Below, one piece after another: positions 1 through 64,000 of a stretch of DNA of 64,000 nt. Under the pieces are notes generated by a model. That model made no database searches. It saw only the letters and a program-made list of their open reading frames with translations, and had not been told where the DNA came from. The stretch comes from an uncultured Acidobacteriota bacterium. Its GTDB lineage: Bacteria > Acidobacteriota > Vicinamibacteria > Vicinamibacterales > SCN-69-37. A program made the translations under genes and the position numbers. The stretch lies in assembly GCA_963751445.1 (NCBI GenBank), contig CAVVUL010000011.1:289023-353022 (forward strand), in the 5' to 3' direction. Positions within the stretch are counted from its first letter, which is position 1; each line of letters opens with the position of its first letter.

Positions 1-1740
1 CGGCATGTCGACGCGCGAGTACGTGTCGACGTAGTACTGCTGGTCCGCGCGCCACTGCCCAGGGTTGGGCGCGAGCGTGTGGTTCCCGTCAGCGGTGGTC
101 AGCCGCGTCAAACCGGTGCCGTCGAAGTTCACGCGGAAATACTGCATGAGATACGGATCCTTGCCCGCATCCATGCCGTTGCCGTGGAAGTAGATCTGGC
201 GCTTGTCGGCGTCGACGCGATCGACGAAGTTCACCTGCCAGTTGCCCCTGGTGATCTGGTTCTTCACCTGGCCGGTGGTGCGGTCGTACAGGTAGAGGTG
301 CGCCCAACCGTCGCGCTGCGACATCCACACGATCTCCTTGCCGTCGGGCGAGTCCCAGCGGAAGGTGCGGCCTGACGACAGGCCGTCGGCCTGGCGGTTG
401 TAATAGATGAACGTCGGGCTGACCTCGTCGATCACCGCCCGGGCCTTGGCGGTGGCGGCATCGACCTCGATCACGCGGTACACCTGGTGCCCGCGCTGGT
501 TGTACTCGAACGTGAACGCGGAACTGTCGCGCTTCCATTCGAGCCGCGAGTTGTTGAACGGATTCGGAAACAACGCGCCGTCAACGATGGTCTGCTTCTT
601 CATCGCGACGTCGAACAGCACCGGCTGCTGGAAGGCGACGACGTCGCCGGGCTTCTGGTAGTAATTCGTCGACGTCTTCGGCTGAAGCTGATCCGTCGGC
701 GACGACTGCACGTAGGTGACGAGCCGGTTGTAGCCGGGACGGGTCCGGAAGACCGCGAGCTTCTGCGAGTCCGGCGACCAGGGCAGCGTGTTGCTGACGC
801 TGCCGCCCGCGGCACCCGCGGCGCCGGCGCCACCGCCCCCACCACCGCCGGCGCGACCGCCCAGCGCGTACGCGTTGCCCTCCGATCCGTCGAACGAGAG
901 CTGCACCGCCTGGCTGGCGCCCGCGCCGGCCTGGCGTCCGCCGCCGCCGGCGCCGCCGCCGCCCGCCGGGTTCGCGCCGCCGGCATTGCCACCGGCCGCG
1001 GCGACGGGCCGAATGTAGACGTTGTAGTTCTGAATGAACGCTTCCCATTTGCCGTCGGGCGACGGCCGCGTCTCCGGCTGGTCGGCGGCCGGCGCCGCGG
1101 CGCCCGCAGCAGCGCCACCCCGGCCGCCCGCGCGGCCCTGCCCCGCCGCCGCGCCCTGGCCGGCCGCCGGCGGCTGCACGCGCGCGCACGTGTAATCGGC
1201 GAGCGAGCAGCGATAGCGCGGCGCGGTGTCGGCCGCTCCGCCCGCCGGGGCTCCGCCGGCCCGGCCACCCGCGCCGCCGCCGGCGCGCCCGGCGCCGCCG
1301 ATGGCGAACTCGATCGCCTGCATGTTGTCGACGAACGTGAACGTGGAGAACGGCAGCGTCACGGCCGTGTACTGGCCGCTCGCGGCGGTGGAGATCGCGG
1401 TCGCCAGGCGCGCGTGATCGAACGCCGCGGCCTTGGCTGGTGCCGCGGGATCGACCAGCACGAACTGGTTCCCGCCTTTCACCGATTTCCGGTACCAGAA
1501 CTTCGACGAGCCGTCGATCCACACCGGCGCTTCCGCGACGTCGTAGACCTTGTTGTTGATGCGCTGATTCAGGCTGTTGGCCCGGTCGTAGTCGGCCTTG
1601 ACGTCACCCGACTGGGCGCCGACGATCAGCGGAAGCTGCGTGAGGAGCACGCCGGCCGCCACAGCCCACAGCACGTGGGAGGCCCTGATCCTGAATCCGT
1701 TGATACCGTGTCGGTGCGTCATGTGCTTCATGGCCCTCAT
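1..1740 (-). CDS. S9-family dipeptidyl-peptidase IV-like protein: signal peptide plus N-terminal beta-propeller region (3' end lies beyond window start)
   Basis: Absent from the ORF track because it has no stop inside the window. My own translation of the minus frame from ATG 1740-1738 stays open for all 580 codons. The N-terminus MRAMKHMTHRHG..LWAVAAGVLLTQLPLIVGAQS is signal-like. FRWDSPDGKEIVWMSQRDGWAHLYLYDRTTGQVKNQITRGNWQV and YFHGNGMDAGKDPYLMQYFRVNFDG match the DPP-IV N-terminal domain as I remember it. Several Gly/Ala/Arg-rich low-complexity inserts are encoded between ~795 and ~1310. Confidence 0.7.
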   Translation of the reverse strand, partial: MRAMKHMTHRHGINGFRIRASHVLWAVAAGVLLTQLPLIVGAQSGDVKADYDRANSLNQRINNKVYDVAEAPVWIDGSSKFWYRKSVKGGNQFVLVDPAAPAKAAAFDHARLATAISTAASGQYTAVTLPFSTFTFVDNMQAIEFAIGGAGRAGGGAGGRAGGAPAGGAADTAPRYRCSLADYTCARVQPPAAGQGAAAGQGRAGGRGGAAAGAAAPAADQPETRPSPDGKWEAFIQNYNVYIRPVAAAGGNAGGANPAGGGGAGGGGRQAGAGASQAVQLSFDGSEGNAYALGGRAGGGGGGGAGAAGAAGGSVSNTLPWSPDSQKLAVFRTRPGYNRLVTYVQSSPTDQLQPKTSTNYYQKPGDVVAFQQPVLFDVAMKKQTIVDGALFPNPFNNSRLEWKRDSSAFTFEYNQRGHQVYRVIEVDAATAKARAVIDEVSPTFIYYNRQADGLSSGRTFRWDSPDGKEIVWMSQRDGWAHLYLYDRTTGQVKNQITRGNWQVNFVDRVDADKRQIYFHGNGMDAGKDPYLMQYFRVNFDGTGLTRLTTADGNHTLAPNPGQWRADQQYYVDTYSRVDMP

Positions 1741-1812
1741 GGCTGACTCCTGTGTGGTGGCGATCCTAGCGCAAACGAGCCCCGCGGATGCCCGGCGGAC
1801 CGACCCGTGGCC

Positions 1813-2052
1813 TTACCCGATCACCTGTCCCCCGCAGCGGTCGCACTTGCCCGTGGCGGCCGCGACCCGCGTGGACGCGTCGTCCAGGATCGCGCCGCAG
1901 GACGGGCAGATCGGCCGCGCGGCGTTGCGCCGGCGGTCGAGCCGCCAAATCAGACCGGCGATCAATGCGGCGTAGGCGAGGAACACCGCCCCCTCGATCG
2001 TCAGCCTGACCGGCGGCACCACGTGTGCGTCGGCCCACCGGATGAACAGCAA
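1813..2052 (-). CDS. Small hypothetical membrane-anchored zinc-ribbon protein (possible frameshifted N-terminal extension to ATG at 2161)
   Basis: ORF 1813..2052 contains a hydrophobic segment (AVFLAYAALIAGLIW) followed by CPSCG..x..CDRCGG. The frame upstream continues as ..LAVVAVGLGLGQLLF without a start codon. A 22-codon ATG-initiated piece (MYTRESFDAQRAAVKAVERRES, ATG 2161) sits in another frame, 3 nt after the GH35 stop. Confidence 0.35.
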   Translation of the reverse strand: MLFIRWADAHVVPPVRLTIEGAVFLAYAALIAGLIWRLDRRRNAARPICPSCGAILDDASTRVAAATGKCDRCGGQVIG

Positions 2053-2164
2053 CTGCCCGAGGCCGAGCCCGACGGCGACGACCGCCAGCCGCCGTGGACT
2101 CGCGGCGCTCGACGGCCTTCACCGCCGCTCGCTGCGCGTCAAAGGACTCCCGCGTGTACATGAA

Positions 2165-4058
2165 CTAGCGCGCGGCAGCCGGCCGGTCGTCCAGCGTTGG
2201 CGCGCCGCGCAGCGGCGCGGCATCCGTCTTGTGCAGATCAAGGACGAGGACCTCGTTGTCGCCGGCCTTGAGCCAGGATGCCGGGCAATACAGCCGCTTC
2301 TGCGGGCCGATGTCCCAGTAACGCCCGAGGTTGTGGCCGTTCACCCAGACGACGCCCTTCCGGTAACCGGTCATGTCGATGAACGTATCGGCGGGCTGAT
2401 CGAGGCGGAAACGGCCGCGGAAGAACTGGCCGGGCTTCGCCGGATCGGTGATGGGGGCGGCCGATCCCGGCTGCCCGGGCTTGAGCGTCGCCACCCACGC
2501 GTCGCTGAGCGGCAGCAGATACACCCGCCAGTTCATGAGGGTCATGCCCGCCAGGGTCACGCGATCCGTGATGCCCTTGCGATCGATGATCTCCTGCGCG
2601 AAGTTGATATGCCCCATGCCCTCGACGAGCACGTCGAGCACCGGCGCCGGATTCGAGGTCGCCGGCAGGTCGATCGCCTTCTCGCCCAGGCGTCGGTCGA
2701 GCGAGCCGATGAACTTGCCGTCGACATAGACCAGCGCGTAGTCATGCACGTCGGTGATGGTCAGCCGCCCGCTCTTGCGGCCGACGAGCGTCGTCCGGTA
2801 CAGCACCAGACCCTGATTCTGTCCGTAGGTTTCGAATGGCCGCGGATGCACGGCGGCGATGGGCGCGGGCAGGCGGTCCCATAGCGAGACATACGGCGCC
2901 ATGGCGAACTCCGGGATCGCGATGGCGGGAATCGGATCGGGCACCGGCGGCAACGACCGTCCTGGCGGGAGGTACGAGGCGATGAGATCACGGAGCGCGG
3001 TGTATTTCGGCGTGGGCCGGCCTTGCTCGTTGATCGGCGAATCGTAGTCGTAGCTGGTCACGTCCGGCTCGTAGCCGCCCTTGCCGCCCGAATTGGCGCC
3101 AGCCGTGAAACCGAAATTGGTGCCGCCGTGCGCGACGTAGAAGTTGAACGACTTCTTGTTGGTCAGCAGGAACGTGACTTCCTTGAGCAGGCCCGGCAGC
3201 CCCGGCGCAGCCCACTGCTCGCCCCAATGCGTGAGCCAGCCGGGATACGTTTCCGACGAGAACACCGGCACGCCGGGCACGATCGATCGCGCCAGCTCCC
3301 AGTGCCGCTCGTTCGATCCGGAGTCGAGTCCGACGGCCGCTCCGGGCAAGCTGCCGGCTTCGAGCATGTAGTTGGTCGGACCGTCGCCGGTGAAAAACGG
3401 CACATCGATGCCGTTCGCCTTCCAGACGTCGCGCAGGCGCGTCATGTAGTTCCGATCGTTCGCATAGCTGCCGTACTCGTTCTCGACCTGCAGCATCAGG
3501 ATCGGCCCGCCCCGAGTCACGAGCAGCGGCTTGACCACCGAGGCGAGCTGCGCCATGTAGCGTTCGGCTGCCTGCATGTAGCGTGGATAGAGGCTGCGCA
3601 CGCGGAGTTCCGGGATCCTTGAGCAGGTACGGCGGCAGGCCGCCGAAGTCCCATTCGGCGCAGACGTACGGGCCCGGCCGCAGCAGCACCCACAGGTCTT
3701 CCTGCTGCGCGGCCTTGATGAACCGCGCCAGATCGCGGTTGCCGGTCGCGAAGTCGAACTTCCCTTCTTCGGACTCGTGGTAGTTCCAGAAGATGTAGGC
3801 CGCAATCGTGTTGCAGCCCATCGCTTTCGCCATCCGGATGCGGTGGGACCGGTACTCCGCCGGAATCCGCGCCGGGTGCATCTCGCAGGAAATGATCTGG
3901 AACGGCGCGCCGTCCAGCACAAAGTCCGTCGGCCCGAGCGCGAACGTGTGGCGTCCCGACGAAGGCCCGGCCGGGGCCTGACTGAACGGCGTGGCCGACG
4001 GCACGGCCGCCAGGGCAAGCACGCAGGTGAGGAGGGCGAGCAGGACTCGTCGAGTCAT
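2165..4058 (-). pseudogene. GH35 beta-galactosidase, one frameshift (or sequencing indel) near 3612-3614
   Basis: N-terminal part in ORF 2988..4223 from MTRRVLLALLTCVLALAAVPS (signal) through ..MHPARIPAEYRSHRIRMAKAMGCNTIAAYIFWNYHE..VCAEWDFGGLPPYLLKDP. C-terminal part in ORF 2165..4018 from ELRVRSLYPRYM..LMLQVENEYGSY.. to the end. The junction is a GGG/CCC run where one extra base breaks LLKDPELRVRS. Confidence 0.85.
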
Positions 4059-4075
4059 GCAGCAGACATTACGAC

Positions 4076-4148
4076 GAAAAGTCGAATCCGGGATTCTTTT
4101 TTCGGCGGGGTCTGGTGGGCGAAAAAAGAATCCCGGATTCGACTTTTC
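4076..4148. repeat. Perfect 29-bp-stem hairpin (copy 1), loop GCGGGGTCTGGTGGG
   Basis: GAAAAGTCGAATCCGGGATTCTTTTTTCG (4076-4104) and its exact reverse complement (4120-4148) flank a 15-nt loop. It is AT-rich relative to its surroundings and lies just upstream of the GH35 start. Confidence 0.9.
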
Positions 4149-4161
4149 TGGCGAGCGCCCG

Positions 4162-4413
4162 CTACGCGACGGTCGCGCCAAACAGGCGGCCGACCAGCGC
4201 CGCGCAGGCCGTGGCCACCGCACCCCAGAACATGACGCGCGCGGCGCCGCGCACCAGCGGCGCGCCGCCGAGGCGTGCCGCCGTCGCCCCCAGGACGCCG
4301 AGCAGCACCGATCGAACTGGCGCTGATGGCCCAGGTCATCTGGCCAACCGGTAGCAGGGACGCCAGCAGGACCGGCAGCCCGGCGCCGGCCGCGAACACC
4401 GCGGCGCTCGCCA
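4162..4413 (-). pseudogene. Truncated, frameshifted duplicate of the 3' end of the VIT-family gene
   Basis: 4149-4413 aligns by eye, at roughly nine positions in ten, with 4487-4750. This includes the stop context CGAGCGCCCGCTACGCGACGG. The fragment encodes ..AAVFAAGAGLPVLLASLLPVGQMTWAISASS, then loses frame through a 1-nt insertion (CACCGATCG versus CACCATCG). Confidence 0.7.
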
Positions 4414-4489
4414 GAAAAGTCGAATCCGGGATTCTTTTTTCGCCCACCAGACCCCGCCGAAAAAAGAATCCCGGATTCGACTTTTCTGG
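4411..4489. repeat. Same hairpin (copy 2), stem extended to 32 bp, loop CCCACCAGACCCCGC (reverse complement of the copy 1 loop); likely terminator of the VIT gene
   Basis: Arms 4414-4442 and 4458-4486 are identical to copy 1, with additional CCA/TGG pairing. The loop is the exact reverse complement of the copy 1 loop. It sits 11 nt after the VIT stop (4500-4502). Confidence 0.9.
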
Positions 4490-4499
4490 CGAGCGCCCG

Positions 4500-5195
4500 C
4501 TACGCGACGGTGGTGCCGAACAGGCGGCCGACCAGCGCCGTGCAGGCCATCGCCACCGCGCCCCAGAACATGACGCGCGCGGCGCCGCGTATCAGAGGCG
4601 CACCGCCGAGGCGCGCCGCCGCCGCCCCCAGCACCCCGAGCAGCACCATCGAACTCCCGCTGATGGCCCAGGTCATCTGGCTGACCGGCAGCAGGGCCGC
4701 CAGCAGGACCGGCAGTCCGGCGCCCGCCGCGAACGCCGCGGCGGAGGCCAACGCCGCTTGAAGCGGACGCGCGCGTGTCGCTTCCGACATGCCCAGTTCA
4801 TCCCGCGCGTGCGCGCCGAGCGCGTCGTGCGCCGTCAACTGATCGGCGACCTGCGTGGCCAACTCCTTCGTCAGCCCACGGTGCTCGTAGATCCCGGCCA
4901 GTTCGGCCCGCTCGAACTCCGGCTGTTCGGCCAGTTCCTTCCGCTCGCGCGCGAGATCCGCTTCTTCGGTGTCGGACTGCGAGCTGACGGACACATACTC
5001 ACCGGCGGCCATCGAGAGGGCGCCGGCCACGAGGCCGGCAAACGCCGCGATCACGACCGCGGCATGGCTTGGCTCCGCGGCCGCCACGCCCACCACCAGG
5101 CTGCTCGTCGAAATCAGACCGTCATTGGCGCCCAGCACCGACGCCCGCAGCCAGCCGATGTGTTCGGTGCGGTGAAATTCGCGATGTCTCATCAT
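4500..5195 (-). CDS. VIT1/CCC1-family iron/manganese transporter
   Basis: ORF 4500..5258; probable start at MMRHREFHRTEHIGWLRASVLGANDGLISTSSLVVGV. It has the family-typical GANDG motif, an acidic cytoplasmic stretch (SQSDTEEADLARERKELAEQPEFE) and C-terminal TM helices. Its ATG overlaps the upstream stop (ATGA). Confidence 0.85.
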   Translation of the reverse strand: MMRHREFHRTEHIGWLRASVLGANDGLISTSSLVVGVAAAEPSHAAVVIAAFAGLVAGALSMAAGEYVSVSSQSDTEEADLARERKELAEQPEFERAELAGIYEHRGLTKELATQVADQLTAHDALGAHARDELGMSEATRARPLQAALASAAAFAAGAGLPVLLAALLPVSQMTWAISGSSMVLLGVLGAAAARLGGAPLIRGAARVMFWGAVAMACTALVGRLFGTTVA

Positions 5196-5867
5196 TCGGG
5201 CCTCCCTGGCGCGCAGGCAGCCGGCGGGCTCTGGCGCAAGTCGTAGCGGCACAAGCAATAGGTGAACGCCTGGACGGCCCCCTTTGGCGTGTGGTGTTCG
5301 TCTCGGCGGCTCTCGACCGTCGTGAATTCCGGACCGAACTCCCCTTGCAGCGTCGTCGGCGAATATCGCGCGACTTCAAGGCCGCTGCAACGCGTCGGTC
5401 CGTCTTCCGCGAACGTGGCGACCATCACGAAGCCGCCCGGCCGCACCGCATGACGCACCTGCGAGATGTATTGCCGGCGATCGGCCTCCCACGTCAGAAA
5501 ATGAAAGACCGCGCGGTCGTGCCAGACATCGAACGCCGCAGCGGGCAACCGCGCCGTCAGCACATCCGCCTCCAGCCAAGTGACACCGGCCGCCCCGCGG
5601 CCCAGTCGCTGCCGCGCCTGCACCAGCGCGGCGGCGGAGAGATCCAAGACCGTGATCGCCCGATAGCCTGACGCCAGCAGGCCGTCCACCAGCGTTGATG
5701 CGCCCGCGCCGACGTCGAGAATGGCCGCGCCCCGATCCGGGGCGATCCTGCTCAATGAGGCTGCGCGAGAGGCGCGCCTCGGGCTGGAACCAGCTGACCT
5801 GTTCCGGCCCGTTCTTCTGGTACACCGCTTCCCAGTGCGACTTTCGATCCATGGGCTCTGTGTGCAT
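5192..5867 (-). pseudogene. Class I SAM-dependent methyltransferase, one frameshift near ~5745
   Basis: The N-terminus (M)DRKSHWEAVYQKNGPEQVSWFQPEARLS.. lies in ORF 5376..5867. The remainder lies in ORF 5192..5755, with the SAM-binding motif AILDVGAGASTLVDGLL and VRPGGFVMVATF. Confidence 0.75.
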
Positions 5868-5938
5868 ACCAGCGGCGCCGATCGCAGACCGGCGATCGCA
5901 TCGATGTTACACCCGGCTGCGCCGCCGTGCGCCGAGGC

Positions 5939-7676
5939 CTACCGCCGGTACACCACCTTGCCGGCCAGCAGCGTCATCTCGCAGACGAGGTTCTTCAGCT
6001 CCGCGGACGGGATGCGGTACATGTTCTTGTCCCACACCGCGATGTCCGCGTCCTTGCCGACTTCCAGCGATCCGACCTGCTGGTCGAGGAACATCTGGTG
6101 CGCGGCCCAGATCGTGTACGACTTGAGCGCCGTACGGATGTCCACCGACTCCGCCATGCCGAACGGCGTCTTGCCGTACGCGCCGGCCTGCGTCTCCCGT
6201 ACCACCGACGCCCACAGGCCATAGCGCGCGGCGTACGGCGTGACGTAGTAGTCCGACCCGCCGCCCCAGATGACGCCGGCCTTCTCGTAGCTCTTGAACG
6301 GCTCCAGCCGCGGGTTGCGCGTCGGCCCGAAATTGCCGGCATACGTATCGCCAATCCACCACAGAAACGGCGCCTGGGCCTCCGGATAGCCCGAGTCGTA
6401 CGTCTTCTGCAGTTCGGCCATCACGGCAATCGCGTGATCGGTCGGCAGGTTGGCGTGAATGATCGAGTGTCGGAGGCCTTTGACGGGGTGCGCCTTCAAG
6501 CGCCTCCGCGTAGGTGTCGACGACCACGTCGATGCCCCGGTCGCCGACGGCATGAGTGCCAACGTGGATGCCCGCCGCGGTGAGCATGTCCACCTGCTGC
6601 TTATAGATTGCCGGATACTGTTCATCGTTCGCCGGATAGCCTTTGTTGCCGGAGTCGACGCCCGTCAGGTCCTTGTTCCAGTCGTCGTACATCCACGCCG
6701 TGCGTGCGCCGCCGCTGCCGTCGATGTAGAGCTTCACGCCGCCGGACACCAGCCGGCCATCGCCCAGCGAGGCCGGCAGCTTCGGCGCGGCGTTGATCGA
6801 CGCCATGGCCCGCTGGGTCGACTGCGATCGTGCCGCCGCCACCCACAGCGCCGTCACGCGCACGGTCAGCTTGCCCTCGTCCAGCAACTGCTTGTAGAGA
6901 TCCCACTTCGCCTGGTTGATGTTCAGGTCCTTCGCGCCCGTCATCCCTTCGCGACCAAACCCCTCGATGATCCGCAGCACGTTGTCGCGCATGTTGCCGC
7001 GGCCGCCGGCCGCCCGCCCGCCCCCGCACCGGACGCGAATCAGACCGGTGGCGCGCTCCTTCATCACCCCGGTCGGATTACCGTCCTTGTCGCGGTCGAT
7101 CGTGCCGCCAGTCGGATCCGGGGTCTCCTTGGTGACACCCGAGAGCTTCATCGCGAGCGAGTTGGCCACGGCGTAGTGGCCGGTCGTATGGTTCAGATAG
7201 ACGGGATTGTTCGGCGCCGCCTTGTCGAGATCCGCCGCCGTGATGTAGCGGCGCTCGGCGAGTTTGCCTTCGTCCCAGCCGCCGCCGCGCACCCACGCGC
7301 CCGCCGGCAACTTGCCGGCCCACGCCTTGACCTTGGCGATGACCTCGTCCATGTCGCGCGCATCGCCGAGGTCCAGCGTGTCGGCCGCCTCCGAGAAGTG
7401 CACGTGCGTGTCGATCAGGCCAGGCGTGGCCGTGCGGCCGAGCAGGTCGATCACCTCGGTCTTGTCGCCGACGAACGCCTTCGCGCCGCCACTCGACCCG
7501 ACAAACACAATCTTGCCGTCACGGATCGCCACGGCCTGCGCCACCGTGTCTTTCGCGTCAACGGTGATGACGACGCCGTTCGTCAGCACGAGATCGGCCG
7601 GCGGCGTCTGCGAGAGCAGCAGCCCGCCGGCCAGCGGCAACGAGACTAAAAGGCCGAAGCCGAATCGTCTGGTCAT
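5939..7676 (-). pseudogene. Secreted metal-dependent amidohydrolase (YtcJ-like, amidohydrolase_3 type), one frameshift near ~6498
   Basis: ORF 5907..7676 gives a signal peptide plus GLIDTHVHF (metal-binding HxH) through ..IDVVVDTYAEAL. ORF 5939..6625 continues KAHPVKGLRHSIIHAN..GGGSDYYVTP..GSLEVGKDADIAVWD. Confidence 0.8.
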
Positions 7677-7733
7677 GGCCGGGATTGTAGCGCGCGCCGG
7701 ATGCGCGCGATGCTTCCGCCCGGCCGGCCGCCG

Positions 7734-8504
7734 CTACTCCACCAGCGTCGGATACAACCTGACCGCGATGGCGAGCAACGCGAGGAAGACCCCGCCCAGG
7801 ACGCCAAAATCCAGCACGACGCTGTGGGCGGGCTCCGCGCCGACAATCAGCAGCCCCCGGAGGGCGTCCACCAGGTACGTCAGGGGATTGATCGCCGCCA
7901 CCACGCGCAGCCAGCCGGGCATCAGGTCCAGCGGATAGATGGCGTTGCTCGCAAAGAACATCGGCATCGTCAGGAGCTGGCCGATGCCCATGAACCGTTC
8001 GCGCGTCTTCACGATGCACGCAATGATCAGGGAGAACGTCGAGAACAGCCCCGAGCCGAGCAGCACGCCGGCCAGCACGGCGACGACCGCGCCGGGGCTC
8101 CATTGGATGGGAATGCCCATCAGCAGCGCCAGCGCGTAAATCACGGCGGCCTGCACGAGGCCGCGGAACCCCGCCGACACGGCCTTGCCGAACACCAGCG
8201 AACTGCGCCGCGCGGGGCTGACCAGCAGCTTGTGCACGACGCCGAGGTCGCGCTCCCAAATGACGGCGATGCCGTAGAAGATGGCGCTGAACAGCACGCT
8301 CTGCGCGAGGATGCCTGGCGTAATGAAGGCCAGGTAGCCGACGCCGCCCGTGTCGATTCCCCGGGCGTGCGCCAGCACCTGCCCGAACACCGCGAGCCAC
8401 AGCACCGGCTGGACGGCGCGCGAGAACATCTCCGTGGGATCGCGCAGGAGCTTGGTCAGCTCGACCTGGGCAATCGCGGTGCTCTCACGAATGAACCGGC
8501 CCAC
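7734..8504 (-). CDS. ABC-2 type exporter permease
   Basis: Intact 256-aa ORF with six hydrophobic segments and an ABC-2 style sequence (..LLRDPTEMFSRAVQPVLWL.., ..NPLTYLVDALRG..). It lies directly downstream of the cognate ATPase. Confidence 0.85.
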   Translation of the reverse strand: MGRFIRESTAIAQVELTKLLRDPTEMFSRAVQPVLWLAVFGQVLAHARGIDTGGVGYLAFITPGILAQSVLFSAIFYGIAVIWERDLGVVHKLLVSPARRSSLVFGKAVSAGFRGLVQAAVIYALALLMGIPIQWSPGAVVAVLAGVLLGSGLFSTFSLIIACIVKTRERFMGIGQLLTMPMFFASNAIYPLDLMPGWLRVVAAINPLTYLVDALRGLLIVGAEPAHSVVLDFGVLGGVFLALLAIAVRLYPTLVE

Positions 8505-8515
8505 ACCTGCCCCGT

Positions 8516-9322
8516 TCAGCCCAGACGACGCGCGGTCCGCCGCGTCTCGACCGCATTAGTGAAATCTCCGCTCTCGCGGATCCCGCCGCCCGCGTACCGC
8601 GCGAACACATCGTCCATGCTCGCGTCGTCGCCGAGCGACGCGCGCAGATCGGCCGGCTTGCCCTCGACCGCGATGCGGCCGGCGTGCAGGATCGCCAGCG
8701 CGTCGCAGAGTTCCTCCGCTTCTTCCATGTCGTGCGTGGTCATCAGCACCGTCATCCCGTAGTCGCGACGCAGGTCCCGCAGGCGATCGCGGACGGCACG
8801 ACGCGCGATCGGATCGAGGCCCAGCGTCGGCTCGTCGAGAAACAGGATGGCCGGGCGATGCAGCATCGCCTGCGCCACTTCGAGCCGCCGAATCATGCCG
8901 CCGGAGTAGGTGCGCACCAGGGCGCTCGCGGAATCGGTGAGGCCCATGAACGCCAGCGCGTCACTGATGCGTCCGCGCATCTCCGCCCGCGGCAGGCCAT
9001 AGAGCTTCGCGGAGAGCCGCAGATTTTCGTAACCGGTCAGCGCGCCGTCGGCCGACAGCGCCTGCGGCACGTAGCCGATTCGGCCGCGGACCTCGGCCGG
9101 CGCCGCGATGATGTCGAAGCCGCCGACCTGCGCCGTGCCGGACGTCGGCGGCAGCAGCGTCGTCAGCATCTTGGTGAGCGTGGTCTTCCCCGCCCCGTTG
9201 GCGCCCAGCAACCCGAAGATCGCGCCATAGGGAATCGTCAGATCGATGCGATCGACGGCGAGCACGCTGCCGAACCGGCGTGTGAGTTCGGTCGCGTGAA
9301 TGGCCGGTCCGGAAGGCGCCAC
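8516..9322 (-). CDS. ABC transporter ATP-binding protein (DrrA/ABC-2 subfamily)
   Basis: Walker A GANGAGKTT, signature YSGGMIRRLEVA, Walker B ILFLDEPTLGLD and an H-loop TTHDM. Confidence 0.9.
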   Translation of the reverse strand: MAPSGPAIHATELTRRFGSVLAVDRIDLTIPYGAIFGLLGANGAGKTTLTKMLTTLLPPTSGTAQVGGFDIIAAPAEVRGRIGYVPQALSADGALTGYENLRLSAKLYGLPRAEMRGRISDALAFMGLTDSASALVRTYSGGMIRRLEVAQAMLHRPAILFLDEPTLGLDPIARRAVRDRLRDLRRDYGMTVLMTTHDMEEAEELCDALAILHAGRIAVEGKPADLRASLGDDASMDDVFARYAGGGIRESGDFTNAVETRRTARRLG

Positions 9323-9332
9323 GGCCAGCCGC

Positions 9333-10016
9333 CTACCGGCGAGCGGGGTTGGCCTGGCCGCCGCCGAGGATCTTCGCGATCTCCGCCTCGAAGGTGCTGC
9401 CGGCCGGCGTCTTCTCGACGAAGCGCCCGATTTCCTTGCCGTCGCGGAAGAACACCCACGTCGGCACGCGCGTGATGTTCCACTTCTCGGTCAAGCCTTC
9501 GGTGTCCTTCTTCGTCCGATCCACGCCCACCATCGTCAACATCGCGTCGCCGATGCCGGCGGCCGCCATCGTCGCGACGTACCGCGGGACTTCGCGCTTG
9601 CTGTCGGGGCACCACGTGCCCAAGACCAGCAGCACGGTGTAGTTCTTCGGGCTACGCTTGATGGTCGCGACTGCGGCGGGATCGGGCACGTAGTGCTGCT
9701 CCCAGAGCAACGCCCAGGGCGCGTAGGCCTTCAGCGCCGCGGGGCTGACGTGACCAAGCAGCGGCGCCGGCGTCACGGGAGCGGCAGCCACAGGGCCGAG
9801 CGACGGGACCGGTGTCGCAGAGGGCGCGGGAACGGGCGCCGGAACCGGCACAGGCGCGGCCGGCGTCGGCTTCGCGCTGGCGGTCGGCGGTGTCACGGGG
9901 GTCGGCGCCGCTTTCGGGCCGCAGCTCGACGCCATCAGAATCGCCGCCGCGAGTCCGGCCGCGCTGCCCATCCGAACCAGCGGACCGGGCTCCCTGGATT
10001 CCCACGGCAGCGTCAT
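9333..10016 (-). CDS. Thioredoxin-fold lipoprotein with monothiol WCPDS motif
   Basis: ORF 9333..10046. It has a lipobox-like LMASSCG, a Pro/Ala/Thr-rich linker, then a thioredoxin-like core VLLVLGTWCPDSKREVP..RVPTWVFFRDGKEIGR. The start is ambiguous (10016 or 9971). Confidence 0.7.
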   Translation of the reverse strand: MTLPWESREPGPLVRMGSAAGLAAAILMASSCGPKAAPTPVTPPTASAKPTPAAPVPVPAPVPAPSATPVPSLGPVAAAPVTPAPLLGHVSPAALKAYAPWALLWEQHYVPDPAAVATIKRSPKNYTVLLVLGTWCPDSKREVPRYVATMAAAGIGDAMLTMVGVDRTKKDTEGLTEKWNITRVPTWVFFRDGKEIGRFVEKTPAGSTFEAEIAKILGGGQANPARR

Positions 10017-10136
10017 GGCGGCTCTCCTCGCGAAAAGACGATCCAATCGTTGAGGATACCATTGCGTCGCCCCAACGTCGGACTCGGGCCCCAGGAGCGA
10101 CCGGGAACTCTGGACCCTGGACCCTGGACGCTGGAC

Positions 10137-11066
10137 TCAGGACTTGATGATCTCTCTCACGATGGCTTGCGGCCTCTGGTTCACCGTGAGGAACATGCGG
10201 CCGATGTACTCGCCAATCAGGCCGAGGATCACGAGCTGCGTGCCGGAGAAGACGAGCAGCGCGGCCATCAGCCAGCCGAACCCGTAGCTGGGGCCGATGT
10301 TGCGCAGCCACAGCACGAACACCACCACGAGCGCGACCATGCCGGCGGCCGCCAGAATCAGGCCCAGCACGGTCGCGATGCGCAGCGGCAGCAGCGAGAA
10401 GTTGATCCACGCGCTCAGCCAGAGGCGGATCAGCCGTCGCAAGGTATACGTGCTTTGCCCCGCGCGCCGAGCCTCGTGCCGCACCTCGATCGATCCGATG
10501 CGCTGCGTGACCTGCAGGATCAGGCCGTCGATATAGGGGTACGGACCGGCGTAGCGCACGACTTCATCCGCGATGAATTTCGTCACGCACCGAAAGCTCG
10601 ACAGGTAGAAGCCGTGCGGCTTGTCAAGCGCCCAGTCGGTCATGCGATTCGTGAAACGGCTGCCCAGATTCCGGAAGAAGGAGTGCCGCTTCTCCTTGTA
10701 GTGCCCGAAGATGACATCGAGTCCGGTCCGCTTCGCCTCCAGCCACAGCCGGGCCGCCTCGGCCGGCGGGTTCTGTCCGTCGTCGTCCAAATTGACGATG
10801 TGCGCGCCGCGGGCGTGACGCCAGCCGGTGAGCACGGCGTTGTGCTCGCCATAGTTCCGGGCGTGTTCGATCAGGGTGATCGGCACGCGCGCCCCGGCCA
10901 CCAGATCTCGGCAGACCTCGCTCGTGCGATCCTCGCTGCCATCGTTGACGAGGATAATCTCGTGGCCGCCCTCGATCGTGAGGGCCTCGATGTCCTTCAC
11001 CACCGCGCCAATCGTCTCGGCGCTCCGGTAGAGGGGAATGACGAAGCTCAGCGCCAGGTCGGCCAT
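10137..11066 (-). CDS. Family 2 glycosyltransferase (polyprenyl-phosphate sugar transferase type, with C-terminal TM helices)
   Basis: Intact 309 aa: SFVIPLYRSAETI..ILVNDGSEDRT..NLDDDGQNPP (DxD-like), followed by two C-terminal TM helices, as in ArnC/DPM-type GT2 enzymes. Confidence 0.85.
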   Translation of the reverse strand: MADLALSFVIPLYRSAETIGAVVKDIEALTIEGGHEIILVNDGSEDRTSEVCRDLVAGARVPITLIEHARNYGEHNAVLTGWRHARGAHIVNLDDDGQNPPAEAARLWLEAKRTGLDVIFGHYKEKRHSFFRNLGSRFTNRMTDWALDKPHGFYLSSFRCVTKFIADEVVRYAGPYPYIDGLILQVTQRIGSIEVRHEARRAGQSTYTLRRLIRLWLSAWINFSLLPLRIATVLGLILAAAGMVALVVVFVLWLRNIGPSYGFGWLMAALLVFSGTQLVILGLIGEYIGRMFLTVNQRPQAIVREIIKS

Positions 11067-11088
11067 GGACGGCTCATCATAACTGCGA

Positions 11089-11115
11089 ACTTCGAAGTTC
11101 GAACTTCGGAGTTCA
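11089..11115. repeat. Two adjacent 14-nt palindromes GAACTTCGAAGTTC / GAACTTCGGAGTTC
   Basis: Read directly in the 46-nt spacer between the GH127 stop (11113-11115) and the GT2 start (11066). Confidence 0.6.
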
Positions 11116-13602
11116 CTTTGCTTTCCACTCCTGTATTCCCGCCGACCAGCCAGACTGCATCTTCAACTCGATGCGGAGCGCGGTCGTCGTCACCGGCGCG
11201 AAGGACACGACGTTGTACTTGTTGCGCTCGGCCCCGTACGGGCCCGCGGCCTGGACGGGCTTCCACGCGTCGCCGTCCTTGTAGAGCAGCCGCCACGTTT
11301 CCGGCACCCGGACCTCGCCGCGGCCGGTGTCGTCGAACCAGTAGACCTGGACCTCCGAGACCGCCGACGCCTTCGGGAACGCCATGTCCACGGTTTCGCT
11401 CGATCCCTTGAGCGGCCACCAGTCGAAGTACGCCGACGAGTCGGCCGAGTTGCGCGGGTCCTCGCCGTTGTTGATCATCGACGGGCTGAGCCTGTATTTG
11501 CCCGACACGGTGACCGTGCTCAGCATCGCGAGCGTCGGAAACGGCCTGGCCCAGGCGGACTTCTCGGTCCTCGGCAGCCACACCATCATCTCGCCACGGC
11601 CGCGGTTGGCCCACGCGTAGTACGGAATGGCGGTGAAGGGTCCGGTCTTCTTCAACACGCCGCCCTTGCCGTCATCTTCCAGCCACGTCGCGGTGCTCGT
11701 CACGACGGTGACGCCGTTCAGGAAGCCGGCCCGATGCTCCGACTTGAGCGGCGTGTCGTCCGCGAGCACGAGGTTGCGCACCTGGCCGTTGGGGTTGTCC
11801 GGCCACTCGGCGGCGTACACGATCGGTCCGCGCTGGATGGCCACGCGGCCGGCGTCAGCGGCCACCTGGTCGTGCGCCACCACCCGGCGCGGCGCCATGG
11901 GCAACTGGAGATCGATCGTATCGCCGGCTTTCCAGGCCCGCGTCACGGGCACGTAGCCCTTCGACGACAACGGATCGAGGATCGCGCTCCCGTTCACCCT
12001 GATGACGGCCGGCGCCGCCAGCGGATCGAGGAAGCGATACAGGTCACCCGGCACGACCTGGTTGCGCGCCCAGCCGGGGATGCGCACGTGGATCGTGAAT
12101 GTGCCGGCCCGGTCCGGCGCAACGGTCAGCCTGACCGCGCCGTCCCACGGATAGGTCGTTGCCTGTGTCAGCGTGACCTTCGCGCCATTGTCGAGCGTGA
12201 CCACGGCCGTGCCGGCTGCGAACAGGTTGACGAAGATCGCCTGGCCCTGCTTTGCGTACATGTAGCCCGGCACGGACGGCATGAACCGCGTGATGTTGCT
12301 CGGACAGCAGGCCACGCCGAACCACGCCTGCCGCGCGTGCTGGCCGCGCGACTCCAGGGGATTCGGATAGAAGAACGTCTTGCCGTCGAGCGCCACGCCG
12401 GAGATCAGGCCGTTGAAGAGCGTCCGCTCCATGACGTCCACGTACTTCGCGTCGCCCGTGAGGAGGAACATGCGCTCGTTCCAGAAGTCGTGGCCGACCG
12501 ACGCGCACGTTTCGTTGTACGCCGTCATGTTCGGGAGTTCGTACGGCCGGCCGAAGGCCTCGCCGCTTCCCGACGCGCCGATGCCGCCGGTGATGTAGAG
12601 CTTCTTGCCGACGATGTCCGTCCAGATGGCGTCGAGCGCCTTGACGTAGGCCGCATCGCCGGTCAGCGCCGCGACGTCGGCCATGCCGGAATACATGTAG
12701 GTCGCGCGCACCGCGTGCCCCACCGCCTCGGTCTGATCGATGACCGGCGCAAACGACTGGTTGTACGTCGCGGGATGATTGCTCGACGCCGGCGCGTCCG
12801 GCTTGCGCGAATCGAGCAGGAACTTCGACAGGTCCAGGTACGCGCCCTGGCCCGTCACGCGATACAGGCGCACGAGCGCCATCTCCGTAATCTGATGCCC
12901 CGGCCAGATCGCGCGCTTGCCCGGACCAAACGTGTCGACGAGCAGATCGGCAAAGCGCGTGGCCACGGTGAGCAGTGTCCGCTTGCCGGTGGCCTGATAG
13001 TGCGCGACCGCCGCCTCCGTCAGGTGGCCGAAGTTGTACAGCTCGTGGCTATCGACCTTTTCCAGTTCCCACCGCTGCTTGCCCGCCCACGCATGCGGCG
13101 CGGCCGGGTTGATCGTGCGCGTCGTGTACAGGTAGCCGTCCTTCTCCTGCGCCGCGGCAATCTGCGCGATGTAGCCGTCCACCTTCGCCTCGAGCGCCGG
13201 ATCGGGGCGCACCGCCAGCGTGTAGCTCGCGCCCTCAATGACCTTGTACAGATCGGTATCATCGAACGGATAGCCGGGCGCCTTCAGGCTGGCCGGGGTC
13301 TCACCGCGCAGCACCTGCGCCGCGCGGATGAAATTGTCGACGCGGCCCGTGGCCTCGCACTGATCGAAGGCCGTCTGGATCGAGGCCTGCCGGTTGATCT
13401 CGATCTTCGGCGCCCAGAATTGATCCGTGAGGTGCACGGCCTCGAAGGACACCGGCTGTACCGGGTAGTCCCGATCGAGCCGCGCCGCGCCCTGCACCGG
13501 CGCCGGCCGCGCCGGCGTGGCCTGCCGGTACGCCGACAGCGCGACCCCGGCCGCAACGACCGCCAACGAGAACACTGCCGTCGTAATGATCTTCTTCATC
13601 AT
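11113..13602 (-). CDS. GH127 beta-L-arabinofuranosidase (DUF1680 family), secreted
   Basis: Intact 829 aa. Signal peptide [21 protein letters not shown]; ..[17 protein letters not shown].., ..[25 protein letters not shown].., ..[12 protein letters not shown].. match the HypBA1-type Cys-rich active-site region as I remember it. Confidence 0.85.
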
Positions 13603-13623
13603 GGTTCATCTGCCTTGCCCGGC

Positions 13624-14599
13624 CTATCGACCCTGGACTCCACTGGTGCGACGCGTGAGCACCTGATCCATGACGACGATGCCGATGACGACGACGCCGA
13701 CGATCAAGCGGTCGTAGAACGTGGCGCCGGGAATCTGCGGCAGCGCGTTGCGCAACACGCCGAAGATCAGCGCGCCCAGCACGGCGCCGGCCACCGACCC
13801 GCGCCCGCCCACCAGGCTCGCGCCGCCCACGACCGCGGACGCGATGATATCCAGCTCGTAGCCGGTCGCCAGATCCGCCTTCCCCTGGCCTTGCACCACG
13901 GCCAGGACCACGCCGGACACCGCCGCCAGCAGTCCCGACAGGACGTAGGCCGAGGTCTTGATGCGATTCACCGGGACGCCGGAGAACAGCGCGGCCGTCT
14001 CGTTGCCGCCCACGGCGCACACGCTGCGGCCCCACTGATAGCCGGTCATCAGCCGCTGGAACACGATGGCCAGCACGATCATGACCATGGGGCCCCAGCC
14101 AGTCGATCGAGATACCCGCCACGTGCCAGTCTCGCGGCAGCTTCGCCGACAGGTCGTAGAACCGCGCCTGCGTGATGATGAACGCCGAGCCGCGCAGGAT
14201 GCCCATCACGCCCAGCGTCGCGATGAACGGCGGCAACTGCACGCGGACGATGAGCCACGAGGAGAACAATCCGGCCAGTGCGCCGATCGCCAGGCCGACC
14301 GTCGCGCCCGCCCATAGCGGCCAGCCCGCTTCGACGAACAGATAGCCCGTGATGACCGTCGTCAGCGCGATGATCGCGCCGGGCGCGAGGTCGATGCCGC
14401 CGGAAATGATCACGACGGCCGCCCCGATCGCGGCGATGCCGTAGATCGAGGAGTACTTGAAGATCAAAAGGCAGTTGTTGAAGTTGAGAAACGGATGCGA
14501 CCGGCCCGCCTCGGGCCAGAGGTACCAGGCGAAGAACAGCACCTCGACCAGCAGAATCGCGACGGTGCTGAACTCGCGCGCGCGCCAGAGTGCCTTCAT
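13624..14599 (-). pseudogene. Sugar ABC transporter permease (RbsC/XylH-like), one frameshift near ~14090
   Basis: The N-terminal half [38 protein letters not shown].. is embedded in the chimeric ORF 13301..16105. The C-terminal half is ORF 13624..14088 (..[30 protein letters not shown]..). The ATG overlaps the ATPase stop (ATGA at 14599-14596). Confidence 0.8.
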
Positions 14600-16105
14600 G
14601 CCTGCACCGCCACCTCGTGTGTCGCCAATTGCATGACGGCTTCCTCCGTCGCAGATGCGGCGTCCATTTCGCCGCGCAGATGCCCTTCCCGCATGACCAC
14701 GATGCGGTCCACCAGCGCCAGCACCTCGGGCAAATCGCTCGAGACGACCAGGCACGCCATGCCTGCGGCCGCCCGCTCGCGGATCAGGTTGTGGATTTCG
14801 AACTTCGCGCCGACGTCCACGCCCTTCGTCGGTTCGTCGAGCAGCAGCACTCGCGGCTCGGTGGCCAGCCACTTGGCCGCCACGACCTTCTGCTGGTTGC
14901 CGCCGCTCAGCGATTCCGGCATGTCCGTGACCGAGCCGGTGCGAATCGCCAGACTCGAGACCTGCGACTCCGCCATCCGCACTTCCCGACCGCCATCGAT
15001 GGGCCCCAGCCCTTGCCGGGCGGCGGACGGCAGCGCCATGTTGTGCCGAATCGACAGATTGAAGTGCAGACCGAGCCGCTGCCGATCTTCGGGCACGAGC
15101 GCAAGGCCGGCTCGCGACGCATCCCGCGCGGATCGGAACGCGACCTCCCGTCCGTCGACCCACACCCGGCCGGCCGTGCGGGGCGCCAATCCGAACACCG
15201 TTTCCAGCAGCTCCGTGCGGCCCGAACCGACGAGGCCGAACACGCCCACGATCTCGCCGGCGCGCACGTCGAGCGAGACGTCGCGGAACCAGGGCTCCCG
15301 CGACAACCCCTGCACCGACAGCGCCGGCGCGGCGCCCGTGACGGCCGCCGGCCGTTGGACGCGCGCGGGCGGCTCGCGCCCCACCATCGCGCGCACAATC
15401 GTCTCCGGCGTCGTCGTGGCGCGCGCGTAGGTGCCGACGAAGCCGCCGTCGCGCAGCACGGTGATGCGATCGCACAAGCGAAAGACCTCGGGCAGGCGGT
15501 GCGAGACGAAGAGCAGGGTCACGCCGCGCTGCCGGAGTTCCTGCAGGATCCGGAACAGGTGCTCCACCTCCGCGTCGGTCAGCGACGTGGTCGGCTCGTC
15601 GAGCACGAGGACGCGGCAGTCGAACGCCAGCGCGCGCGCCACCTGGACCAGTTGCGCCGTCGCCGCCGAGGCATGCTCCATCGGCAGATCGGGATCGATG
15701 GCCAGGCGGAGGCCGTCGAGCAGCACCCGCGTGCGATCGCGCATCGCGCGCTCGTCGAGGCGGCCGCCGGCCCTGGTGATTTCCCGGCCGGCGAAAATAT
15801 TGCCGGCCACCGTCAGGTTGGGAAACGCCAGGCGTTCCTGGAACACCATGCCGATGCCGCCGGCCAGCGCCTCGCGCGGGCTGGCGTGGTCGAACGGCTG
15901 GCCGTTCAGCCGCACCTCGCCCGCGATCGGGGCGCGTGATGCCCGCGAGAATCTTCAGCAGCGTGGACTTGCCGGCGCCGTTTTCTCCGACGACCGCATG
16001 CGCTTCCCCGCTGGCCACACCGAACGAGATGCCGCGCAGCGCGCGCACCGCGCCGAACGACTTGTGCACGTCGCGGAACTCGAGCGCGCCCAGGTCAGCC
16101 GCCAA
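14596..16105 (-). pseudogene. Sugar ABC transporter ATP-binding protein with duplicated ATPase domains (RbsA/XylG-like), one frameshift near ~15930
   Basis: The N-terminus (TTG start) [55 protein letters not shown] lies in ORF 13301..16105. The rest lies in ORF 14596..15915, with a second Walker [11 protein letters not shown], signature LSGGNQQKV and [11 protein letters not shown]. Confidence 0.85.
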
Positions 16106-16964
16106 AGCGGTTCACCTTCTTGCCGCGCATGCCGGGCCGCACGCGGAACAGACCGCCGGCCAACGGCTGATCCGCCCGCGCGGTCTTGTCCAGTCCGATC
16201 CACGCGGTCGTGATGTACAAGTCAGTCAGGTCGGGCCCGCCGAACGCGCACTTGGTCGTCTGCGCCGCCGGCACCGGGATGATCAGATCGAGCCGGCCGT
16301 CCGGCGCATAGCGATGCACCGATCCGCCCTCCCATAACCCGACCCACACGAAGCCGTCGGCATCGACGATGAGGCCGTCGGGATAACCGATGTCGAGGGG
16401 AAACTCCATGAACGGGCGCCGGTTGGTGATCGTGCCCATGGTGGGCTCGAAGTCGAACATGTCCACGCGGCTGAGCGCGAGGTCGGTGAAGTAGAACGTG
16501 CGGCCGTCGGGACTCCAGTCCAGGCCGTTCGACACCGTCACCTTCGTCAGCACGCGGCGTACGCTGCCGTCCGGATCGAGCCGGTACAGCGATCCGCGTT
16601 CACGCACACCGCCCATGCCCATCGTGCCGGCCCACAGGCGTCCGCGTGCATCCACATAGCCGTCGTTCATGCGGTTGTTCGGCTGGTCCGCTTCAACCGC
16701 GGCCACGAGCGACTGGCGGCCGGTCTTGGGATCGACCCGATAGAACCCCCCGGCCGCGCCGGCGATCCAATCGCCCCGCTCGGACAGCGCCACGCAGCCG
16801 ACCGGACGGCCGACCTCCACGGTGCGGTCCTGGCCGGTGGCCGGATCGAATTCGTGAATGTGGCCTTTCATGATGTCGACGAACACCAGCCGCTGGCGCC
16901 GGTCGTCCCAAATCGGTCCTTCACCCAGTTCGCATTTGGCGTCGAGCACCAGGTCGCAGGTCAC
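16095..16964 (-). CDS. SMP-30/gluconolactonase/LRE-family sugar lactonase
   Basis: C-terminal 290 aa of ORF 16095..17243: ..[59 protein letters not shown]... The likely GTG start at 16964 forms a GTGA overlap with the upstream stop; an alternative GTG lies at 16976. Confidence 0.8.
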
Positions 16965-18493
16965 CGTGACTCCCACCGTCCATCGCGCTGGCGCGGAATG
17001 CCGAGCGGATTGACCTCCTGCAGCTCCGGCGGCAGCAGGGCGTCCGGAACAGCCTGATACGCCACCGGCCGCAAGAATCGGCGAATCGCCGTCGCCCCGA
17101 CCGACGAGTGCAGGGACGACGTGCTCGCGGGATACGGGCCGCCATGGTTCATGGCCGCCACGACCGCGAGACCCGTCGGATAGCCGTTGTAGATGACGCG
17201 TCCGACTTTGGTCGCGACGATCGCGAGCAGCCGACGTGCCCACGCCTCGTCTCCGGCATCAGCGTGGAGCGTGGCCGTCAGCTGGCCGTCAAACCGGCTG
17301 GCGGCATCGGCCATGCGCGCCGCGTCGGTCCGGACGATGATCGCCACGGGGCCGAAGTGCTCGAGTCGGAGCGCCGCGTGCGCGAAGAACGTGCGCTCGT
17401 CGGTCGTGAACAGGCGCGGCGCGACATGCACGCCGGCGGCGGGCACCGGGCACGGCTCGGCGATGGCGCGGACGCCGGGGACCGCGGCCGTGTTGGCCAT
17501 CTTCGTGACCAGCGTGTCGCGCAAACCGGCGTTCAGCAGCACGCTGGCGTCCTGCGTCGCGATGCGCGCCGCCATCGCGCGGACCAGGACATCGCCCGCC
17601 GCGCCAGTGGGCACGAACACCACGCCCGGCTTCGTGCAGAACTGGCCGAAGCCCATCGTCATCGACCCCACGTAGCCATCGGCGATCGCGTCCGGCCGCG
17701 CCTGGGCGGCCGCCTCGCCGATGAACAGCGGATTGATGCTGCCGAGCTCGCCGTAGAACGGGATCGGCTCGGGCCGGGCCGCGGCGACGTCGTACAAAAG
17801 ACGGCCGACGGCCTGCGATCCGGTGAAACCGATGGCGGCGATCTCGGGGGCGCTGACGACCGCGCGTGACACGGCCGGCTCGCCGCTCTGCAAGAGCGAC
17901 AGGATTTCTTGCGGCGCGCCGGTCGCGGCGACGGCCTCGGCAAACGCGCGCGCCGCCATGGCGGACGTACGCGGATGCGACGGATGTCCTTTGACGACGA
18001 CCGGGCAGCCGGCCGCGAGGGCGCTGGCGGTGTCGCCGCCGAGCACGCCGTAGGCGACCGGGAAGTTGCTGGGCGAAAAGACGCCGACCGGGCCGAGCGG
18101 CACGAGCATGCGGCGCAGGTCCGGGCGCGGCGGCCGGGCGTCCGGACCCGCGGATGTCAGGATCGCCTCCACGTGGGCGCCCTGCTCGATCACGCCCGCG
18201 AACGCCCGGAGTTGCAGGAGCGTCCGATCGAGTTCGCCCTGAAAGCGCGGTTCCCCCAGTCCCGTTTCGAAGTCGGCAACGCGGACGATTTCGGGCCGGA
18301 TCGCCTCGAGCGCATCTGCGGCCGCCCGGAGCACGCGGGCGCGGTCGCGGGCAGGCGTCGCGGCCCACACCGGGGCGACGGCGCCAGCTCGGCGGGCCGC
18401 CGCGGCCACATCACCCAGCGAGCAGGCCGGCACGTCAGGGCCGTGCTCGCCGGTGCGAGGATTGATCGATGCCAATACCCCCACGCGCGACAT
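16961..18493 (-). CDS. NAD(P)-dependent aldehyde dehydrogenase, alpha-ketoglutaric semialdehyde (2,5-dioxovalerate) dehydrogenase-like
   Basis: ORF 16961..18748 with start at MSRVGVLASINPRTGE (ATG 18493). It has the ALDH core ..FSPSNFPVAYGVLGGDTASALAAGCPVVVKGHPSHP.., catalytic region ELGSINPLF and GFGQFCTKPG. Subfamily assignment rests on the KGSADH-like overall pattern and the operon context. Confidence 0.75.
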   Translation of the reverse strand: MSRVGVLASINPRTGEHGPDVPACSLGDVAAAARRAGAVAPVWAATPARDRARVLRAAADALEAIRPEIVRVADFETGLGEPRFQGELDRTLLQLRAFAGVIEQGAHVEAILTSAGPDARPPRPDLRRMLVPLGPVGVFSPSNFPVAYGVLGGDTASALAAGCPVVVKGHPSHPRTSAMAARAFAEAVAATGAPQEILSLLQSGEPAVSRAVVSAPEIAAIGFTGSQAVGRLLYDVAAARPEPIPFYGELGSINPLFIGEAAAQARPDAIADGYVGSMTMGFGQFCTKPGVVFVPTGAAGDVLVRAMAARIATQDASVLLNAGLRDTLVTKMANTAAVPGVRAIAEPCPVPAAGVHVAPRLFTTDERTFFAHAALRLEHFGPVAIIVRTDAARMADAASRFDGQLTATLHADAGDEAWARRLLAIVATKVGRVIYNGYPTGLAVVAAMNHGGPYPASTSSLHSSVGATAIRRFLRPVAYQAVPDALLPPELQEVNPLGIPRQRDGRWESR

Positions 18494-18545
18494 CGTAATA
18501 CGATATGCCCGTTCCGTTGCGCCCGAGACGCGCCTGAGGTCCCCT

Positions 18546-19720
18546 ATGTCATCCCGCCTGTCGACGTTGCCGAGAGTGATCGCCGTCACCGCCGCGCTTG
18601 CCGGCCTGGCGCTTGCCGCCGGATGCGGCCGTAGTGGATCATTGGCCCCGGAGCCGACGATCAAACCCCGACTCACCCAGGTGCCGTTCGAACGCACGCC
18701 GGACGGCCAGCTCGTGGACATCATCACGCTGCGCAACGGCAACGGCATCGAGATGACGGTCCTGACCTACGGCGGGGTCATCATGTCGCTCCGCACGCCG
18801 GATCGCACGGGCGCGCTCGACGACATCGTCCTGGGCTTCGACGACCTCAAGTCCTACATCGAGAAGTCGCCGTACTTCGGGTGCCTGATCGGCCGCTACG
18901 GCAACCGCATCGCCAAAGGCAAGTTCACGCTGGACGGCCAGGGCTACACGCTCGCGACCAACAACGGCGTCAACCACCTGCACGGCGGCGTGAAGGGCTG
19001 GGACAAGGCCGTCTGGGGCGTTCGACGCGTTTCAGCACGCCGACGGCGTCGGCGTCGTGCTGACCCACACCAGCAAGGACGGCGACGAGGGCTACCCGGG
19101 CACGGTGAAGGCCAAGAGTCACCTACACGCTCACCGAGAAGAACGAGCTGATTGTCGACTACGAGGCCACGACCGACAAGGCGACGGTCATCAATCTGAC
19201 GCAGCACAGCTACTTCAACCTGGCGGGCGCCAAGGCCAACGACATTCTCGGCCACGAATTGATGCTGAACGCGGCGCAGTACACGCCGGTGGACGACACG
19301 CTGATTCCGACCGGGCAGATCGCGCCGGTGGACGGCACGCCGTTCGATTTCCGGACGTCCACGGCGATTGGCGCGCGCATCAACGACAAGAACGAGCAGC
19401 TCACGCGCGGCAAGGGCTACGACCACAACTTCGTGCTGACGCGAACCGGCACAGGCCTGTCCGAAGCCGCGCGCGTCGTCGAGCCGATCACGGGGCGGAC
19501 GATGACGATCGCCACGACCGAGCCGGGGATTCAGTTCTACTCAGGCAATTTCCTCGACGGGACGCTGAAGGGCAAGGGTGGGCGCGTGTATCCGAACCGG
19601 TCCGGCTTCTGTCTGGAGACGCAGCACTACCCGGATTCCCCGAACCAGGCCAACTTCCCGACGACGACGCTGAAGCCCGGCGAGACCTACAAGACGCAGA
19701 CGGTGTTCACGTTTAAGTAG
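18546..19720 (+). pseudogene. galM: Aldose 1-epimerase (galactose mutarotase) lipoprotein, at least two frameshifts (~19020, ~19115)
   Basis: MSSRLSTLPRVIAVTAALAGLALAAGCG (lipobox) ..GNRIAKGKFTLDGQGYTLATNNGVNHLHGG lies in ORF 18453..19151. The middle piece ..[19 protein letters not shown].. lies in ORF 19057..19716. The C-terminus ..[13 protein letters not shown]...[36 protein letters not shown] lies in ORF 19259..19720. Confidence 0.85.
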
Positions 19721-19804
19721 GGGACGGGTCTCAACTGTGGAAAACTCTGTGGACTTTGTCGACAAAGTCCACAGAGTTTTCCGACAGTTCGAGACCCGTC
19801 CCCT
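19719..19804. repeat. ~86-bp palindromic element, copy 1 (probable bidirectional terminator / REP- or MITE-like element)
   Basis: AGGGGACGGGTCTCAACTGTGGAAAACTCTGTGGACTTTGTCGACAAAGTCCACAGAGTTTTCCGACAGTTCGAGACCCGTCCCCT. The arms are near-perfect complements centred on GTCGAC. It overlaps both convergent stop codons (galM TAG 19718-20; AKR stop 19803-05). Confidence 0.85.
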
Positions 19805-20792
19805 ACCACCGCTGGTGCACGTGCGGACGGATGAGACGGTCGTACACGTCGCGCGCGGCGGCCATCGTCGCCGCATCCAACGGCGGGAGCGCAGCGGCGG
19901 CGACATTATCCCGCACCTGAGCGGGCGTCTTCGCGCCGGGGATCGCGCACGTCACCTCGTCCCACATCAGGATCCATCGCAGCGCGAACTGGCCGAGCGT
20001 GGCACCGGCCGGCACGAGCGGCCGAAGCGCCTCGACCGCCGCCAGTCCCACGTCGTACGGCACACCTGAAAACGTCTCGCCTTGATCGAAGCGCTCGCCG
20101 TGCCGATTGAAATGACGGTGGTCGTCGGCGGCGAACGCCGACGATGCGGAGAGGCGGCCGGTCAGAAGCCCGCTGGCGAGCGGCACGCGAGCGATGATGC
20201 CGACACCGGCGCGCGCCGCCTCCGCAAACAGCGTCTCGGCCGGCTTGATCCGGAACAGATTGAAGATGATCTGGACCGACTGCACGTGTGGATGCCGCAG
20301 CGCCCGGCGGGCCTCATCCACGGTCTCGACGCTCACGCCATAGTGGCGCAGTTTCCCCGCCGTAACCAGATCGTCCAGCACCCCGAACACCTCAGGCCGG
20401 TCGTAGACGTCCGGGTGCGGGCAGTGGAGCTGGAGGAGGTCGATCGCGTCCGTGCGGAGGTTCTTGAGGCTCGCGTCAATCCAGACGTTCAAATTCTCGC
20501 GCGAATAACCGTCCGCGGCCTGGACCGGCAGCTTCCGCCCCGCTTTGGTGGCGACGTGAATCGTGTCGCGCGGACGCTCGCGGCGCAGGCGCGCGACGAG
20601 CCGTTCGCTGCGGCCGTCGCCGTACACGTCGGCCGTGTCGATGAAGTTGACGCCGGAGTCGATGGCCGCATGCAGCGCGCGCATCGACTCTTCGTCGTCC
20701 ACCGCGCCCCAGAAACCGCCGATCGCCCATGCGCCGAGGCTGATCGGCGAGACCAGCAGGCCGGTGCGGCCGAGCGGACGCCGATCGTTCAT
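19803..20792 (-). CDS. Aldo/keto reductase
   Basis: Start MNDRRPLGRTGLLVSPISLGAWAIGG..FIDTADVYGDGRSE..LLQLHCP..; a typical AKR (YghZ/Tas-like) pattern, intact at 329 aa. Its ATG overlaps the upstream stop (ATGA 20792-20789). Confidence 0.9.
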   Translation of the reverse strand: MNDRRPLGRTGLLVSPISLGAWAIGGFWGAVDDEESMRALHAAIDSGVNFIDTADVYGDGRSERLVARLRRERPRDTIHVATKAGRKLPVQAADGYSRENLNVWIDASLKNLRTDAIDLLQLHCPHPDVYDRPEVFGVLDDLVTAGKLRHYGVSVETVDEARRALRHPHVQSVQIIFNLFRIKPAETLFAEAARAGVGIIARVPLASGLLTGRLSASSAFAADDHRHFNRHGERFDQGETFSGVPYDVGLAAVEALRPLVPAGATLGQFALRWILMWDEVTCAIPGAKTPAQVRDNVAAAALPPLDAATMAAARDVYDRLIRPHVHQRW

Positions 20793-21679
20793 CCCCACAG
20801 CGACCGCGGATACACGCCGCGCGCGGTGAGATCGACCAGGCCGGACATGACTTCGGCCTTGTCCTCCTGATAGGTCAGGCCGAACCACGGCCCGGGCGCT
20901 TCCTGGGCGCGAACTTGGAGCGTGCCTTCCGCGATCAGTTCGTTGATGACCTCGGGTAACAGGAATTCGGTGTCGGGCGACCCGGCACCGTCCCGCAGAA
21001 ACGCCTCGAACTTCGTCCCCAACAGCGAGAACAGCGACGGCGGGAAGACCCAGAAGTTCATGGACACGAGCTCGCTGCCGTCGAAGCTGACGGACGCGTG
21101 CCGCCCGGCCGCCACGAGGCGCTCGCCCTCTCGCGCGATGCCCATCACTTCCTCGAGGCGCGTGACACGTCCGTCGCGCGCCTGACACCACCCGCGCTTC
21201 ACGGGGCCGTACGGCGACAGCGTGCGATCGAGCCGCATCGCGACGACGCTGGCGACGCCGCGCGCGCCCGCCAGATCCGCGGCCTCGGCGCCCAGTCGAT
21301 ACGCCTCCGCACCGTAGAAATCATCCGCGTTCATCACGGCAAACGGCGTCTGCACGACGTCGCGCACCGTGAGCACGGCCTGGCCTGTCCCCCAGGGCTT
21401 CGTGCGGCCCGCCGCCGAGAATCCCGCGGGAATGTCGTCGAGCCGCTGGACGATCCAGGTCGTCTCGATCGCGCGTCCGACCCGGGCCGCCAATTGCCTG
21501 AACTCCGGTTCCAACTCCGCCCGGATGATGCAGACCGCGCGGTCAAACCCCGCGCGCTTCGCGTCGAACAGCGCGTACTCCAGCAGCCATTCGCCCTGCG
21601 GCCCGACGGGCGTCGTCTGCTTCGGCCCGCCGAAGCGCGACCCCGCGCCGGCGGCCATGATCACCAGTGTCTTCGACAT
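20789..21679 (-). CDS. Sugar-phosphate nucleotidyltransferase family protein
   Basis: Start MSKTLVIMAAGAGSRFGGPKQ (G-rich NTP-binding loop of NTP_transferase enzymes), ..KPWGTGQAVL..VMNADDFYG... Intact at 296 aa; substrate unknown. Confidence 0.7.
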   Translation of the reverse strand: MSKTLVIMAAGAGSRFGGPKQTTPVGPQGEWLLEYALFDAKRAGFDRAVCIIRAELEPEFRQLAARVGRAIETTWIVQRLDDIPAGFSAAGRTKPWGTGQAVLTVRDVVQTPFAVMNADDFYGAEAYRLGAEAADLAGARGVASVVAMRLDRTLSPYGPVKRGWCQARDGRVTRLEEVMGIAREGERLVAAGRHASVSFDGSELVSMNFWVFPPSLFSLLGTKFEAFLRDGAGSPDTEFLLPEVINELIAEGTLQVRAQEAPGPWFGLTYQEDKAEVMSGLVDLTARGVYPRSLWG

Positions 21680-21702
21680 CGTGTGATTGTAGGGGACGGG
21701 TC

Positions 21703-23913
<2,211 letters not shown>

Positions 23914-23976
23914 GAGACCCGATTCTCATGGGGCTGATCCTACCGTGGAGTCAGCGGAGGGTGACGAGTTCATGGG

Positions 23977-24131
23977 GTGTCAGTTCACACGGAGGGCACG
24001 GAGGGACGGAGGCACGGAGAGTTACTTGGGGGGCTCCTGATTGGCGCCAGCTTGTCAGGAGCAGCGGGCTGGCCATTCCCAAATGAACTTTCCGCGCCTC
24101 CGTTACTCCGTGCCTCCGTGCGAACTGACAC
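23977..24131. repeat. Inverted pair of CACGGAGG-octamer arrays flanking a ~68-nt spacer that contains its own 8-bp-stem hairpin
   Basis: The left arm is 23977-24025, GTGTCAGTTCACACGGAGGGCACGGAGGGACGGAGGCACGGAGAGTTAC. The right arm is 24094-24131; its reverse complement reads GTGTCAGTTCGCACGGAGGCACGGAGTAACGGAGGCGC. The inner hairpin is GCTCCTGA..TCAGGAGC. Confidence 0.8.
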
Positions 24132-24137
24132 TCCCGT

Positions 24138-25512
24138 TCACGCGTAGAGCCGCAGGTGGCTGACATCCCCGCCCACGGTGTCGAGCCGAATTCCGGCGAT
24201 CTTCAGCGGCGTGAATCGCTCGAGACGTGCGTAGCCCACCGTCGAGCCTCGGGCCAGTTCCGTGGTGAAGTGCAGGTCCTCTGCGGTGGCCGCCGACAGC
24301 ACCCAACTCGAGATTCGCTGTCCTTGCTCGATGTCCTCTTCCAGCCGCACGATTCCGGCCGTCACCTCGCGACCCGTGCCAAGCCAGATCGTCTTCTGGT
24401 TGCCGCCGGACACGCTGTCCCCCGTGGCATCCCGCATCAGGTCCTCCGCGAACATCGCCCGCCGCCGCTCCGCGAACCCCATCAGCCGCTCGACGTCCGT
24501 CGGATGCAGCACGCCATCTTTGGTGGGCGGCACATTTAGCAGCAGCTTCGCGTTGCGGCCGACCGAATCGGAAGTACAGATTCACCAGCGCCTCGACCGT
24601 CCGCACGCGCCCATCGTCCGCCGGGTGATAGAACCAGCCGGGGCGAATCGACGTGTCGCACTCGGCGGGCCGCCAGACCGAACCGTTCGGATCGCCGTGC
24701 TGCAGCGAATCGATGATGCCGGGCCCGCTCACGCCCGGCACGCGGACGATGTCGGGATTGACCGTGGACCAGTTGGGATCGCCGGCCGAGCCGGTCTCGT
24801 TGCCGCACCAGCGCACGTCCGGCCCGGCGTCCGAGAACATCACCGCGCGCGGCTGCATCCGCCGCACTTCGCCCCACACCCGCGGCCAGTCGTATTCCTG
24901 CTTCTTGCCGTTCGGCCCCTCGCCGTTCGCGCCGTCGAACCACACTTCGTGGATCTCGCCGTAGTTGGTCAGCAACTCCCGAAGCTGGTCGACGTAGAGA
25001 TCGTTGTAGCGCGGCGAGTCGCCGTACAACGGATTGTTGCGGTCCCACGGCGAGAGATACAGGCCCGGCTTCAGGCCCTCGGCGCGGCACGCGTCGACGA
25101 ACTCCTTCACGAGGTCGCCCCGGCCTCCCCGCCATGGGCTCGACGCCACGCTGTGTTTCGTCGTCCGGCTCGGCCACAGGCAGAAGCCGTCGTGGTGCTT
25201 GGCGGTGAGAATCATCGCGCGGAAGCCGGCGGCCTTCGCGGTCCGCGCCCACTCGCGCGCGTCGAGCTTCGCCGGCGCGAAGATCGCGGGATCCTCCTTG
25301 CCGTCGCCCCACTCGCGATCGGTGAACGTGTTGACGCCGAAGTGCAGGAACATGGCCAGCTCGTCGCGCTGCCACTCGAGTTGCGACGGCGTCGGGCGCG
25401 GGCGATCGGCCTGGGCGGGGCTCACCCCCGCAGTCGCGCCCTGCCTGGCGCGCAGAAACGGCGTGCCGGCCAGGGCGGCAGCGCCGGTCACGAGAAAGGT
25501 CCGTCGGTCCAT
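24138..25512 (-). pseudogene. GH29 alpha-L-fucosidase with Tat-type signal, one frameshift near ~24550
   Basis: ORF 24103..25512: MDRRTFLVTGAAALAG.., ..FGVNTFTDREWG..ILTAKHHDGFCLWPS..EVWFDGANGEG.. through ..VNLYFR. ORF 24138..24533 continues with (LL)NVPPTKDGVLHPTDVERL.. and a C-terminal beta-domain. Confidence 0.85.
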
Positions 25513-25558
25513 GGGCCAGAGTATCGCTCAGTCGCACCGACCGGGTATCATCGAAATC

Positions 25559-26086
25559 ATGAAGAAACTGCTGTCGCTCGCCGCCGTCATGCTCGCCATT
25601 TCGGCCACCCTGTTCGCGCAGGCCAAGAAGGAGACGCTCGAAGGCGTCCGGAACTTCACGGTCGTGGACGCCACGATCGGCTGCGCCGGCGCCACCGAAG
25701 TCACGGCCATCCCGGCCATCGCGGCCAAAGGCTACAAGGCCATCGTCAACCTGCGCCTCGAGACCGAGGCGGGCGCCGCCATCCCCGAGTCGCGCGCGGC
25801 CGCCGAGAAGGCCGGCATCAAGTTCATCCACCTGCCGTTCAACGCCACCGCGCCGGACATGGCGGTGGCCGACGCGTTCATCAAGGCCGTGACCGACCCG
25901 GCGAACCAGCCGGTCTTCATCCATTGCGCCAGCGCCAATCGCGCGGCGGCACTCTGGATGACCAAGCGCCTGCTGGTGGACAAGTGGGACGATGCGAAGG
26001 CGCTCGAAGAGGCCAGGTTGATCGGCCTGACCAACGCCGGGCTCGAGAAGTTCGCGATGGATTACGTCGCGGCGCGGCGGAAGTAG
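25559..26086 (+). CDS. Secreted protein-tyrosine/dual-specificity-phosphatase-like protein (CX5R motif)
   Basis: MKKLLSLAAVMLAISATLFAQA signal; an IHCASANRAAALW motif fits HCxxxxxR. The DUF442-like fold is an assignment from memory. Start ATG 25559, within ORF 25034..26086. Confidence 0.6.
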   Translation: MKKLLSLAAVMLAISATLFAQAKKETLEGVRNFTVVDATIGCAGATEVTAIPAIAAKGYKAIVNLRLETEAGAAIPESRAAAEKAGIKFIHLPFNATAPDMAVADAFIKAVTDPANQPVFIHCASANRAAALWMTKRLLVDKWDDAKALEEARLIGLTNAGLEKFAMDYVAARRK

Positions 26087-26089
26087 GGG

Positions 26090-26455
26090 CTACACGCTGG
26101 CGGCGACGGCCGATTCGATGTAGGCCTCTGCGGCGGCCAGGCTGTCGAACACGCGCATCGTCACCCACGCACTCGCGAGCGAGGCGAACAGACGCGCCGT
26201 GCCAAAGGACACGAGATTACTGCGGTCCACGACGATGGCCCGGGGCGCCATGGGGGCGTCGGCGAGGAGCGACCGCCCGTGTTCCGCGAGCTTCTGCAGG
26301 TCGCGCGCACCAAACCTCGGCGTGGCCCCACGGGTGTCGATCACTTCGTGGTATCGCTGGCCTCGCATCTCGCGAACGGCGTCGAGGTGCTGCCGGATAT
26401 CATCGGCCGTGACTTCGCCCTGGACCCTGGTCCAGAGCACACCGAATCGAGTCAT
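26090..26455 (-). CDS. Hypothetical 121-aa protein (possibly STAS/SpoIIAA-like fold)
   Basis: Intact ORF with balanced, non-shadow composition (MTRFGVLWTRVQGEVTADDIRQHLDAVREMRGQRYHEVIDTRG..). I see no diagnostic motif. Confidence 0.45.
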   Translation of the reverse strand: MTRFGVLWTRVQGEVTADDIRQHLDAVREMRGQRYHEVIDTRGATPRFGARDLQKLAEHGRSLLADAPMAPRAIVVDRSNLVSFGTARLFASLASAWVTMRVFDSLAAAEAYIESAVAASV

Positions 26456-26576
26456 CGAGGCGTCGGACTATTGCCATATGGGCCTGCGACGTCAGTCTAT
26501 CAACAGGTTCCGGCGCCCCCAAGGGGTGCCGGCGGAGCCGAAGGCGGGCTCGTGGCCGTGACGCTGGCGGGGCTGC

Positions 26577-26582
26577 TATAAT
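26577..26582 (+). promoter_or_regulatory. Candidate -10 box (TATAAT) for the tRNA-Leu gene
   Basis: A perfect TATAAT sits 47 nt upstream of the tRNA 5' end in otherwise very GC-rich DNA. I could not see a convincing -35 hexamer. Confidence 0.35.
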
Positions 26583-26628
26583 GCGGGGTTCCTGGTCGTA
26601 GCGGGCGGTCATTCGTCCGGCGTGACGT

Positions 26629-26715
26629 GCGGAAGTGGCGGAATTGGCAGACGCGCAAGCCTCAGGAGCTTGTGGCCGCAAGGTCGTGGAGGTTCGAGTC
26701 CTCTCTTCCGCACCA
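26629..26715 (+). tRNA. tRNA-Leu (anticodon CAG), class II with long variable arm, CCA encoded
   Basis: Folded manually: acceptor GCGGAAG/CTTCCGC, anticodon stem CAAGC/GCTTG with loop CTCAGGA, variable arm TGGCCGCAAGGTCGT, T-arm GGAGG-TTCGAGT-CCTCT, then ACCA. Confidence 0.95.
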
Positions 26716-26727
26716 ATACTGATCCGG

Positions 26728-27134
26728 GGGCGTTGCCCCCGGACCCCCGGCTCGCTCTCTCGCGCGATTCGCCTCTCGGAAAATGCCCTCAGGCAAATCG
26801 CGGCTCGATTCGCGAGGCCTCGCGTCGCGTCGCTCGCTCGGCACGGACGGTTCGGGCGTTGCCCCCGGACCCCCGGCTCGCTCTCTCGCGCGATTCGCCT
26901 CTCGGAAAATGCCCTCAGGCAAATCGCGGCTCGATTCGCGAGGCCTCGCGTCGCGTCGCTCGCTCGGCACGGACGGTTCGGGCGTTGCCCCCGGACCCCC
27001 GGCTCGCTCTCTCGCGCGATTCGCCTCTCGGAAAATGCCCTCAGGCAAATCGCGGCTCGATTCGCGAGGCCTCGCGTCGCGTCGCTCGCTCGGCACGGAC
27101 GGTTCGGGCGTTGCCCCCGGACCCCCGGCTCGCT
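26728..27134. repeat. Tandem repeat: 126-bp unit, three identical copies plus a 26-nt partial fourth
   Basis: The unit string CGTTGCCCCCGGACCCCCGGCTCGCTCTCTCGCGCGATTCGCC... starts at 26731, 26857, 26983 and 27109 (truncated). I found no mismatch between the three full copies. Confidence 0.95.
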
Positions 27135-27667
27135 TGCCCGCCGAAGCGCATCCAGCGCGAAGGCGGGCTCACTCGCGCAACCCGCCTCCCGTCACCAGCG
27201 CCCAGGCAGGTTGCGCTCCGTTCGCGGGGGCGCCCGGCGCTTCGCGCGGCTCGCGGCCGCGGCACCTCCAGCATGACCGTCCCGGACTTGTCGTGGTTAT
27301 GGGGCGGGTTCCAGAGCGCCACGCGGATCTTGACCTCGGCGTGGCCATCGGCCCTCATTTTGGCGGCGAATTCCAAGCCGGGTTCTGTCGTCTTCTTCCC
27401 GCGATCGACGTCACCCTTCAACGACACGCCGTCACAGGTGAACGTCGAAAGCTGGCGATGCTCATCCAGGGTGAACCACTCGCCGTTCCGAAATGACGAC
27501 GGGTCGAGCGCGGGGAATTTCGCGGTCAGGACCATCGGCGACGTGAAGGCCGTGTCACCGACCGGGCCATCTTTGACGCTCTGTTGCGCGTGCTGGGCCG
27601 GTATGACGGCCCCCGTGAGCACCGCACCCAACAGCAGCGACACGCCGATCGCCGACGCATTCAACAT
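27041..27667 (-). CDS. Hypothetical small secreted protein; 3' end uncertain (ORF runs into the 126-bp array)
   Basis: MLNASAIGVSLLLGAVLTGAVIPAQHAQQ is signal-like. It is followed by a ~115-aa balanced domain (..FRNGEWFTLDEHRQLSTFTCDGVSLKGD..HAEVKIRVALWNPPHNHDKSGTVMLEV). After that comes an Arg-rich tail encoded by 27041-27270, which looks non-native. Confidence 0.45.
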   Translation of the reverse strand: MLNASAIGVSLLLGAVLTGAVIPAQHAQQSVKDGPVGDTAFTSPMVLTAKFPALDPSSFRNGEWFTLDEHRQLSTFTCDGVSLKGDVDRGKKTTEPGLEFAAKMRADGHAEVKIRVALWNPPHNHDKSGTVMLEVPRPRAARSAGRPRERSATCLGAGDGRRVARVSPPSRWMRFGGQASRGSGGNARTVRAERATRREASRIEPRFA

Positions 27668-27695
27668 GTCGCCCCCTCGCTGCTCGCGCCAGCCG

Positions 27696-28121
27696 TCACT
27701 TGCCAGAACCGCCCAACAGGTTCACGTCTCCTAAATCCGCGCCCGTGTAATACGAGATCGCCAGAAGGCCGACCGCCATGCCGACGAGCGCGAGTACGGC
27801 CAAGGTCTTCGTGCCCCACCCAACCGAGTTCCGCCGGGGTGGCTGCGCGGACACTGCGCGCGCCCCGCGGGCCGCCGCCGTGCTCTGACGAAGCAGATCG
27901 CCGCGAGGCGGTTCCTTCGTCACAGGCACCGGGGCGCTACCGTCCCGCGGCCCCTGGACGAGCTTGGCAAACGCGACGGGACTGAGAAGGGCCGGGCGGG
28001 TGGGTTGGTCACGAGGCGGAGCGGCCTCGGGTGACTGCGCCGCCGCGGTGGGCGCGGCGAATAGGGTGAAGGCGACCGATAACGCCGCGAGTCGCCGCAG
28101 GGGCCCGAAAATGCGTGCCAT
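27696..28121 (-). CDS. Hypothetical protein with N-terminal signal and C-terminal TM anchor
   Basis: MARIFGPLRRLAALSVAFTLFAAPTAAAQS.., then a Pro/Arg-rich middle and TLAVLALVGMAVGLLAISYY near the C-terminus. No recognisable domain. Confidence 0.45.
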   Translation of the reverse strand: MARIFGPLRRLAALSVAFTLFAAPTAAAQSPEAAPPRDQPTRPALLSPVAFAKLVQGPRDGSAPVPVTKEPPRGDLLRQSTAAARGARAVSAQPPRRNSVGWGTKTLAVLALVGMAVGLLAISYYTGADLGDVNLLGGSGK

Positions 28122-28355
28122 AGTGACCTCCGCTGTCTAATGCGACAGGTCGGACACCTGCGGCTCAGGGCGACCCGCCGTCGCCAGCGCTACTTCCCCC
28201 CACCAGCGTCTTCGCGATACCTGGCCACGTCCGACGCCCCAGCGCACCTGATCCGCCCGCCTCGATGGAGTGACGATCGGGCACGGAACCACGACTTTGA
28301 TGCCACCCGATGGCTGATCCGGGCGCATAATGCGCCATCGCCTGAAGGAGGCCTC

Positions 28356-30527
28356 ATGCGGCGTTCCGTGCTTCGTCTGTCGTTGGTGATCGCGGTGCTC
28401 TTCGGCGTCTCTGTTCAGACACAGGTCGCCCCCCCTCAGGGCCAGAGTGCCGCTGCCAGCCTGTTCGTGGGGCGCTGGCAAATCGACATCCGGCCACCGG
28501 CGGGTCAGACCGGGGGCCTCCAGGTCATTCCGTTCTGCATCGTGGAAATCAGCGGCGGGCCCGCCCTGTCGGCCAAGATCATCGCGGCCATGGCCGGCGC
28601 GCCGGCGGACGCCGTGACCGTCGCGAGCATCGCGGTCAAAGACGACCAACTGACCCTGGCGCTCTCCTTCATGGGCCGGCAGACGATCACGTTCATCGGC
28701 AAGCGGGCGGGCGATCACCTCGAAGGCACGGCCGCGGCCGACACCGACCCGACGCCGGCGTCGTGGACGGGCACGGCGACGACGACAGACAAGATGCCCT
28801 CGGCCGGCGAAACCGTGGCAGCCGCACAGGCCGCGCAACCGGCAGACCAGAAGGCGTACACCGCGGCCGTCGGCAAGCCGTCAGCCGCAGACCGCGCCGC
28901 GGCGTTCAAGCAGTTCCTGACGGATTTCCCGGACTCGACGTTGAAGGAACAGGCCACGATGCAGTTGGCGCAGAGCCTGCCGACGCCCGCCGAGAAGGCC
29001 GCCGCGCTGAACGCGTTCCTCAAGGACTTCCCCACCTCGCGGCTCCGCGAGCAGGCGGAGTACCAGCTCACGGCGACCCGCACGAATGCCGCCGAGCGAC
29101 AGCAGGCCGAAGACGCGTTCCTCACAGACCATCCGAAGAGCCCGTACGCCAGCACCATCTACGGCCGCCGGTTCGACACGTTGGTGAACCAGAAGCCGGC
29201 GGACACGGCCAAGCTCACCTCGGTGATCGACGGCATGATCGCGGCCAGCCCGGCCTCGGGGGCGGGACGCGCCGCCACGATGAATACGATCGCGGATCGC
29301 CTGATGGCGAAAGATCTGCTGCTGGATCGAGCGCTCGACGCGATCCAGCAGGGCCTGGCCGCCGCCGGCGACAAGACGCCGCCCGCCAGCCTCGCGATCT
29401 ACACGACGACGCTCGGCCAGGTGCTCTTCAAGCTGAAGCGCTACGACGAGGCGGGTGACGCGCTCAAGAAGGCCCTGACGCTGGCAGGCGGGGACGGCGA
29501 CGGCGAACTGCATCTGTTCCTCGGCAAATACTACGAAGTGAAGAACGACGAAACGGCCGCGCTCGACGCGTATCTCAAGGCCTATCAGATGGGCTCGCCG
29601 TACGACACGAAAGCGCTGCTCGACCGCCTCTACACCAAGAAGTACGGCAGCACCGCGAGCCTCGAGGCCAAGCTCGATGAGATCTATCGCGCCAAACCCA
29701 AGGCGTTCGATCCCGGTCACTTCGCGCGCACGCCGCCGCCGGCCGCCGGCACGCCCGCACGCACGGTCCTCGCCGAACTGTTCACCGGCGCCGAGTGCGC
29801 GCCGTGCGTCGCGGCGGACCTGGCGTTCGACGGCTTCAGCGAGCGGTACGAACCGGGCGCCGTCGCCGTGCTCGTGTATCACTTGCACATTCCCGGCCCG
29901 GATCCGATGACCAATGCGGACACGGAGGCGCGCGGGAAGTACTACGGCGTCAACGGCACGCCGACCACGGTGATTGACGGCGCCGCGCTCTCGTCGGGCG
30001 GCGGGTCAGCGTCCGCCGCGGGCGCCCGCTTCAAGGAATACACGGGCAAGATCGAGAGCCGCTTCGACACGAAGCCGCTCGCGGTGTTGTCGGGCTTTTC
30101 GTCCAAGGTGAATGGCCGGAAGATCGCCATCACCGGCGAGGCGTCGCTCACCGCCGATGCCGCCGACCGCGCCGGCCACGCCACGCTGCACGTGGCGCTT
30201 GTCGAGGACTCCGTGCGCTACGTCGGGTCCAACGGCATTCGCTTCCACAACTTCGTCGTCCGCAAGCTGGTCGGGTCATCCCAGGGCGTCGTCCTGGAGG
30301 CCGGCAAGAAGGTCTCGGTGTCCGAGACGGTCGACACGGCCGCCCTGGCCAGGAGCCTCGATGGGTATCTGACGTCGTTCGAGGAGAAGCAAAGCAAGTC
30401 GGTGCGCGGCCCGTTCACGTTCAAGGACCGCGTCACCGGCGTGCAGGCCGGCACGTTGCTCGTCATCGCCTTCGTGCAGGACGATCGGACGAAGGAGATC
30501 CTGCAGGCGGCGATCGTCGTGAAGTAG
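28356..30527 (+). CDS. Secreted TPR-like repeat protein with C-terminal thioredoxin-like CxxC domain
   Basis: An RBS GAAGGAGG lies 5 nt before ATG 28356. Signal MRRSVLRLSLVIAVLFGVSVQTQ. Repeated FLxDFPxS..xxQA helical motifs (FKQFLTDFPDSTLKEQA, LNAFLKDFPTSRLREQA, EDAFLTDHPKSPYAS) and TPR-like helices follow. The C-terminal LAELFTGAECAPCVAADLAF.. is reminiscent of DUF1223/thioredoxin-like proteins (from memory). Confidence 0.7.
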   Translation: MRRSVLRLSLVIAVLFGVSVQTQVAPPQGQSAAASLFVGRWQIDIRPPAGQTGGLQVIPFCIVEISGGPALSAKIIAAMAGAPADAVTVASIAVKDDQLTLALSFMGRQTITFIGKRAGDHLEGTAAADTDPTPASWTGTATTTDKMPSAGETVAAAQAAQPADQKAYTAAVGKPSAADRAAAFKQFLTDFPDSTLKEQATMQLAQSLPTPAEKAAALNAFLKDFPTSRLREQAEYQLTATRTNAAERQQAEDAFLTDHPKSPYASTIYGRRFDTLVNQKPADTAKLTSVIDGMIAASPASGAGRAATMNTIADRLMAKDLLLDRALDAIQQGLAAAGDKTPPASLAIYTTTLGQVLFKLKRYDEAGDALKKALTLAGGDGDGELHLFLGKYYEVKNDETAALDAYLKAYQMGSPYDTKALLDRLYTKKYGSTASLEAKLDEIYRAKPKAFDPGHFARTPPPAAGTPARTVLAELFTGAECAPCVAADLAFDGFSERYEPGAVAVLVYHLHIPGPDPMTNADTEARGKYYGVNGTPTTVIDGAALSSGGGSASAAGARFKEYTGKIESRFDTKPLAVLSGFSSKVNGRKIAITGEASLTADAADRAGHATLHVALVEDSVRYVGSNGIRFHNFVVRKLVGSSQGVVLEAGKKVSVSETVDTAALARSLDGYLTSFEEKQSKSVRGPFTFKDRVTGVQAGTLLVIAFVQDDRTKEILQAAIVVK

Positions 30528-30695
30528 CGCGCCAGGCGCGCGACTTCGCTCTCGTCAGGTCGGCGATGGCGCTCATCGTGTGGCCGTCCTGCTCGGCTTT
30601 CGCGGTGCCCTTGACGGGCGACAGCAACACGAGCAGGACGACGACGCGCGGAGCTTCTTTGAGGGGACGGCGTGCACGCGGGCCGAAAACCCAAG

Positions 30696-30736
30696 AACTC
30701 CGTGCCTCCGTCCCTCCGTGCCTCCGTGTGAACCGA
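30696..30736. repeat. Third, solitary copy of the CACGGAGG-octamer element (inverted orientation)
   Basis: The reverse complement reads GTCGGTTCACACGGAGGCACGGAGGGACGGAGGCACGGAGTT. This is nearly identical to 23983-24024. It lies 13 nt from the DHOD-like stop. Confidence 0.8.
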
Positions 30737-30748
30737 CGGATCCGGCGG

Positions 30749-31749
30749 CTACGCGCGCGCCTTCCAGGTCTGCAGGACCTTCATGTAGTTGCCGCGCTCG
30801 AACGCCTCGGGGTCCGGGCAGCGCAGCAGGCTCATGCTGCCGCGGGCCTGCTCGAGCGACAGGTATTCGCGCTCGTCCAGCCAGCGGGCCATGTCATCGC
30901 GGACCCGGTTGAGATGCGCGCGCCCCTGCCCGAGGAGCGCGGACACCATCTGCACCGCGTGGGCGCCGGCCATCACGGCCTTCACGGCATCGACCGCGGT
31001 GTGGACGCCGCCGGTCGCGGCCAGCGACGCCTGGACGCGTCCCGAGAGGATCGCGAGCCAGCGGAGCCGAAGCAGCAACTCGCTCGAGTCCGACAGGTGC
31101 AACTGGGGCACCGCGACGAGCGCCTCCGGATCGATGTCGGGCTGGTAGAAGCGATTGAACAGCACCAGTCCGTCCGCGCCGGCATCGTCCAGGTGCAGCG
31201 CCAGGTTCGCCACGGACGAGAAGTAGGGCGAAATCTTGACGGCCACCGGAATGCTGACGTGGGTCCGGACGGCGCGGACCACGTCGAGGAGACGCTGCTC
31301 GACGGCGGCGCCACTCTCGGACGGATCGGTCGCGACGTGGTACAGGTTCAATTCGAGCGCGTCGGCGCCGGCGTCCTGGATCAGCCGCGCGTAGCGAAGC
31401 CAGCCTTCCGCGGATGTGCCGTTCAGCGACCCGATGACCGGCACCTTCACCGCGTCGCTCACGCGGCGCACGTGTTCCAGGTACCGCGCCGGCCCCATGA
31501 CGTAGTCATCGGCCAGCGGAAAGTAGGACAGCGCTTCGGCGTGCGCCTCTTCGTGGGCACGCATGTGATGCTCGCTGCCGATTTCGTCTGCCGAGATCTG
31601 CTCCTCGAAGAGCGACGGGAGCACGATCGCGGCGGCCCCGGCGTCCTCCAGATGCCGGGCGCCGTCGAAGTCCGCCGACAACGGCGACGCGCCCGCCACC
31701 AGCGGGTGCGGCAGCTTGAAGCCCAGGTAGGTCGTGGACAGGTCGATCA

Positions 31750-31750
<1 letters not shown>
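30749..31750 (-). CDS. Dihydroorotate dehydrogenase-like (class 1 DHOD/DHPD fold) protein, PFOR-associated
   Basis: Starts MIDLSTTYLGFKLPHPLVAGASPLS..; TIM-barrel flavoenzyme pattern ..VIGSLNGTS..ALELNLY..PVAVKISPYF..DGLVLFNRF..GGVHT... The ATG overlaps the PFOR stop (TAATG). Confidence 0.8.
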
Positions 31751-35407
<3,657 letters not shown>

Positions 35408-35423
35408 TCAACGAGTTTATCTC

Positions 35424-35450
35424 AGGTACGACGGGGACGACAGGCACGTA
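35424..35450. repeat. Short array of the GTCGT(T/C)ACC-type decamer family
   Basis: AGGTACGACGGGGACGACAGGCACGTA (complement CCTGTCGTCCCCGTCGTACCT), 17 nt downstream of the oxidoreductase stop at 35467. Confidence 0.55.
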
Positions 35451-35466
35451 CAGGCGCAACAAATCG

Positions 35467-36528
35467 CTACAGCTCCAGCACGACTTTCCCGATGCTGCCG
35501 CCACCCTGGAGGTATCGCATGGCGGCCGGCACGTCTGCGAACGCGAAGCTCCGGCCAACTAGCGGCGGCGCGGCGATCACGGCATCGAGATGGGCCCACG
35601 CTTCGGGCAGGAGGTCCGCGCGGTCCCAGAGCCAGATCAGGTTGAATCCCATGACGCTGCGGTTGTCGCTGATCATCTGGAGCGGGTCGAGGCGAGGCCG
35701 GCGGAGATACTGCAGGGCCAGACGCGGATAGCTGGCGCGCGAACGCCGGGGCATGAAGTCCGCCGCGCCGTACACGACGAGCCGCCCTTCCGGCCTCAGG
35801 CGCCGGTAGGCCGGCTCAAAATACGGACCGGCCACAGCGTCGAACACGACATCAAAGCCGTCCGCGCCGGCCGCCGCGAGCGCGCGATCGAGGGCCGCGC
35901 CGAAACCGCGACGGTCTCGCACAATCACCTGCTCCGGCGCCAGGCCGCGGTACTCGACGAGCCAGGGCCGTTTCGCGTCCTGCCCCACCACCGCAATCGC
36001 CCGCGCGCCCAGGGCCGCCACGATGGCCAGCGCGTTCAGGCCCACGCCTCCGGCCGCCGATTGGACCAGTACGACGTCATCGCGCTCGAGCGCGCCGAGC
36101 TTCACGAGCCCGTACCACGCCGTCAGCCCCTGCACCGGATACGCCGCGGCTTGCGCGACGCTCCAGCCCGCCCGTATCGGACGAAGGTAACGCCGATCCA
36201 CGTTGATGGCCGTGGCGTAGCCGCCGAAGCGCGTGAGGCCGACGACGGCGTCGCCCACGCGGATCGTGGATGACGCCTCGCCTTCCGCCGCCGCGGGACC
36301 GATGGCCTCGACGACGCCGGCACATTCCAGCCCGGGGATGAATGACCCCTTCGGCGTCGCGGAGTAGAGGCCCAGGCACGCGAAAATGTCGGCGAAGTTG
36401 AGGCCGATGGCCTTGACGGCGACGCGCGCCTCGCCGGGTCCGGGATCCGGAAGATCCTCGGTGCGTCGCGTCAGTCTGTCGAGCGATCCAGCGCGGTCCA
36501 TGCGCCAGACCTCGCGGCGGGAGGGCAC
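35467..36528 (-). CDS. Zinc-independent medium-chain dehydrogenase/reductase (quinone oxidoreductase-like)
   Basis: Intact 353 aa (GTG start): ..GEARVAVKAIGLNFADI.., nucleotide-binding VLVQSAAGGVGLNA.., C-terminal ..GGSIGKVVLEL. Confidence 0.85.
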   Translation of the reverse strand: MPSRREVWRMDRAGSLDRLTRRTEDLPDPGPGEARVAVKAIGLNFADIFACLGLYSATPKGSFIPGLECAGVVEAIGPAAAEGEASSTIRVGDAVVGLTRFGGYATAINVDRRYLRPIRAGWSVAQAAAYPVQGLTAWYGLVKLGALERDDVVLVQSAAGGVGLNALAIVAALGARAIAVVGQDAKRPWLVEYRGLAPEQVIVRDRRGFGAALDRALAAAGADGFDVVFDAVAGPYFEPAYRRLRPEGRLVVYGAADFMPRRSRASYPRLALQYLRRPRLDPLQMISDNRSVMGFNLIWLWDRADLLPEAWAHLDAVIAAPPLVGRSFAFADVPAAMRYLQGGGSIGKVVLEL

Positions 36529-36552
36529 GGGGAGAGTGTAGCCGCTGCCGAC

Positions 36553-36580
36553 AAAAAAAGGGCCTTCGCGAGAAGGCCCT
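36553..36580 (-). terminator. Rho-independent terminator of the radical-SAM operon
   Basis: The minus strand reads AGGGCCTTCTCGCGAAGGCCCTTTTTTTGT: a 9-bp GC stem, a tetraloop and a T7 tract, about 50 nt after the stop at 36632. Confidence 0.8.
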
Positions 36581-36586
36581 TGTACC

Positions 36587-36636
36587 AGTCGTTACCTGTC
36601 GTTACCTGTCGTCACCCGTCGTGACCTGTCCTTACG
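36587..36636. repeat. Five tandem decamers GTCGTTACCT/GTCGTCACCC abutting the radical-SAM stop codon
   Basis: CAGTCGTTACCTGTCGTTACCTGTCGTCACCCGTCGTGACCTGTCCTTACG, read directly. Confidence 0.8.
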
Positions 36637-38147
36637 CCGGCGGCACCTGCAGGTCCGGCATCAGTTTGCCGGCGAACAGCTTCGCCGTCGGCTTGGAGAT
36701 CAGGCGCGCCCAGCGTTCGGCGCTCGAGGCGCGCGCGCTGTCGCTGGCGATGCCCGTGTTCGCGTACATCTGCCGGTACAGCTTGGAGATGAGCACGAAC
36801 GCGAGCCGGCCCTTGAGGTTCTTCACGCAACTGCTCCGCTTCCAGACCACGGGCAGGCTGTAGAACCGGTCCCACACCTTCTGCGTCTTCTGGCGCACTT
36901 CCTCGTGCGACATCGTCGGATGCGCCATGTAGAACTTCGGCCGGCGCGCGCGCGGGAATGAGCCAGTGCCGCGTCAGCGGCGTGCCTTCGAACATCGGCG
37001 GACCGTCCACGAAGCTCTTTTCCCACTTGTCGAAGTCGATGGTCCCCGGGAACGGCGTCAGCATCACGAACTGGGCGAACGTGATGTCGGCCGCCTCGGC
37101 CAGCGCCGCCGTCGCGTCGAACGTCGCGGCTGGTGTCGGACGGCAGGCCGAAGATGAACGACCCCAGCACGTGCACGCCATGCTTCCGGAACACGCGCAG
37201 CCGCTCGGCCAGCGCGTCGCCGGTCAGGTTGAAGTCCTTGTAGATGTCCTTCAAGCCCTCGGGCGTCACCGCCTCCACGCCGACCAGCGCGCCCTTGATG
37301 TTGGCCTTCCGCATCGCCTCGAGGAACTCGGGATCCTCGGCCGCTTCCATCGTGATCTGCGTGAAGAAGACCGTGTCGGACGGCAGCTTCGCGAGCCGCG
37401 CCATCAACTCGAACCGCTCGGCGCGCATCTCCTCGAGTTCATGCAGGTGCGTGCTTGTCTTCGCGCCGCGCGGCCATCTCCAGGTCCTTGAGGGCCACGG
37501 GATAGAAGTTGTCGTCGGCCAGCGCCAGGAACCGGAAGCCCGCGCCGGCGCAGGTCGACGATCTCCTCGAGCACGACATCGACGTTGCGCATGCGCGGCT
37601 CCTGGCCGTCCGTGCGCCAGACCGAGCAGAACGAACAATGCTTCGGGCAGCCGCGCACGGTCTGCACGGACGCCCACATGTACTTGCCCTTCGGCAGCAG
37701 GTCCCAGCGCGCCGGCACGAACGCGTCGCCCGGCACGCGGCCTCCGTCATACACCGGCTGCAGCTTGCCGGCGGCCGCATCGTCGATCACGCGCCCCCAC
37801 ACGATGTCGCCGTCTCCCTTGACGATGGCGTGCGCCCTGGCCGACCTTGAGCGCCTCTTCCGGGAAACAGCGTCGCGTGGATGCCGCCGTAGACGACGGT
37901 CGCGCCGGCCGCGCGCGCGGCGCGCCCGACTTCATAGCCCCGCAGGGCGTTGCCCGTGTGCACGCTGACGCCCACGATGTCGCCCGCCTTGATCTGCGAC
38001 AAGTCCATGCGCTCGAGCGTTTCGTCCACGAGCTTCGGCGTGCCGAATTTGGCCGGCGTGGCGGCCGCGAGGACGAACATCCACCGCGGGCGTTATGACC
38101 GCGATTCCGAACGACACGTTACTCGGATTGACTAGGTATACCTGCAT
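36632..38147 (-). pseudogene. B12-binding-domain radical SAM protein, about six frameshifts
   Basis: Pieces are spread over ORFs 37932..38147, 37787..38080, 37404..37802, 37439..37780, 36823..37677, 36612..37181 and 36632..36928. They join as MQVYLVNPSNVSFGIAVITP / MFVLAAATPAKFG..GVSVHTGNALRGYEVGRAARAAGATVVYGGIHATLFP / ..ASVQTVRGCPKHCSFCSVW (CX3CX2C) / ..FFTQITMEAAEDPEFLEAMRKANIKGALVGVE.. / ..AQFVMLTPFPGTIDF.. / MAHPTMSHEEVRQKTQKVWDRFYS... One break is an extra base in the GGG run at 38088-38090. Confidence 0.8.
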
Positions 38148-38210
38148 CTACTCCTCAATCGACTGCGGCTGGTCCACCGGAACGACTTCGCGAGATACCG
38201 CGCTCACCGA

Positions 38211-38999
38211 CTAAACGCTCCGGATCAGGCCGCCGTCGACCTGCAGGGACGCTCCAGTAATGTAACGCGCGGCTGCTGAAAAGAGAAATACGGCCGCCGA
38301 CCCGAATTCGTCGGCTTCCCCATAGCGGCCCACCGGAATGGTCTTGGCAAACGCCGTCCGGACGTCCTCGGCGGACGCGCCGCTGGCCTTGCCTCGGATC
38401 GTGTCGAGTTCCCGAACCCGGTCGGTGTTGATGCGGCCGGGCACCAACTGGTTGACCCGGATGCGATCGGCGGCCAGTTCATTGGCGAGCGTCTTGGACA
38501 ACGCGGCGACGGACGCCCGCACGACGTTCGACAGGGCCAGATTCGCGATGGGTTCCTTCACGGCCGAAGACGTGGAGACGACGATGGCGCCACCGCCGCG
38601 TGCGCGCATGGACGGCACGGCCAGCCGCACGACGCGCACCGCGCTCAGCAGCAGCAACTCGTACGCATCCGTCCACGCCGCGTCGTCGAACGACAGCGCG
38701 GTGCCCGCCGGCGGCCCGCCCGTGTTCACGAACAGCAAGTCCACGCCGCCGAATTTCTCGATCGTCCGTTCGTGCCACGTCGCGAGGTCGGCGGCCTTCC
38801 GCATGTCCACGACGGTCGCGAGCGTCGGACTGCCCGTCTCGCTGGCAATCCGGCGCGCGGCGTCCTCGACGGCCGTCTGATTGCGCGACGCAATCGACAC
38901 GGCCACGCCCTCGGCCGCCAGCCCTCGCGCGACGGCGTAGCCGAGCCCGCGGCTCGCACCGGCCACCATCGCCACCTTGCCCCTCAGCCCAAGATCCAT
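38211..38999 (-). CDS. SDR-family oxidoreductase (FabG-like)
   Basis: Starts MDLGLRGKVAMVAGASRGLGYAVA (TGxxxGxG-type). It has ..NTGGPP.. and no obvious YxxxK shift. Intact at 262 aa within ORF 38211..39644. Confidence 0.9.
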   Translation of the reverse strand: MDLGLRGKVAMVAGASRGLGYAVARGLAAEGVAVSIASRNQTAVEDAARRIASETGSPTLATVVDMRKAADLATWHERTIEKFGGVDLLFVNTGGPPAGTALSFDDAAWTDAYELLLLSAVRVVRLAVPSMRARGGGAIVVSTSSAVKEPIANLALSNVVRASVAALSKTLANELAADRIRVNQLVPGRINTDRVRELDTIRGKASGASAEDVRTAFAKTIPVGRYGEADEFGSAAVFLFSAAARYITGASLQVDGGLIRSV

Positions 39000-39898
39000 T
39001 CCGCACCCTTCTGCGACGCCGTCCACGCCAGCACCCGGTCGAGCGCGGCGCGAGTCTTGTCGTCCAGCACCGGTCCCGGCGCGCGCGTGGACCCGTCCGC
39101 CAGCGCCCCGCGCCGACGAAACACTTCCTTGCGGATCGCCATGCCGATGCCTTCCTGGAACTCGAAGCGCATCAGCGGCACGAAGCGGTAGAACACATCG
39201 GCGGCCTCGTCGACCCGGCCCGCCCGGTACAGCGTCACGACTTTCACGAGGACTTCCGGGTAGGCGAACCCGGTCATCACGCCGGCCGCGCCCGCCATCA
39301 ATTCCTCGAGGAGGAACACGCCGCCAAGCCCGCCGAGAATCGCGACCCTGATCTCCCCCGCTGCCGCCAGAATCCGGGCCGTCTTGAACGGCGTCGGCGG
39401 GTCTTCCAGCTTGATCGTGCGCGCCGCCGGAATCTCCCGGGCGATGCGCGCGAGCAAGCCCGCTTCCATCGCGAAACCCGAAATCGGCGGATAGTCCTGC
39501 ACGACGATCGGCAGGTCCACCGCGTCGGCGAGCGCCTTGTAGTGCGCGACGACCGACTCGGTGTTGAGTTTCAGCGCGCGCGGCGGACTCACCATGACCG
39601 CCGATGCGCCGAGCGCCTTCGCTTCGCGGCTGAACTCGATGCACGTGCGCACGCCGTCCGCCGAGGCGCCGACGATCACGCGCGCCCGGCCGTTCACCTG
39701 GCTGACCACGGTCTCCACCACGAGATGGCGTTCGCGCTCGGTCAGACGCGTGACTTCACCGGTGACCCCGAGGGCGGTGACACCCGTCACGCCCGCGCCG
39801 ACGATCAAATCAACGACTTTCTTGAGGCTTGCGACATCGACATCGCCACCCGCCGTAAACGGCGTCGGCAACACGGAAAACACACCATCGAATGACAA
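38984..39898 (-). CDS. DapA/DHDPS-NAL family lyase/dehydratase
   Basis: TTG start preceded by GGAGGG. (M)SFDGVFSVLPTPFTAGGDVDVASLKKVVDLIVGAGVTGVTALGVTGE..VMVSPP..IVVQDYP.. is the typical DHDPS-like class I aldolase pattern. It overlaps the SDR start by 16 nt. Confidence 0.8.
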   Translation of the reverse strand: MSFDGVFSVLPTPFTAGGDVDVASLKKVVDLIVGAGVTGVTALGVTGEVTRLTERERHLVVETVVSQVNGRARVIVGASADGVRTCIEFSREAKALGASAVMVSPPRALKLNTESVVAHYKALADAVDLPIVVQDYPPISGFAMEAGLLARIAREIPAARTIKLEDPPTPFKTARILAAAGEIRVAILGGLGGVFLLEELMAGAAGVMTGFAYPEVLVKVVTLYRAGRVDEAADVFYRFVPLMRFEFQEGIGMAIRKEVFRRRGALADGSTRAPGPVLDDKTRAALDRVLAWTASQKGAEWILG

Positions 39899-39932
39899 CC
39901 AACCCTCCGGGGAGACTGTGATCGTATCATGG

Positions 39933-40012
39933 CGGGTGACGGGTGACGGGTAACGACGGGTAACGACAGGTAACGACGGGTAACGACAGGGAACGACAGG
40001 GAACGACGGGCG
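39933..40012. repeat. Decamer array (GGTAACGACG/GGTAACGACA units), left arm of an inverted pair around the dapA-like/udk divergent region
   Basis: GGGTGACGGGTGACGGGTAACGACGGGTAACGACAGGTAACGACGGGTAACGACAGGGAACGACAGGGAACGACGGGCG. Confidence 0.8.
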
Positions 40013-40140
40013 AAAAGAACGAACTGACGCTCGGCAACATTCATTTGTATTAGTTGTGTAAGTGTTGAGCAAACGCTCAGGGAAGACTCGCAGTGGGACA
40101 ATAGGCCTCATGATTCCCGCCCCCCTCGTCACGTGGCGCA

Positions 40141-40198
40141 CCCGCCGTCACCAGTCGTTACGCGTCGTCACCCGTCGTCACCTGTCGTCACCCGTCGT
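40141..40198. repeat. Decamer array (GTCGTCACCC/GTCGTTACGC units), right arm; ends 1 nt before the udk ATG
   Basis: CCCGCCGTCACCAGTCGTTACGCGTCGTCACCCGTCGTCACCTGTCGTCACCCGTCGT, complementary in sense to 39933-40012. Confidence 0.8.
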
Positions 40199-40819
40199 AT
40201 GACTCGCCCCCTTATCATCGGCGTCGCCGGCGGCTCGGGGTCGGGCAAAAGCACGGTCGTACGGCGCATCATGGAAGCGCTCGGCGACACGGACGTCACG
40301 GTGCTCGAGCACGATCGCTATTACCGCGATCATCCCGAATTGCGACTCGAGGAACGGGCCGCGCTGAACTACGACCATCCGAACGCGCTCGACACCGACC
40401 TGCTGGTCGAACACGTGCGCGCGCTGAAGGAAGGGCGGGCCGTGGAACTGCCCGTGTACGACTTCGCCCTGCACGCGCGCAAGCCGGAGACCACGCCGAT
40501 GCGCCCCGGGGCCGCGATCATCGTCGAGGGCATCCTGATCTTCACGGACAAGACGCTGCGGTCGCTGATGGACGTCAAGGTCTTCGTGGATACCGACGCG
40601 GACACGCGCTTCATCCGCCGGCTCGAACGGGACATCGCCGAACGCGGCCGCACCGCCGCCTCGGTGATCGATCAGTACCTGAACACGGTCAAGCCGATGC
40701 ACCTCGAGTTCGTCGAGCCCAGCAAGCGCTACGCCGACCTCATCATCCCCGAGGGCGGCTACAACCAAGTGGCGGTGGACATGCTGCTGACGCTGATCAG
40801 AAGCCTGGCGAGCAGATAG
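40199..40819 (+). CDS. udk: Uridine kinase
   Basis: MTRPLIIGVAGGSGSGKSTVVRRI (P-loop) ..YYRD..NYDHPNALD..LPVYDF..IIVEGILIF..VFVDTDADTRFIRRLERDIAERGR..; a textbook Udk pattern, 206 aa. Confidence 0.9.
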   Translation: MTRPLIIGVAGGSGSGKSTVVRRIMEALGDTDVTVLEHDRYYRDHPELRLEERAALNYDHPNALDTDLLVEHVRALKEGRAVELPVYDFALHARKPETTPMRPGAAIIVEGILIFTDKTLRSLMDVKVFVDTDADTRFIRRLERDIAERGRTAASVIDQYLNTVKPMHLEFVEPSKRYADLIIPEGGYNQVAVDMLLTLIRSLASR

Positions 40820-40968
40820 AACGACGACCGGGAACGATCGGGAACGACGGGAACGACGGGAACGAACGAGAACTGGGGAACTGGGGAACTACGGCACGCG
40901 GGCTGCCGCTCTTCAGTTCCCGATCGTTTCCGTTCGTTCCCCAGTTCCCGTCGTTCCCGTTCGTTCCC
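40820..40968. repeat. Long imperfect hairpin built from GGGAACGAC / GGGGAACT short tandem units between the convergent udk and MBL-hydrolase stops
   Basis: Left arm ..GGGAACGATCGGGAACGACGGGAACGACGGGAACGAACGAGAACTGGGGAACTGGGGAACTACGG. Right arm TTCAGTTCCCGATCGTTTCCGTTCGTTCCCCAGTTCCCGTCGTTCCCGTTCGTTCCC. Confidence 0.8.
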
Positions 40969-41814
40969 TCAGTCAATCCTCACCACTCCTGGTTTCACCT
41001 GCGCAAACCGCTCGAACACCGTCGGGTCGTGGCCGGGGACGATGCGGTTGAGGCTGCTGGCGAGGATGAGCATGCGGGCCTGCGCGGCGAGGTTCGACGG
41101 CGCATCGAGTGTTTGCGCGATCGCGAGCTTGCGCTCGAGGTTCTCGTACAGGTACGCGTTGTCCGACGCGACCACGACCACCCCGTTGCGCGTGGACACG
41201 CCCACGAACTGCGACGCGAACGTGTGCTTGCCGCCCGTGTAGACGCGCACACCCGGCATGATTTCCTGATTGTCGCCGGCCGCCAGCGTCATCCGGTCCT
41301 CGCCGCGAATCGCGAACAGCATCGCGGCGACATCCGGATCGATCGCCCGGTCGCGCACATTCCCGGCGTCGTCGATGTGATGCGCGTACTCCTCGCGCTG
41401 GATCCAGACGCGCGCGCGCGGGAACAGATCCGCGCCGTCCGCATGGTCCCAGTGAATGTGCGTGATGATGACGTCGGTGACCTGATCGGGCGCGATGCCG
41501 AGCGCGGCCTGAACCGCATCCGACGGCTTCGCGTAGCCGGCCGGCTTCCACTGCTGCAGGAACTTGTCGCGATAGAACCCGGAGTCCACCAGCACCACGC
41601 GGCCGTCCGGCCCGCGCAGCACCCACACCATCATGGCGATGTCGAGCGTGCGCGCCCTGTCGGCGCCCGCCGTGAGCCCCGCGACGAGCGAAGACATGCG
41701 AAAGGCCGGTAGTGTGGCATATCGCACTGCGTACACCTCCCAACGCGGCGCCTGCGTCCCGGCGAGCACGGCCATGGCGACACCCATCCACGCAATCACC
41801 GCTCTTGGACTCAT
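40969..41814 (-). CDS. MBL-fold metallo-hydrolase (lactonase-like), secreted
   Basis: MSPRAVIAWMGVAMAVLAG.. is signal-like. The metal motif ITHIHWDHADG (HxHxDH) is present. 281 aa from the ATG at 41814 within ORF 40969..41937. Confidence 0.8.
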   Translation of the reverse strand: MSPRAVIAWMGVAMAVLAGTQAPRWEVYAVRYATLPAFRMSSLVAGLTAGADRARTLDIAMMVWVLRGPDGRVVLVDSGFYRDKFLQQWKPAGYAKPSDAVQAALGIAPDQVTDVIITHIHWDHADGADLFPRARVWIQREEYAHHIDDAGNVRDRAIDPDVAAMLFAIRGEDRMTLAAGDNQEIMPGVRVYTGGKHTFASQFVGVSTRNGVVVVASDNAYLYENLERKLAIAQTLDAPSNLAAQARMLILASSLNRIVPGHDPTVFERFAQVKPGVVRID

Positions 41815-41863
41815 AATGAGAAGGATTGTAGTGCTCCCGCTCCTCCGTCGCGAGGTTTCCCGC

Positions 41864-42918
41864 ATGCCTGACACGATGACGCTTGATACCCCGACCCGTG
41901 AACGTTTCCAGTCCCTGCATCGCCTTGTCGGCAACACGCCGCTCCTCGGCGTGGAACTGCGCTACCGGGGCGAGCGGCGGGTCATCTACGCCAAGCAGGA
42001 ATCGCTGAACCTCACGGGCAGCATCAAGGACCGCATGGCGCTGCACATCGTGCAGCAGGCGTATCTCGAGGGCCAGCTCCGGCCAGGTCACCGCATCGCC
42101 GAAGCCACGAGCGGCAACACCGGCATTTCGTTCGCCGCCATCGGCCGCTCGCTGGGACACCCGGTCACGATCTTCATGCCCGACTGGATGAGCATCGAGC
42201 GGAAATCGCTCATCACCAGCTTCGGCGCCGACATCGTGCCGATCAGCCACGCCGAAGGCGGATTCCTCGGCAGCATCGCGCGGTCGGAGGAACTGGCCGC
42301 GCAGGACTCCGTCGGTCTTCCTGCCGCAGCAGTTCGCCAACGAAGCCAACGTGCGCGCGCACGAGGAGACGACGGGACCGGAAATCTGGATGCAGCTGAA
42401 GTCCGCGGGCTTGACGCCCGATGCGTTCGTCGCGGGCGTCGGCACCGGCGGCACCGTCATGGGCGTCGGGACGGTTCCTGCGCTCGCCGCAACCCCGCGC
42501 GTCAAGCATCCATCCGCTCGAGCCGGCCGAGTCCCCGACGCTGTCGACGGGTCACAAGGTCGGCCAGCACCGGATTCAGGGCATCTCCGACGAGTTCATT
42601 CCGGCCATCGTCAAGCTCGACGAGCTCGACGCGGTCATCGCCGTGAACGACGGCGACGCGATTCTGATGGCGCAGCAGCTGGCGCAGCACGGGCTGGCCG
42701 TGGGCATTTCGTCGGGCGCCAACCTGCTCGGCGCGCTGAAGATGCAGGACGAGCTCGGCCCCGACTGCCGTCGTGGTCACGGTCTTCTCAGACAGCAACA
42801 AGAAATACCTGAGCACGGACTTGCTGCGGCCGAGCCGGTGCGCGACGGATACCTGTCACCTGACGTCGAGGTGACGGGATTCCACGCGATGATGCGGGTG
42901 TGTACCTTCTGCGCCTGA
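41864..42918 (+). pseudogene. cysK: Cysteine synthase A / O-acetylserine sulfhydrylase, about four frameshifts (42300-42830)
   Basis: ORF 41633..42646 from MPDTMTLDTP..: ..NLTGSIKDRMALHIV (PLP lysine) ..TSGNTGISFA... It continues in ORF 42351..42812 (..[32 protein letters not shown]) and ORF 42421..42918 (..[44 protein letters not shown]..). Confidence 0.85.
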
Positions 42919-42923
42919 CAGTA

Positions 42924-43125
42924 GAGTTCAGGGTTCCGGGGTTCCGAGGTTCACGGTTCGGTTCACGGTTCCGGGTTCAGGCTCAGGTTCGGGTTCGAGG
43001 TTCAGGATGCGTCGGGAGTTCAAGGCTTCGCCGCAGAACCAGCACCGAACCCAGAACCCGAACCTCTGAACCGTGGAACCGGAACCCCGGAACCCCGGAA
43101 CCCTGGAACCTCGTGAACCTCGTGA
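42924..43125. repeat. GGTTCCGG-type heptamer/octamer arrays arranged as a long imperfect inverted repeat
   Basis: Left arm GAGTTCAGGGTTCCGGGGTTCCGAGGTTCACGGTTCGGTTCACGGTTCCGGGTTCAGG... Right arm ..GAACCGTGGAACCGGAACCCCGGAACCCCGGAACCCTGGAACCTCGTGAACCTCGTGA. It lies between the cysK stop (42916-18) and the 3' end of BNR gene A. Confidence 0.85.
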
Positions 43126-43126
43126 T

Positions 43127-46100
43127 CTACCAGTTCTTCGCCCCGGCAGCGGCACCACCTGAACGACTGCGGCTTGCCGATCGGCGTGACCTGATCGCCG
43201 TTCAGCTTGCCGAGTTGCGCCGTGAAGCGGCCCGGGTTGACGGCGGGACCGCCGCCGCCGCGGCCGCCGCGGCCACCGCCGCCGCCCTGCGCCGCCGCGA
43301 TCTGCGCCGCCATTTCCGGCGTAATCGCGCCCGCTGCGCCGCCGCCCGCCGCGCCGCCACCGCCGCGCCCGCGCCACCGCGCGCCGCGCCCCGCGCCCGC
43401 ACCGCCAGCGCGACCGCCCGCGCCACCCGCGCGCCCGCCGGCGCGTCACCGCGCAGGTTCCACGTCGCGCGATTGATGCCGGGCGTTTCCGGCACATCGA
43501 TGCGGCGCACCTGACGTCCCTGGTCGTCGGAGATCGTCAGCACCAGATTGCCGCTGAAGTCCGGCGCCACGTAGTACGTCAGCTGCGCGCCCACCGGCGG
43601 ATTCGGCGTCGTGAAGTTGCCCCACGCCGCTTCGGTGTAGCCGAACTCGTCGTGAACTGATACGCGTGCCGCAGCGGGAACAACTCCGCCTCGGCCGCGA
43701 GCGCCTGCGCGCTCACTTCGCGCAACGCGCTGTAGTCATCGAGCACGTAGAAGCCGCGCCCGAACGTGCCGAGCACGAGGTCGTTCTCGCGCTTCTGCAC
43801 GACCATGTCGCGCATCTGCGCCACCGGCAGGCCGCCCTTGAGTTGCACCCAATGCGACCCGCCGTCCACCGTGAAGTAGCAGCCCGAACTCGGTGCCCGC
43901 GAAGATCAGGTTGCCGTTCACGTGGTCCTGGATGATCGACCACACCGGGTTGCCGGTTCGGCAAGTCGCCCGCGATCGACCTTGAAGGTGCTGCCGCGGT
44001 CGTCGCTCCGGAACACGTACGGCTTGTAATCGCCCCGCTGCCAGTTGTTCAGCGTCACGAACACGACGTTGGCATTGCGCGGTGACGCGAACACGTCGGA
44101 CACGTACAGCCCGTCGGCCGCGTTCCCGAACGTCGTCGTCTTGCGCCACGTCTTGCCGCCGTCCTCGGTCGACCTGCAGGTTGCCGTCGTCCGTGCCGAC
44201 GTAGATCAGTCCTTCGAGCACCGGCGATTCGTCGAGCGAGACGATCGTGCTGAGCGTCGTCGTCGCGTTGTTGTAGGCGACGGTCGTGGCCGGATCCCAC
44301 ACCTTGCCCATGATCGGGATCACGCGGGGATCGAGCTTGCGCGTGAGGTCGTCGCTGATGGGCGTCCAGCTGTTGCCGCGGTCGTCGCTGCGGTACATCC
44401 GGTTGCTGCCCCAGTAGAGCCGCGTCGGCCGAATGCGGGCTCACGATGTAGGTCACGTCCCAGTTCACGCGCTCGGCCGCGATGCCGCCGCCGCCGCGCC
44501 GCCACGCCCGCCGCCGCCCGCACCGCCACCGCCGCCCGCAGCGCCGCCGCCCCCGGCTCCACCGGCCCTCGGACGGATGCCCGCTGACTGCCCCGTGCGC
44601 AGATCCAGCCGGGTGATCGCGCCTTGCTGCGACGTGGCGTACACGAAGTTCGCGTCTTCCGGATCGTTGCGCGACTGGAATCCGTCGCCGCCGCCGACCG
44701 TGTACCAGTCGCTGGTGCGGATGCCGACGCTGTTCTGCGTCCGGCTCGGGCCGCACTGCGATCCGTTGTCCTGCGCGCCGCCGCACACGTTGTAGAACGG
44801 CTTCGCGTTGTCGACGCTGACGCGGTAGTACTGCGTGATCGGCAGATTGGCGAAGTGCCGCCACGTCTTGCCTTCGTCCCACGACTCGTACAGCCCGCCG
44901 TCGTTGCCGACGATGATGTGGTTCTTGTCCTTCGTGTCGCTCCAGACCTCGTGGTAGTCCACGTGGACGTGGCCGTTCAGGTTCGGCACGGCCGAGAACG
45001 TCTTGCCGCCGTCGCGGCTCCACTCGAGGTTGGTGTTGGCCGACCAGATCGTGTCCGGGCGAATCGGATCGACGTAGAGCTCGTAGTAGTAGCCGGGGTC
45101 GCCGCCGCGATACACGCCGGGCAATCCGCCACCGCGGCCGCCGCCACCCTGCCGGCCCGCGCCCGCACCGGCCGCACCCGCCGCCCGCCGGAGGCGGTGC
45201 TGGCGTCGGCGCCGGTGTCGCGGCCGGCGCGGCGCATCGAGCGGCGCGCCCTGCCGCACCCACGTCGCGCCCGCGTCATCCGAGCGATAGAACCCAGTGT
45301 CGGCCAGCGCGTTGATCAGCGCATAGACGCGCGTCGGCTTCGCCTTGGGGTCGACGCCCATCGCGATGCGGCCCATGTCACCCTTCGGCAGGCCCTTCGT
45401 GAGCTTCGGTCCATGTGCTGCCGCCATTGGTGGACTTGTAGATCCCGCTCTCCGGTCCGCCGCCAATCATCTGGCCGACGCCGCGGCGCCGCTGCCAGGT
45501 CGACGCGTACAGCACGTCCGGGTTGTTCGGGATCGATGTGAATCTCGTTGCCGCCCGTGTCGGCGCTGACGCGATGTTGAGCACCTGCTTCCACGTCTTG
45601 CCGCCGTCGGTGGTCTTGTAGATGCCGCGGTCGCCGCCGGCGGACCACAGCGGCCCTTGCGCTGCGACGTACACGACCTGCGGATTGCGCGGGTCCATCG
45701 CCATGTTGCCGATGTGCTCGGAGTTCTCGAGACCGACGCGCGCCCACGTCTTGCCGGCGTCCGTGGACTTGTAGACGCCGTCGCCGAACATCGCGCTTCG
45801 CGGATTCGAGTTCTCACCCGTGCCGATCCAGAGGATGTTCGAGTCCTTCGGGTCGATCAGGATGCAGCACATGTTGAACGAGCCGGCGTTGTCGAAGATC
45901 GACGTCCAGTCGTTGCCGCGATTCTCGCTCCGCCACACGCCGCCGGCCGCCGTGACGACGTAATACACGTTCGGAGCGATTGCGGATCGACCTCGAAGTC
46001 CGCCACGCGGCCCGTCACGAGGTTCGGACCGAGGCTGCGGAAGGTGAGGCCCGGCGAACACTCGGCGGTCAACCGCGACTGGCTTCCGGCCAGCCTGAGC

Positions 46101-46166
46101 AAATGCCAACACACCGGTCAAGGCGAACTGGCGGCCGATAGCGAACGCTAAGTGGACTCGTTTCAT
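43127..46166 (-). pseudogene. Sortilin/VPS10-like BNR (Asp-box) beta-propeller protein, paralogue A; many frameshifts (at least 8); 3' end unresolved
   Basis: The N-terminus lies in ORF 45378..46166 (..GGVWRSENRGNDWTSIF..YKSTDAGKTWARVG..YKTTDGGKTWKQV..YKSTNGGSTW: repeated SxDxGxTW Asp-boxes). It continues through ORFs 44465..45466, 44055..45263, 43736..44398, 43918..44103, 43579..43869, 43202..43594 and 43020..43313. GGRGG-type low-complexity stretches are present. The final ORF fragment runs to 43020, inside the repeat array. Confidence 0.7.
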
Positions 46167-46170
46167 AGGG

Positions 46171-46352
46171 GCTCCGAGGTTCTGGGGATGTCGGTGAGGT
46201 TCCTGGGTTCCAGGTTCCTTGGTTCCGGGGTTCGCGTCGGTTCTAGGTTCAGGCTTCGCCGTTCCCGGTTCCTAGTTCCAGGTTTCGCGAAGTTCGAACC
46301 CGAACCGTGAACGCCCGAACCCCGGAACCCAGGAACCCGGAACCCCGGAACC
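46171..46352. repeat. GGTTCC-type arrays as an imperfect inverted repeat between the tandem BNR genes
   Basis: Left ..GAGGTTCTGGGG..GAGGTTCCTGGGTTCCAGGTTCCTTGGTTCCGGGGTTCG... Right ..GAACCCGAACCGTGAACGCCCGAACCCCGGAACCCAGGAACCCGGAACCCCGGAACC. It shares the core GTTCAGGCTTCGCCG with the array at 43017-43034. Confidence 0.85.
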
Positions 46353-46363
46353 TGTACGTGCTC

Positions 46364-49300
46364 TTACCTGTACAGAATGTAATTCTGCTCCGGCAGCGGC
46401 ATGACCGTACACGAACTGCGGCTGGCCGATCGGCCGTGAACGTGTCGCCCACGAGTTTGCCGATCACGATGCGATAGCGGCCCGGCTCGGCGGCTGCGCC
46501 GCCTGCGCCGCCGCCGCGTCCGCCGAAGCGCTTGAGGCGGAGCCGCCAAGGGCGCGCCTGCGGCACCCGCCGCCGCCTGCGCCCTGCGCGCCGGCTGCAC
46601 CCGCACCGCCGCCCGCCGCGGCCGCGCCGCGCGCGACTGCGCGCCGCGCCACCGCCACGCCCGCCGCGGCCGCCACCTGCCGCGCCCCTTCACCGCGCAG
46701 GTTCCACGTGGTGCGATGGAATCCCGCGGTCTTGTCGAGCTCGATGCCGACGGAACTGGTTGCCGTTGCGTCCATGATGTTGGCGACGAGCCGCACGTCG
46801 TCCGGCAGGTTCTCGCGGCCACGTTGTAGGTGATGACCGCGCCGATCGGCGGATTCGGCATCGTGTAGTTGCCGCCCAGCGTCGCGAGTCCGGCCGCGCC
46901 GTCCTGCGCCACGCCCCACGGCGTGAACTGATACGCGTGCGGCCGCGTCGGGAACAGCCGCGCTTCCTCGGCCATCGCCTGCGCACTCACTTCGCGCAGC
47001 GCCGAGTAGTCGTCGAGCACCCAGAAGCCGCGACCGAAGGTCGCCATGACGACGTCGACTCTCGCGCTTCTGGAGCTGGAGGTCGCGCACCTGCGCCGGC
47101 GGCATGCCGCCCTTGAGCTGCACCCAGTGGCGCCCGCCGTCGACGGTGAAGAACAGGCCGAACTCGGTGCCCGCAAACAGCAGGTTCGGCGCGATGAGGT
47201 CCTGCGCGATCGCCCACACATCGTGCTTGTGCCGGCAGGTTGCCCGTGATGTTCGTCCAGGTCCGGCCGCGATCGTTGCTGCTGCACGATGTACGGCTTG
47301 TAGTCGCCGCGCTGCCAGTTGTTCAGCGTGACGAAGATCACGTTGGCGTCAATCGGCGATGCGTCCACGTCGGAGACGTACGCCCACTTCGGCACGCCGG
47401 GGAAATCCTCCACGCGCCGCCAGTTGCGCGCCGCCATCCTCGGTGATCTGCACGAGACCATCGTCGGTGCCGACGATGAGCAGGTCTTCCCATCGCGGCG
47501 ATTCCGACGATCGACACGATGTTGCTCAGCGCGGTGGTGGACTCATGCAGCGCGATGGAGCCCTGCCGGCCACACCTTGCCCATGATCGGAATCTCCTGC
47601 CAGTTCAGGTTCCGCGTGAGGTCCGGGCTGATGCGGACCCATGTGGCGCCGCGATCTTCCGTGCGGTAGCAGATACTGGCTGCCCCAATAGAGGCGCGTC
47701 ACCGAGTGATCGCTCGTGATGTAGGGCGCGTCCCAGTTCGGACGATCGCCACCGGCGCCGCCGCCGCGGCCTCCGCCCGCGGCTCCCGCACCGCCGCCCG
47801 CGCCAGCGGCCACCCGCACCCGCTGGCGGCGCCGCGGCCGGCGGCGCCGCCGGCTGGGCCGGCGCCGCCTCATAGATCGCAGGGCGCCGTATTGAAGTTC
47901 GGCCGGATGCCGGTCGCCGCGGCCGGTGCGCCGATCGAACCGCGTCGGCTTGCCGTCCTGCGACGTCGCATAGACGATGTTCGGGTCGCCCTGATCGTGG
48001 CGGCGCAAAGAACCCGTCGCCGCCCTGCGTCATGTACCAGTCGCTGGTCCGAATGCCGAGCGTGTGGTTGGTGCGCGCCGGGCCGCACATCGAGAAGTTG
48101 TCCTGCGTGCCGCCGCACACGGTGTAGAACGGCTGTTCGTTGCCCGCGGACACGCGGTAGAACTGCGTGATCGGCAGATTCGCGAAGAATCGCCAGTCGG
48201 CCAGGTTCTGCGTGCCCTGCTGTCCCGGATTCGCATAGAGCTTGCCGAGGTCGTACGTCTCGTAGACGCCGCCATCGTTGCCGATGATCAGGTGGTCCTT
48301 GTTCGTGAGATCGAACACGACTTCGTGGTGGTCGACGTGCACGGCGAATGCGCCGGACGCCGCGCTCGACACCGACCTGCGACCAGGTGCGGCCGCGCGT
48401 CCTTGCTCCATTCGAAGTTCGTGTTCACCGACCAAATCGTGTCCGGCTGCCACGGATCGACGAAGATCTCCGAGTAGTACGCCGGGCCGCCGCCGCGATA
48501 AATCGACATGGCGGGTCCACGTCACGCCGTTGTCGTCACTCTTGTAGAAGCCCATGCCGTCGTCAGCCGTCGGTGCTGGTGGCAATGGAGACGGCGGCGT
48601 GGCCGCCGCCGGAGCGGCCGCCTGTCCGCCCGCGCGTCCCGCCGGCGGCGCCGCTGCGCCAGCGCCGGCCGCGCCCGCACCCGCGGCACCCGCCGCACCC
48701 GCGGCACCTGCCGGACCCGCCGGACCCGCCCCTCGCCCTGCGCCGCGCCCGCCGCCGCCCGCCGTCTTCGCATCAATCAACGCGTAAATGCGGCCCGGCT
48801 TCTTCGGATCGACGGCCAGCGCGATGCGGCCCACTTCGCCGGGCGGCAGGCCGTTGGTCAGCTTCGTCCAGTTCTTGCCGGCATTCGTCGTCTTGAACAC
48901 GCCGCCGTCCGGGACCGCCGCCAATCATCTGCCCGACATGGCGCCGGCGCTGATACGTGCCCGCGAACATGATGTCGGGGTTCTTCGGGTCGAACACGAC
49001 GTCGGTCACGCCGGTGTCGTCGTTGATGAACAGCGACTGCGTCCACGTCGCGCCGCCATCGGTGGTCTTGTACACGCCCCGTTCTCCGCCTTCCGAGAAC
49101 AACGGCCCCTGGGCGGCCACGAACACCGTGTTGGAGTTGCGCGGGTCAATGACGATCTTGCCGATGTGTTCGGACTTGTCGAGGCCGACGCGCTTCCAGG
49201 TCTTGCCGGCATCGAGGGACTTGTAGAGGCCCGTGCCGAAGTGCGCGCTGCGCTGGCTGGCGTTCTCACCGGTGCCGAGCCACACGACGTTGGAATCCTT

Positions 49301-49621
49301 GGGATCCACGACGACGCAGCAGAGATTGAAGGCATCGGCGGCGCCGGACCCTGGGAAGATGGCCTCGAAGGTGATGCCGCGATTCGAGGTCTTCCACAAC
49401 CCGCCGAAGGCCGAGGCGACGTACCAGACACTCGGATTCTTCGGATCGATTTCGATGTCCTGCACGCGGCCGGTCACGAGCGCGGGACCGATATTGCGAA
49501 CCTGCAAACTTGCGAAGACGTCGGCGTTCATCCGGTCGGCGCCGGCCGGGGTCTGACCCGCACCGATAGCCACCATCAGGACCACCAGGGCGGACACTGC
49601 AACGAGGTGCACACGTTTCAT
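46364..49621 (-). pseudogene. Sortilin/VPS10-like BNR beta-propeller protein, paralogue B; many frameshifts
   Basis: The N-terminus lies in ORF 48773..49621 (signal MKRVHLVAVSALVVLMVAIGA; ..GGLWKTSNRGITFEAIF..YKSLDAGKTWKRVG..YKTTDGGATWTQS..). Further pieces lie in ORFs 47605..48924, 47526..48008, 46464..47219 and 46364..47461. The C-terminus is ..TVMPLPEQNYILYR, stop TAA 46364-66. Confidence 0.75.
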
Positions 49622-49786
49622 GGGAGATACTCCAGGACGACAGGGCGACTTGCCGGAGGCATTCTACTCCCAAAGACTGCGGCAAGACTCGTCTTTTGTG
49701 GGACTTTGGGCCGCTGGGGGTCAGCGATCCAGTGCTACATTAGCCGGAATGCGACAGGCTGCTGAGACTGCCCGCACGCCCTGGCA

Positions 49787-50708
49787 ATGAATGCTCCGGC
49801 CATTGTCGCCACGGCACCCCGAGATGCGCTGCGCGCGTTTCTCCTGCAACATCGAAACCGCGACGGTGGGTGGGGCTACTTTCCTCAAAGGCGAGTCGCA
49901 TCGAACCGACGTGCTGGGCGCTGCTGGCCTTGTCGCGGGCGATCGGAGCGGCCCATCGAAATGGACGTGCTACCGCGCTGGCCGAGCCGGGGCGGCTGGT
50001 TCATCGACGTCGCCGGTACCCCGCTGAACTACGCCTTCAACGCGCTCGCGGCGATCGCCGCGCTCACCCATCGCGACGGTGGGTCGGACGCACTCGCGGT
50101 GGACCCGCGGGGCGGCTTCTGGAGGTCCGGGGCGTCAGGCTCGGCCAAGGGACGGCTATCAGGCAGGACAACAGTCTCCAGGCTTGGCCGTGGATGGACC
50201 AGACGTTCAGCTGGGTTGAACCGACGAGCTGTGCCTCCTGCTCGTGAAGAAGTGCGGAATCGCCTCCCTGCGGCGCGTCGCCGCTGAACGCATCGAAATC
50301 GGCGAACGCATGTTGAGGGACCGTGCGTGTGGTGCCGGCGGCTGGAACTATGGCGGGTCGAATGTCTACGGTCAGGAGCTGTTCCCCTACGTGCCGACGA
50401 CGGCGCTGGGCCTGCTGGCGATGCAGGACCACCCGGGGGATCCAATCGTGGCCCGCGCGCTGGCGTGGCTCAGCGAAGGTGGCGGCGGAGTCCTCGAGCG
50501 CTGGCCCTGGCGTATTGCGCTGCTCGCCTGCCGCGCGTCGGCCAGGCGCCGGCCGCCTGTGCTCGCCGATCGACGCGGCACGATCCGGGTCACCGATGGC
50601 ATGCTGGGTTTGGCCACGGCCTCTATGCGCTGGCAGGTCGCCTATTGGGAAGCGGCTTCGCATGTGACGGATGTGCCCGCCGGCTCCGGTCACGCGCGGG
50701 CGGCATGA
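49787..50708 (+). pseudogene. Prenyltransferase/squalene-cyclase-repeat (alpha-alpha toroid) protein, at least three frameshifts; 3' end uncertain
   Basis: MNAPAIVATAPRDALRAFLLQHRNRDGGWGYF (ORF 49787..) / ..ASRIEPTCWALLALS..QDNSLQAWPWMDQTFSWVEPTSCA (ORF 49870..50247) / ..ERMLRDRACGAGGWNYGGSNVYGQELFPYVPTTALGLLAM (ORF 50244..50708). The DGGW/GGW motifs are typical of this repeat family. Confidence 0.6.
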
Positions 50709-51679
50709 CCCGCCGCCATTCCTGGCTGCGCTGTCGCTGCCGCTGCTGGCCAGCGCGTGTGACCGGCCGCCGTACGATCGCCGCGAGTTCGCCGTCGCCG
50801 CGACCTCAGCCGTCGGGCTCTTACGCGGCGGCGAACTACGCGGTGGATTTCGCCGATGTCATCGTCCGCGGGATTCCGCGAGCTCCGCGTCGACCTGCGC
50901 GGGACAGCGCGTGCTGCTCAAGCCGAACATGGTCGAGTACGAGCCCGGCACGGCGATCAACACGCATCCGCTCGTGGTCGCCGGCGCCGCGGTCGCGTCC
51001 CTGCGGGCCGGCGCGGCCGAGGTGCGATCGGCGAGGGCCCGGGCCACCGCCGCGACATCGAGTACCTGCTCGACGCCACGGGCCTCGGCGAGCGCCTGGC
51101 GGACACCGGCTGCGCATTCACCGACCTCAACCACGACGATGTGCGTCTGGCGGCGCTGCGCGAGCGGCTTCACGCGGACTCGGCGGCTCGCGCTGCCGGC
51201 GAGCTGCTGCGCGTCGGACTTCGTGATCTCGATGCCGAAGCTGAAGACGCATCACTGGGCGGGCATGACGTGCAGCATGAAGAACCTGTTCGGCGTGGTG
51301 CCGGGCGCCGTGTACGGCTGGCCGAAGAACGTGCTGCACGTGCACGGCATCCACGAACTCGATCCTCGATCTGGCCGCGACCGTCCGGCCGCAGTTCGCG
51401 ATCGTCGATGCCGTCACGGCGATGGAAGGCGACGGGCCGATCATGGGCCGCGCGCGGCCGCTGGGGTTCATCGCCATGGGGGCCGACCCGGTCGCGGTCG
51501 ACGCGACCTGCGCGCGCATCATCGGCCTCGATCCGCTCAAGATCGGCTACCTGCGCGCCGCGGGGGATTTTCTCGGCCTCCTGGACGCCGCGCGCATCGA
51601 ACAGCGCGGCGAGGCGCCGTCGCGGTACGCGACCCGGTTCGACATGATCCCGGATCTCCAGCATCTGAGGCTCCCGTGA
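50705..51679 (+). pseudogene. DUF362-domain protein with Tat/lipoprotein-like signal, about six frameshifts
   Basis: MTRRH / FLAALSLPLLASACDRPPY.. / ..RVLLKPNMVEYEPGTAINTHPLVVAGAAVASLRAGAAEV / RIGEGPGHRRDIEYLLDATGLGERLADTGCAFTDLNHDDV / ..FVISMPKLKTHHWAGMTCSMKNLFGVVPGAVYGWPKNVLH / ..MEGDGPIMGRARPLGFIAMGADPVAVDATCARIIGLDP... The pieces lie in ORFs 50327.., 50671.., 50856.. and 51422..51679. Confidence 0.7.
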
Positions 51680-51700
51680 CGGCGGCAGTCTCGATCGTCC

Positions 51701-53000
51701 ATGGTCTCTGATCGCACGCTTCGCGCAGTGTTCGGGTCCAGCCGGTTCGTGGCGCTCACCGGCGACCTGATTCGCGTGGGCATCGCGGGGGTGGTGATTG
51801 CGGCCATCGCGTTTCTGCTGGTGTTCGACGACCTCGTCTGGCACGACCGTCTGAACGATTTCCGGGTGTTCTACGACGCCACGCAGCAGTTCCTGGTGAA
51901 CGGGGACCTGTATGGCCCGACGGTGGCCACAACGGTCCCAGTGGCGAATGGGTTCCACCAGCTCTGGAACATGAACCCGCCGCACTTCCACCTGCTGCTG
52001 GTGCCGCTGGTTCGGTTGCCCATCGAGCAGGCCAAGACCTCTGGCTCGTGATGAACGTCGCGGCCCTGGCGGCGAGCCTCCTCGGCGATCGCGCGCACGC
52101 TCTCGTTGCGCTGGACGCTGAGCGGGACGATGTGGACGCTGCTGGCGGTGCTCAGCTTCTCCGGCACCGGCGCCATCGTCGTTCACGGGGCAGGTCGCGT
52201 GGCTCATCCTGCTGCCGATGACGCTCGCGTGGCGATCCGCGCGGCGGGATCGGTGGCTGCGCGCGGCGGTGTGGCTCGGGATTGCCGCCAGTCTGAAACC
52301 GTTTCTGGGCGTCTTCCTGCTCTATCTGCTCTTGAAGCGCGGCCGCGGTCCGGCGCTGGCGATGGCCGGCTCGGCGGCAACCTGTGCGCTCGTCGGCGTG
52401 GCGGTGTTCGGCTGGAGCCAGTCGATCCGCTGGCTGGAAACACTCGGTTCGGTGGACTGGACATGGGCCGCTATGAACGGTTCGGTCACCGGTCTGCTGA
52501 CGCGCAACTTCGCCGCCAATCCGTTCGTCCGCCCGCTCATCGACGCGCCGGGGCTGATCGCGCCGGCCGCTGTCGTGTGCAGCCTCGCACTCGGATGGGT
52601 CTCCTTCCGGGCCGTCGCACGCGACAACTCAGCAGACGCCGTCGATCGGGCGTTCGCGCTGCTCGTGCTGCTGGCCCTGCTCGTGTCGCCGCTCGGCTGG
52701 GTCTACTACTTGTGGCTGATCGCGGGCCCGGCGTTCGCGCTGTGGCGGTCGTCGCGCACACGGCCTTCGCGCGCCCGCGACGTGTTCTTGTGGCTGGCCG
52801 TGCCCGGTCTGATTTGGCCCCTGCCCGCCTTCGTGCCGTTTGAAGGCGCCCGATGGACCGCGATCACCGTCGGATCGATCTACGGTTGGTCCATGCTCGC
52901 GCTCTGGGGCGCGACGCTGGTGGACTTCTCCGCTCGCGGCGTCACGCCGGCGCCGAAAGGGGTCACTTCGCCGGCGCCCGGTAGCCGCCCAGGCTGCTAA
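51701..53000 (+). pseudogene. Polytopic membrane glycosyltransferase, GT87/DUF2029-like, about three frameshifts (52035-52200)
   Basis: ORF 51701..52051 (..NDFRVFYDATQQFLVNGDLYG.., the D..Y..G..LY motif typical of this family, from memory). Short pieces in other frames follow. Then ORF 52218..53000 has many TM helices (..AAVWLGIAASLKPFLGVFLLYLLL..). Confidence 0.6.
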
Positions 53001-54958
53001 TCACGACGCCATCGCGCCGCGAACGGACCTCGACCTTGCGCCAGGCGCCGTCGCGCTTCGTGTTGGTCGAGGAGTAGCTGATCACGAATCGCCTGCGAAG
53101 ATCCTCGAGCACCCGCCGATAGTCGGCCGCCAGCAGCGACACATCCGTCGGAAAGTAGGCCTCGCCGCCCGAGACCTGCGCCAGATACTCGAGCGTCAGT
53201 TGATCGACCTTCGGCCCCAGGCCGATGCTGAACATGGTCGCGCCCACATCCTTCACCGCCGCCGCGACATCCGCCAGCGTGTGCCTGGATCCCGGCGCCG
53301 TGCCCGGGTTGTTCTCGTCGCGGCCGTCCGTGAGCACGACGACGACGCGGCGGCCCTCCACCTGCTTCAGGCGGGCGAGGCTGTCGCACAGGGCATCGTA
53401 GAGCGCGGTGCCGCCGTTGGCCTTGTACTCGTCGATCGCCGACATCGCGCCCAGGCGGCCGAGAAACAAGTCCTGCACGAGCGCCGGACGGTCGGCAAAC
53501 GTCATGACCGCGAGGCTGTCCTTGACCGGCAGTGCCTTCACAAAACTCCGGGCGGCGTCCATCACGCCGGCCGCGTCGAGCCGCATGCTGCCGCTCGAAT
53601 CGAGCAACAGCATGGCGAACACCGGCGCGGTCGCTTCCTCGAACGCTTCGACATGCTGCTCGACGCCGTCCTCGTACACCACCAGGTCCTCGAGCGAGAC
53701 GTCGACCGGCTGGCGGTTCGTGTCTCGAATCGTCAGCTCGATCTGCGGCCGGATGGGCGGCGGCGCGGGCGCGTAATATCCCGCGCGCACGCGGACCACG
53801 TGGGTCGGCGTGGACGGTCTTCACGCTGACGGCCCGCCACGTGCCGTCATACGCCTGATTCGTCGGCGTGTACGTCACGATGTAGCGCTGCTGGACGTCG
53901 GCGGCGATCAGCCCGTGCACGTCGGCGAGCTGGAAGTCCTTCGCCGGAAAGAACGCGCGCCCGCCGGTTTCAGCGGCGAGCCGCTTCAACAGCGCTTCCC
54001 CGCGGAGCGAAATGCCGGCCACGCCGCCGATGCCAATCACGTAGACGGTCGCCTGGGTCTCCTTGATCGTCTCCAGCGCGCGATCGAAGGCGATATCGCT
54101 GTTCTCGTCGTAGCCGTCGGTGATGAGCACCAGAATGTGGCGGCTGTCGGCGGTGGTCAGCTTGCCGGCCGCCGTGACCAGCGCGTTCAGAATCGCGGTG
54201 CCGCCGCCCGAAGGGATGCGTTCGATCGCGCCGACGATGGTGTCGCGATCGCGCGTCGGCCCGGTCATGGGACCGACCATCGTATTGAACGGCGCGACGA
54301 TGACCTGATCGTCGGGGCGCAGGTGGCTCGGCAGCTGGCGCGCCGCGTCACGCACGAAGTCCATCCGCCGCGACATGCTCTGGCTGCTGTCGATGAGCAG
54401 GGTGTAGGTGGCGGGCTCGAGATCCGGCGCCGCGAGCTCAATCTGCTGCGGCACGCCGTCCTCCAGCACCGTGAAGTCGGCGGCGGTCAGATCGTTGACG
54501 GGCTTCCCGGTCGTGTCGATCACGGACGCCTCGAGCAGCACCGCCGAGACCGACGTCTCGAACGTGACTTCGAACGGCTTCAGGTCGACGAAGTCGCGTG
54601 CGGTCCGGCCGGCCGAATCGCTCACGGCCACCGCAATCTCGCGGGCCGCGAACGGATTGTCGTCCACCCATTCGACGGCGTACGGCGCGCCGTCCTTGTC
54701 GGTCCCGATGAGCTTGCCGTCGACGAAGAACTCGACCGGGCTCAACACCGTCCCCTTCTCAGCCGTGATGCGCGCGACGATGCGTGTGGCCCCGGACATG
54801 CCGGTGCGGCCCAGCGGAGAGGTGATGCGCACCGAGAGCCCCGGCTCGGCCTTTTCCTGCCCGAACACCACCGGCAGCCGGACGACCCCCCATCCCGCCA
54901 CGGCGAGGGCGGCGGCGACAAGGGGCGCCATTCGGCGCATGGGCACGGTCATCGTCAC
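52963..54958 (-). pseudogene. Secreted protein with two tandem VWFA domains of the acidobacterial type, one frameshift near ~53800
   Basis: ORF 52997..54958: signal, then ..FTVLEDGVPQQIELAAPDLEPATYTLLIDSSQSMS..ILVLITDGYDENS... ORF 52963..53799: ..LVVYEDGVEQHVEAFEEATAPVFAMLLLDSSGSMR..VVVLTDGRDENN... Both match my memory of the VWFA-related acidobacterial domain (TIGR03436). Confidence 0.8.
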
Positions 54959-55033
54959 TCTGCGCTAGACTCCATTCCCGTGGCGCCCGGGCACTTTCTT
55001 CAACCGCTGCTGGCCGCGGACGCGCCGCCGGCG

Positions 55034-55396
55034 ATGCTGGTCGCTCACGACCCCGCTCGCCCGCTCGCGACGACGATTGAAACGGCCTTCGACTCCGCCA
55101 GCCGCAAGCGCGGCCTGCTGGGCCGGACGTTGCTCGCTCGGGATACCGCTTTCATCATCGCACCGTGCAGCGCGATCCACACATTCTCGATGCGCTTTCC
55201 CATCGACGTCATTTTTGTCACGGGAGACGGGCGTGTCCTGAAGATCCGGCATGACATGCCCGCGTCCCGGACCACGATGGCCTTTGGCGCATTCGCCGCG
55301 ATCGAAATGGCGGCCGGTGAAGCGGAGCGCCACGGCCTCCACGTGGGCGACTGTCTCAGGATCCAGCCCGCGCCAGCGCCGCCTCCGCCCGCTTGA
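55034..55396 (+). CDS. DUF192-family protein
   Basis: C-terminal 120 aa of ORF 53810..55396: ..SASRKRGLLGRTLLARDTAFIIAPCSAIHTFSMRFPIDVIFVTGDGRVLKI..AIEMAAGEAERHGLHVGD.., the DUF192 (COG1430) pattern. It overlaps the 3' end of BNR gene C by ~40 nt (convergent). Confidence 0.7.
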   Translation: MLVAHDPARPLATTIETAFDSASRKRGLLGRTLLARDTAFIIAPCSAIHTFSMRFPIDVIFVTGDGRVLKIRHDMPASRTTMAFGAFAAIEMAAGEAERHGLHVGDCLRIQPAPAPPPPA

Positions 55397-58366
55397 CGGC
55401 GGCCGTGACCGCCGCGTCCACCGAGGGCAACGGCTTGGCGTCCGCTTCCTGGAGCGCATCCAGCAAATCCGGCAGGGGCGCGTAGGCCGCCTCGAGGTCG
55501 GCCGCCACTTGCCGGAGGGCGCGTGGCGGTTTCGCCCGACGCGCGGCCCAGCCGTTCGGCGACGTCGGCGCGGGCCCGCGCCAGGCGCGACAGCGTCAGC
55601 GTGACCGATCGCGAGAGCGCGAACTGCGCGGTCAGGTCCAACACCGGCGTCTTCACGCGCGGGTCCATCCGCACGTTGACCACGCGCCGGTACGACTGTC
55701 CGTCCACGGTCAACCGGACTTGATAGTTGCCCGGCAGGACGAAGATGCCTTCGCGGCGTCTTCGGCGTGTTCCGCGCGACCGCCGCGATCGGATAGGTGA
55801 ACTGCTCGACGTCGGGCGGACGCGTAACGCACGTTCCACACGAAGCGATGGAGCCCGGCTGTCTTCTGCAGCCGCGGCGTCGGCCGGATCCAGTAGTCGG
55901 GAATGTTGCGGCCGGCCACCGGCTCGTCGGGCGGATCGTCGCTCGAGTAGCGGCGAACGGTGTCGCCCGTCGCGTTGTCGATGATCTCGAGCAGCACGGG
56001 CGACGTCGCGTCCGCCTCAGCAGGTAGCTGATCACCACGCCGTCGGGCGGATTGGGCGCGGCCGGCTCGTCGGGCGGCAACGGCGTGTCGGTGTTCTTGT
56101 TCCACCGGAATCGCCACGCGACCGGCGGCGCGAACAGGAACGCCGGGGCGCGCGACGATGTCGGCCGTGATCTGGCGGAGCGGCATGATGTCATCCAGGA
56201 TCCAGAACCCGCGGCCGTGCGTGCCCGCGACAGGTCCGAGTCCTTGATGCCAGATCGCGGATCGACGTGGCCGGCATGTTCAGCCGCAGCGCCTGCCAGT
56301 GGTCGCCGTCGTCGAACGACACGAACACGGACTGTTCGCTGCCCGCGAACAGCAGGCCGCGGCGCTGCGGGTCCTCGCGCACGACGTTGATCACGCCGCC
56401 GTCGGGCAGGCCGCGCACGATGTCGGTCCACGTCTTGCCGCCGTCGCGCGTGCGTAGGACGTGCGGCCGCAGGTCGTCCAGCCGCAGCGTATTGATGGCC
56501 GCGTACGCCGTGTTGGGATCGAAGTGCGAGGCCTCGAGGATCGAGACCTTGGCCCATGGCGCGAGCGCCGGCGGCGTGACGTCCGTCCAGTTCGTGCCGC
56601 CGTTGCGCGTCACGTGAATGAGCCCGTCGTCGGTGCCGGCCCAGATCAGGTTCGGGTCGACCGGCGACGGCGCGATGGCGTAGATCGACGCCGCGCTGGA
56701 CCGGCCGCGCGGTCGGTGCCGTCCGGTACACGCCGACGGTCGCCGGCGGCTCCCACGTTTCCCGCGACAGGTCGGGACTGATCAGCGTCCAGGTCGACCC
56801 GCCGTTGGCGGTCTTCCACAGCAGGTTGGTCGCGAAGAACAGCGTGCGCGGATCGACCGGCGAAAACTGCACCGGCGCGGTGCGGAGGACGCGCGTAGTG
56901 CGCGTCGCGCGGCGGTCGCCACCTGCTGCGCCTGGCCGGTGCGACGGTCGAAGCGCGAGAGCTTGCCGCCGTACACGACGTCCGGGATCCTGCGGATCCG
57001 GCGCGACGTAGCCGTATTCCTCGGCGCCGACCGGAAGCCACTCGCGGAACGTGATCTGCCCATGATCGCCGCGGCTCGCCACGCAGGCCGACCCGCTCTC
57101 CTGCTGCCCGCCGCAGACGCGGTAGGGAAACGCGTTGTCGGCGGTCACGTGGTAGAACTGCGCCGTCGGCTGGTTGTACCAGGAGCCCCAGGTCTCGCCG
57201 CCGTTGACCGACACGATCGCGCCCTGGTCGGACGTCAGGATCATCACGTCGGGCGACGCGGGATTGATCCAGATCTTCTGGTAGTCGTCGCCGCCGGGCG
57301 CGCCGCGGAAGCCGGTGAACGTGCGGCCCCCGTCGGTGGATTTCCACGTCACGATCGACGGCACAAAGACGATGTCCGGGTTGGTCGGGATGCACGCGGA
57401 TGTCGGCGGCGTCGGCCGGACGCCCGGCCACGCGCGCGTCCTCGTTCACCCGCGTCCAGGTCTCGCCGGCATCATCCGATCGGTAGATGCCGCCGAGCGC
57501 GCGCGCGTCCACCGACGGCAAACAGCCGGCGCCGATCGCTGGGCGCGACGGTGATGCCGATGCGGCCTAGGCCGTCGGCGAATGTCGGCAGCCCCCGCGT
57601 GAGCGGCCGCCAGGTCGCGCCGCCGTCGGTGGACTTGAACAGCCCGCTGCCGGGCCCGGTCCAGACGCCGTTCTCCCACGGGCCCCTGCCGCGACTCCAG
57701 CAGCGCGGCGTACACCACGTTCGCGATCCACGGATCGAACGCGAGGTCGATGCCGCCCGTGTTCTCGTCGCGGTACAGCACCTTCTCGAACGTGCGGCCG
57801 CCGTCGGTCGACCGGAAGATGCCGCGCTCGGCATTCGGGCCGTACGGATGCCCCAGCACCGCGACGAACAGGCGATTCGGATTCTTCGGGTCGACGAGAA
57901 TCTGCGGAATCTGCTGGCCATCGCGCAGGCCGAGGTGCGTCCACGTCTTGCCGGCGTCGGTCGACTTGTAGATGCCGTCGCCGGTGGAGAGATCGGGCCG
58001 CTGCATCCCTTCCCCGCTGCCGACGTAGATGACGTTGGGATTCGACGGCGCGATCGCGATGGCGCCGATGGACCCGGTCGGCTGGTCGTCGAAGATCGGC
58101 GTCCACGTCCGGCCGTAGTCGTTCGTCTTCCACACGCCGCCGTTCACGGCGCCGACATAGAACACGTTCGGCTGGGCCGGGATGCCGTCCACGGCTTTCG
58201 TGCGGCCGCCGCGAAACGGCCCAATCGGACGCCAGCGGAATTCCGAAAACAGCGCCGGATCGAAGGTGACGGCCTGCTGGGGCGCGTCGTGGCGGCCGGC
58301 CGCGTGGACCGCGACCCACCCGCCAACCAATAGAGCGGCAACAAAGACGAATCGACGGACTGGCAT
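55356..58366 (-). pseudogene. BNR/Asp-box beta-propeller protein (sortilin-like), paralogue C; many frameshifts
   Basis: ORF 57446..58366: signal MPVRRFVFVAALLVGGWVAVHA, ..GGVWKTNDYGRTWTPIF..YKSTDAGKTWTHLG..FRSTDGGRTFEKV..FKSTDGGATW... It continues through ORFs 56646..57521, 54965..57364, 56191..56613, 55710..56186 and 55045..55839. My own translation of the end gives ..LRQVAADLEAAYAPLPDLLDALQEADAKPLPSVDAAVTAAVKRAEAALARAGS, stop at 55356-58. Confidence 0.7.
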
Positions 58367-58402
58367 GCGCTCAGAGTGTACGCCGAGCCGACGTTCCCGG
58401 TC

Positions 58403-61183
58403 TCACTTCACCGCAAGCAGGTGGACCTGCTGATCGGCGGTGAGCACAAACAGGCGCGTCCCGTCAGGACTGAACGCCTTCAGCACGACATCGTGCGCGA
58501 ACACCAGGTCGGTCCTACGGCGCAGCGTCGTGAGGTCGTAGAGGACGACTCGCCCGCCCCCGGATTCAACGGCGAGCAGGCCCGTGGCGGCGCTGACCAG
58601 CGGCCACGATCCGAACGCGTAGCCCTGGAGTTCGCCGCTGGCCAGCGAGTAGACCAACACCCGATCCAGCGAATCGGTCACGAGCACCAGATCGCCGCTC
58701 GTCATGACGCGGCGGATATGGAAGGAGCCCTTGCCGGTCTCGAGCAGCATGCGGCCCCTCACCGCGCCCGATTGCGCATCGAGCACCTCGAGCAGGTGAT
58801 CGCCGGCGAGGTCGCCCATCTTCACCCGGCTGCGGAGGTCCGGGTTCAGCCGGAGGTACTTCGCGACCCGCAGCCGAATCGGCTGCCCACGACAGCACGA
58901 GCGCATCGCTGTCGACGCCGGGCCAGAAGTCGTCCGGCGGGTTCTTGGCGTAGCCCTTCTTCCACAGCGCCGTCGCCGTACGCACGTCGCGCACCTCGAA
59001 CTCGAGACCCGTGGGCCGCATCGTGTTGGGGGGCAGCAATCGGACGACCATCAGCCGCCGGCCATACTGCGAGGCGTAGGGCTCGGTGATTTGACCGGCA
59101 CCGCCCACCACGCGGCTTGGCCCATCCAGGCGCATGATCGCGCGCGGATCCGCTCCGGCCTTCGGCAAGTCCGCGAACAACGTGCCGGCGTCATCGATGA
59201 ACGCCCCGTCAAAATCGCGCACCATCGCTACGCGTTCGCCGCTGCCCGTGTCCCACATCACGCCGCGTGTGCGCGCCGACAACGCTACCCACTTGAAATC
59301 CGCGGACACGGCGGCTGTCCGTACGCGGGCCAGGCTCGTGAACGGCAGGCTGACGCTCGCGCGCACCTGGTTGCCGTCCATCGCATACAACCCGAGGTCC
59401 CCGGTTCCGCGTTCCGCGGCGAACGCGTCGCCGTAGACGTCGATCGCCTCGGACGCATTGCCCTTCACGACGAGCTTCCTGCTCAGATCGAACACGCCGA
59501 CGGCGTACTTCTGGAACGGCCGGATGAACACGACGTCGCCCTTCGTCGCCCCTTCCAGGCCGCCCGGCGTCAACGTGAACGTCTCGCCGACCTCGCCCGC
59601 GGGGAATCGCACCACGCCGGACTTGCCCGGGTCGGCGACGTTGAAGCCGACGAGCCGGTCGGGACCGATGAAGGCAAACGCCGAGGTCACCATGTTGCGC
59701 GCGCTGCCCTTGAGGGTGATGACCCCGCGGTTGGTCAGGTCGTAGGCGATGGCGCTGTTGCTCGCGTACCCCTGCGAGCCGGCCACGAAGAACCGTCCGT
59801 CGGGCGAGAACCCCATGGTGACCGCGGCATTCGTTCGCGGCATGAGGACGCCGCCGAGCAAGGCGGCCAGTTCCGCCGTGGGGTTGAAGGACTCGAAGCC
59901 CTTCTTCTGGAACACGGCCTGTCCGGTGGCCACATCGATGAGCGACAGCTCGTCGTTCGCATCCAGGCACGCGATGGTGCGGCCGTCCGGCGCCAGCGCG
60001 GTGAACCGGCAGACCGTCTGCCAGTACAAATCCCGGACTTCCGTGAGCTTGCGCGTGGCCACGTTCCACCGCTCGACCCGCAAGTCGCTGGTATGAAAGA
60101 CCACGTCCGCCGAGTCGGTGGTGAACTGCGCCCCCTGGGCGTCGGGCGCGTCGATGCGGAAGAGCACGGCGAGCGGCTCGCGCGACAGCACCGAGATGCC
60201 CGCGTCGTCCTGCGCAATCAGGAACCGGCCGTCGGGGCTGAACCGGAGGCGGGTGACTTCTTCACGAAGCGGGGCGAGGTCCTTCTGGCTCGCCAGGCCA
60301 GGCAGGGATTCCTTGCGCGCGGCGACGGAGGACGCCACGACGGCGGCCTGCCACTCGCGGTACGCCTGATCGCGGGCCGGTGTGGTGGCCTCGGCGCAGC
60401 CGGCCGGCAGCGTGCCCACGGCCTTGACCATTTCGCCGAGCCGCTTGGCGTCGGGGCTGGTCGTGCCGAACATCCGCGACACGACGCTGCCGGTCTTGCC
60501 GCCGGTCGCGAACAGGCGGTCGAACAACGTGACGAAGGCCTTGGGGTCGTAGCCGGACGCGGCGACGATGAACAGGCCGATCCGGTCCGCTTCGACCTGG
60601 TCGCGCCGTTCCCGGTCGGCGCCGCCGAAGACGCCGGGCTTTCGCGCGGCATTGTCCATGAGGCGGTTGTATTTGGCGAAGATGTCGTTGCGATCGCCAA
60701 CCTCCGTGACGCCGACCACATCCTTCAACTGGCGGGTCATGTCGATGGTGTGCTGACGGGCGACCAGATGGCCCAGCTCGTGCCCCATCACGCCGGCCAG
60801 CTCGTCCTCGGAGCGCGTGGACGCGATGAGTTTGCGCGACACGTAGACGCGCCCGCCCGCCAACGCGAACGCGTTCGCATCAGGAATATCAATCAGGCGG
60901 AACTGAAAGTGGAGGTCGGAGGGCGGCAAATGCGAGACGAGTCGGACGCCGACGTCCGCGAGGTGCGGCGTCACCGTGTCGTCATCGATGACCCGGAGCC
61001 AGGATTCATACCGCTCGGCGATGGCATCACCGAGGTCATTTTCCTGAGCGATGGAGAAGATATTCGGCTCGGTGCCTGCGCCGGGGCCGCGGCCCGGCAC
61101 GGGGCCTGGGCGGCAGGAATTCCGTGCGATGCGACGACGGCGAGGACGATCGCGAAGCACCATGCGAGCAGAATCCGCCTCAT
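58403..61183 (-). pseudogene. Secreted M48-family zinc metalloprotease fused to a large beta-propeller (WD40/PD40-like) region, two frameshifts (~61090, ~58900)
   Basis: Signal MRRILLAWCFAIVLAVVASHG (ORF 60971..61183). ORF 58566..61163 holds ..NAFALAGGRVYVSRKLI..ELAGVMGHELGHLVARQH (HExxH) and then ~600 aa of repeated ..SPDGRF.. blades. The C-terminus lies in ORF 58403..58906 (..FSPDGTRLFVLTADQQVHLLAVK). Confidence 0.75.
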
Positions 61184-61213
61184 GACAACTGAGGATCTTA
61201 CGGCGGTCGAACG

Positions 61214-61242
61214 CGCCCGCGGCGCAAAATCCGCCGCGGGCG
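61214..61242. terminator. 11-bp perfect GC hairpin downstream of the B2-like gene (terminator-like, no clear T-tract)
   Basis: CGCCCGCGGCG-CAAAATC-CGCCGCGGGCG, 35 nt after the stop at 61277. Confidence 0.4.
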
Positions 61243-61276
61243 ATTTACCGCATGTTCGCGTCCCCCGCGAACGCGG

Positions 61277-61705
61277 TCACCGGTCCTCCCACGAGAGGAT
61301 TTCGGCAAATCGGGCGATGTTCTCCGGGCGATCGAGCAGCGTCTGTCCTGAGCACTCGATCCAGGCGTGCGCGGCGAAGCGTCCTTCGGGCTTCGCCACG
61401 CCGATGCGGATCGACGAGCGGCGACCCGAGCACGCCAGCAGGAACTGCAGCGCCAGCGACTGGGTCAGGCACGTCGCGAACGGCACCGCACGACACGCGG
61501 TCCGCACGGCCCACGCCAGCCGCTCCGGCGTCAGACGATTCATGTTCGCCGGGAACGCGGCCGGGAGCCACGTGGCGCGCAACCAGCGCCGCACCGTCGC
61601 GCAATCCACGACCCACAGCGCCACGCGAATGCCGGCCACGAGCAGCACAAGGCGCGGCAGCAGCGCCCGTTCCTCGGGAGCGAGGCGCCTGAACCGGCGC
61701 ACCAT
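61277..61705 (-). CDS. Lasso-peptide biosynthesis B2-like protein (transglutaminase-core-3 / McjB C-terminal cysteine-protease fold), orphan
   Basis: ORF 61277..61777, probable start MVRRFRRLAPEERALL. The hallmark is CLTQSLALQFLLACSGRRSSIRIGVAKPEGRFAAHAWIECSGQTLLD: catalytic Cys, then the F-x-AHAW-(I/V)-E-x-x-G motif. Confidence 0.75.
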   Translation of the reverse strand: MVRRFRRLAPEERALLPRLVLLVAGIRVALWVVDCATVRRWLRATWLPAAFPANMNRLTPERLAWAVRTACRAVPFATCLTQSLALQFLLACSGRRSSIRIGVAKPEGRFAAHAWIECSGQTLLDRPENIARFAEILSWEDR

Positions 61706-61712
61706 CGACGAA

Positions 61713-62114
61713 TCAGAGGGCGGCACGGTCCGGCCCAGCCTCGGCGACCGGTCGCACCGCAGGAAGCCGGGCGACATGCGCGGTCACGCCGGCGGCGATC
61801 ACGAGCAGCAGCACACGCAGCCACCAGGCATGCGCCGTCCAGATCATCGTCGAACCGATGCTGGCCCACAGCAGGACGAGCGTGATGACCTTCGCGCGCC
61901 GAGGCATGCCCCGATTGCTGCGGACGTACACGCCGAGGACGCGGTGGTTGACGAGCTTCTGGTAGAACCGATCCGAGCTGCGCGCGTAGCAGGTCGCCGC
62001 CAGCAGCAGGAAGACCGTCGTCGGCATCAGCGGCAGGAAGATGCCAATCAGGCCGAGCGCGACACACAAGGTCCCGCACACGATGAGCAGGGTGCGCATC
62101 AGGGACGAGGGCAT
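61713..62114 (-). CDS. DUF454 (YbaN-family) inner-membrane protein
   Basis: ..LGLIGIFLPLMPTTVFLLLAATCYARSSDRFYQKLVNHRVLG.. is the family signature. Four TM segments. Its stop lies 5 nt from the B2-like start. Confidence 0.75.
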   Translation of the reverse strand: MPSSLMRTLLIVCGTLCVALGLIGIFLPLMPTTVFLLLAATCYARSSDRFYQKLVNHRVLGVYVRSNRGMPRRAKVITLVLLWASIGSTMIWTAHAWWLRVLLLVIAAGVTAHVARLPAVRPVAEAGPDRAAL

Positions 62115-62125
62115 GGGTAATGGTA

Positions 62126-62396
62126 GCGGGTTCCGGGGTTCCGAGGTTCCGAGGTTCCGGGGTTCCGGTTCCAGGGTTCAGGGGTTCGGGTTCGAGGTTC
62201 GGGGTTCGGGGTTCCAGGTTCGGGGTTCGGGGTTCCAGGTTCGGGGTTCCAGGTTCGGGGTTCGGGTTCCAGGTTCGGGTTCGTGATGGCTTGCACCGTG
62301 AACCGTGAACCTCGAACCTGGAACCTCGAACCCGAACCTGGGAACCTCGGAACCGGAACCCCGGAACCTCGGAACCCCGGAACCCCGGAACCTCCG
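62126..62396. repeat. Largest GGTTCCGG/GGTTCGGG array pair (left ~158 nt, right ~99 nt inverted) filling the whole spacer between two minus-strand genes
   Basis: GGGTTCCGGGGTTCCGAGGTTCCGAGGTTCCGGGGTTCCGGTTCCAGGGTTCAGGGGTTCGGG...GTGATGGCTTGCACCGT...GAACCTCGAACCTGGAACCTCGAACCCGAACCTGGGAACCTCGGAACCGGAACCCCGGAACC... Confidence 0.9.
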
Positions 62397-62397
62397 G

Positions 62398-63939
62398 TCA
62401 CCATTCGATTCCCTGCGCGAGCGGCAGCGCATCCGACCAGTTGACCGTGTTCGTCTGCCGGCGCATGTAGGCTTTCCAGGCGTCGGATCCCGATTCGCGG
62501 CCGCCGCCGGTTTCCTTCTCGCCGCCGAACGCGCCGCCGATTTCGGCGCCGGACGTGCCGATGTTGACGTTCGCGATGCCGCAATCCGAGCCGCGCGCCG
62601 ACAGGAACTGCTCCGCTTGCCGCATCGACTCCGTGAAGATGGCGCTCGACAGCCCTTGCGGCACCTCGTTGTGCAGACGGATCGCGTCGTCCAGCGTCTC
62701 GTAGTCGAGCACGTAGAGGATCGGCGCGAAGGTCTCGCGCATCACCACGGCGGACTGCGCGGGCATCCGGATGATGGTCGGTTCCACGAAGCACTCGCCC
62801 AGATCGGGCCGTCGGCGTCCGCCCGTGATGACGGTGCCGCCTTCCGCTTTGGCATCGTCGATCGCGGCGAACATCTCGTCCACCGCCTGCGGCACCACGA
62901 GCGGCCCCATCAGCACACCGGCCTCCAGCGGATTGCCGATACGGACCTGTGCGTAGGCCGCGGCGAGTGTCGACGTGAGCGGATCCACGATCGATCGATG
63001 CACGATGAGCCGGCGGGTGCTGGTGCAGCGCTGGCCGGCGGTGCCGACCGCGCCGAACAGAATGGCGCGAACCGCGAGGTCGAGGCGCGCGTCCGCGGTC
63101 ACGATGATCGCGTTGTTGCCGCCCAGTTCGAGGATCGTCCGGCCGAACCGGCCCGCGACCGTTTCGGCGACACGGCGCCCAATGGCCGTCGAGCCCGTGA
63201 ACGAGACGAGCGGCAGACGCGGGTCCTTCAACATCTGCTCGCCGACGATGCGGCCCGGACCGATGACGAGCGTAAAGATGCCGGACACGCCATGGTCGGC
63301 CATGACGCGGTTCGCGATGTGCTGCACGGCGATGGCGGTCAGCGGCGTCGGCTCGGCGGGTTTCCACACGACCGGATCGCCGCACACCGCGGCAATCGCG
63401 GCGTTCCAGGCCCAGACCGCGACGGGAAAGTTGAACGCCGAGATGACGCCGACCGGTCCGAGCGGATGCCACTGCTCCATCATCCGGTGCCCGGGACGCT
63501 CGGACGCCAGCGTCAGGCCGTAGAGCTGGCGCGACAGGCCGACGGCGAAGTCGCAGATGTCGATCATCTCCTGCACTTCACCGTGGCCTTCCCCGCGAAT
63601 CTTGCCCATCTCGAGCGACACGAGATCGCCCAGCGGTTCCTTCGCCTCACGGAGCGCGTTGCCCAGATCGCGCACGAGATCGCCGCGCTTGGGCGCCGGG
63701 CGGTCGCGCCATGAGGGGAACGCGCGCGCGGCCGCATCAATGACGCGGTCACAGGCCGCCGCGGACGCGAGCGACACCGAAGCAATGGGCGTCCCGGTCG
63801 CCGGATTGATCGACGCCCGCGGCGTGCCGCCGGGCTCATCAATCCACCCGTCCACGCCAAAGGAGGCGCCCGCGTTGCGCGACTTGATCCCCAAGGTGTC
63901 CAACAGCGCCTGTTCGCTCACGGTTCTCTCAATCAACAT
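62398..63939 (-). CDS. ALDH7-type aldehyde dehydrogenase (L-aminoadipate-semialdehyde / piperideine-6-carboxylate dehydrogenase-like)
   Basis: Intact 513 aa: ..VISAFNFPVAVWAWNAAIA..ELGGNNAIIV..GTAGQRCTSTRRL.. and C-terminal GGAFGGEKETGGGRESGSDAWKAYMRRQTNTVNWSDALPLAQGIEW, characteristic of the antiquitin/AmaB family as I remember it. Confidence 0.85.
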   Translation of the reverse strand: MLIERTVSEQALLDTLGIKSRNAGASFGVDGWIDEPGGTPRASINPATGTPIASVSLASAAACDRVIDAAARAFPSWRDRPAPKRGDLVRDLGNALREAKEPLGDLVSLEMGKIRGEGHGEVQEMIDICDFAVGLSRQLYGLTLASERPGHRMMEQWHPLGPVGVISAFNFPVAVWAWNAAIAAVCGDPVVWKPAEPTPLTAIAVQHIANRVMADHGVSGIFTLVIGPGRIVGEQMLKDPRLPLVSFTGSTAIGRRVAETVAGRFGRTILELGGNNAIIVTADARLDLAVRAILFGAVGTAGQRCTSTRRLIVHRSIVDPLTSTLAAAYAQVRIGNPLEAGVLMGPLVVPQAVDEMFAAIDDAKAEGGTVITGGRRRPDLGECFVEPTIIRMPAQSAVVMRETFAPILYVLDYETLDDAIRLHNEVPQGLSSAIFTESMRQAEQFLSARGSDCGIANVNIGTSGAEIGGAFGGEKETGGGRESGSDAWKAYMRRQTNTVNWSDALPLAQGIEW

Positions 63940-64000
63940 CTGGCACCGAACCAGCCGGGGGGACAGTCCCGCCTTCGGCGAGCGGGGACAGTCCCCACCT

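Follow-up and report, generated by a model that had tools for sequence, protein, structure and literature searches.

A perfect 126-nt tandem array behind tRNA-Leu(CAG) of an uncultured soil bacterium as a probable amplification of a conserved, structured trailer module

Directly behind the tRNA-Leu(CAG) gene in the window (the whole 64-kb stretch of DNA that we analysed) lies a tandem array of a 126-nt unit. We believe, with a probability of about 0.6, that it arose by a recent, lineage-specific amplification in tandem, and that the amplified module is native, non-coding and forms the tRNA-Leu 3′ trailer in a soil Vicinamibacterales clade. The module is conserved, its copy number differs among genomes and its helices covary, and it is from these observations that we read the array as a young amplification of a native structured tRNA-trailer element. 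Taken alone, the array would be an ordinary young minisatellite of an uncultured soil bacterium; what the analysis adds concerns its unit, a conserved, covarying structured element that is tied to tRNA-Leu and absent from Rfam. On the role of the module, be it that of a co-transcribed trailer RNA, of a terminator or of a DNA site, we can only draw inferences.

The array and its surroundings

The tRNA gene, its flanks and the periodic region are laid out as follows.

26577..26582, plus strand: TATAAT box that precedes the tRNA by about 46 nt, a probable -10 element of its promoter (read in the sequence)
26629..26715, plus strand: tRNA-Leu(CAG) gene with encoded CCA (ARAGORN; Rfam RF00005, 54.9 bits)
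26716..26723, plus strand: AU-rich spacer ATACTGAT from the CCA to hairpin A, with TGATC invariant in five aligned relatives (alignment A3)
26724..26742, plus strand: hairpin A, CCGGGGGC-GTT-GCCCCCGG, followed by ACCCCC with no T run (sequence)
26728..27134, no strand: perfectly periodic region (TRF, offset-126 comparison, blastn)
26728-26853, 26854-26979 and 26980-27105: three identical 126-nt units (TRF, offset-126 comparison)
27106-27134: fourth “core” of 29 nt, which closes the periodic region
27136..27168, no strand: hairpin B, GCCCGCCGAAGCGCATCCAGCGCGAAGGCGGGC, an insertion of about 35 nt within the fourth module (unit aligned against 27106-27290)
27167..27262, plus strand: old, diverged fourth module (match to covariance model R1 at 27167-27225; the pairwise alignment extends to about 27262)
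27041..27667, minus strand: orphan ORF of 208 aa in convergent orientation, its N-terminus resembling a signal peptide (ORF list, translation)

TRF reports 26728-27134 as periodic, with a 126-nt unit in 3.2 copies, 100% matches and a score of 814, and in both the base-by-base comparison at offset 126 and blastn the run is unbroken, with zero mismatches, until it stops at 27134. These results bear out the original prediction of three perfect head-to-tail 126-bp copies that start about 13 nt past the encoded CCA, by a hairpin with a GTT loop: the full units are identical, and the periodic run begins at 26728, 13 nt past the tRNA and within the GC hairpin A. The copy total in the periodic region is 3.23, a figure that, like the perfect identity, is known from one assembly with a suspected indel elsewhere. 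Perfect periodicity across 407 nt cannot have arisen by chance, and with at least two head-to-tail copies of a unit of at least 10 bp at high identity (here 126 nt x 3.23, 100%) the array is a minisatellite. Because the periodicity begins inside the hairpin, the later copies retain just the 3′ arm of hairpin A and a 4-bp remnant. Our preferred layout is a 29-nt core (GGGCGTTGCCCCCGGACCCCCGGCTCGCT) present four times and spaced by three copies of a 97-nt segment. No further copy of the 126-nt unit was found elsewhere in the 64-kb window. A CRISPR array was also considered and ruled out, as the full 126 nt repeats and unique spacers are absent.

At its right-hand end the perfect array is bounded by hairpin B, and we take it that the array stops there because this inserted hairpin ends the homology. 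The fourth copy had been described as cut off; periodicity does end at 27134, but a diverged module resumes beyond the inserted hairpin, from 27167 to about 27262. Its R1 match covers model positions 11-70 (46.4 bits, E about 3e-7 to 1e-6), and outside the common 29-nt core it is about 71% identical to the young units in the pairwise alignment. The juxtaposition of three identical copies with this diverged paralogue agrees with the earlier proposal of very recent amplification or homogenisation. Hairpin B belongs to a REP-like dispersed family, whose motif CCGCCG[AT]AGC...GAAGG[CT]GG occurs 12 times in related loci, both linked and unlinked to tRNA genes.

Upstream of the tRNA, CTATAAT followed by GTTCCTGGTC also recurs in the relatives L122, L123, L126 and L131; since a consensus scan gave no full sigma-70 site upstream of the tRNA, the promoter function of the TATAAT box is best called putative. 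Behind the tRNA, the spacer is the sole A/T-rich single-stranded stretch at this site and is a candidate processing site. Hairpin A is kept in L022, L119, L122, L123, L126, L131 and L132, and two of its pairs show compensatory changes, one from CG to UA, the other from GC to AU. Hairpin A might terminate transcription without a U tract, which would leave the modules outside the tRNA transcript. The consensus scan found no hairpin-plus-T-run terminator between the tRNA and the modules, and no promoter or terminator consensus was found within the units; in other Acidobacteriota, hairpin-plus-T-run terminators do stand behind tRNA-Leu.

A conserved module behind tRNA-Leu

The module measures about 105 nt, or 126 nt with the core, and is predicted to fold into a 5-bp closing helix (CUCGC/GCGAG) that encloses an 11-12-bp hairpin, the apical loop of which opens with a conserved C/U-rich CCUC(C/U).

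26744..26848, plus strand: module copy 1 (covariance model R1, 105.2 bits; pair counts)
26751-26755 (CTCGC) with 26812-26816 (GCGAG): helix 1 of module copy 1
26763-26774 with 26791-26802: helix 2 of module copy 1, with apical loop 26775-26790
26870..26974, plus strand: module copy 2, same sequence as copy 1 (R1, 105.2 bits)
26996..27100, plus strand: module copy 3, same sequence as copy 1 (R1, 105.2 bits)

A homologous module of about 105 nt stands behind tRNA-Leu, in the same place and orientation, in six other genomes, so that in seven genomes including the window the tRNA is followed by an 8-9-nt spacer, hairpin A and then the module. Among these genomes, which differ at species level, the locus holds a single module in L119, L123, L126, L131 and L132; L022 has about two, in a decayed state, and the window has three identical ones besides the old copy. 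The copy number thus differs among related genomes at a homologous locus, as expected of a VNTR, and the description of the array as a satellite or VNTR holds for the amplification. The modules of L123, L126, L131 and L119 have 72-75% column identity (alignments A3/A4); L132/L133, both left out of model building, score 98.4 bits with R1 at 28 nt behind the tRNA. Homology of the 97-nt segment is clear only through L119, L123, L126 and L131 together with the covariance model, and a simple local alignment with L022 was not significant. Exact-word scans with a 25-mer of the unit gave 0 matches in genome contigs and 0 in metagenome contigs, and scans with the core and loop gave 0 in viral contigs; because they require exact matches, such scans missed the 70-75%-identical homologues later found by synteny.

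Searching the window and 131-134 loci (about 1 Mb) with R1 returned only the known sites, the diverged fourth module of the window and a solo module in L009, which lies at a distance of about 550 nt from the tRNA in reversed orientation, together with some weak matches (13-25 bits, E 0.005-1). A dispersed REP/BIME-like repeat or MITE was rejected as an explanation on these grounds, the unit occupying a single site in the window and R1 finding, across about 1 Mb of related loci, just one solo module besides those linked to the tRNA; the scattered copies typical of such repeats are seen for hairpin B but not for the module. The syntenic relative L122 has hairpin A and lacks the module, and the gene content downstream of its tRNA differs from that of the window. 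In L119, hairpin A is parted from the module by an IS110-family element that sits precisely between them, and in both L119 and L131 two copies of the core still flank one module. The module sits between convergent genes in five of the six genomes examined (L132 left out), and the convergent neighbour varies by genome (OEP, SpoU, a kinase or an orphan); the gene downstream of the module in L119 is co-directional. Homologues differ by indels of 1, 2 and 8 nt, and several unpaired stretches are conserved: CUCACUCGC, GGCUCGNUUCG, GCUCGCUCG and the CCUCC loop start.

Across the two helices in nine distinct sequences, a small sample counted on an alignment fitted to the model, which favours structure, 93.8% of the cells are paired, versus 81% in shuffles and 18-45% with slid partners. 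Double-sided changes occur in 9 of 18 pairs, versus 3.4 in shuffles and 0-2 with slid partners, and none of 500 shuffles reached the observed covariation values. An independent MAFFT alignment analysed with RNAalifold recovered the same helices; a third RNAalifold consensus helix was dropped, as it shows no covariation. The homologues thus keep their base pairs through compensatory changes, and covariation, as counted here, favours two helices. One of the two stems originally proposed for each unit, CGCGATTCGCC...GGCAAATCGCG, is conserved with covariation, but conservation does not extend to the other, the palindrome CGCGAGGCCTCGCG, of which the relatives pair the GCGAG half with an upstream CUCGC.

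Support for the predicted structure is comparative throughout. The folding energy of a single unit is no better than that of shuffled sequence (z +0.45 to -1.55), and the z-scores of the whole array (-2.1 and -3.7) were set aside as inflated, because shuffling destroys the repeats. The non-canonical cells are U-C (5), A-C (2) and G-U (1); wobble pairs thus point neither to RNA nor to a strand, and the pairing by itself does not tell whether the structure is one of RNA or of DNA, or which strand forms it. The suggested Rfam comparison was also run: cmscan against Rfam 15 over 25500-28500, with E up to 10, found no family besides tRNA, the other rows scoring 14-21 bits against gathering scores of 50-80.

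Origin and possible role of the array

An older duplication probably left direct repeats of 29 nt, and the array most likely formed when these recombined unequally or slipped. An old duplication would have produced two cores flanking one module, the state that appears to persist in L119 and L131. Acting on the two cores, unequal homologous recombination or slippage during replication could then have triplicated the proximal module, in an expansion so recent that no substitutions would have accumulated.

An assembly or polishing artefact, with a true number of one or two copies or with slightly differing copies, is a natural concern for a contig from a metagenome-type assembly: consensus polishing is able to homogenise tandem copies, and a fucosidase gene 2 kb away shifts frame relative to all its homologues in a manner resembling an indel error. 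The 407-nt array is, however, shorter than typical long reads and hence spannable; the locus holds an independent, older duplicate; relatives too have duplicated cores or units; and similar arrays stand behind the same tRNA in several unrelated assemblies. We therefore regard an artefact as very doubtful. Nearly as doubtful is a scar of site-specific recombination, in which the 29-nt core would be the attachment site of a mobile element and the repeats would stem from integration/excision cycles or a collapsed element. The 3′ ends of tRNA-Leu genes are much-used integration sites in the phylum, with solo 3′ fragments in about 20 of 118 loci and arrays of tRNA-3′-half-like units in L002, L013, L045, L053 and L114, and both the IS110-family element of L119 and the unlike gene content of L122 would fit such activity. 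The unit itself, however, contains no tRNA-derived sequence. CCTCAGG and GGTTCG hinted at a degenerate tRNA 3′ half, a candidate that we rejected after local alignment proved to be at chance level (14 versus a null of 13.9) and an nhmmer profile of tRNA-fragment units matched the real T arm only, with E of at least 3 inside the array. Nor is there an integrase or a second tRNA fragment in the flanking ORFs or the 64-kb window, as had been noted for the integrase from the start; by Pfam, the 19 flanking ORFs include no recombinase and encode glycosidases, PFOR, TPR, STAS and similar proteins instead. The 97 nt between the cores are a conserved, covarying native module rather than foreign DNA. 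Viral contigs and the phage collection gave no match to the unit, and the sole match in the plasmid collection was a marginal one of the 28-nt GC palindrome (hairpin A) to Prescottella plasmids (E 9e-3). The repeat thus lacks a tRNA 3′ part, its flanks lack an integrase, and no foreign DNA separates its cores, which speaks against the integrative-element scar offered among the first explanations.

A protein-coding tandem repeat has a probability close to zero. Under it, the units would encode a 42-residue protein repeat, either in a long plus-strand ORF or in the minus-strand ORF of 208 aa, where they would form the C-terminal tail, and this reading draws on a period divisible by three, on the open frames and on an annotated 208-aa product that terminates in unit 3. 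All six frames had been thought open; in fact five are, and one minus-strand frame has a stop in each unit, the stop of the 208-aa ORF. That this ORF meets its stop inside the array, within copy 3, was correctly foreseen, as was the start of the long ORFs in the tRNA (26622..27734 and 26635..27276, both plus strand), which counts against a coding role. So does the GC content by codon position, which is flat in all six frames of the array (0.69/0.69/0.74), whereas real genes of the window have 0.64-0.77 / 0.46-0.61 / 0.75-0.89; this flatness upholds the initial view that coding is unlikely. Furthermore, relatives keep base pairing rather than frame, with frame-breaking indels of 1, 2 and 8 nt among the homologues. 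In the 208-aa ORF, a gene-like GC pattern extends from 27667 to about 27262 and is then lost, and the last 70 or so codons cross both the old module and hairpin B and extend into unit 3. The product has no Pfam match and a database search returns only the protein itself; exact-sequence lookup found no window protein on record.

Long-period, high-identity arrays were found in 6 of the 121 tRNA-Leu 3′ flanks of Acidobacteriota examined, with none comparable elsewhere in the same 831 kb, and their units are of three unrelated kinds. In L100, tRNA-Leu(CAG) is followed by 3.6 tandem copies of another conserved trailer element, unrelated to the module, with a 125-nt period and 96% identity.

The suggestion of a structured, co-transcribed RNA array stands insofar as a conserved, covarying module lies on the same strand 3′ of tRNA-Leu in seven genomes, but the pairing data fit DNA or either strand equally. 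In our working model, the module would be transcribed from the tRNA promoter, which we propose because hairpin A has no U tract; cleavage in the AU-rich spacer (AUACUGAU) would split it from the tRNA; and it would persist as a structured trailer RNA, with more copies giving a higher dose. We hold this model, a transcribed, cleaved and persisting trailer RNA whose dose scales with copy number, tentatively and at slightly less than even odds. If it holds, the locus would show how nature tunes a tRNA-linked non-coding RNA through its copy number, and would add a new RNA motif for a large, poorly studied soil phylum. A bolder version is rather improbable: the module would belong to an undescribed class of tRNA-trailer-derived regulatory RNA, released by cleavage in the spacer, guarded at its 5′ end by hairpin A and pairing through its CCUCC-type loop with ribosome-binding sites or other RNAs, while changes in copy number (1 to 3-4) would provide fast, reversible tuning of dose. 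Were this regulatory reading true, the independent amplification of the unrelated trailer element in L100 would reflect the same principle.

A simpler role is possible, if unlikely: the module might be a mere terminator or insulator that stops transcription both ways between the tRNA and a convergent gene, its triplication being a neutral minisatellite expansion with no dosage role. The convergent intergenic gap in the window, L022, L123, L126 and L131 fits a plain bidirectional terminator, as do pairing data free of strand bias, a copy number that varies freely among genomes down to the absence of the module from L122, and the insertion of a REP-like hairpin into the same gap. On the other hand, no helix is followed by a T or U tract; unpaired stretches, needless for a plain terminator, are conserved too; the module stays by the tRNA while the convergent gene changes in every genome; and the downstream gene of L119 is co-directional. 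Even if the module were only a terminator-like spacer, the locus would still mark recombination activity at tRNA flanks and might serve as a VNTR typing site.

Comparison with known systems

As a recent amplification of a trailer module, the array invites comparison with several systems. The mycobacterial MIRU loci are bacterial intergenic minisatellites, or VNTRs. The array resembles these and the Xanthomonas VNTRs in its intergenic position, in its head-to-tail units, whose length in such loci ranges from tens to over 100 bp, in a copy number that varies between genomes, with expansion ascribed to slippage or unequal recombination, and in a flanking ORF that terminates inside the repeat. It differs in having as its unit a structured element, conserved and covarying, that is bound to one tRNA gene, single-copy in most relatives and outside any dispersed repeat family. 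Xanthomonas minisatellites serve for MLVA typing (PMC10174486).

A second comparison is with repeats at tRNA attachment sites, which are direct repeats 3′ of a tRNA gene, like ours, and which do occur behind tRNA-Leu in L013, L045, L053 and L114. Tyrosine integrases prefer sublocations in tRNA genes, and integrative elements leave attachment-site repeats at the 3′ end; the window repeat, unlike these, has no tRNA part, no foreign DNA between the copies and no recombinase nearby.

Tandem multicopy small-RNA genes are known from Listeria (LhrC1-4) and Pseudomonas (PrrF1/2), and the C/U-rich loops of LhrC pair with ribosome-binding sites. In these systems, as in the array, near-identical units of about 100 nt stand head to tail, and the conserved CCUC(C/U) that opens the apical loop of the window modules recalls LhrC. 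The LhrC and PrrF genes, however, each own a promoter and a terminator, whereas the window units have neither consensus, so any RNA from the array would be one polycistronic trailer.

A counterpart in position is 3′ETS-leuZ of the E. coli glyW-cysT-leuZ operon, a tRNA-Leu trailer that works as a small-RNA sponge. In E. coli the trailer is short and present once, and the operon terminator forms its end; the window module, by contrast, is about 105 nt long, has two conserved helices, is triplicated and is known from sequence alone. The term 3′ETS-leuZ has been taken up in reviews (e.g. PMC8166272). Like 3′ETS-leuZ, the module is non-coding and follows a tRNA-Leu gene directly on the same strand, and it could likewise be processed free and act in trans; no canonical terminator was found between the tRNA and the module.

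A perfect tandem repeat behind tRNA-Leu(CAG)

The features discussed here are, in window coordinates:
26629-26715, plus strand: tRNA-Leu(CAG), the sole tRNA gene in the window
26724-26742: hairpin A, CCGGGGGC-GTT-GCCCCCGG
26728-27134: perfectly periodic array, period 126 nt (Tandem Repeats Finder)
27136-27168: hairpin B, GCCCGCCGAAGCGCATCCAGCGCGAAGGCGGGC, a 35-nt insertion
up to about 27262: old module copy, about 71% identical to the unit
27041-27667, minus strand: 208-aa ORF with its stop inside unit 3

Tandem Repeats Finder reported 3.2 copies with 100% matches, no indels and a score of 814. A base-by-base self-comparison at an offset of 126 ran without break from 26728 to 27008, so the periodicity is perfect up to 27134 and the three full units are identical, as originally predicted. 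Two details of that prediction change: five frames are open rather than all six, and the fourth copy, described as cut off, continues as an old, diverged module when the unit is aligned to 27106-27290. Because the periodic run starts within hairpin A, only its 3′ arm is kept in the internal copies. The array is best described as a 29-nt core (GGGCGTTGCCCCCGGACCCCCGGCTCGCT) present four times, with an identical 97-nt segment in each of the three intervals; elsewhere in the 64-kb window the unit does not occur.

The earlier suspicion that the repeat is non-coding was borne out: in each of the unit's six frames GC content is nearly even across the codon positions (0.69/0.69/0.74), compared with 0.64-0.77 / 0.46-0.61 / 0.75-0.89 for genes in the window, which leaves next to no chance that the units are coding. 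Nor does the array encode the end of a genuine protein. The 208-aa ORF has a gene-like GC pattern only down to about 27262, and its end is read-through of non-coding DNA up to the unit-3 stop; its product matched nothing in Pfam, and the only homologue retrieved was the protein itself. A convergent small secreted-protein ORF similarly adjoins the tRNA-Leu trailer in the related locus L022 (3799-4400, minus strand), reaching its stop only far into the repeated trailer and so acquiring an Arg/Ser-rich tail; GC-rich trailers of this kind may commonly distort gene calls in this way.

The alignment to 27106-27290 gives, in order, the common core, the hairpin B insertion and a further module copy, implying that the locus formerly carried two modules. 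A module plus a second core is still present in L119 and L131, and L022 has two decayed units. The proximal module would later have expanded to three copies, too recently for any difference to have built up among them. Judging from the layout, the two 29-nt direct repeats around 97 nt would be enough for unequal recombination or slippage to act on, and the array may stop where it does because hairpin B interrupts the old copy and ends the homology. We conclude that a native structured module of the tRNA trailer has recently been amplified here, giving a minisatellite built from a new conserved non-coding element. We consider an assembly artefact improbable.

Hairpin B is one member of a dispersed REP-like family, CCGCCG[AT]AGC...GAAGG[CT]GG, with 12 further occurrences in the related loci. 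The members are short GC-rich palindromes whose arms carry GAAG/GAAGG, and they lie both inside and outside tRNA trailers (e.g., L131 ~291, minus strand; L052 1776 and 2369; L053 2340 and 2551; L058 2539). The window has other repeats as well. Decamer arrays of 5-7 copies (GGTAACGACG / GGGAACGACG types) form inverted pairs in the gaps flanking a uridine-kinase-like gene (39945-40010 and 40139-40198; 40824-40873 and 40913-40973), with a third array at 36583-36635; their 10-nt period equals one helical turn, and they may form long imperfect hairpins or serve as binding sites for proteins. More short-period arrays lie at 62127-62397, 43050-43119 and 46197-46352, among them 22 copies of CGGGTTC and, after these, 12 of the near-complementary GAACCTCG, as well as CCGGAACC / GAACCCCG arrays.

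A conserved, structurally constrained module

The window's source is a Vicinamibacterales (Acidobacteriota) genome: homologues of the neighbouring fucosidase, 80-89% identical, are so named by their sources, and among the matches listed the tRNA 3′ half recurs chiefly in Acidobacteriota MAGs. In the fucosidase gene itself (for an alpha-L-fucosidase; 24103-25512, minus strand) the reading frame shifts at ~24567 relative to that of its homologues: tblastn of P0003 and P0016 aligns residues 1-312 in frame -2 but residues 313-459 in frame -3. Every database match spans only ~60-67% of the ORF. The gene either carries an assembly indel error or is a pseudogene.

Related loci were collected with the tRNA 3′ 25-mer (at least 118 loci), the tRNA-trailer junction (L119) and contigs with fucosidase homologues (L120-L134). 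Hairpin A and the preceding spacer are kept in seven (L022, L119, L122, L123, L126, L131 and L132), and in six of these genomes a homologue of the unit follows directly behind hairpin A and ACCCC, with 72-75% column identity over ~105 nt (alignments A3 and A4). The clearest syntenic relative, L122 (PFOR, DHO dehydrogenase, tRNA, fucosidase, GH20), keeps hairpin A yet lacks the module, and a GIY-YIG gene occupies the place of the window's 4 kb of orphan genes.

For a MAFFT alignment, RNAalifold predicted three elements: hairpin A, a 5-bp closing helix (CUCGC/GCGAG) and an inner hairpin. The last coincides with the first of two stems originally proposed (CGCGAUUCGCC/GGCAAAUCGCG); the second, the palindrome CGCGAGGCCUCGCG, is not conserved. 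A covariance model of the module, R1, was built from five sequences and run against the window together with every locus (~1 Mb). It scored 105 bits for each of the window's three units, 114 for L123, 106 for L126, 98 for L131, 64 for L119 and 39 for L022, and it found a solo copy in L009 (39 bits) and an extra window site at 27167-27225 (46 bits, E ~1e-6 or lower). L132/L133, retrieved after this search and hence an independent test, scored 98 bits at a site 28 nt behind their own tRNA-Leu(CAG).

Across nine distinct confident sequences, a small sample counted on a model-fitted alignment, standard pairs occupy 93.8% of cells and both-sided changes occur at 9 of 18 pairs (17 cells). None of 500 shuffles attained the observed pairing and compensation, and when partners were slid by 1-3 columns, only 18-45% of cells paired and 0-2 pairs were compensatory. 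The compensatory changes lie in helix 1 (e.g., CUCGC/GCGAG, CACAC/GUGUG, CACGC/GCGUG) and helix 2 (e.g., GAUUCG/CAAAUC, GACUUG/CAAGUC, GGCGCG/CACGUC); no covariation supports the third predicted helix. The non-canonical cells (five U-C, two A-C, one G-U) are uninformative on RNA versus DNA or on strand. The module is thus conserved, position-specific and structurally constrained. It matches no known RNA family, an Rfam search returning the tRNA alone. The folding energy of a single unit is no better than that of shuffled sequence (z +0.45 to -1.55). Scans of the genome, metagenome and viral collections for exact words of the unit gave no matches, and searches of phage and plasmid collections gave nothing meaningful.

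Rearrangement at the tRNA-Leu 3′ flank

We surveyed arrays with Tandem Repeats Finder (period at least 50 nt, identity at least 92%) in the loci from the 25-mer search, oriented on the tRNA (831 kb). Such arrays start -26 to +54 nt from the tRNA-Leu 3′ end in at least 6 of 121 cases (L002, L013, L053, L076, L100 and L114 among the matches listed); elsewhere in the 831 kb the matches listed included only two long-period arrays, of 75% and 88% identity. As the loci were picked by a tRNA word among the matches listed, this enrichment is indicative rather than a genome-wide rate.

The units of these arrays are unrelated to the window's and are of two kinds. At several loci they are att repeats resembling the tRNA 3′ half and adjoining island-type genes. 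Arrays directly behind tRNA-Leu(GAG/CAG/AAG) in L013 (6130-6528), L053 (oriented, +54..+278), L045 (+0..+440), L114 (1916-2108) and L002 (2232-2333) have units with the anticodon loop CTCAG, a long hairpin, the T arm and sometimes CCA and a terminator; those of L013 and L045 are followed by island-type genes, e.g., for a Fic-like protein. L100 instead amplifies a different conserved trailer element, CCTTCGCTC..GCTACGGCTGGCAAGCC..GAAGGCTGTCCGCCGTAGC..GCGAAGGCGGAC, which follows tRNA-Leu(CAG) in other Acidobacteriota (L014, L042, L045, L052, L058, L092, L094, L095, L100, L107, L110) from +2 to ~+60..+160. Its segments are complementary to one another, and it is present 3.6 times in L100 (125 nt, 96%) and partially duplicated in L076, L092 and L095.

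Solo tRNA-Leu 3′ fragments occur in at least about 20 loci: the 25-nt end stands without a full tRNA gene in L018, L019, L030, L033, L036, L038, L043, L062, L065, L068, L073, L077, L082, L084, L085, L087, L090, L094 and L113, several sharing one contig (CAWDCH010000016.1, across 504-568 kb). They look like far attachment sites of integrated elements, which would make tRNA-Leu a heavily used integration site in Acidobacteriota. In L119 (~1065-2245, read on the minus strand; anticodon loop GAG by eye) an IS110-family transposase element sits precisely between hairpin A plus ACCCCC and the module; its left end holds GACCCCCTTG, the same as the left target flank, and this sequence may serve as the guide in a bridge RNA that directs the element to this tRNA trailer. 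Together, the arrays, solo fragments and IS110 insertion mark this flank as a rearrangement hot spot in the phylum.

We nevertheless regard it as improbable that the window's own array is an att scar: signatures of integration, looked for specifically there, were absent, and its flanks contain no integrase (as first noted), second tRNA fragment or island-type genes.

Possible function of the module

We favor, tentatively (probability about 0.45), the reading that the module acts as a trailer RNA. From the sequence, it would be part of the tRNA-Leu primary transcript, since hairpin A is followed by ACCCCC rather than a U tract and 26300-27800 contains no terminator consensus; in other Acidobacteriota, hairpin-plus-U terminators do stand behind this tRNA. 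The conserved AU-rich spacer (A-UGAUC) would be a plausible endonuclease site, and the released RNA would be capped by hairpin A. The main rival, possible but rather unlikely, is that the module is only a bidirectional terminator or insulator, as its location mostly between convergent genes would fit; the triplication would then be neutral. Module copy number differs among genomes.

There is nothing unusual in the array by itself; what deserves systematic follow-up is the conserved motif, together with the recurrence of arrays behind tRNA-Leu. One lead, rather than a finding, is that the apical loop of helix 2 begins with a conserved CCUC(C/U), which on sequence resembles an anti-Shine-Dalgarno sequence.

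Follow-up and report, generated by a model that had tools for sequence, protein, structure and literature searches.

Inverted tandem arrays of short units fill intergenic spacers in Vicinamibacterales

Short G-rich tandem repeats that meet their own complement between genes are known from other bacteria. A Xanthomonas genome contains 70-75 convergent inverted pairs of GGGAATC repeats; these G-rich heptamer repeats differ in length and sequence between species, are not associated with mobile elements and have no known function (PMC4692102). Cyanobacterial STRR hairpins also lie between genes, and roles in transcript stability or translational coupling have been suggested for them (PMC2670836). 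Here we describe elements of the same kind in a 64,000-nt stretch of DNA from a soil Acidobacteriota of the Vicinamibacterales (the window). They are intergenic, include convergent inverted pairs and obey a positional rule identical to that of the Xanthomonas/Nostoc heptamer repeats, and they are likewise intergenic repeat hairpins, as the STRR elements are. A sequence-only reading of the window had noticed them at three gene boundaries and suggested that they may be a lineage-specific class of intergenic element. The observation itself is confirmed and the interpretation is partly supported: the class has described relatives, none of them with a known function, and it is a general one with many units.

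Three spacers, which we label E1 (42924-43125), E2 (46171-46353) and E3 (62126-62396), consist of GGTTCNNG unit arrays followed by complementary GAACCNNG units. The unit is 7-8 nt long and G-rich (consensus GGGGTTCC/GGTTCNNG), the two arrays stand in convergent orientation, and on either DNA strand a G-rich array comes first, then a short apex and then a C-rich array. Tandem Repeats Finder (TRF) detected arrays of period 7-8 on both halves of all three elements, and the window has 23 copies of GGTTCNNGGTTC, all inside E1-E3, compared with an expectation of 0.21. The inverted arms reach 98 nt with 87% complementarity. Predicted RNA minimum free energies are -126.9 (E1), -116.2 (E2) and -214.4 (E3) kcal/mol, with folding z-scores of -8.9, -8.1 and -14.9, respectively, against dinucleotide shuffles, bearing out the description of these regions as both microsatellite-like and self-complementary.

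The E1 5′ arm is a G-rich run of GGTTC-type 7-8-nt units (42924-43006), separated by an apex (43007-43035) with the core GTTCAAGGCTTCGCCG, a mini-hairpin GGC-TTC-GCC, from a C-rich 3′ arm of GAACC-type units (43036-43125). Viewed on the plus strand, the 5′ arm of E2 (46171-46251) opens with a small side hairpin (46171-46195) and continues in GGTTCC-type units from 46197; the apex (46252-46293) contains GTTCAGGCTTCGCCG, the core common to E1, and the 3′ arm (46294-46353) is made of GAACCCCG units. In the same view E3 has approximately 21 GGTTC-type units (62126-62283), the apex TGATGGCTTGC (62284-62294) and approximately 13 GAACC-type units (62295-62396) whose order mirrors the 5′ arm. The core GTTCA(A)GGCTTCGCCG, previously noticed in two of the elements, was located at 43017-43032 in E1 and 46248-46262 in E2; it would be best explained by co-duplication with the tandem paralogous sortilin/BNR-like genes, directly 3′ of which both elements lie. 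Because the window consensus contains many indels (cysK is spread across three reading frames, and frameshifts interrupt the sortilin-like genes), part of the 7- versus 8-nt unit variation may be sequencing error, although one 7-nt unit of E3 is mirrored at the matching place in both arms.

The elements fill their spacers, as had been claimed. E1 lies between convergent genes, starting 5 nt past the TGA (42916-42918) of a cysK-like gene (plus strand) and ending 1 nt short of the minus-strand TAG (43127-43129) of a sortilin/BNR-like gene. E2 adjoins the ATG (46164-46166) of a downstream minus-strand sortilin-like gene and ends 10 nt from the stop codon (46364-46366) of the upstream minus-strand sortilin paralog, whose product ends in QNYILYR; a minus-strand GGAG Shine-Dalgarno-like motif is present in segment 46167-46180. 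E3 starts 11 nt from the ATG (62112-62114) of a minus-strand DUF454 gene and ends 1 nt before the stop codon (62398-62400) of a minus-strand aldehyde dehydrogenase gene. The shadow open reading frames reported through the arrays do exist and are spurious.

In agreement with the view that this is not the usual REP or terminator architecture, E1-E3 have no U-tract or T-tract and no conserved 20-40-nt palindromic unit, and a search of E1-E3 against Rfam gave no match. Judged by the features tested, they are not canonical intrinsic terminators, REPs or MITEs.

Besides E1-E3, three further inverted tandem arrays, built from other units, and three single arrays occur in the window. One inverted array, (CACGGAGGG)n ... 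(TCCGTGCC)n, lies between co-directional minus-strand genes (23974-24134), and another, (ACGACGGGA)n ... (GTTCCCGTC)n, between the convergent udk (plus strand) and metallo-beta-lactamase-fold (minus strand) genes (40824-40973). The third, (GACGGGTAAC)n and (CACCCGTCGT)n around a lower-GC core of approximately 130 nt (39933-40198), fills a divergent spacer and adjoins both start codons, the ATG at 39929-39931 of a minus-strand DHDPS-family gene and the ATG at 40199 of a plus-strand uridine kinase gene. The single arrays comprise (CACGGAGG)n on the minus strand (30698-30728), approximately 20 nt past a minus-strand stop codon; (ACGACAGGTA)n on the minus strand (36583-36635), directly past a stop codon; and (GGTCCAG)n (minus-strand feature, 10107-10144), on the sense strand directly past a glycosyltransferase stop codon. 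The last had been called a weaker relative of E1-E3 at 10108-10137; the array is real, and it is single, unpaired, of another unit and forms no hairpin. Next after the array at 36583-36635 comes a canonical hairpin+T7 terminator (36553-36582), showing that ordinary U-tract terminators exist in this genome. E1-E3 make up a single unit family within a wider class that uses many unit sequences. Periods in this class differ between elements (7, 8, 9 and 10 nt), a few units (GGTTCCGG, ACGACGGGTA and CACGGAGGG) are used recurrently, and several families (GTCAGAA, CATGAAGGA and AACTTAG) contain no G-runs at all.

All the window's arrays have the G/purine-rich arm 5′, which places the G-rich arm after stop codons and the C-rich arm ahead of start codons; the three single arrays (3/3) are G-rich on the sense strand right past a stop codon. 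Among the paired arrays found in a genome search, GGTTC-first outnumbered GAACC-first 13:0, and approximately 90% of cases combined a positive GC skew in the left arm with a negative one in the right arm. The spacers were approximately 16 co-directional, approximately 11 convergent and 3 divergent, with context assigned for most loci by a crude codon-position GC method that made one wrong call (L040). Two cases that were verified take up the whole spacer between divergent start codons, an argument against the elements being purely terminators; the proposed association with 3′ ends is not exclusive.

In a uniform census, inverted tandem arrays numbered 9.4 per 100 kb for the window, 4.6 for its Vicinamibacterales relatives and 0.22 for distant lineages, a strong enrichment in one lineage that supports this part of the sequence-only reading. 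The genome search with (GGTTCCGG)2.75 returned approximately 41 Acidobacteriota among the 107 matches listed, with up to 7 loci per MAG among those matches, and all paired arrays (13/13) were in Acidobacteriota loci. Searching related genomes, one of the checks proposed for the elements, revealed the same architecture in many Vicinamibacterales MAGs, assembled independently from Illumina (k141/NODE/JGI contigs) and long reads. E1-E3 are therefore genuine, lineage-enriched elements.

Orthologous spacers reveal rapid turnover. The spacer between the aldehyde dehydrogenase (Aldedh) and DUF454 genes is 283 nt long in the window and 243 nt at L001, 41 nt with two relic units at L193, and 9 nt at L195; on the contig that encodes P0002, a close aldehyde dehydrogenase homologue, it measures 44 nt. 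The window, L001 and L193 have the right junction GGAACCC-(A)GCTA in common, indicating that the element there is orthologous. The Peptidase_S9-to-dUTPase spacer carries hairpins of five different units in five genomes, with none at L195, and the spacer after the sortilin paralog is occupied by a GGTTCC hairpin in the window, by one of (GTCAGAA)n at L001 and by a REP-like palindrome at L192. These comparisons show the elements to be dispensable spacer fillers that are quickly gained, reshaped and lost. Within elements, shuffling the unit order of the right arm weakened the fold: shuffles matching the observed energy numbered 7/200 for E1, 1/200 for E2 and 0/200 each for E3, L001 (11539-11763) and L097. 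One arm genuinely mirrors the other in the order of its units.

The explanation we favour, at roughly an even chance, is that the elements are dispensable palindromic simple-sequence repeats, shaped by slippage and by copying from arm to arm; their ability to fold back would be why they are tolerated. The arrays would lengthen and shorten by replication slippage, and the arms would be kept mirrored by intramolecular template switching, that is, arm-to-arm copying, and/or by selection for self-folding. As a pattern, the repeats are retained in one polarity only, with the G/purine-rich arm after a stop codon and the C-rich arm before a start codon, and as fold-backs at whose base the flanking stop and start codons lie next to each other. 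Two observations sit uneasily with this explanation. In-situ slippage leaves the seeding of GGGGTTCC in dozens of spacers and many genomes unexplained, and some copying or dispersal mechanism behind its spread is implied. A hairpin that recurs at one orthologous spacer with different units could also mean positive selection for the structure.

Such selection is the core of a possible but doubtful alternative, in which the elements are selected RNA structures (U-tract-independent terminators or attenuators, 3′-end stabilisers or Shine-Dalgarno-independent stop-start coupling devices) and tandem units are merely the way such stems grow. The five units at the S9-to-dUTPase spacer and the three hairpin types after the sortilin paralog fit it, as do arms that stay mirrored while orthologues diverge, the excess of convergent and co-directional over divergent spacers, and several downstream genes that have no Shine-Dalgarno sequence and a hairpin base 0-15 nt from the start codon; action of this sort has been proposed for STRR hairpins (PMC2670836). 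However, the same spacers in close relatives span 9-44 nt without a hairpin, U-tracts are missing, canonical terminators are present elsewhere in the window, the arms of the two filled divergent spacers would lie on different transcripts, and homogenisation within each arm has made the arms at L036 diverge. The sense RNA was the more stable in 8/18 comparisons, the mean difference favoured antisense, and the three largest elements have their G.U pairs on the antisense strand, which if anything speaks against selection on the sense transcript.

That the elements are non-autonomous mobile DNA, fold-back, MITE-like or REP-like, with tandem arrays as terminal inverted repeats and moved in trans by an enzyme that acts on hairpin single-stranded DNA, such as a RAYT or an IS200/IS605-type HUH enzyme, seems unlikely. 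One unit family does occupy many spacers per genome across genera, presence at orthologous sites is patchy, and GTAG stands at the outer foot of E1 on both ends, of E3 on one end and of the L001 element (11539), as in GTAG-tagged REPs (PMC3733652); the same genomes also have a separate family of GTAG-tagged REP-like palindromes. Yet these GTAG occurrences overlap stop codons, and the empty, relic and filled sites compared show no target-site duplication. The elements have no internal sequence in common, with unrelated apexes except in the co-duplicated E1 and E2; many unrelated unit families have the same architecture; the viral contigs searched gave no matches; and the Xanthomonas relatives lack an association with mobile elements (PMC4692102).

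We think it improbable that the elements act as G-quadruplexes or i-motifs, four-stranded DNA or RNA near gene ends, a mode of action that has been put forward for GGGAATC and GGGGAYT repeats. (GGGGTTCC)n qualifies as a canonical G-quadruplex motif, the window has 10 such motifs against 1.7 expected, 4/10 of them in inverted-array arms, and G-quadruplex-forming repeats share the positional rule (PMC4692102), but E1 and E3 fall short of four G3+ tracts with loops of ≤7 nt, several unit families have no G-runs, and the complementary arm is a competitor because the duplex it forms is far more stable. If the elements were recombination sites, or binding-site arrays for a nucleoid-associated or regulatory protein, the regular tandem spacing and the few recurrent units would be accounted for; we regard this as very improbable, given that units and periods differ between elements, that the periods do not match the phase of the helical repeat, and that polarity and self-complementarity are conserved but sequence is not. 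Five unrelated units at one orthologous spacer in five genomes make sequence-specific protein binding, suggested by the sequence-only reading, unlikely as a general explanation. An artefact of assembling or sequencing low-complexity DNA is barely credible: the indel-rich consensus makes individual 7- or 8-nt lengths not all reliable, but short-read and long-read assemblies made independently, from different samples and in different studies, agree on the architecture, an orthologous spacer retains its junction among them, and unit variants are mirrored between arms.

The GGTTC family of E1-E3 is the commonest unit family of a class abundant in Vicinamibacterales genomes. If these elements are, as we favour, dispensable simple-sequence repeats that fold back, they may still have a role at the RNA level as a 3′ stem-loop or coupling device. 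On transcription, the entire spacer would become one long stem-loop, whose effect is likely modulatory, giving the upstream message a 3′ structure that could cause pausing or partial termination or act as an exonuclease barrier. In co-directional spacers the stem-loop would also occlude the leader, and the downstream gene could then be translated only if the upstream ribosome opened the stem at its base.

E1, E2 and E3, the three GGTTC-type palindromic arrays, share one layout, in which 7-8-nt units of the GGTTCNNG type lead into a short apex and are followed by complementary GAACCNNG units. E1 (42924-43125) lies between the TGA (42916-42918) of a cysteine-synthase-like gene on the plus strand and the TAG (43127-43129) of a sortilin/BNR-like gene on the minus strand. 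E2 (46171-46353) separates the stop codon (46364-46366) of a minus-strand sortilin-like paralog from the ATG (46164-46166) of the next paralog, and E3 (62126-62396) separates the stop codon (62398-62400) of a minus-strand aldehyde dehydrogenase (Aldedh) gene from the ATG (62112-62114) of a DUF454 gene. The elements wholly occupy these spacers, and E2 and E3 sit between co-directional genes. Tandem Repeats Finder (TRF) resolved both halves of each element as arrays of period 7-8, and GGTTCNNGGTTC occurs 23 times in the window (0.21 expected), every match falling within E1-E3. The 5′ arms had GC skews of +0.08 to +0.39 and the 3′ arms negative values. Single-strand folding yielded −126.9 (E1), −116.2 (E2) and −214.4 kcal/mol (E3), with z-scores against dinucleotide shuffles of −8.9, −8.1 and −14.9, respectively. 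Coordinates, TRF, unit counts and folding thus bear out the sequence-only reading of these regions as 7-8-nt units followed by complementary units that fill the spacer. The central core that it had noted in two elements, GTTCA(A)GGCTTCGCCG, is real and common to E1 and E2; because both directly adjoin the 3′ ends of tandem paralogs in matching orientation, the core is explained by co-duplication of gene and element. Apart from this pair, the apexes are unrelated among copies.

The architecture of E1-E3 is genuine: other samples show it in independent assemblies, both short-read (k141, NODE, JGI) and long-read, and the orthologous Aldedh-to-DUF454 spacer of L001, a locus from another genome (86% protein identity), shows the same architecture with the same right-hand junction, GGAACCC-(A)GCTA. 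This recurrence excludes low-complexity misassembly, a concern raised when the arrays were described. The window's Aldedh matches a protein of a 1.39-Mb NCBI/ENA contig at 100% identity, and its named relatives are Vicinamibacterales MAGs. Indels are frequent in the window consensus, with cysK spread over three frames and frameshifts in the sortilin-like genes. The cysK-like and sortilin/BNR-like genes (41633-42918, 43127-46166 and 46364-49600) are broken into several frames with shifts in codon-position GC phase, indicating frequent consensus indel errors or pseudogenes. Such an indel load is typical of long-read MAGs, and with a consensus so rich in indels, single unit lengths of 7 versus 8 nt are not all trustworthy. 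A home-made codon-usage gene caller was unreliable on frameshifted sequence, missing udk (uridine kinase) and DUF454, and was replaced by codon-position GC phase calls with Pfam checks. Two other repeats were observed in the window. At 26728-27134, a 126-nt unit is repeated 3.2 times at 100% identity, beginning 13 nt past a tRNA-Leu(CAG) gene (26629-26715), and may reflect duplication at an integration site or an artefact of long-read assembly. An 84-nt palindromic segment (AAAAGTCGAATCCGGGATTCTTTTTTCG...) occurs twice with 100% identity, at 4076-4159 and 4403-4486; the copies, together with the approximately 26 nt after each, flank 244 nt of apparent coding sequence, a local duplication or a misassembly.

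E1-E3 are part of a wider class with many unit sequences. The window holds three inverted tandem arrays built from other units, at 23974-24134 ((CACGGAGGG)n/(TCCGTGCC)n), 39933-40198 ((GACGGGTAAC)n/(CACCCGTCGT)n, in a divergent spacer) and 40824-40973 ((ACGACGGGA)n/(GTTCCCGTC)n), and three single arrays, at 10107, 30698 and 36583, each directly after a stop codon. The first of these (10107-10144), previously taken for a weaker relative of E1-E3, is a genuine array but a single one made of a different unit, right after a glycosyltransferase stop codon. All nine window arrays (9/9) lie in spacers between genes supported by Pfam or codon bias. In a uniform census, based on self-BLAST for palindromes with TRF arrays required in both halves, the density of elements per 100 kb was 9.4 for the window, 4.6 for Vicinamibacterales loci anchored on Aldedh and 0.22 for distant lineages (445 kb); the Aldedh-anchored metagenome scan, whose listed matches were mostly distant lineages at 59-79% identity, was used solely as a negative control. 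A scan with (GGTTCCGG)2.75 against 185,579 species genomes returned at least 107 loci. Among the matches listed, approximately 41 loci belong to Acidobacteriota or Vicinamibacteria, with at most seven from one MAG, and the Acidobacteriota loci contain approximately 40 long hairpins, mostly of tandem units with many sequences and periods of 7-10 nt; those from other phyla (Streptomyces, Paenibacillus, Burkholderia, Phycisphaeraceae, Acidimicrobiia and others) are single unpaired arrays. Related genomes and census together reveal enrichment in the lineage and many units beyond the GGTTC type.

Perfect single (GGGGTTCC)n arrays occur, among the matches listed, in unrelated phyla: Burkholderia multivorans (L017), Paenibacillus (L069 and L039), Streptomyces pratisoli (L074), Phycisphaeraceae (L051 and L032), an Acidimicrobiia MAG (L055, L024 and L080), Myxococcaceae (L037) and Desulfobacteraceae (L106). 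They often stand directly 3′ of stop codons and often adjoin other G-rich 7-8-mer arrays, such as (GAGAGCCC)n in Burkholderia. A 63%-GC metagenome contig (L130) also carries inverted tandem arrays, at 2797-2902 and approximately 4525-4600; the latter, (GGCKTGAG)n/(CCCAAGCC)n, follows the Aldedh stop codon, and an (AATTCTC)n/(GAGAATT)n pair upstream of the gene has the opposite, pyrimidine-first polarity.

All 13 GGTTC/GAACC pairs are GGTTC-first (13:0), and across all unit families a G- or purine-rich 5′ arm is paired with a C-rich 3′ arm in approximately 90% of cases. Owing to the palindromic structure, either strand reads a G-rich array after stop codons and a C-rich array before start codons; the three single arrays follow the stop-codon half of this rule. 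Shuffling the unit order of the right arm weakened the fold: the observed energy was matched by 7 of 200 shuffles for E1, 1 of 200 for E2 and 0 of 200 each for E3, the L001 element at 11539-11763 and the element of L097, indicating that the arms are true mirror copies and not two independent arrays. At L036 5829-6086 the arms have been homogenised separately, the left being mostly GGTTCCGG and the right mostly CCGCAACC with one mismatch per unit, a pattern that shows within-arm concerted evolution outrunning arm-to-arm matching. Approximately 30 elements could be classified by spacer context, from a small, biased locus set with crude strand calls: approximately 11 convergent, approximately 16 co-directional and 3 divergent. 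Two divergent cases were verified by Pfam, namely window 39933-40198, which touches the start codons of both a DHDPS-family gene and the uridine kinase gene, and L036 5829-6086, flanked by a YegS/DAGK gene and a trypsin-like protease gene.

The comparison of orthologous spacers is the most informative new point: a given spacer may keep its architecture but be built from another unit, or may carry no element. The Aldedh-to-DUF454 spacer is 283 nt long in the window and 243 nt in L001, with a hairpin in both; it is 41 nt in L193, where two relic units (GGAATCCCCGGAACCC) remain beside the common junction, 44 nt in the contig encoding P0002 (a close Aldedh homologue), 9 nt in L195, and 97 nt of unrelated sequence in L192. 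The Peptidase S9-to-dUTPase spacer carries hairpins made from five units in five genomes (GGTTCCGG, GGGTCCAA, CATGAAGGA, a GGAG-rich unit and CTTATTCC), and in all of them purines dominate the arm next to the stop codon and pyrimidines the arm that reaches the start codon; in L195 this spacer is 33 nt with no array. The region 3′ of the sortilin paralog ending ...QNYILYR* holds a GGTTCC hairpin in the window, a (GTCAGAA)n hairpin in L001 and a REP-like palindrome in L192. Architecture and polarity thus recur at orthologous spacers and sequence does not, and this variation indicates that the elements are dispensable and are often gained, remodelled and lost.

Feature by feature, the elements match a known kind of intergenic repeat. 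Rehm et al. (2015) described non-coding intergenic G-rich heptamer repeats, GGGAATC in Xanthomonas and GGGGAYT in Nostoc, whose G-rich strand coincides with the coding strand up to 50 bp past a stop codon, or with the non-coding strand ahead of an ORF (PMC4692102). These repeats are rare between divergent ORFs, most are transcribed, 70-75 convergent inverted pairs per Xanthomonas genome can form stem-loops, and repeat type is preserved between species whereas length and sequence differ; their function is unknown (PMC4692102). The elements studied here likewise consist of short head-to-tail units (periods of 7-8 nt by TRF) that are G-rich on one strand, are strongly non-coding and include convergent pairs able to form stem-loops or cruciforms. 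They also obey the same positional rule (G-rich strand at most 50 bp away, on the coding strand past a stop codon or on the non-coding strand ahead of an ORF), which holds for all nine arrays of the window, both the six inverted arrays (E1-E3 included) and the three single ones. However, their units (GGTTCNNG, ACGACGGGTA, CACGGAGGG and others) do not fit GGGNATC or GGGGAYT, which makes them repeats of this kind from a different sequence family. They are set apart by their unit sequences (GGGGTTCC among others; periods run from 7 to 10 nt), by their phylum and by their size, with arms of up to approximately 21 units and elements reaching 270 nt where the known repeats prefer 4 units. Here the inverted pair is also the dominant form, the entire spacer is occupied, and several unrelated unit families, some of which lack G-runs, share the architecture; mirrored unit order and unit replacement at orthologous spacers are also documented here. 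The sequence-only reading, correct in its description, was partly right in its interpretation: the departure from usual REP or terminator architecture stood, but the proposed lineage-specific class has relatives of the same kind elsewhere.

The STRR families were reportedly defined by Mazel et al. in 1990 through specific heptamers of heterocystous cyanobacteria. STRR are tandem units of approximately 7 bp that form intergenic hairpins, for example between hupS and hupL, with proposed but unproven roles in transcript stability or translational coupling (PMC2670836). E2 and E3 resemble them as hairpin-forming arrays of similar unit length between co-directional genes, as STRR occupy spacers between co-transcribed genes, but the elements here have different units, are GC-rich and far longer, and come from a Vicinamibacterales MAG of another phylum, which places them outside STRR as defined by heptanucleotide and host. 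The TAACTGA heptamer repeats of Beggiatoaceae, Cyanobacteria and Bacteroidetes adjoin start codons and are AT-rich, short, devoid of hairpin architecture and direct only, with one indirect set among 169 (MacGregor 2015; PMC4679880). Both kinds are intergenic heptamer-class arrays that end a few nucleotides from the starts of genes lacking canonical ribosome-binding sites and have a patchy phylogeny with no known transfer mechanism; the elements described here differ in being inverted hairpin arrays. In the open-access literature we found no description of such repeats in Vicinamibacteria or Acidobacteriota.

The best-supported reading is that the elements are palindromic simple-sequence repeats. 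Mirror order, turnover and polarity are observed; as to the mutational mechanisms and the selective filter, we infer that the arrays would evolve locally through slippage, that their arms would be held mirrored via arm-to-arm copying and/or selection for self-folding, and that they would persist solely in the polarity and fold-back form that is harmless to flanking gene expression. Exact-protein look-ups for strain variants, made with the window's Aldedh, DUF454 and udk products, found no record. In-situ slippage does not account for the seeding of the same unit in many spacers and genomes, which keeps alive the rival view that the elements are mobile. Fold-back elements are exemplified by the FB elements of Drosophila. 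Palindromic microsatellites are known from Fusarium mitochondria (PMC7218506). Both resemble the present elements in having inverted arms of short tandem sub-repeats, in being optional among close relatives and in their association with indels, but they are eukaryotic or organellar, and no evidence of a transposase or of target-site duplication was found here. At the Aldedh-to-DUF454 site, where L195 is empty, L193 holds a relic and L001 and the window are filled, no target-site duplication was detected; the elements share no conserved internal sequence and had no match in the viral contigs searched. The absence of target-site duplication at this site and the apexes unrelated among copies make a MITE or fold-back transposable element unlikely.

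G-quadruplex formation by (GGGGTTCC)n is possible. Perfect (GGGGTTCC)n, the minus-strand arm of E2 and the arms at 39934 and 40830 contain at least four G3+ tracts with short loops, but E1 and E3 fail with loops of at most 7 nt, and because several unit families lack G-runs, such structures cannot be the common denominator.

A purely adaptive role as terminator or message stabiliser is weakened by spacers that are empty in close relatives, by the divergent cases, by the missing U-tract and by the lack of a sense-strand bias. GC-rich hairpins right after stop codons, often between convergent genes, do recall intrinsic terminators, but the stems have 5-10 times the length that termination requires, and the elements at window 39933-40198 and L036 5829-6086 fill start-to-start spacers. 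Neither strand of E1-E3 has a T-run after either arm, and a terminator consensus scan found none at E1 or E2 (a sigma-70 promoter and terminator scan of 39800-46500 was otherwise uninformative). A canonical hairpin with a T7 tract occurs elsewhere in the window, at 36553-36582. Rfam, applied to the whole window at the gathering score, reported one tRNA only and no family at the elements. In comparisons of sense and antisense folds and G·U pairs, made as a test for RNA-level selection, no sense bias emerged: sense RNA was the more stable in 8 of 18 cases. In the three largest GGTTCC elements of co-directional spacers (E3, L001 9322-9512 and L001 11539-11763), GAGG of the sense 5′ arm lies opposite CCCC of the 3′ arm, a directional asymmetry that gives 10-16 G·U pairs in antisense RNA versus 1-2 in sense RNA; no statistical meaning can be given to the apparent antisense excess, since the unit variants are amplified copies.

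Under the palindromic simple-sequence reading, a spacer would, if transcribed, have to collapse into one stem-loop, which makes plausible a modulatory role, predicted from sequence, in which the element would serve the upstream message as a 3′ stem-loop and would couple downstream translation. A stronger version, which we consider improbable, would make the elements a sequence-agnostic, structure-selected intercistronic device of a weak-Shine-Dalgarno lineage. The fold would bring the upstream stop codon beside the downstream start codon, downstream translation would need a terminating ribosome to open the stem (strict coupling or shunting), and, at convergent genes, the same stem would end transcripts from both directions. 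Stem length would be tuned spacer by spacer through rapid slippage and arm-to-arm copying, so that orthologous spacers would keep the architecture while the unit changes.

REP sequences are conserved imperfect palindromes of 20-40 bp, and those with GTAG/CGTC tags are mobilised by RAYTs (PMC3733652; PMC1525189). Like REPs and BIMEs, for which termination and mRNA-stability roles have been proposed, the elements are extragenic, high-copy and hairpin-forming, mainly at 3′ ends or between co-directional genes; they differ as arrays of a 7-8-nt unit with no conserved palindromic unit, and only E1 and E2 share an apex. The GTAG tag is inconsistent, occurring at both feet of E1 and one foot each of E3 and the L001 element at 11539, where it overlaps or neighbours stop codons, and being absent from E2 and the other copies. 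A separate REP-like family (GTAGGGGACGGGTCTCAA...) is present in the window, unrelated to E1-E3: near-perfect palindromes of approximately 80-90 nt with the sequence GTAG-GGGACGGGTCTCAAyTGTGGAAAACTCTGTGGACTTT..., directly after stop codons, at 19717-19806 and 21692-21773, with further copies at L192 8675-8750, L099 2845-2956 and L076 6722-6790. The L192 copy occupies the counterpart of the window's E2 spacer, and the family looks like a GTAG-tagged REP-like element (compare PMC3733652). Coding repeats are rejected by stop codons and frames (the shadow ORFs, encoding GSGVPGFRG-like peptides, are spurious), CRISPR by units that are too short and lack spacers, and tRNA T-arm derivatives by the lack of a stem.

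Approximately one spacer in eight carries such an element in the window; if this held genome-wide, each genome would contain several hundred hairpins of 100-270 nt. Long palindromes are normally attacked by SbcCD, and hairpins in the hundreds, if present, would affect operon structure, transcript ends, genome stability and assembly quality; the arrays attract indel errors in long-read MAGs and produce spurious ORFs. Few soil bacteria are more abundant than Vicinamibacterales, whose genetics has barely been studied. The lineage is a good system in which to ask if selection on RNA structure or self-propagation as DNA explains palindromic microsatellites, a question that applies equally to the Xanthomonas and Nostoc repeats and to STRR.
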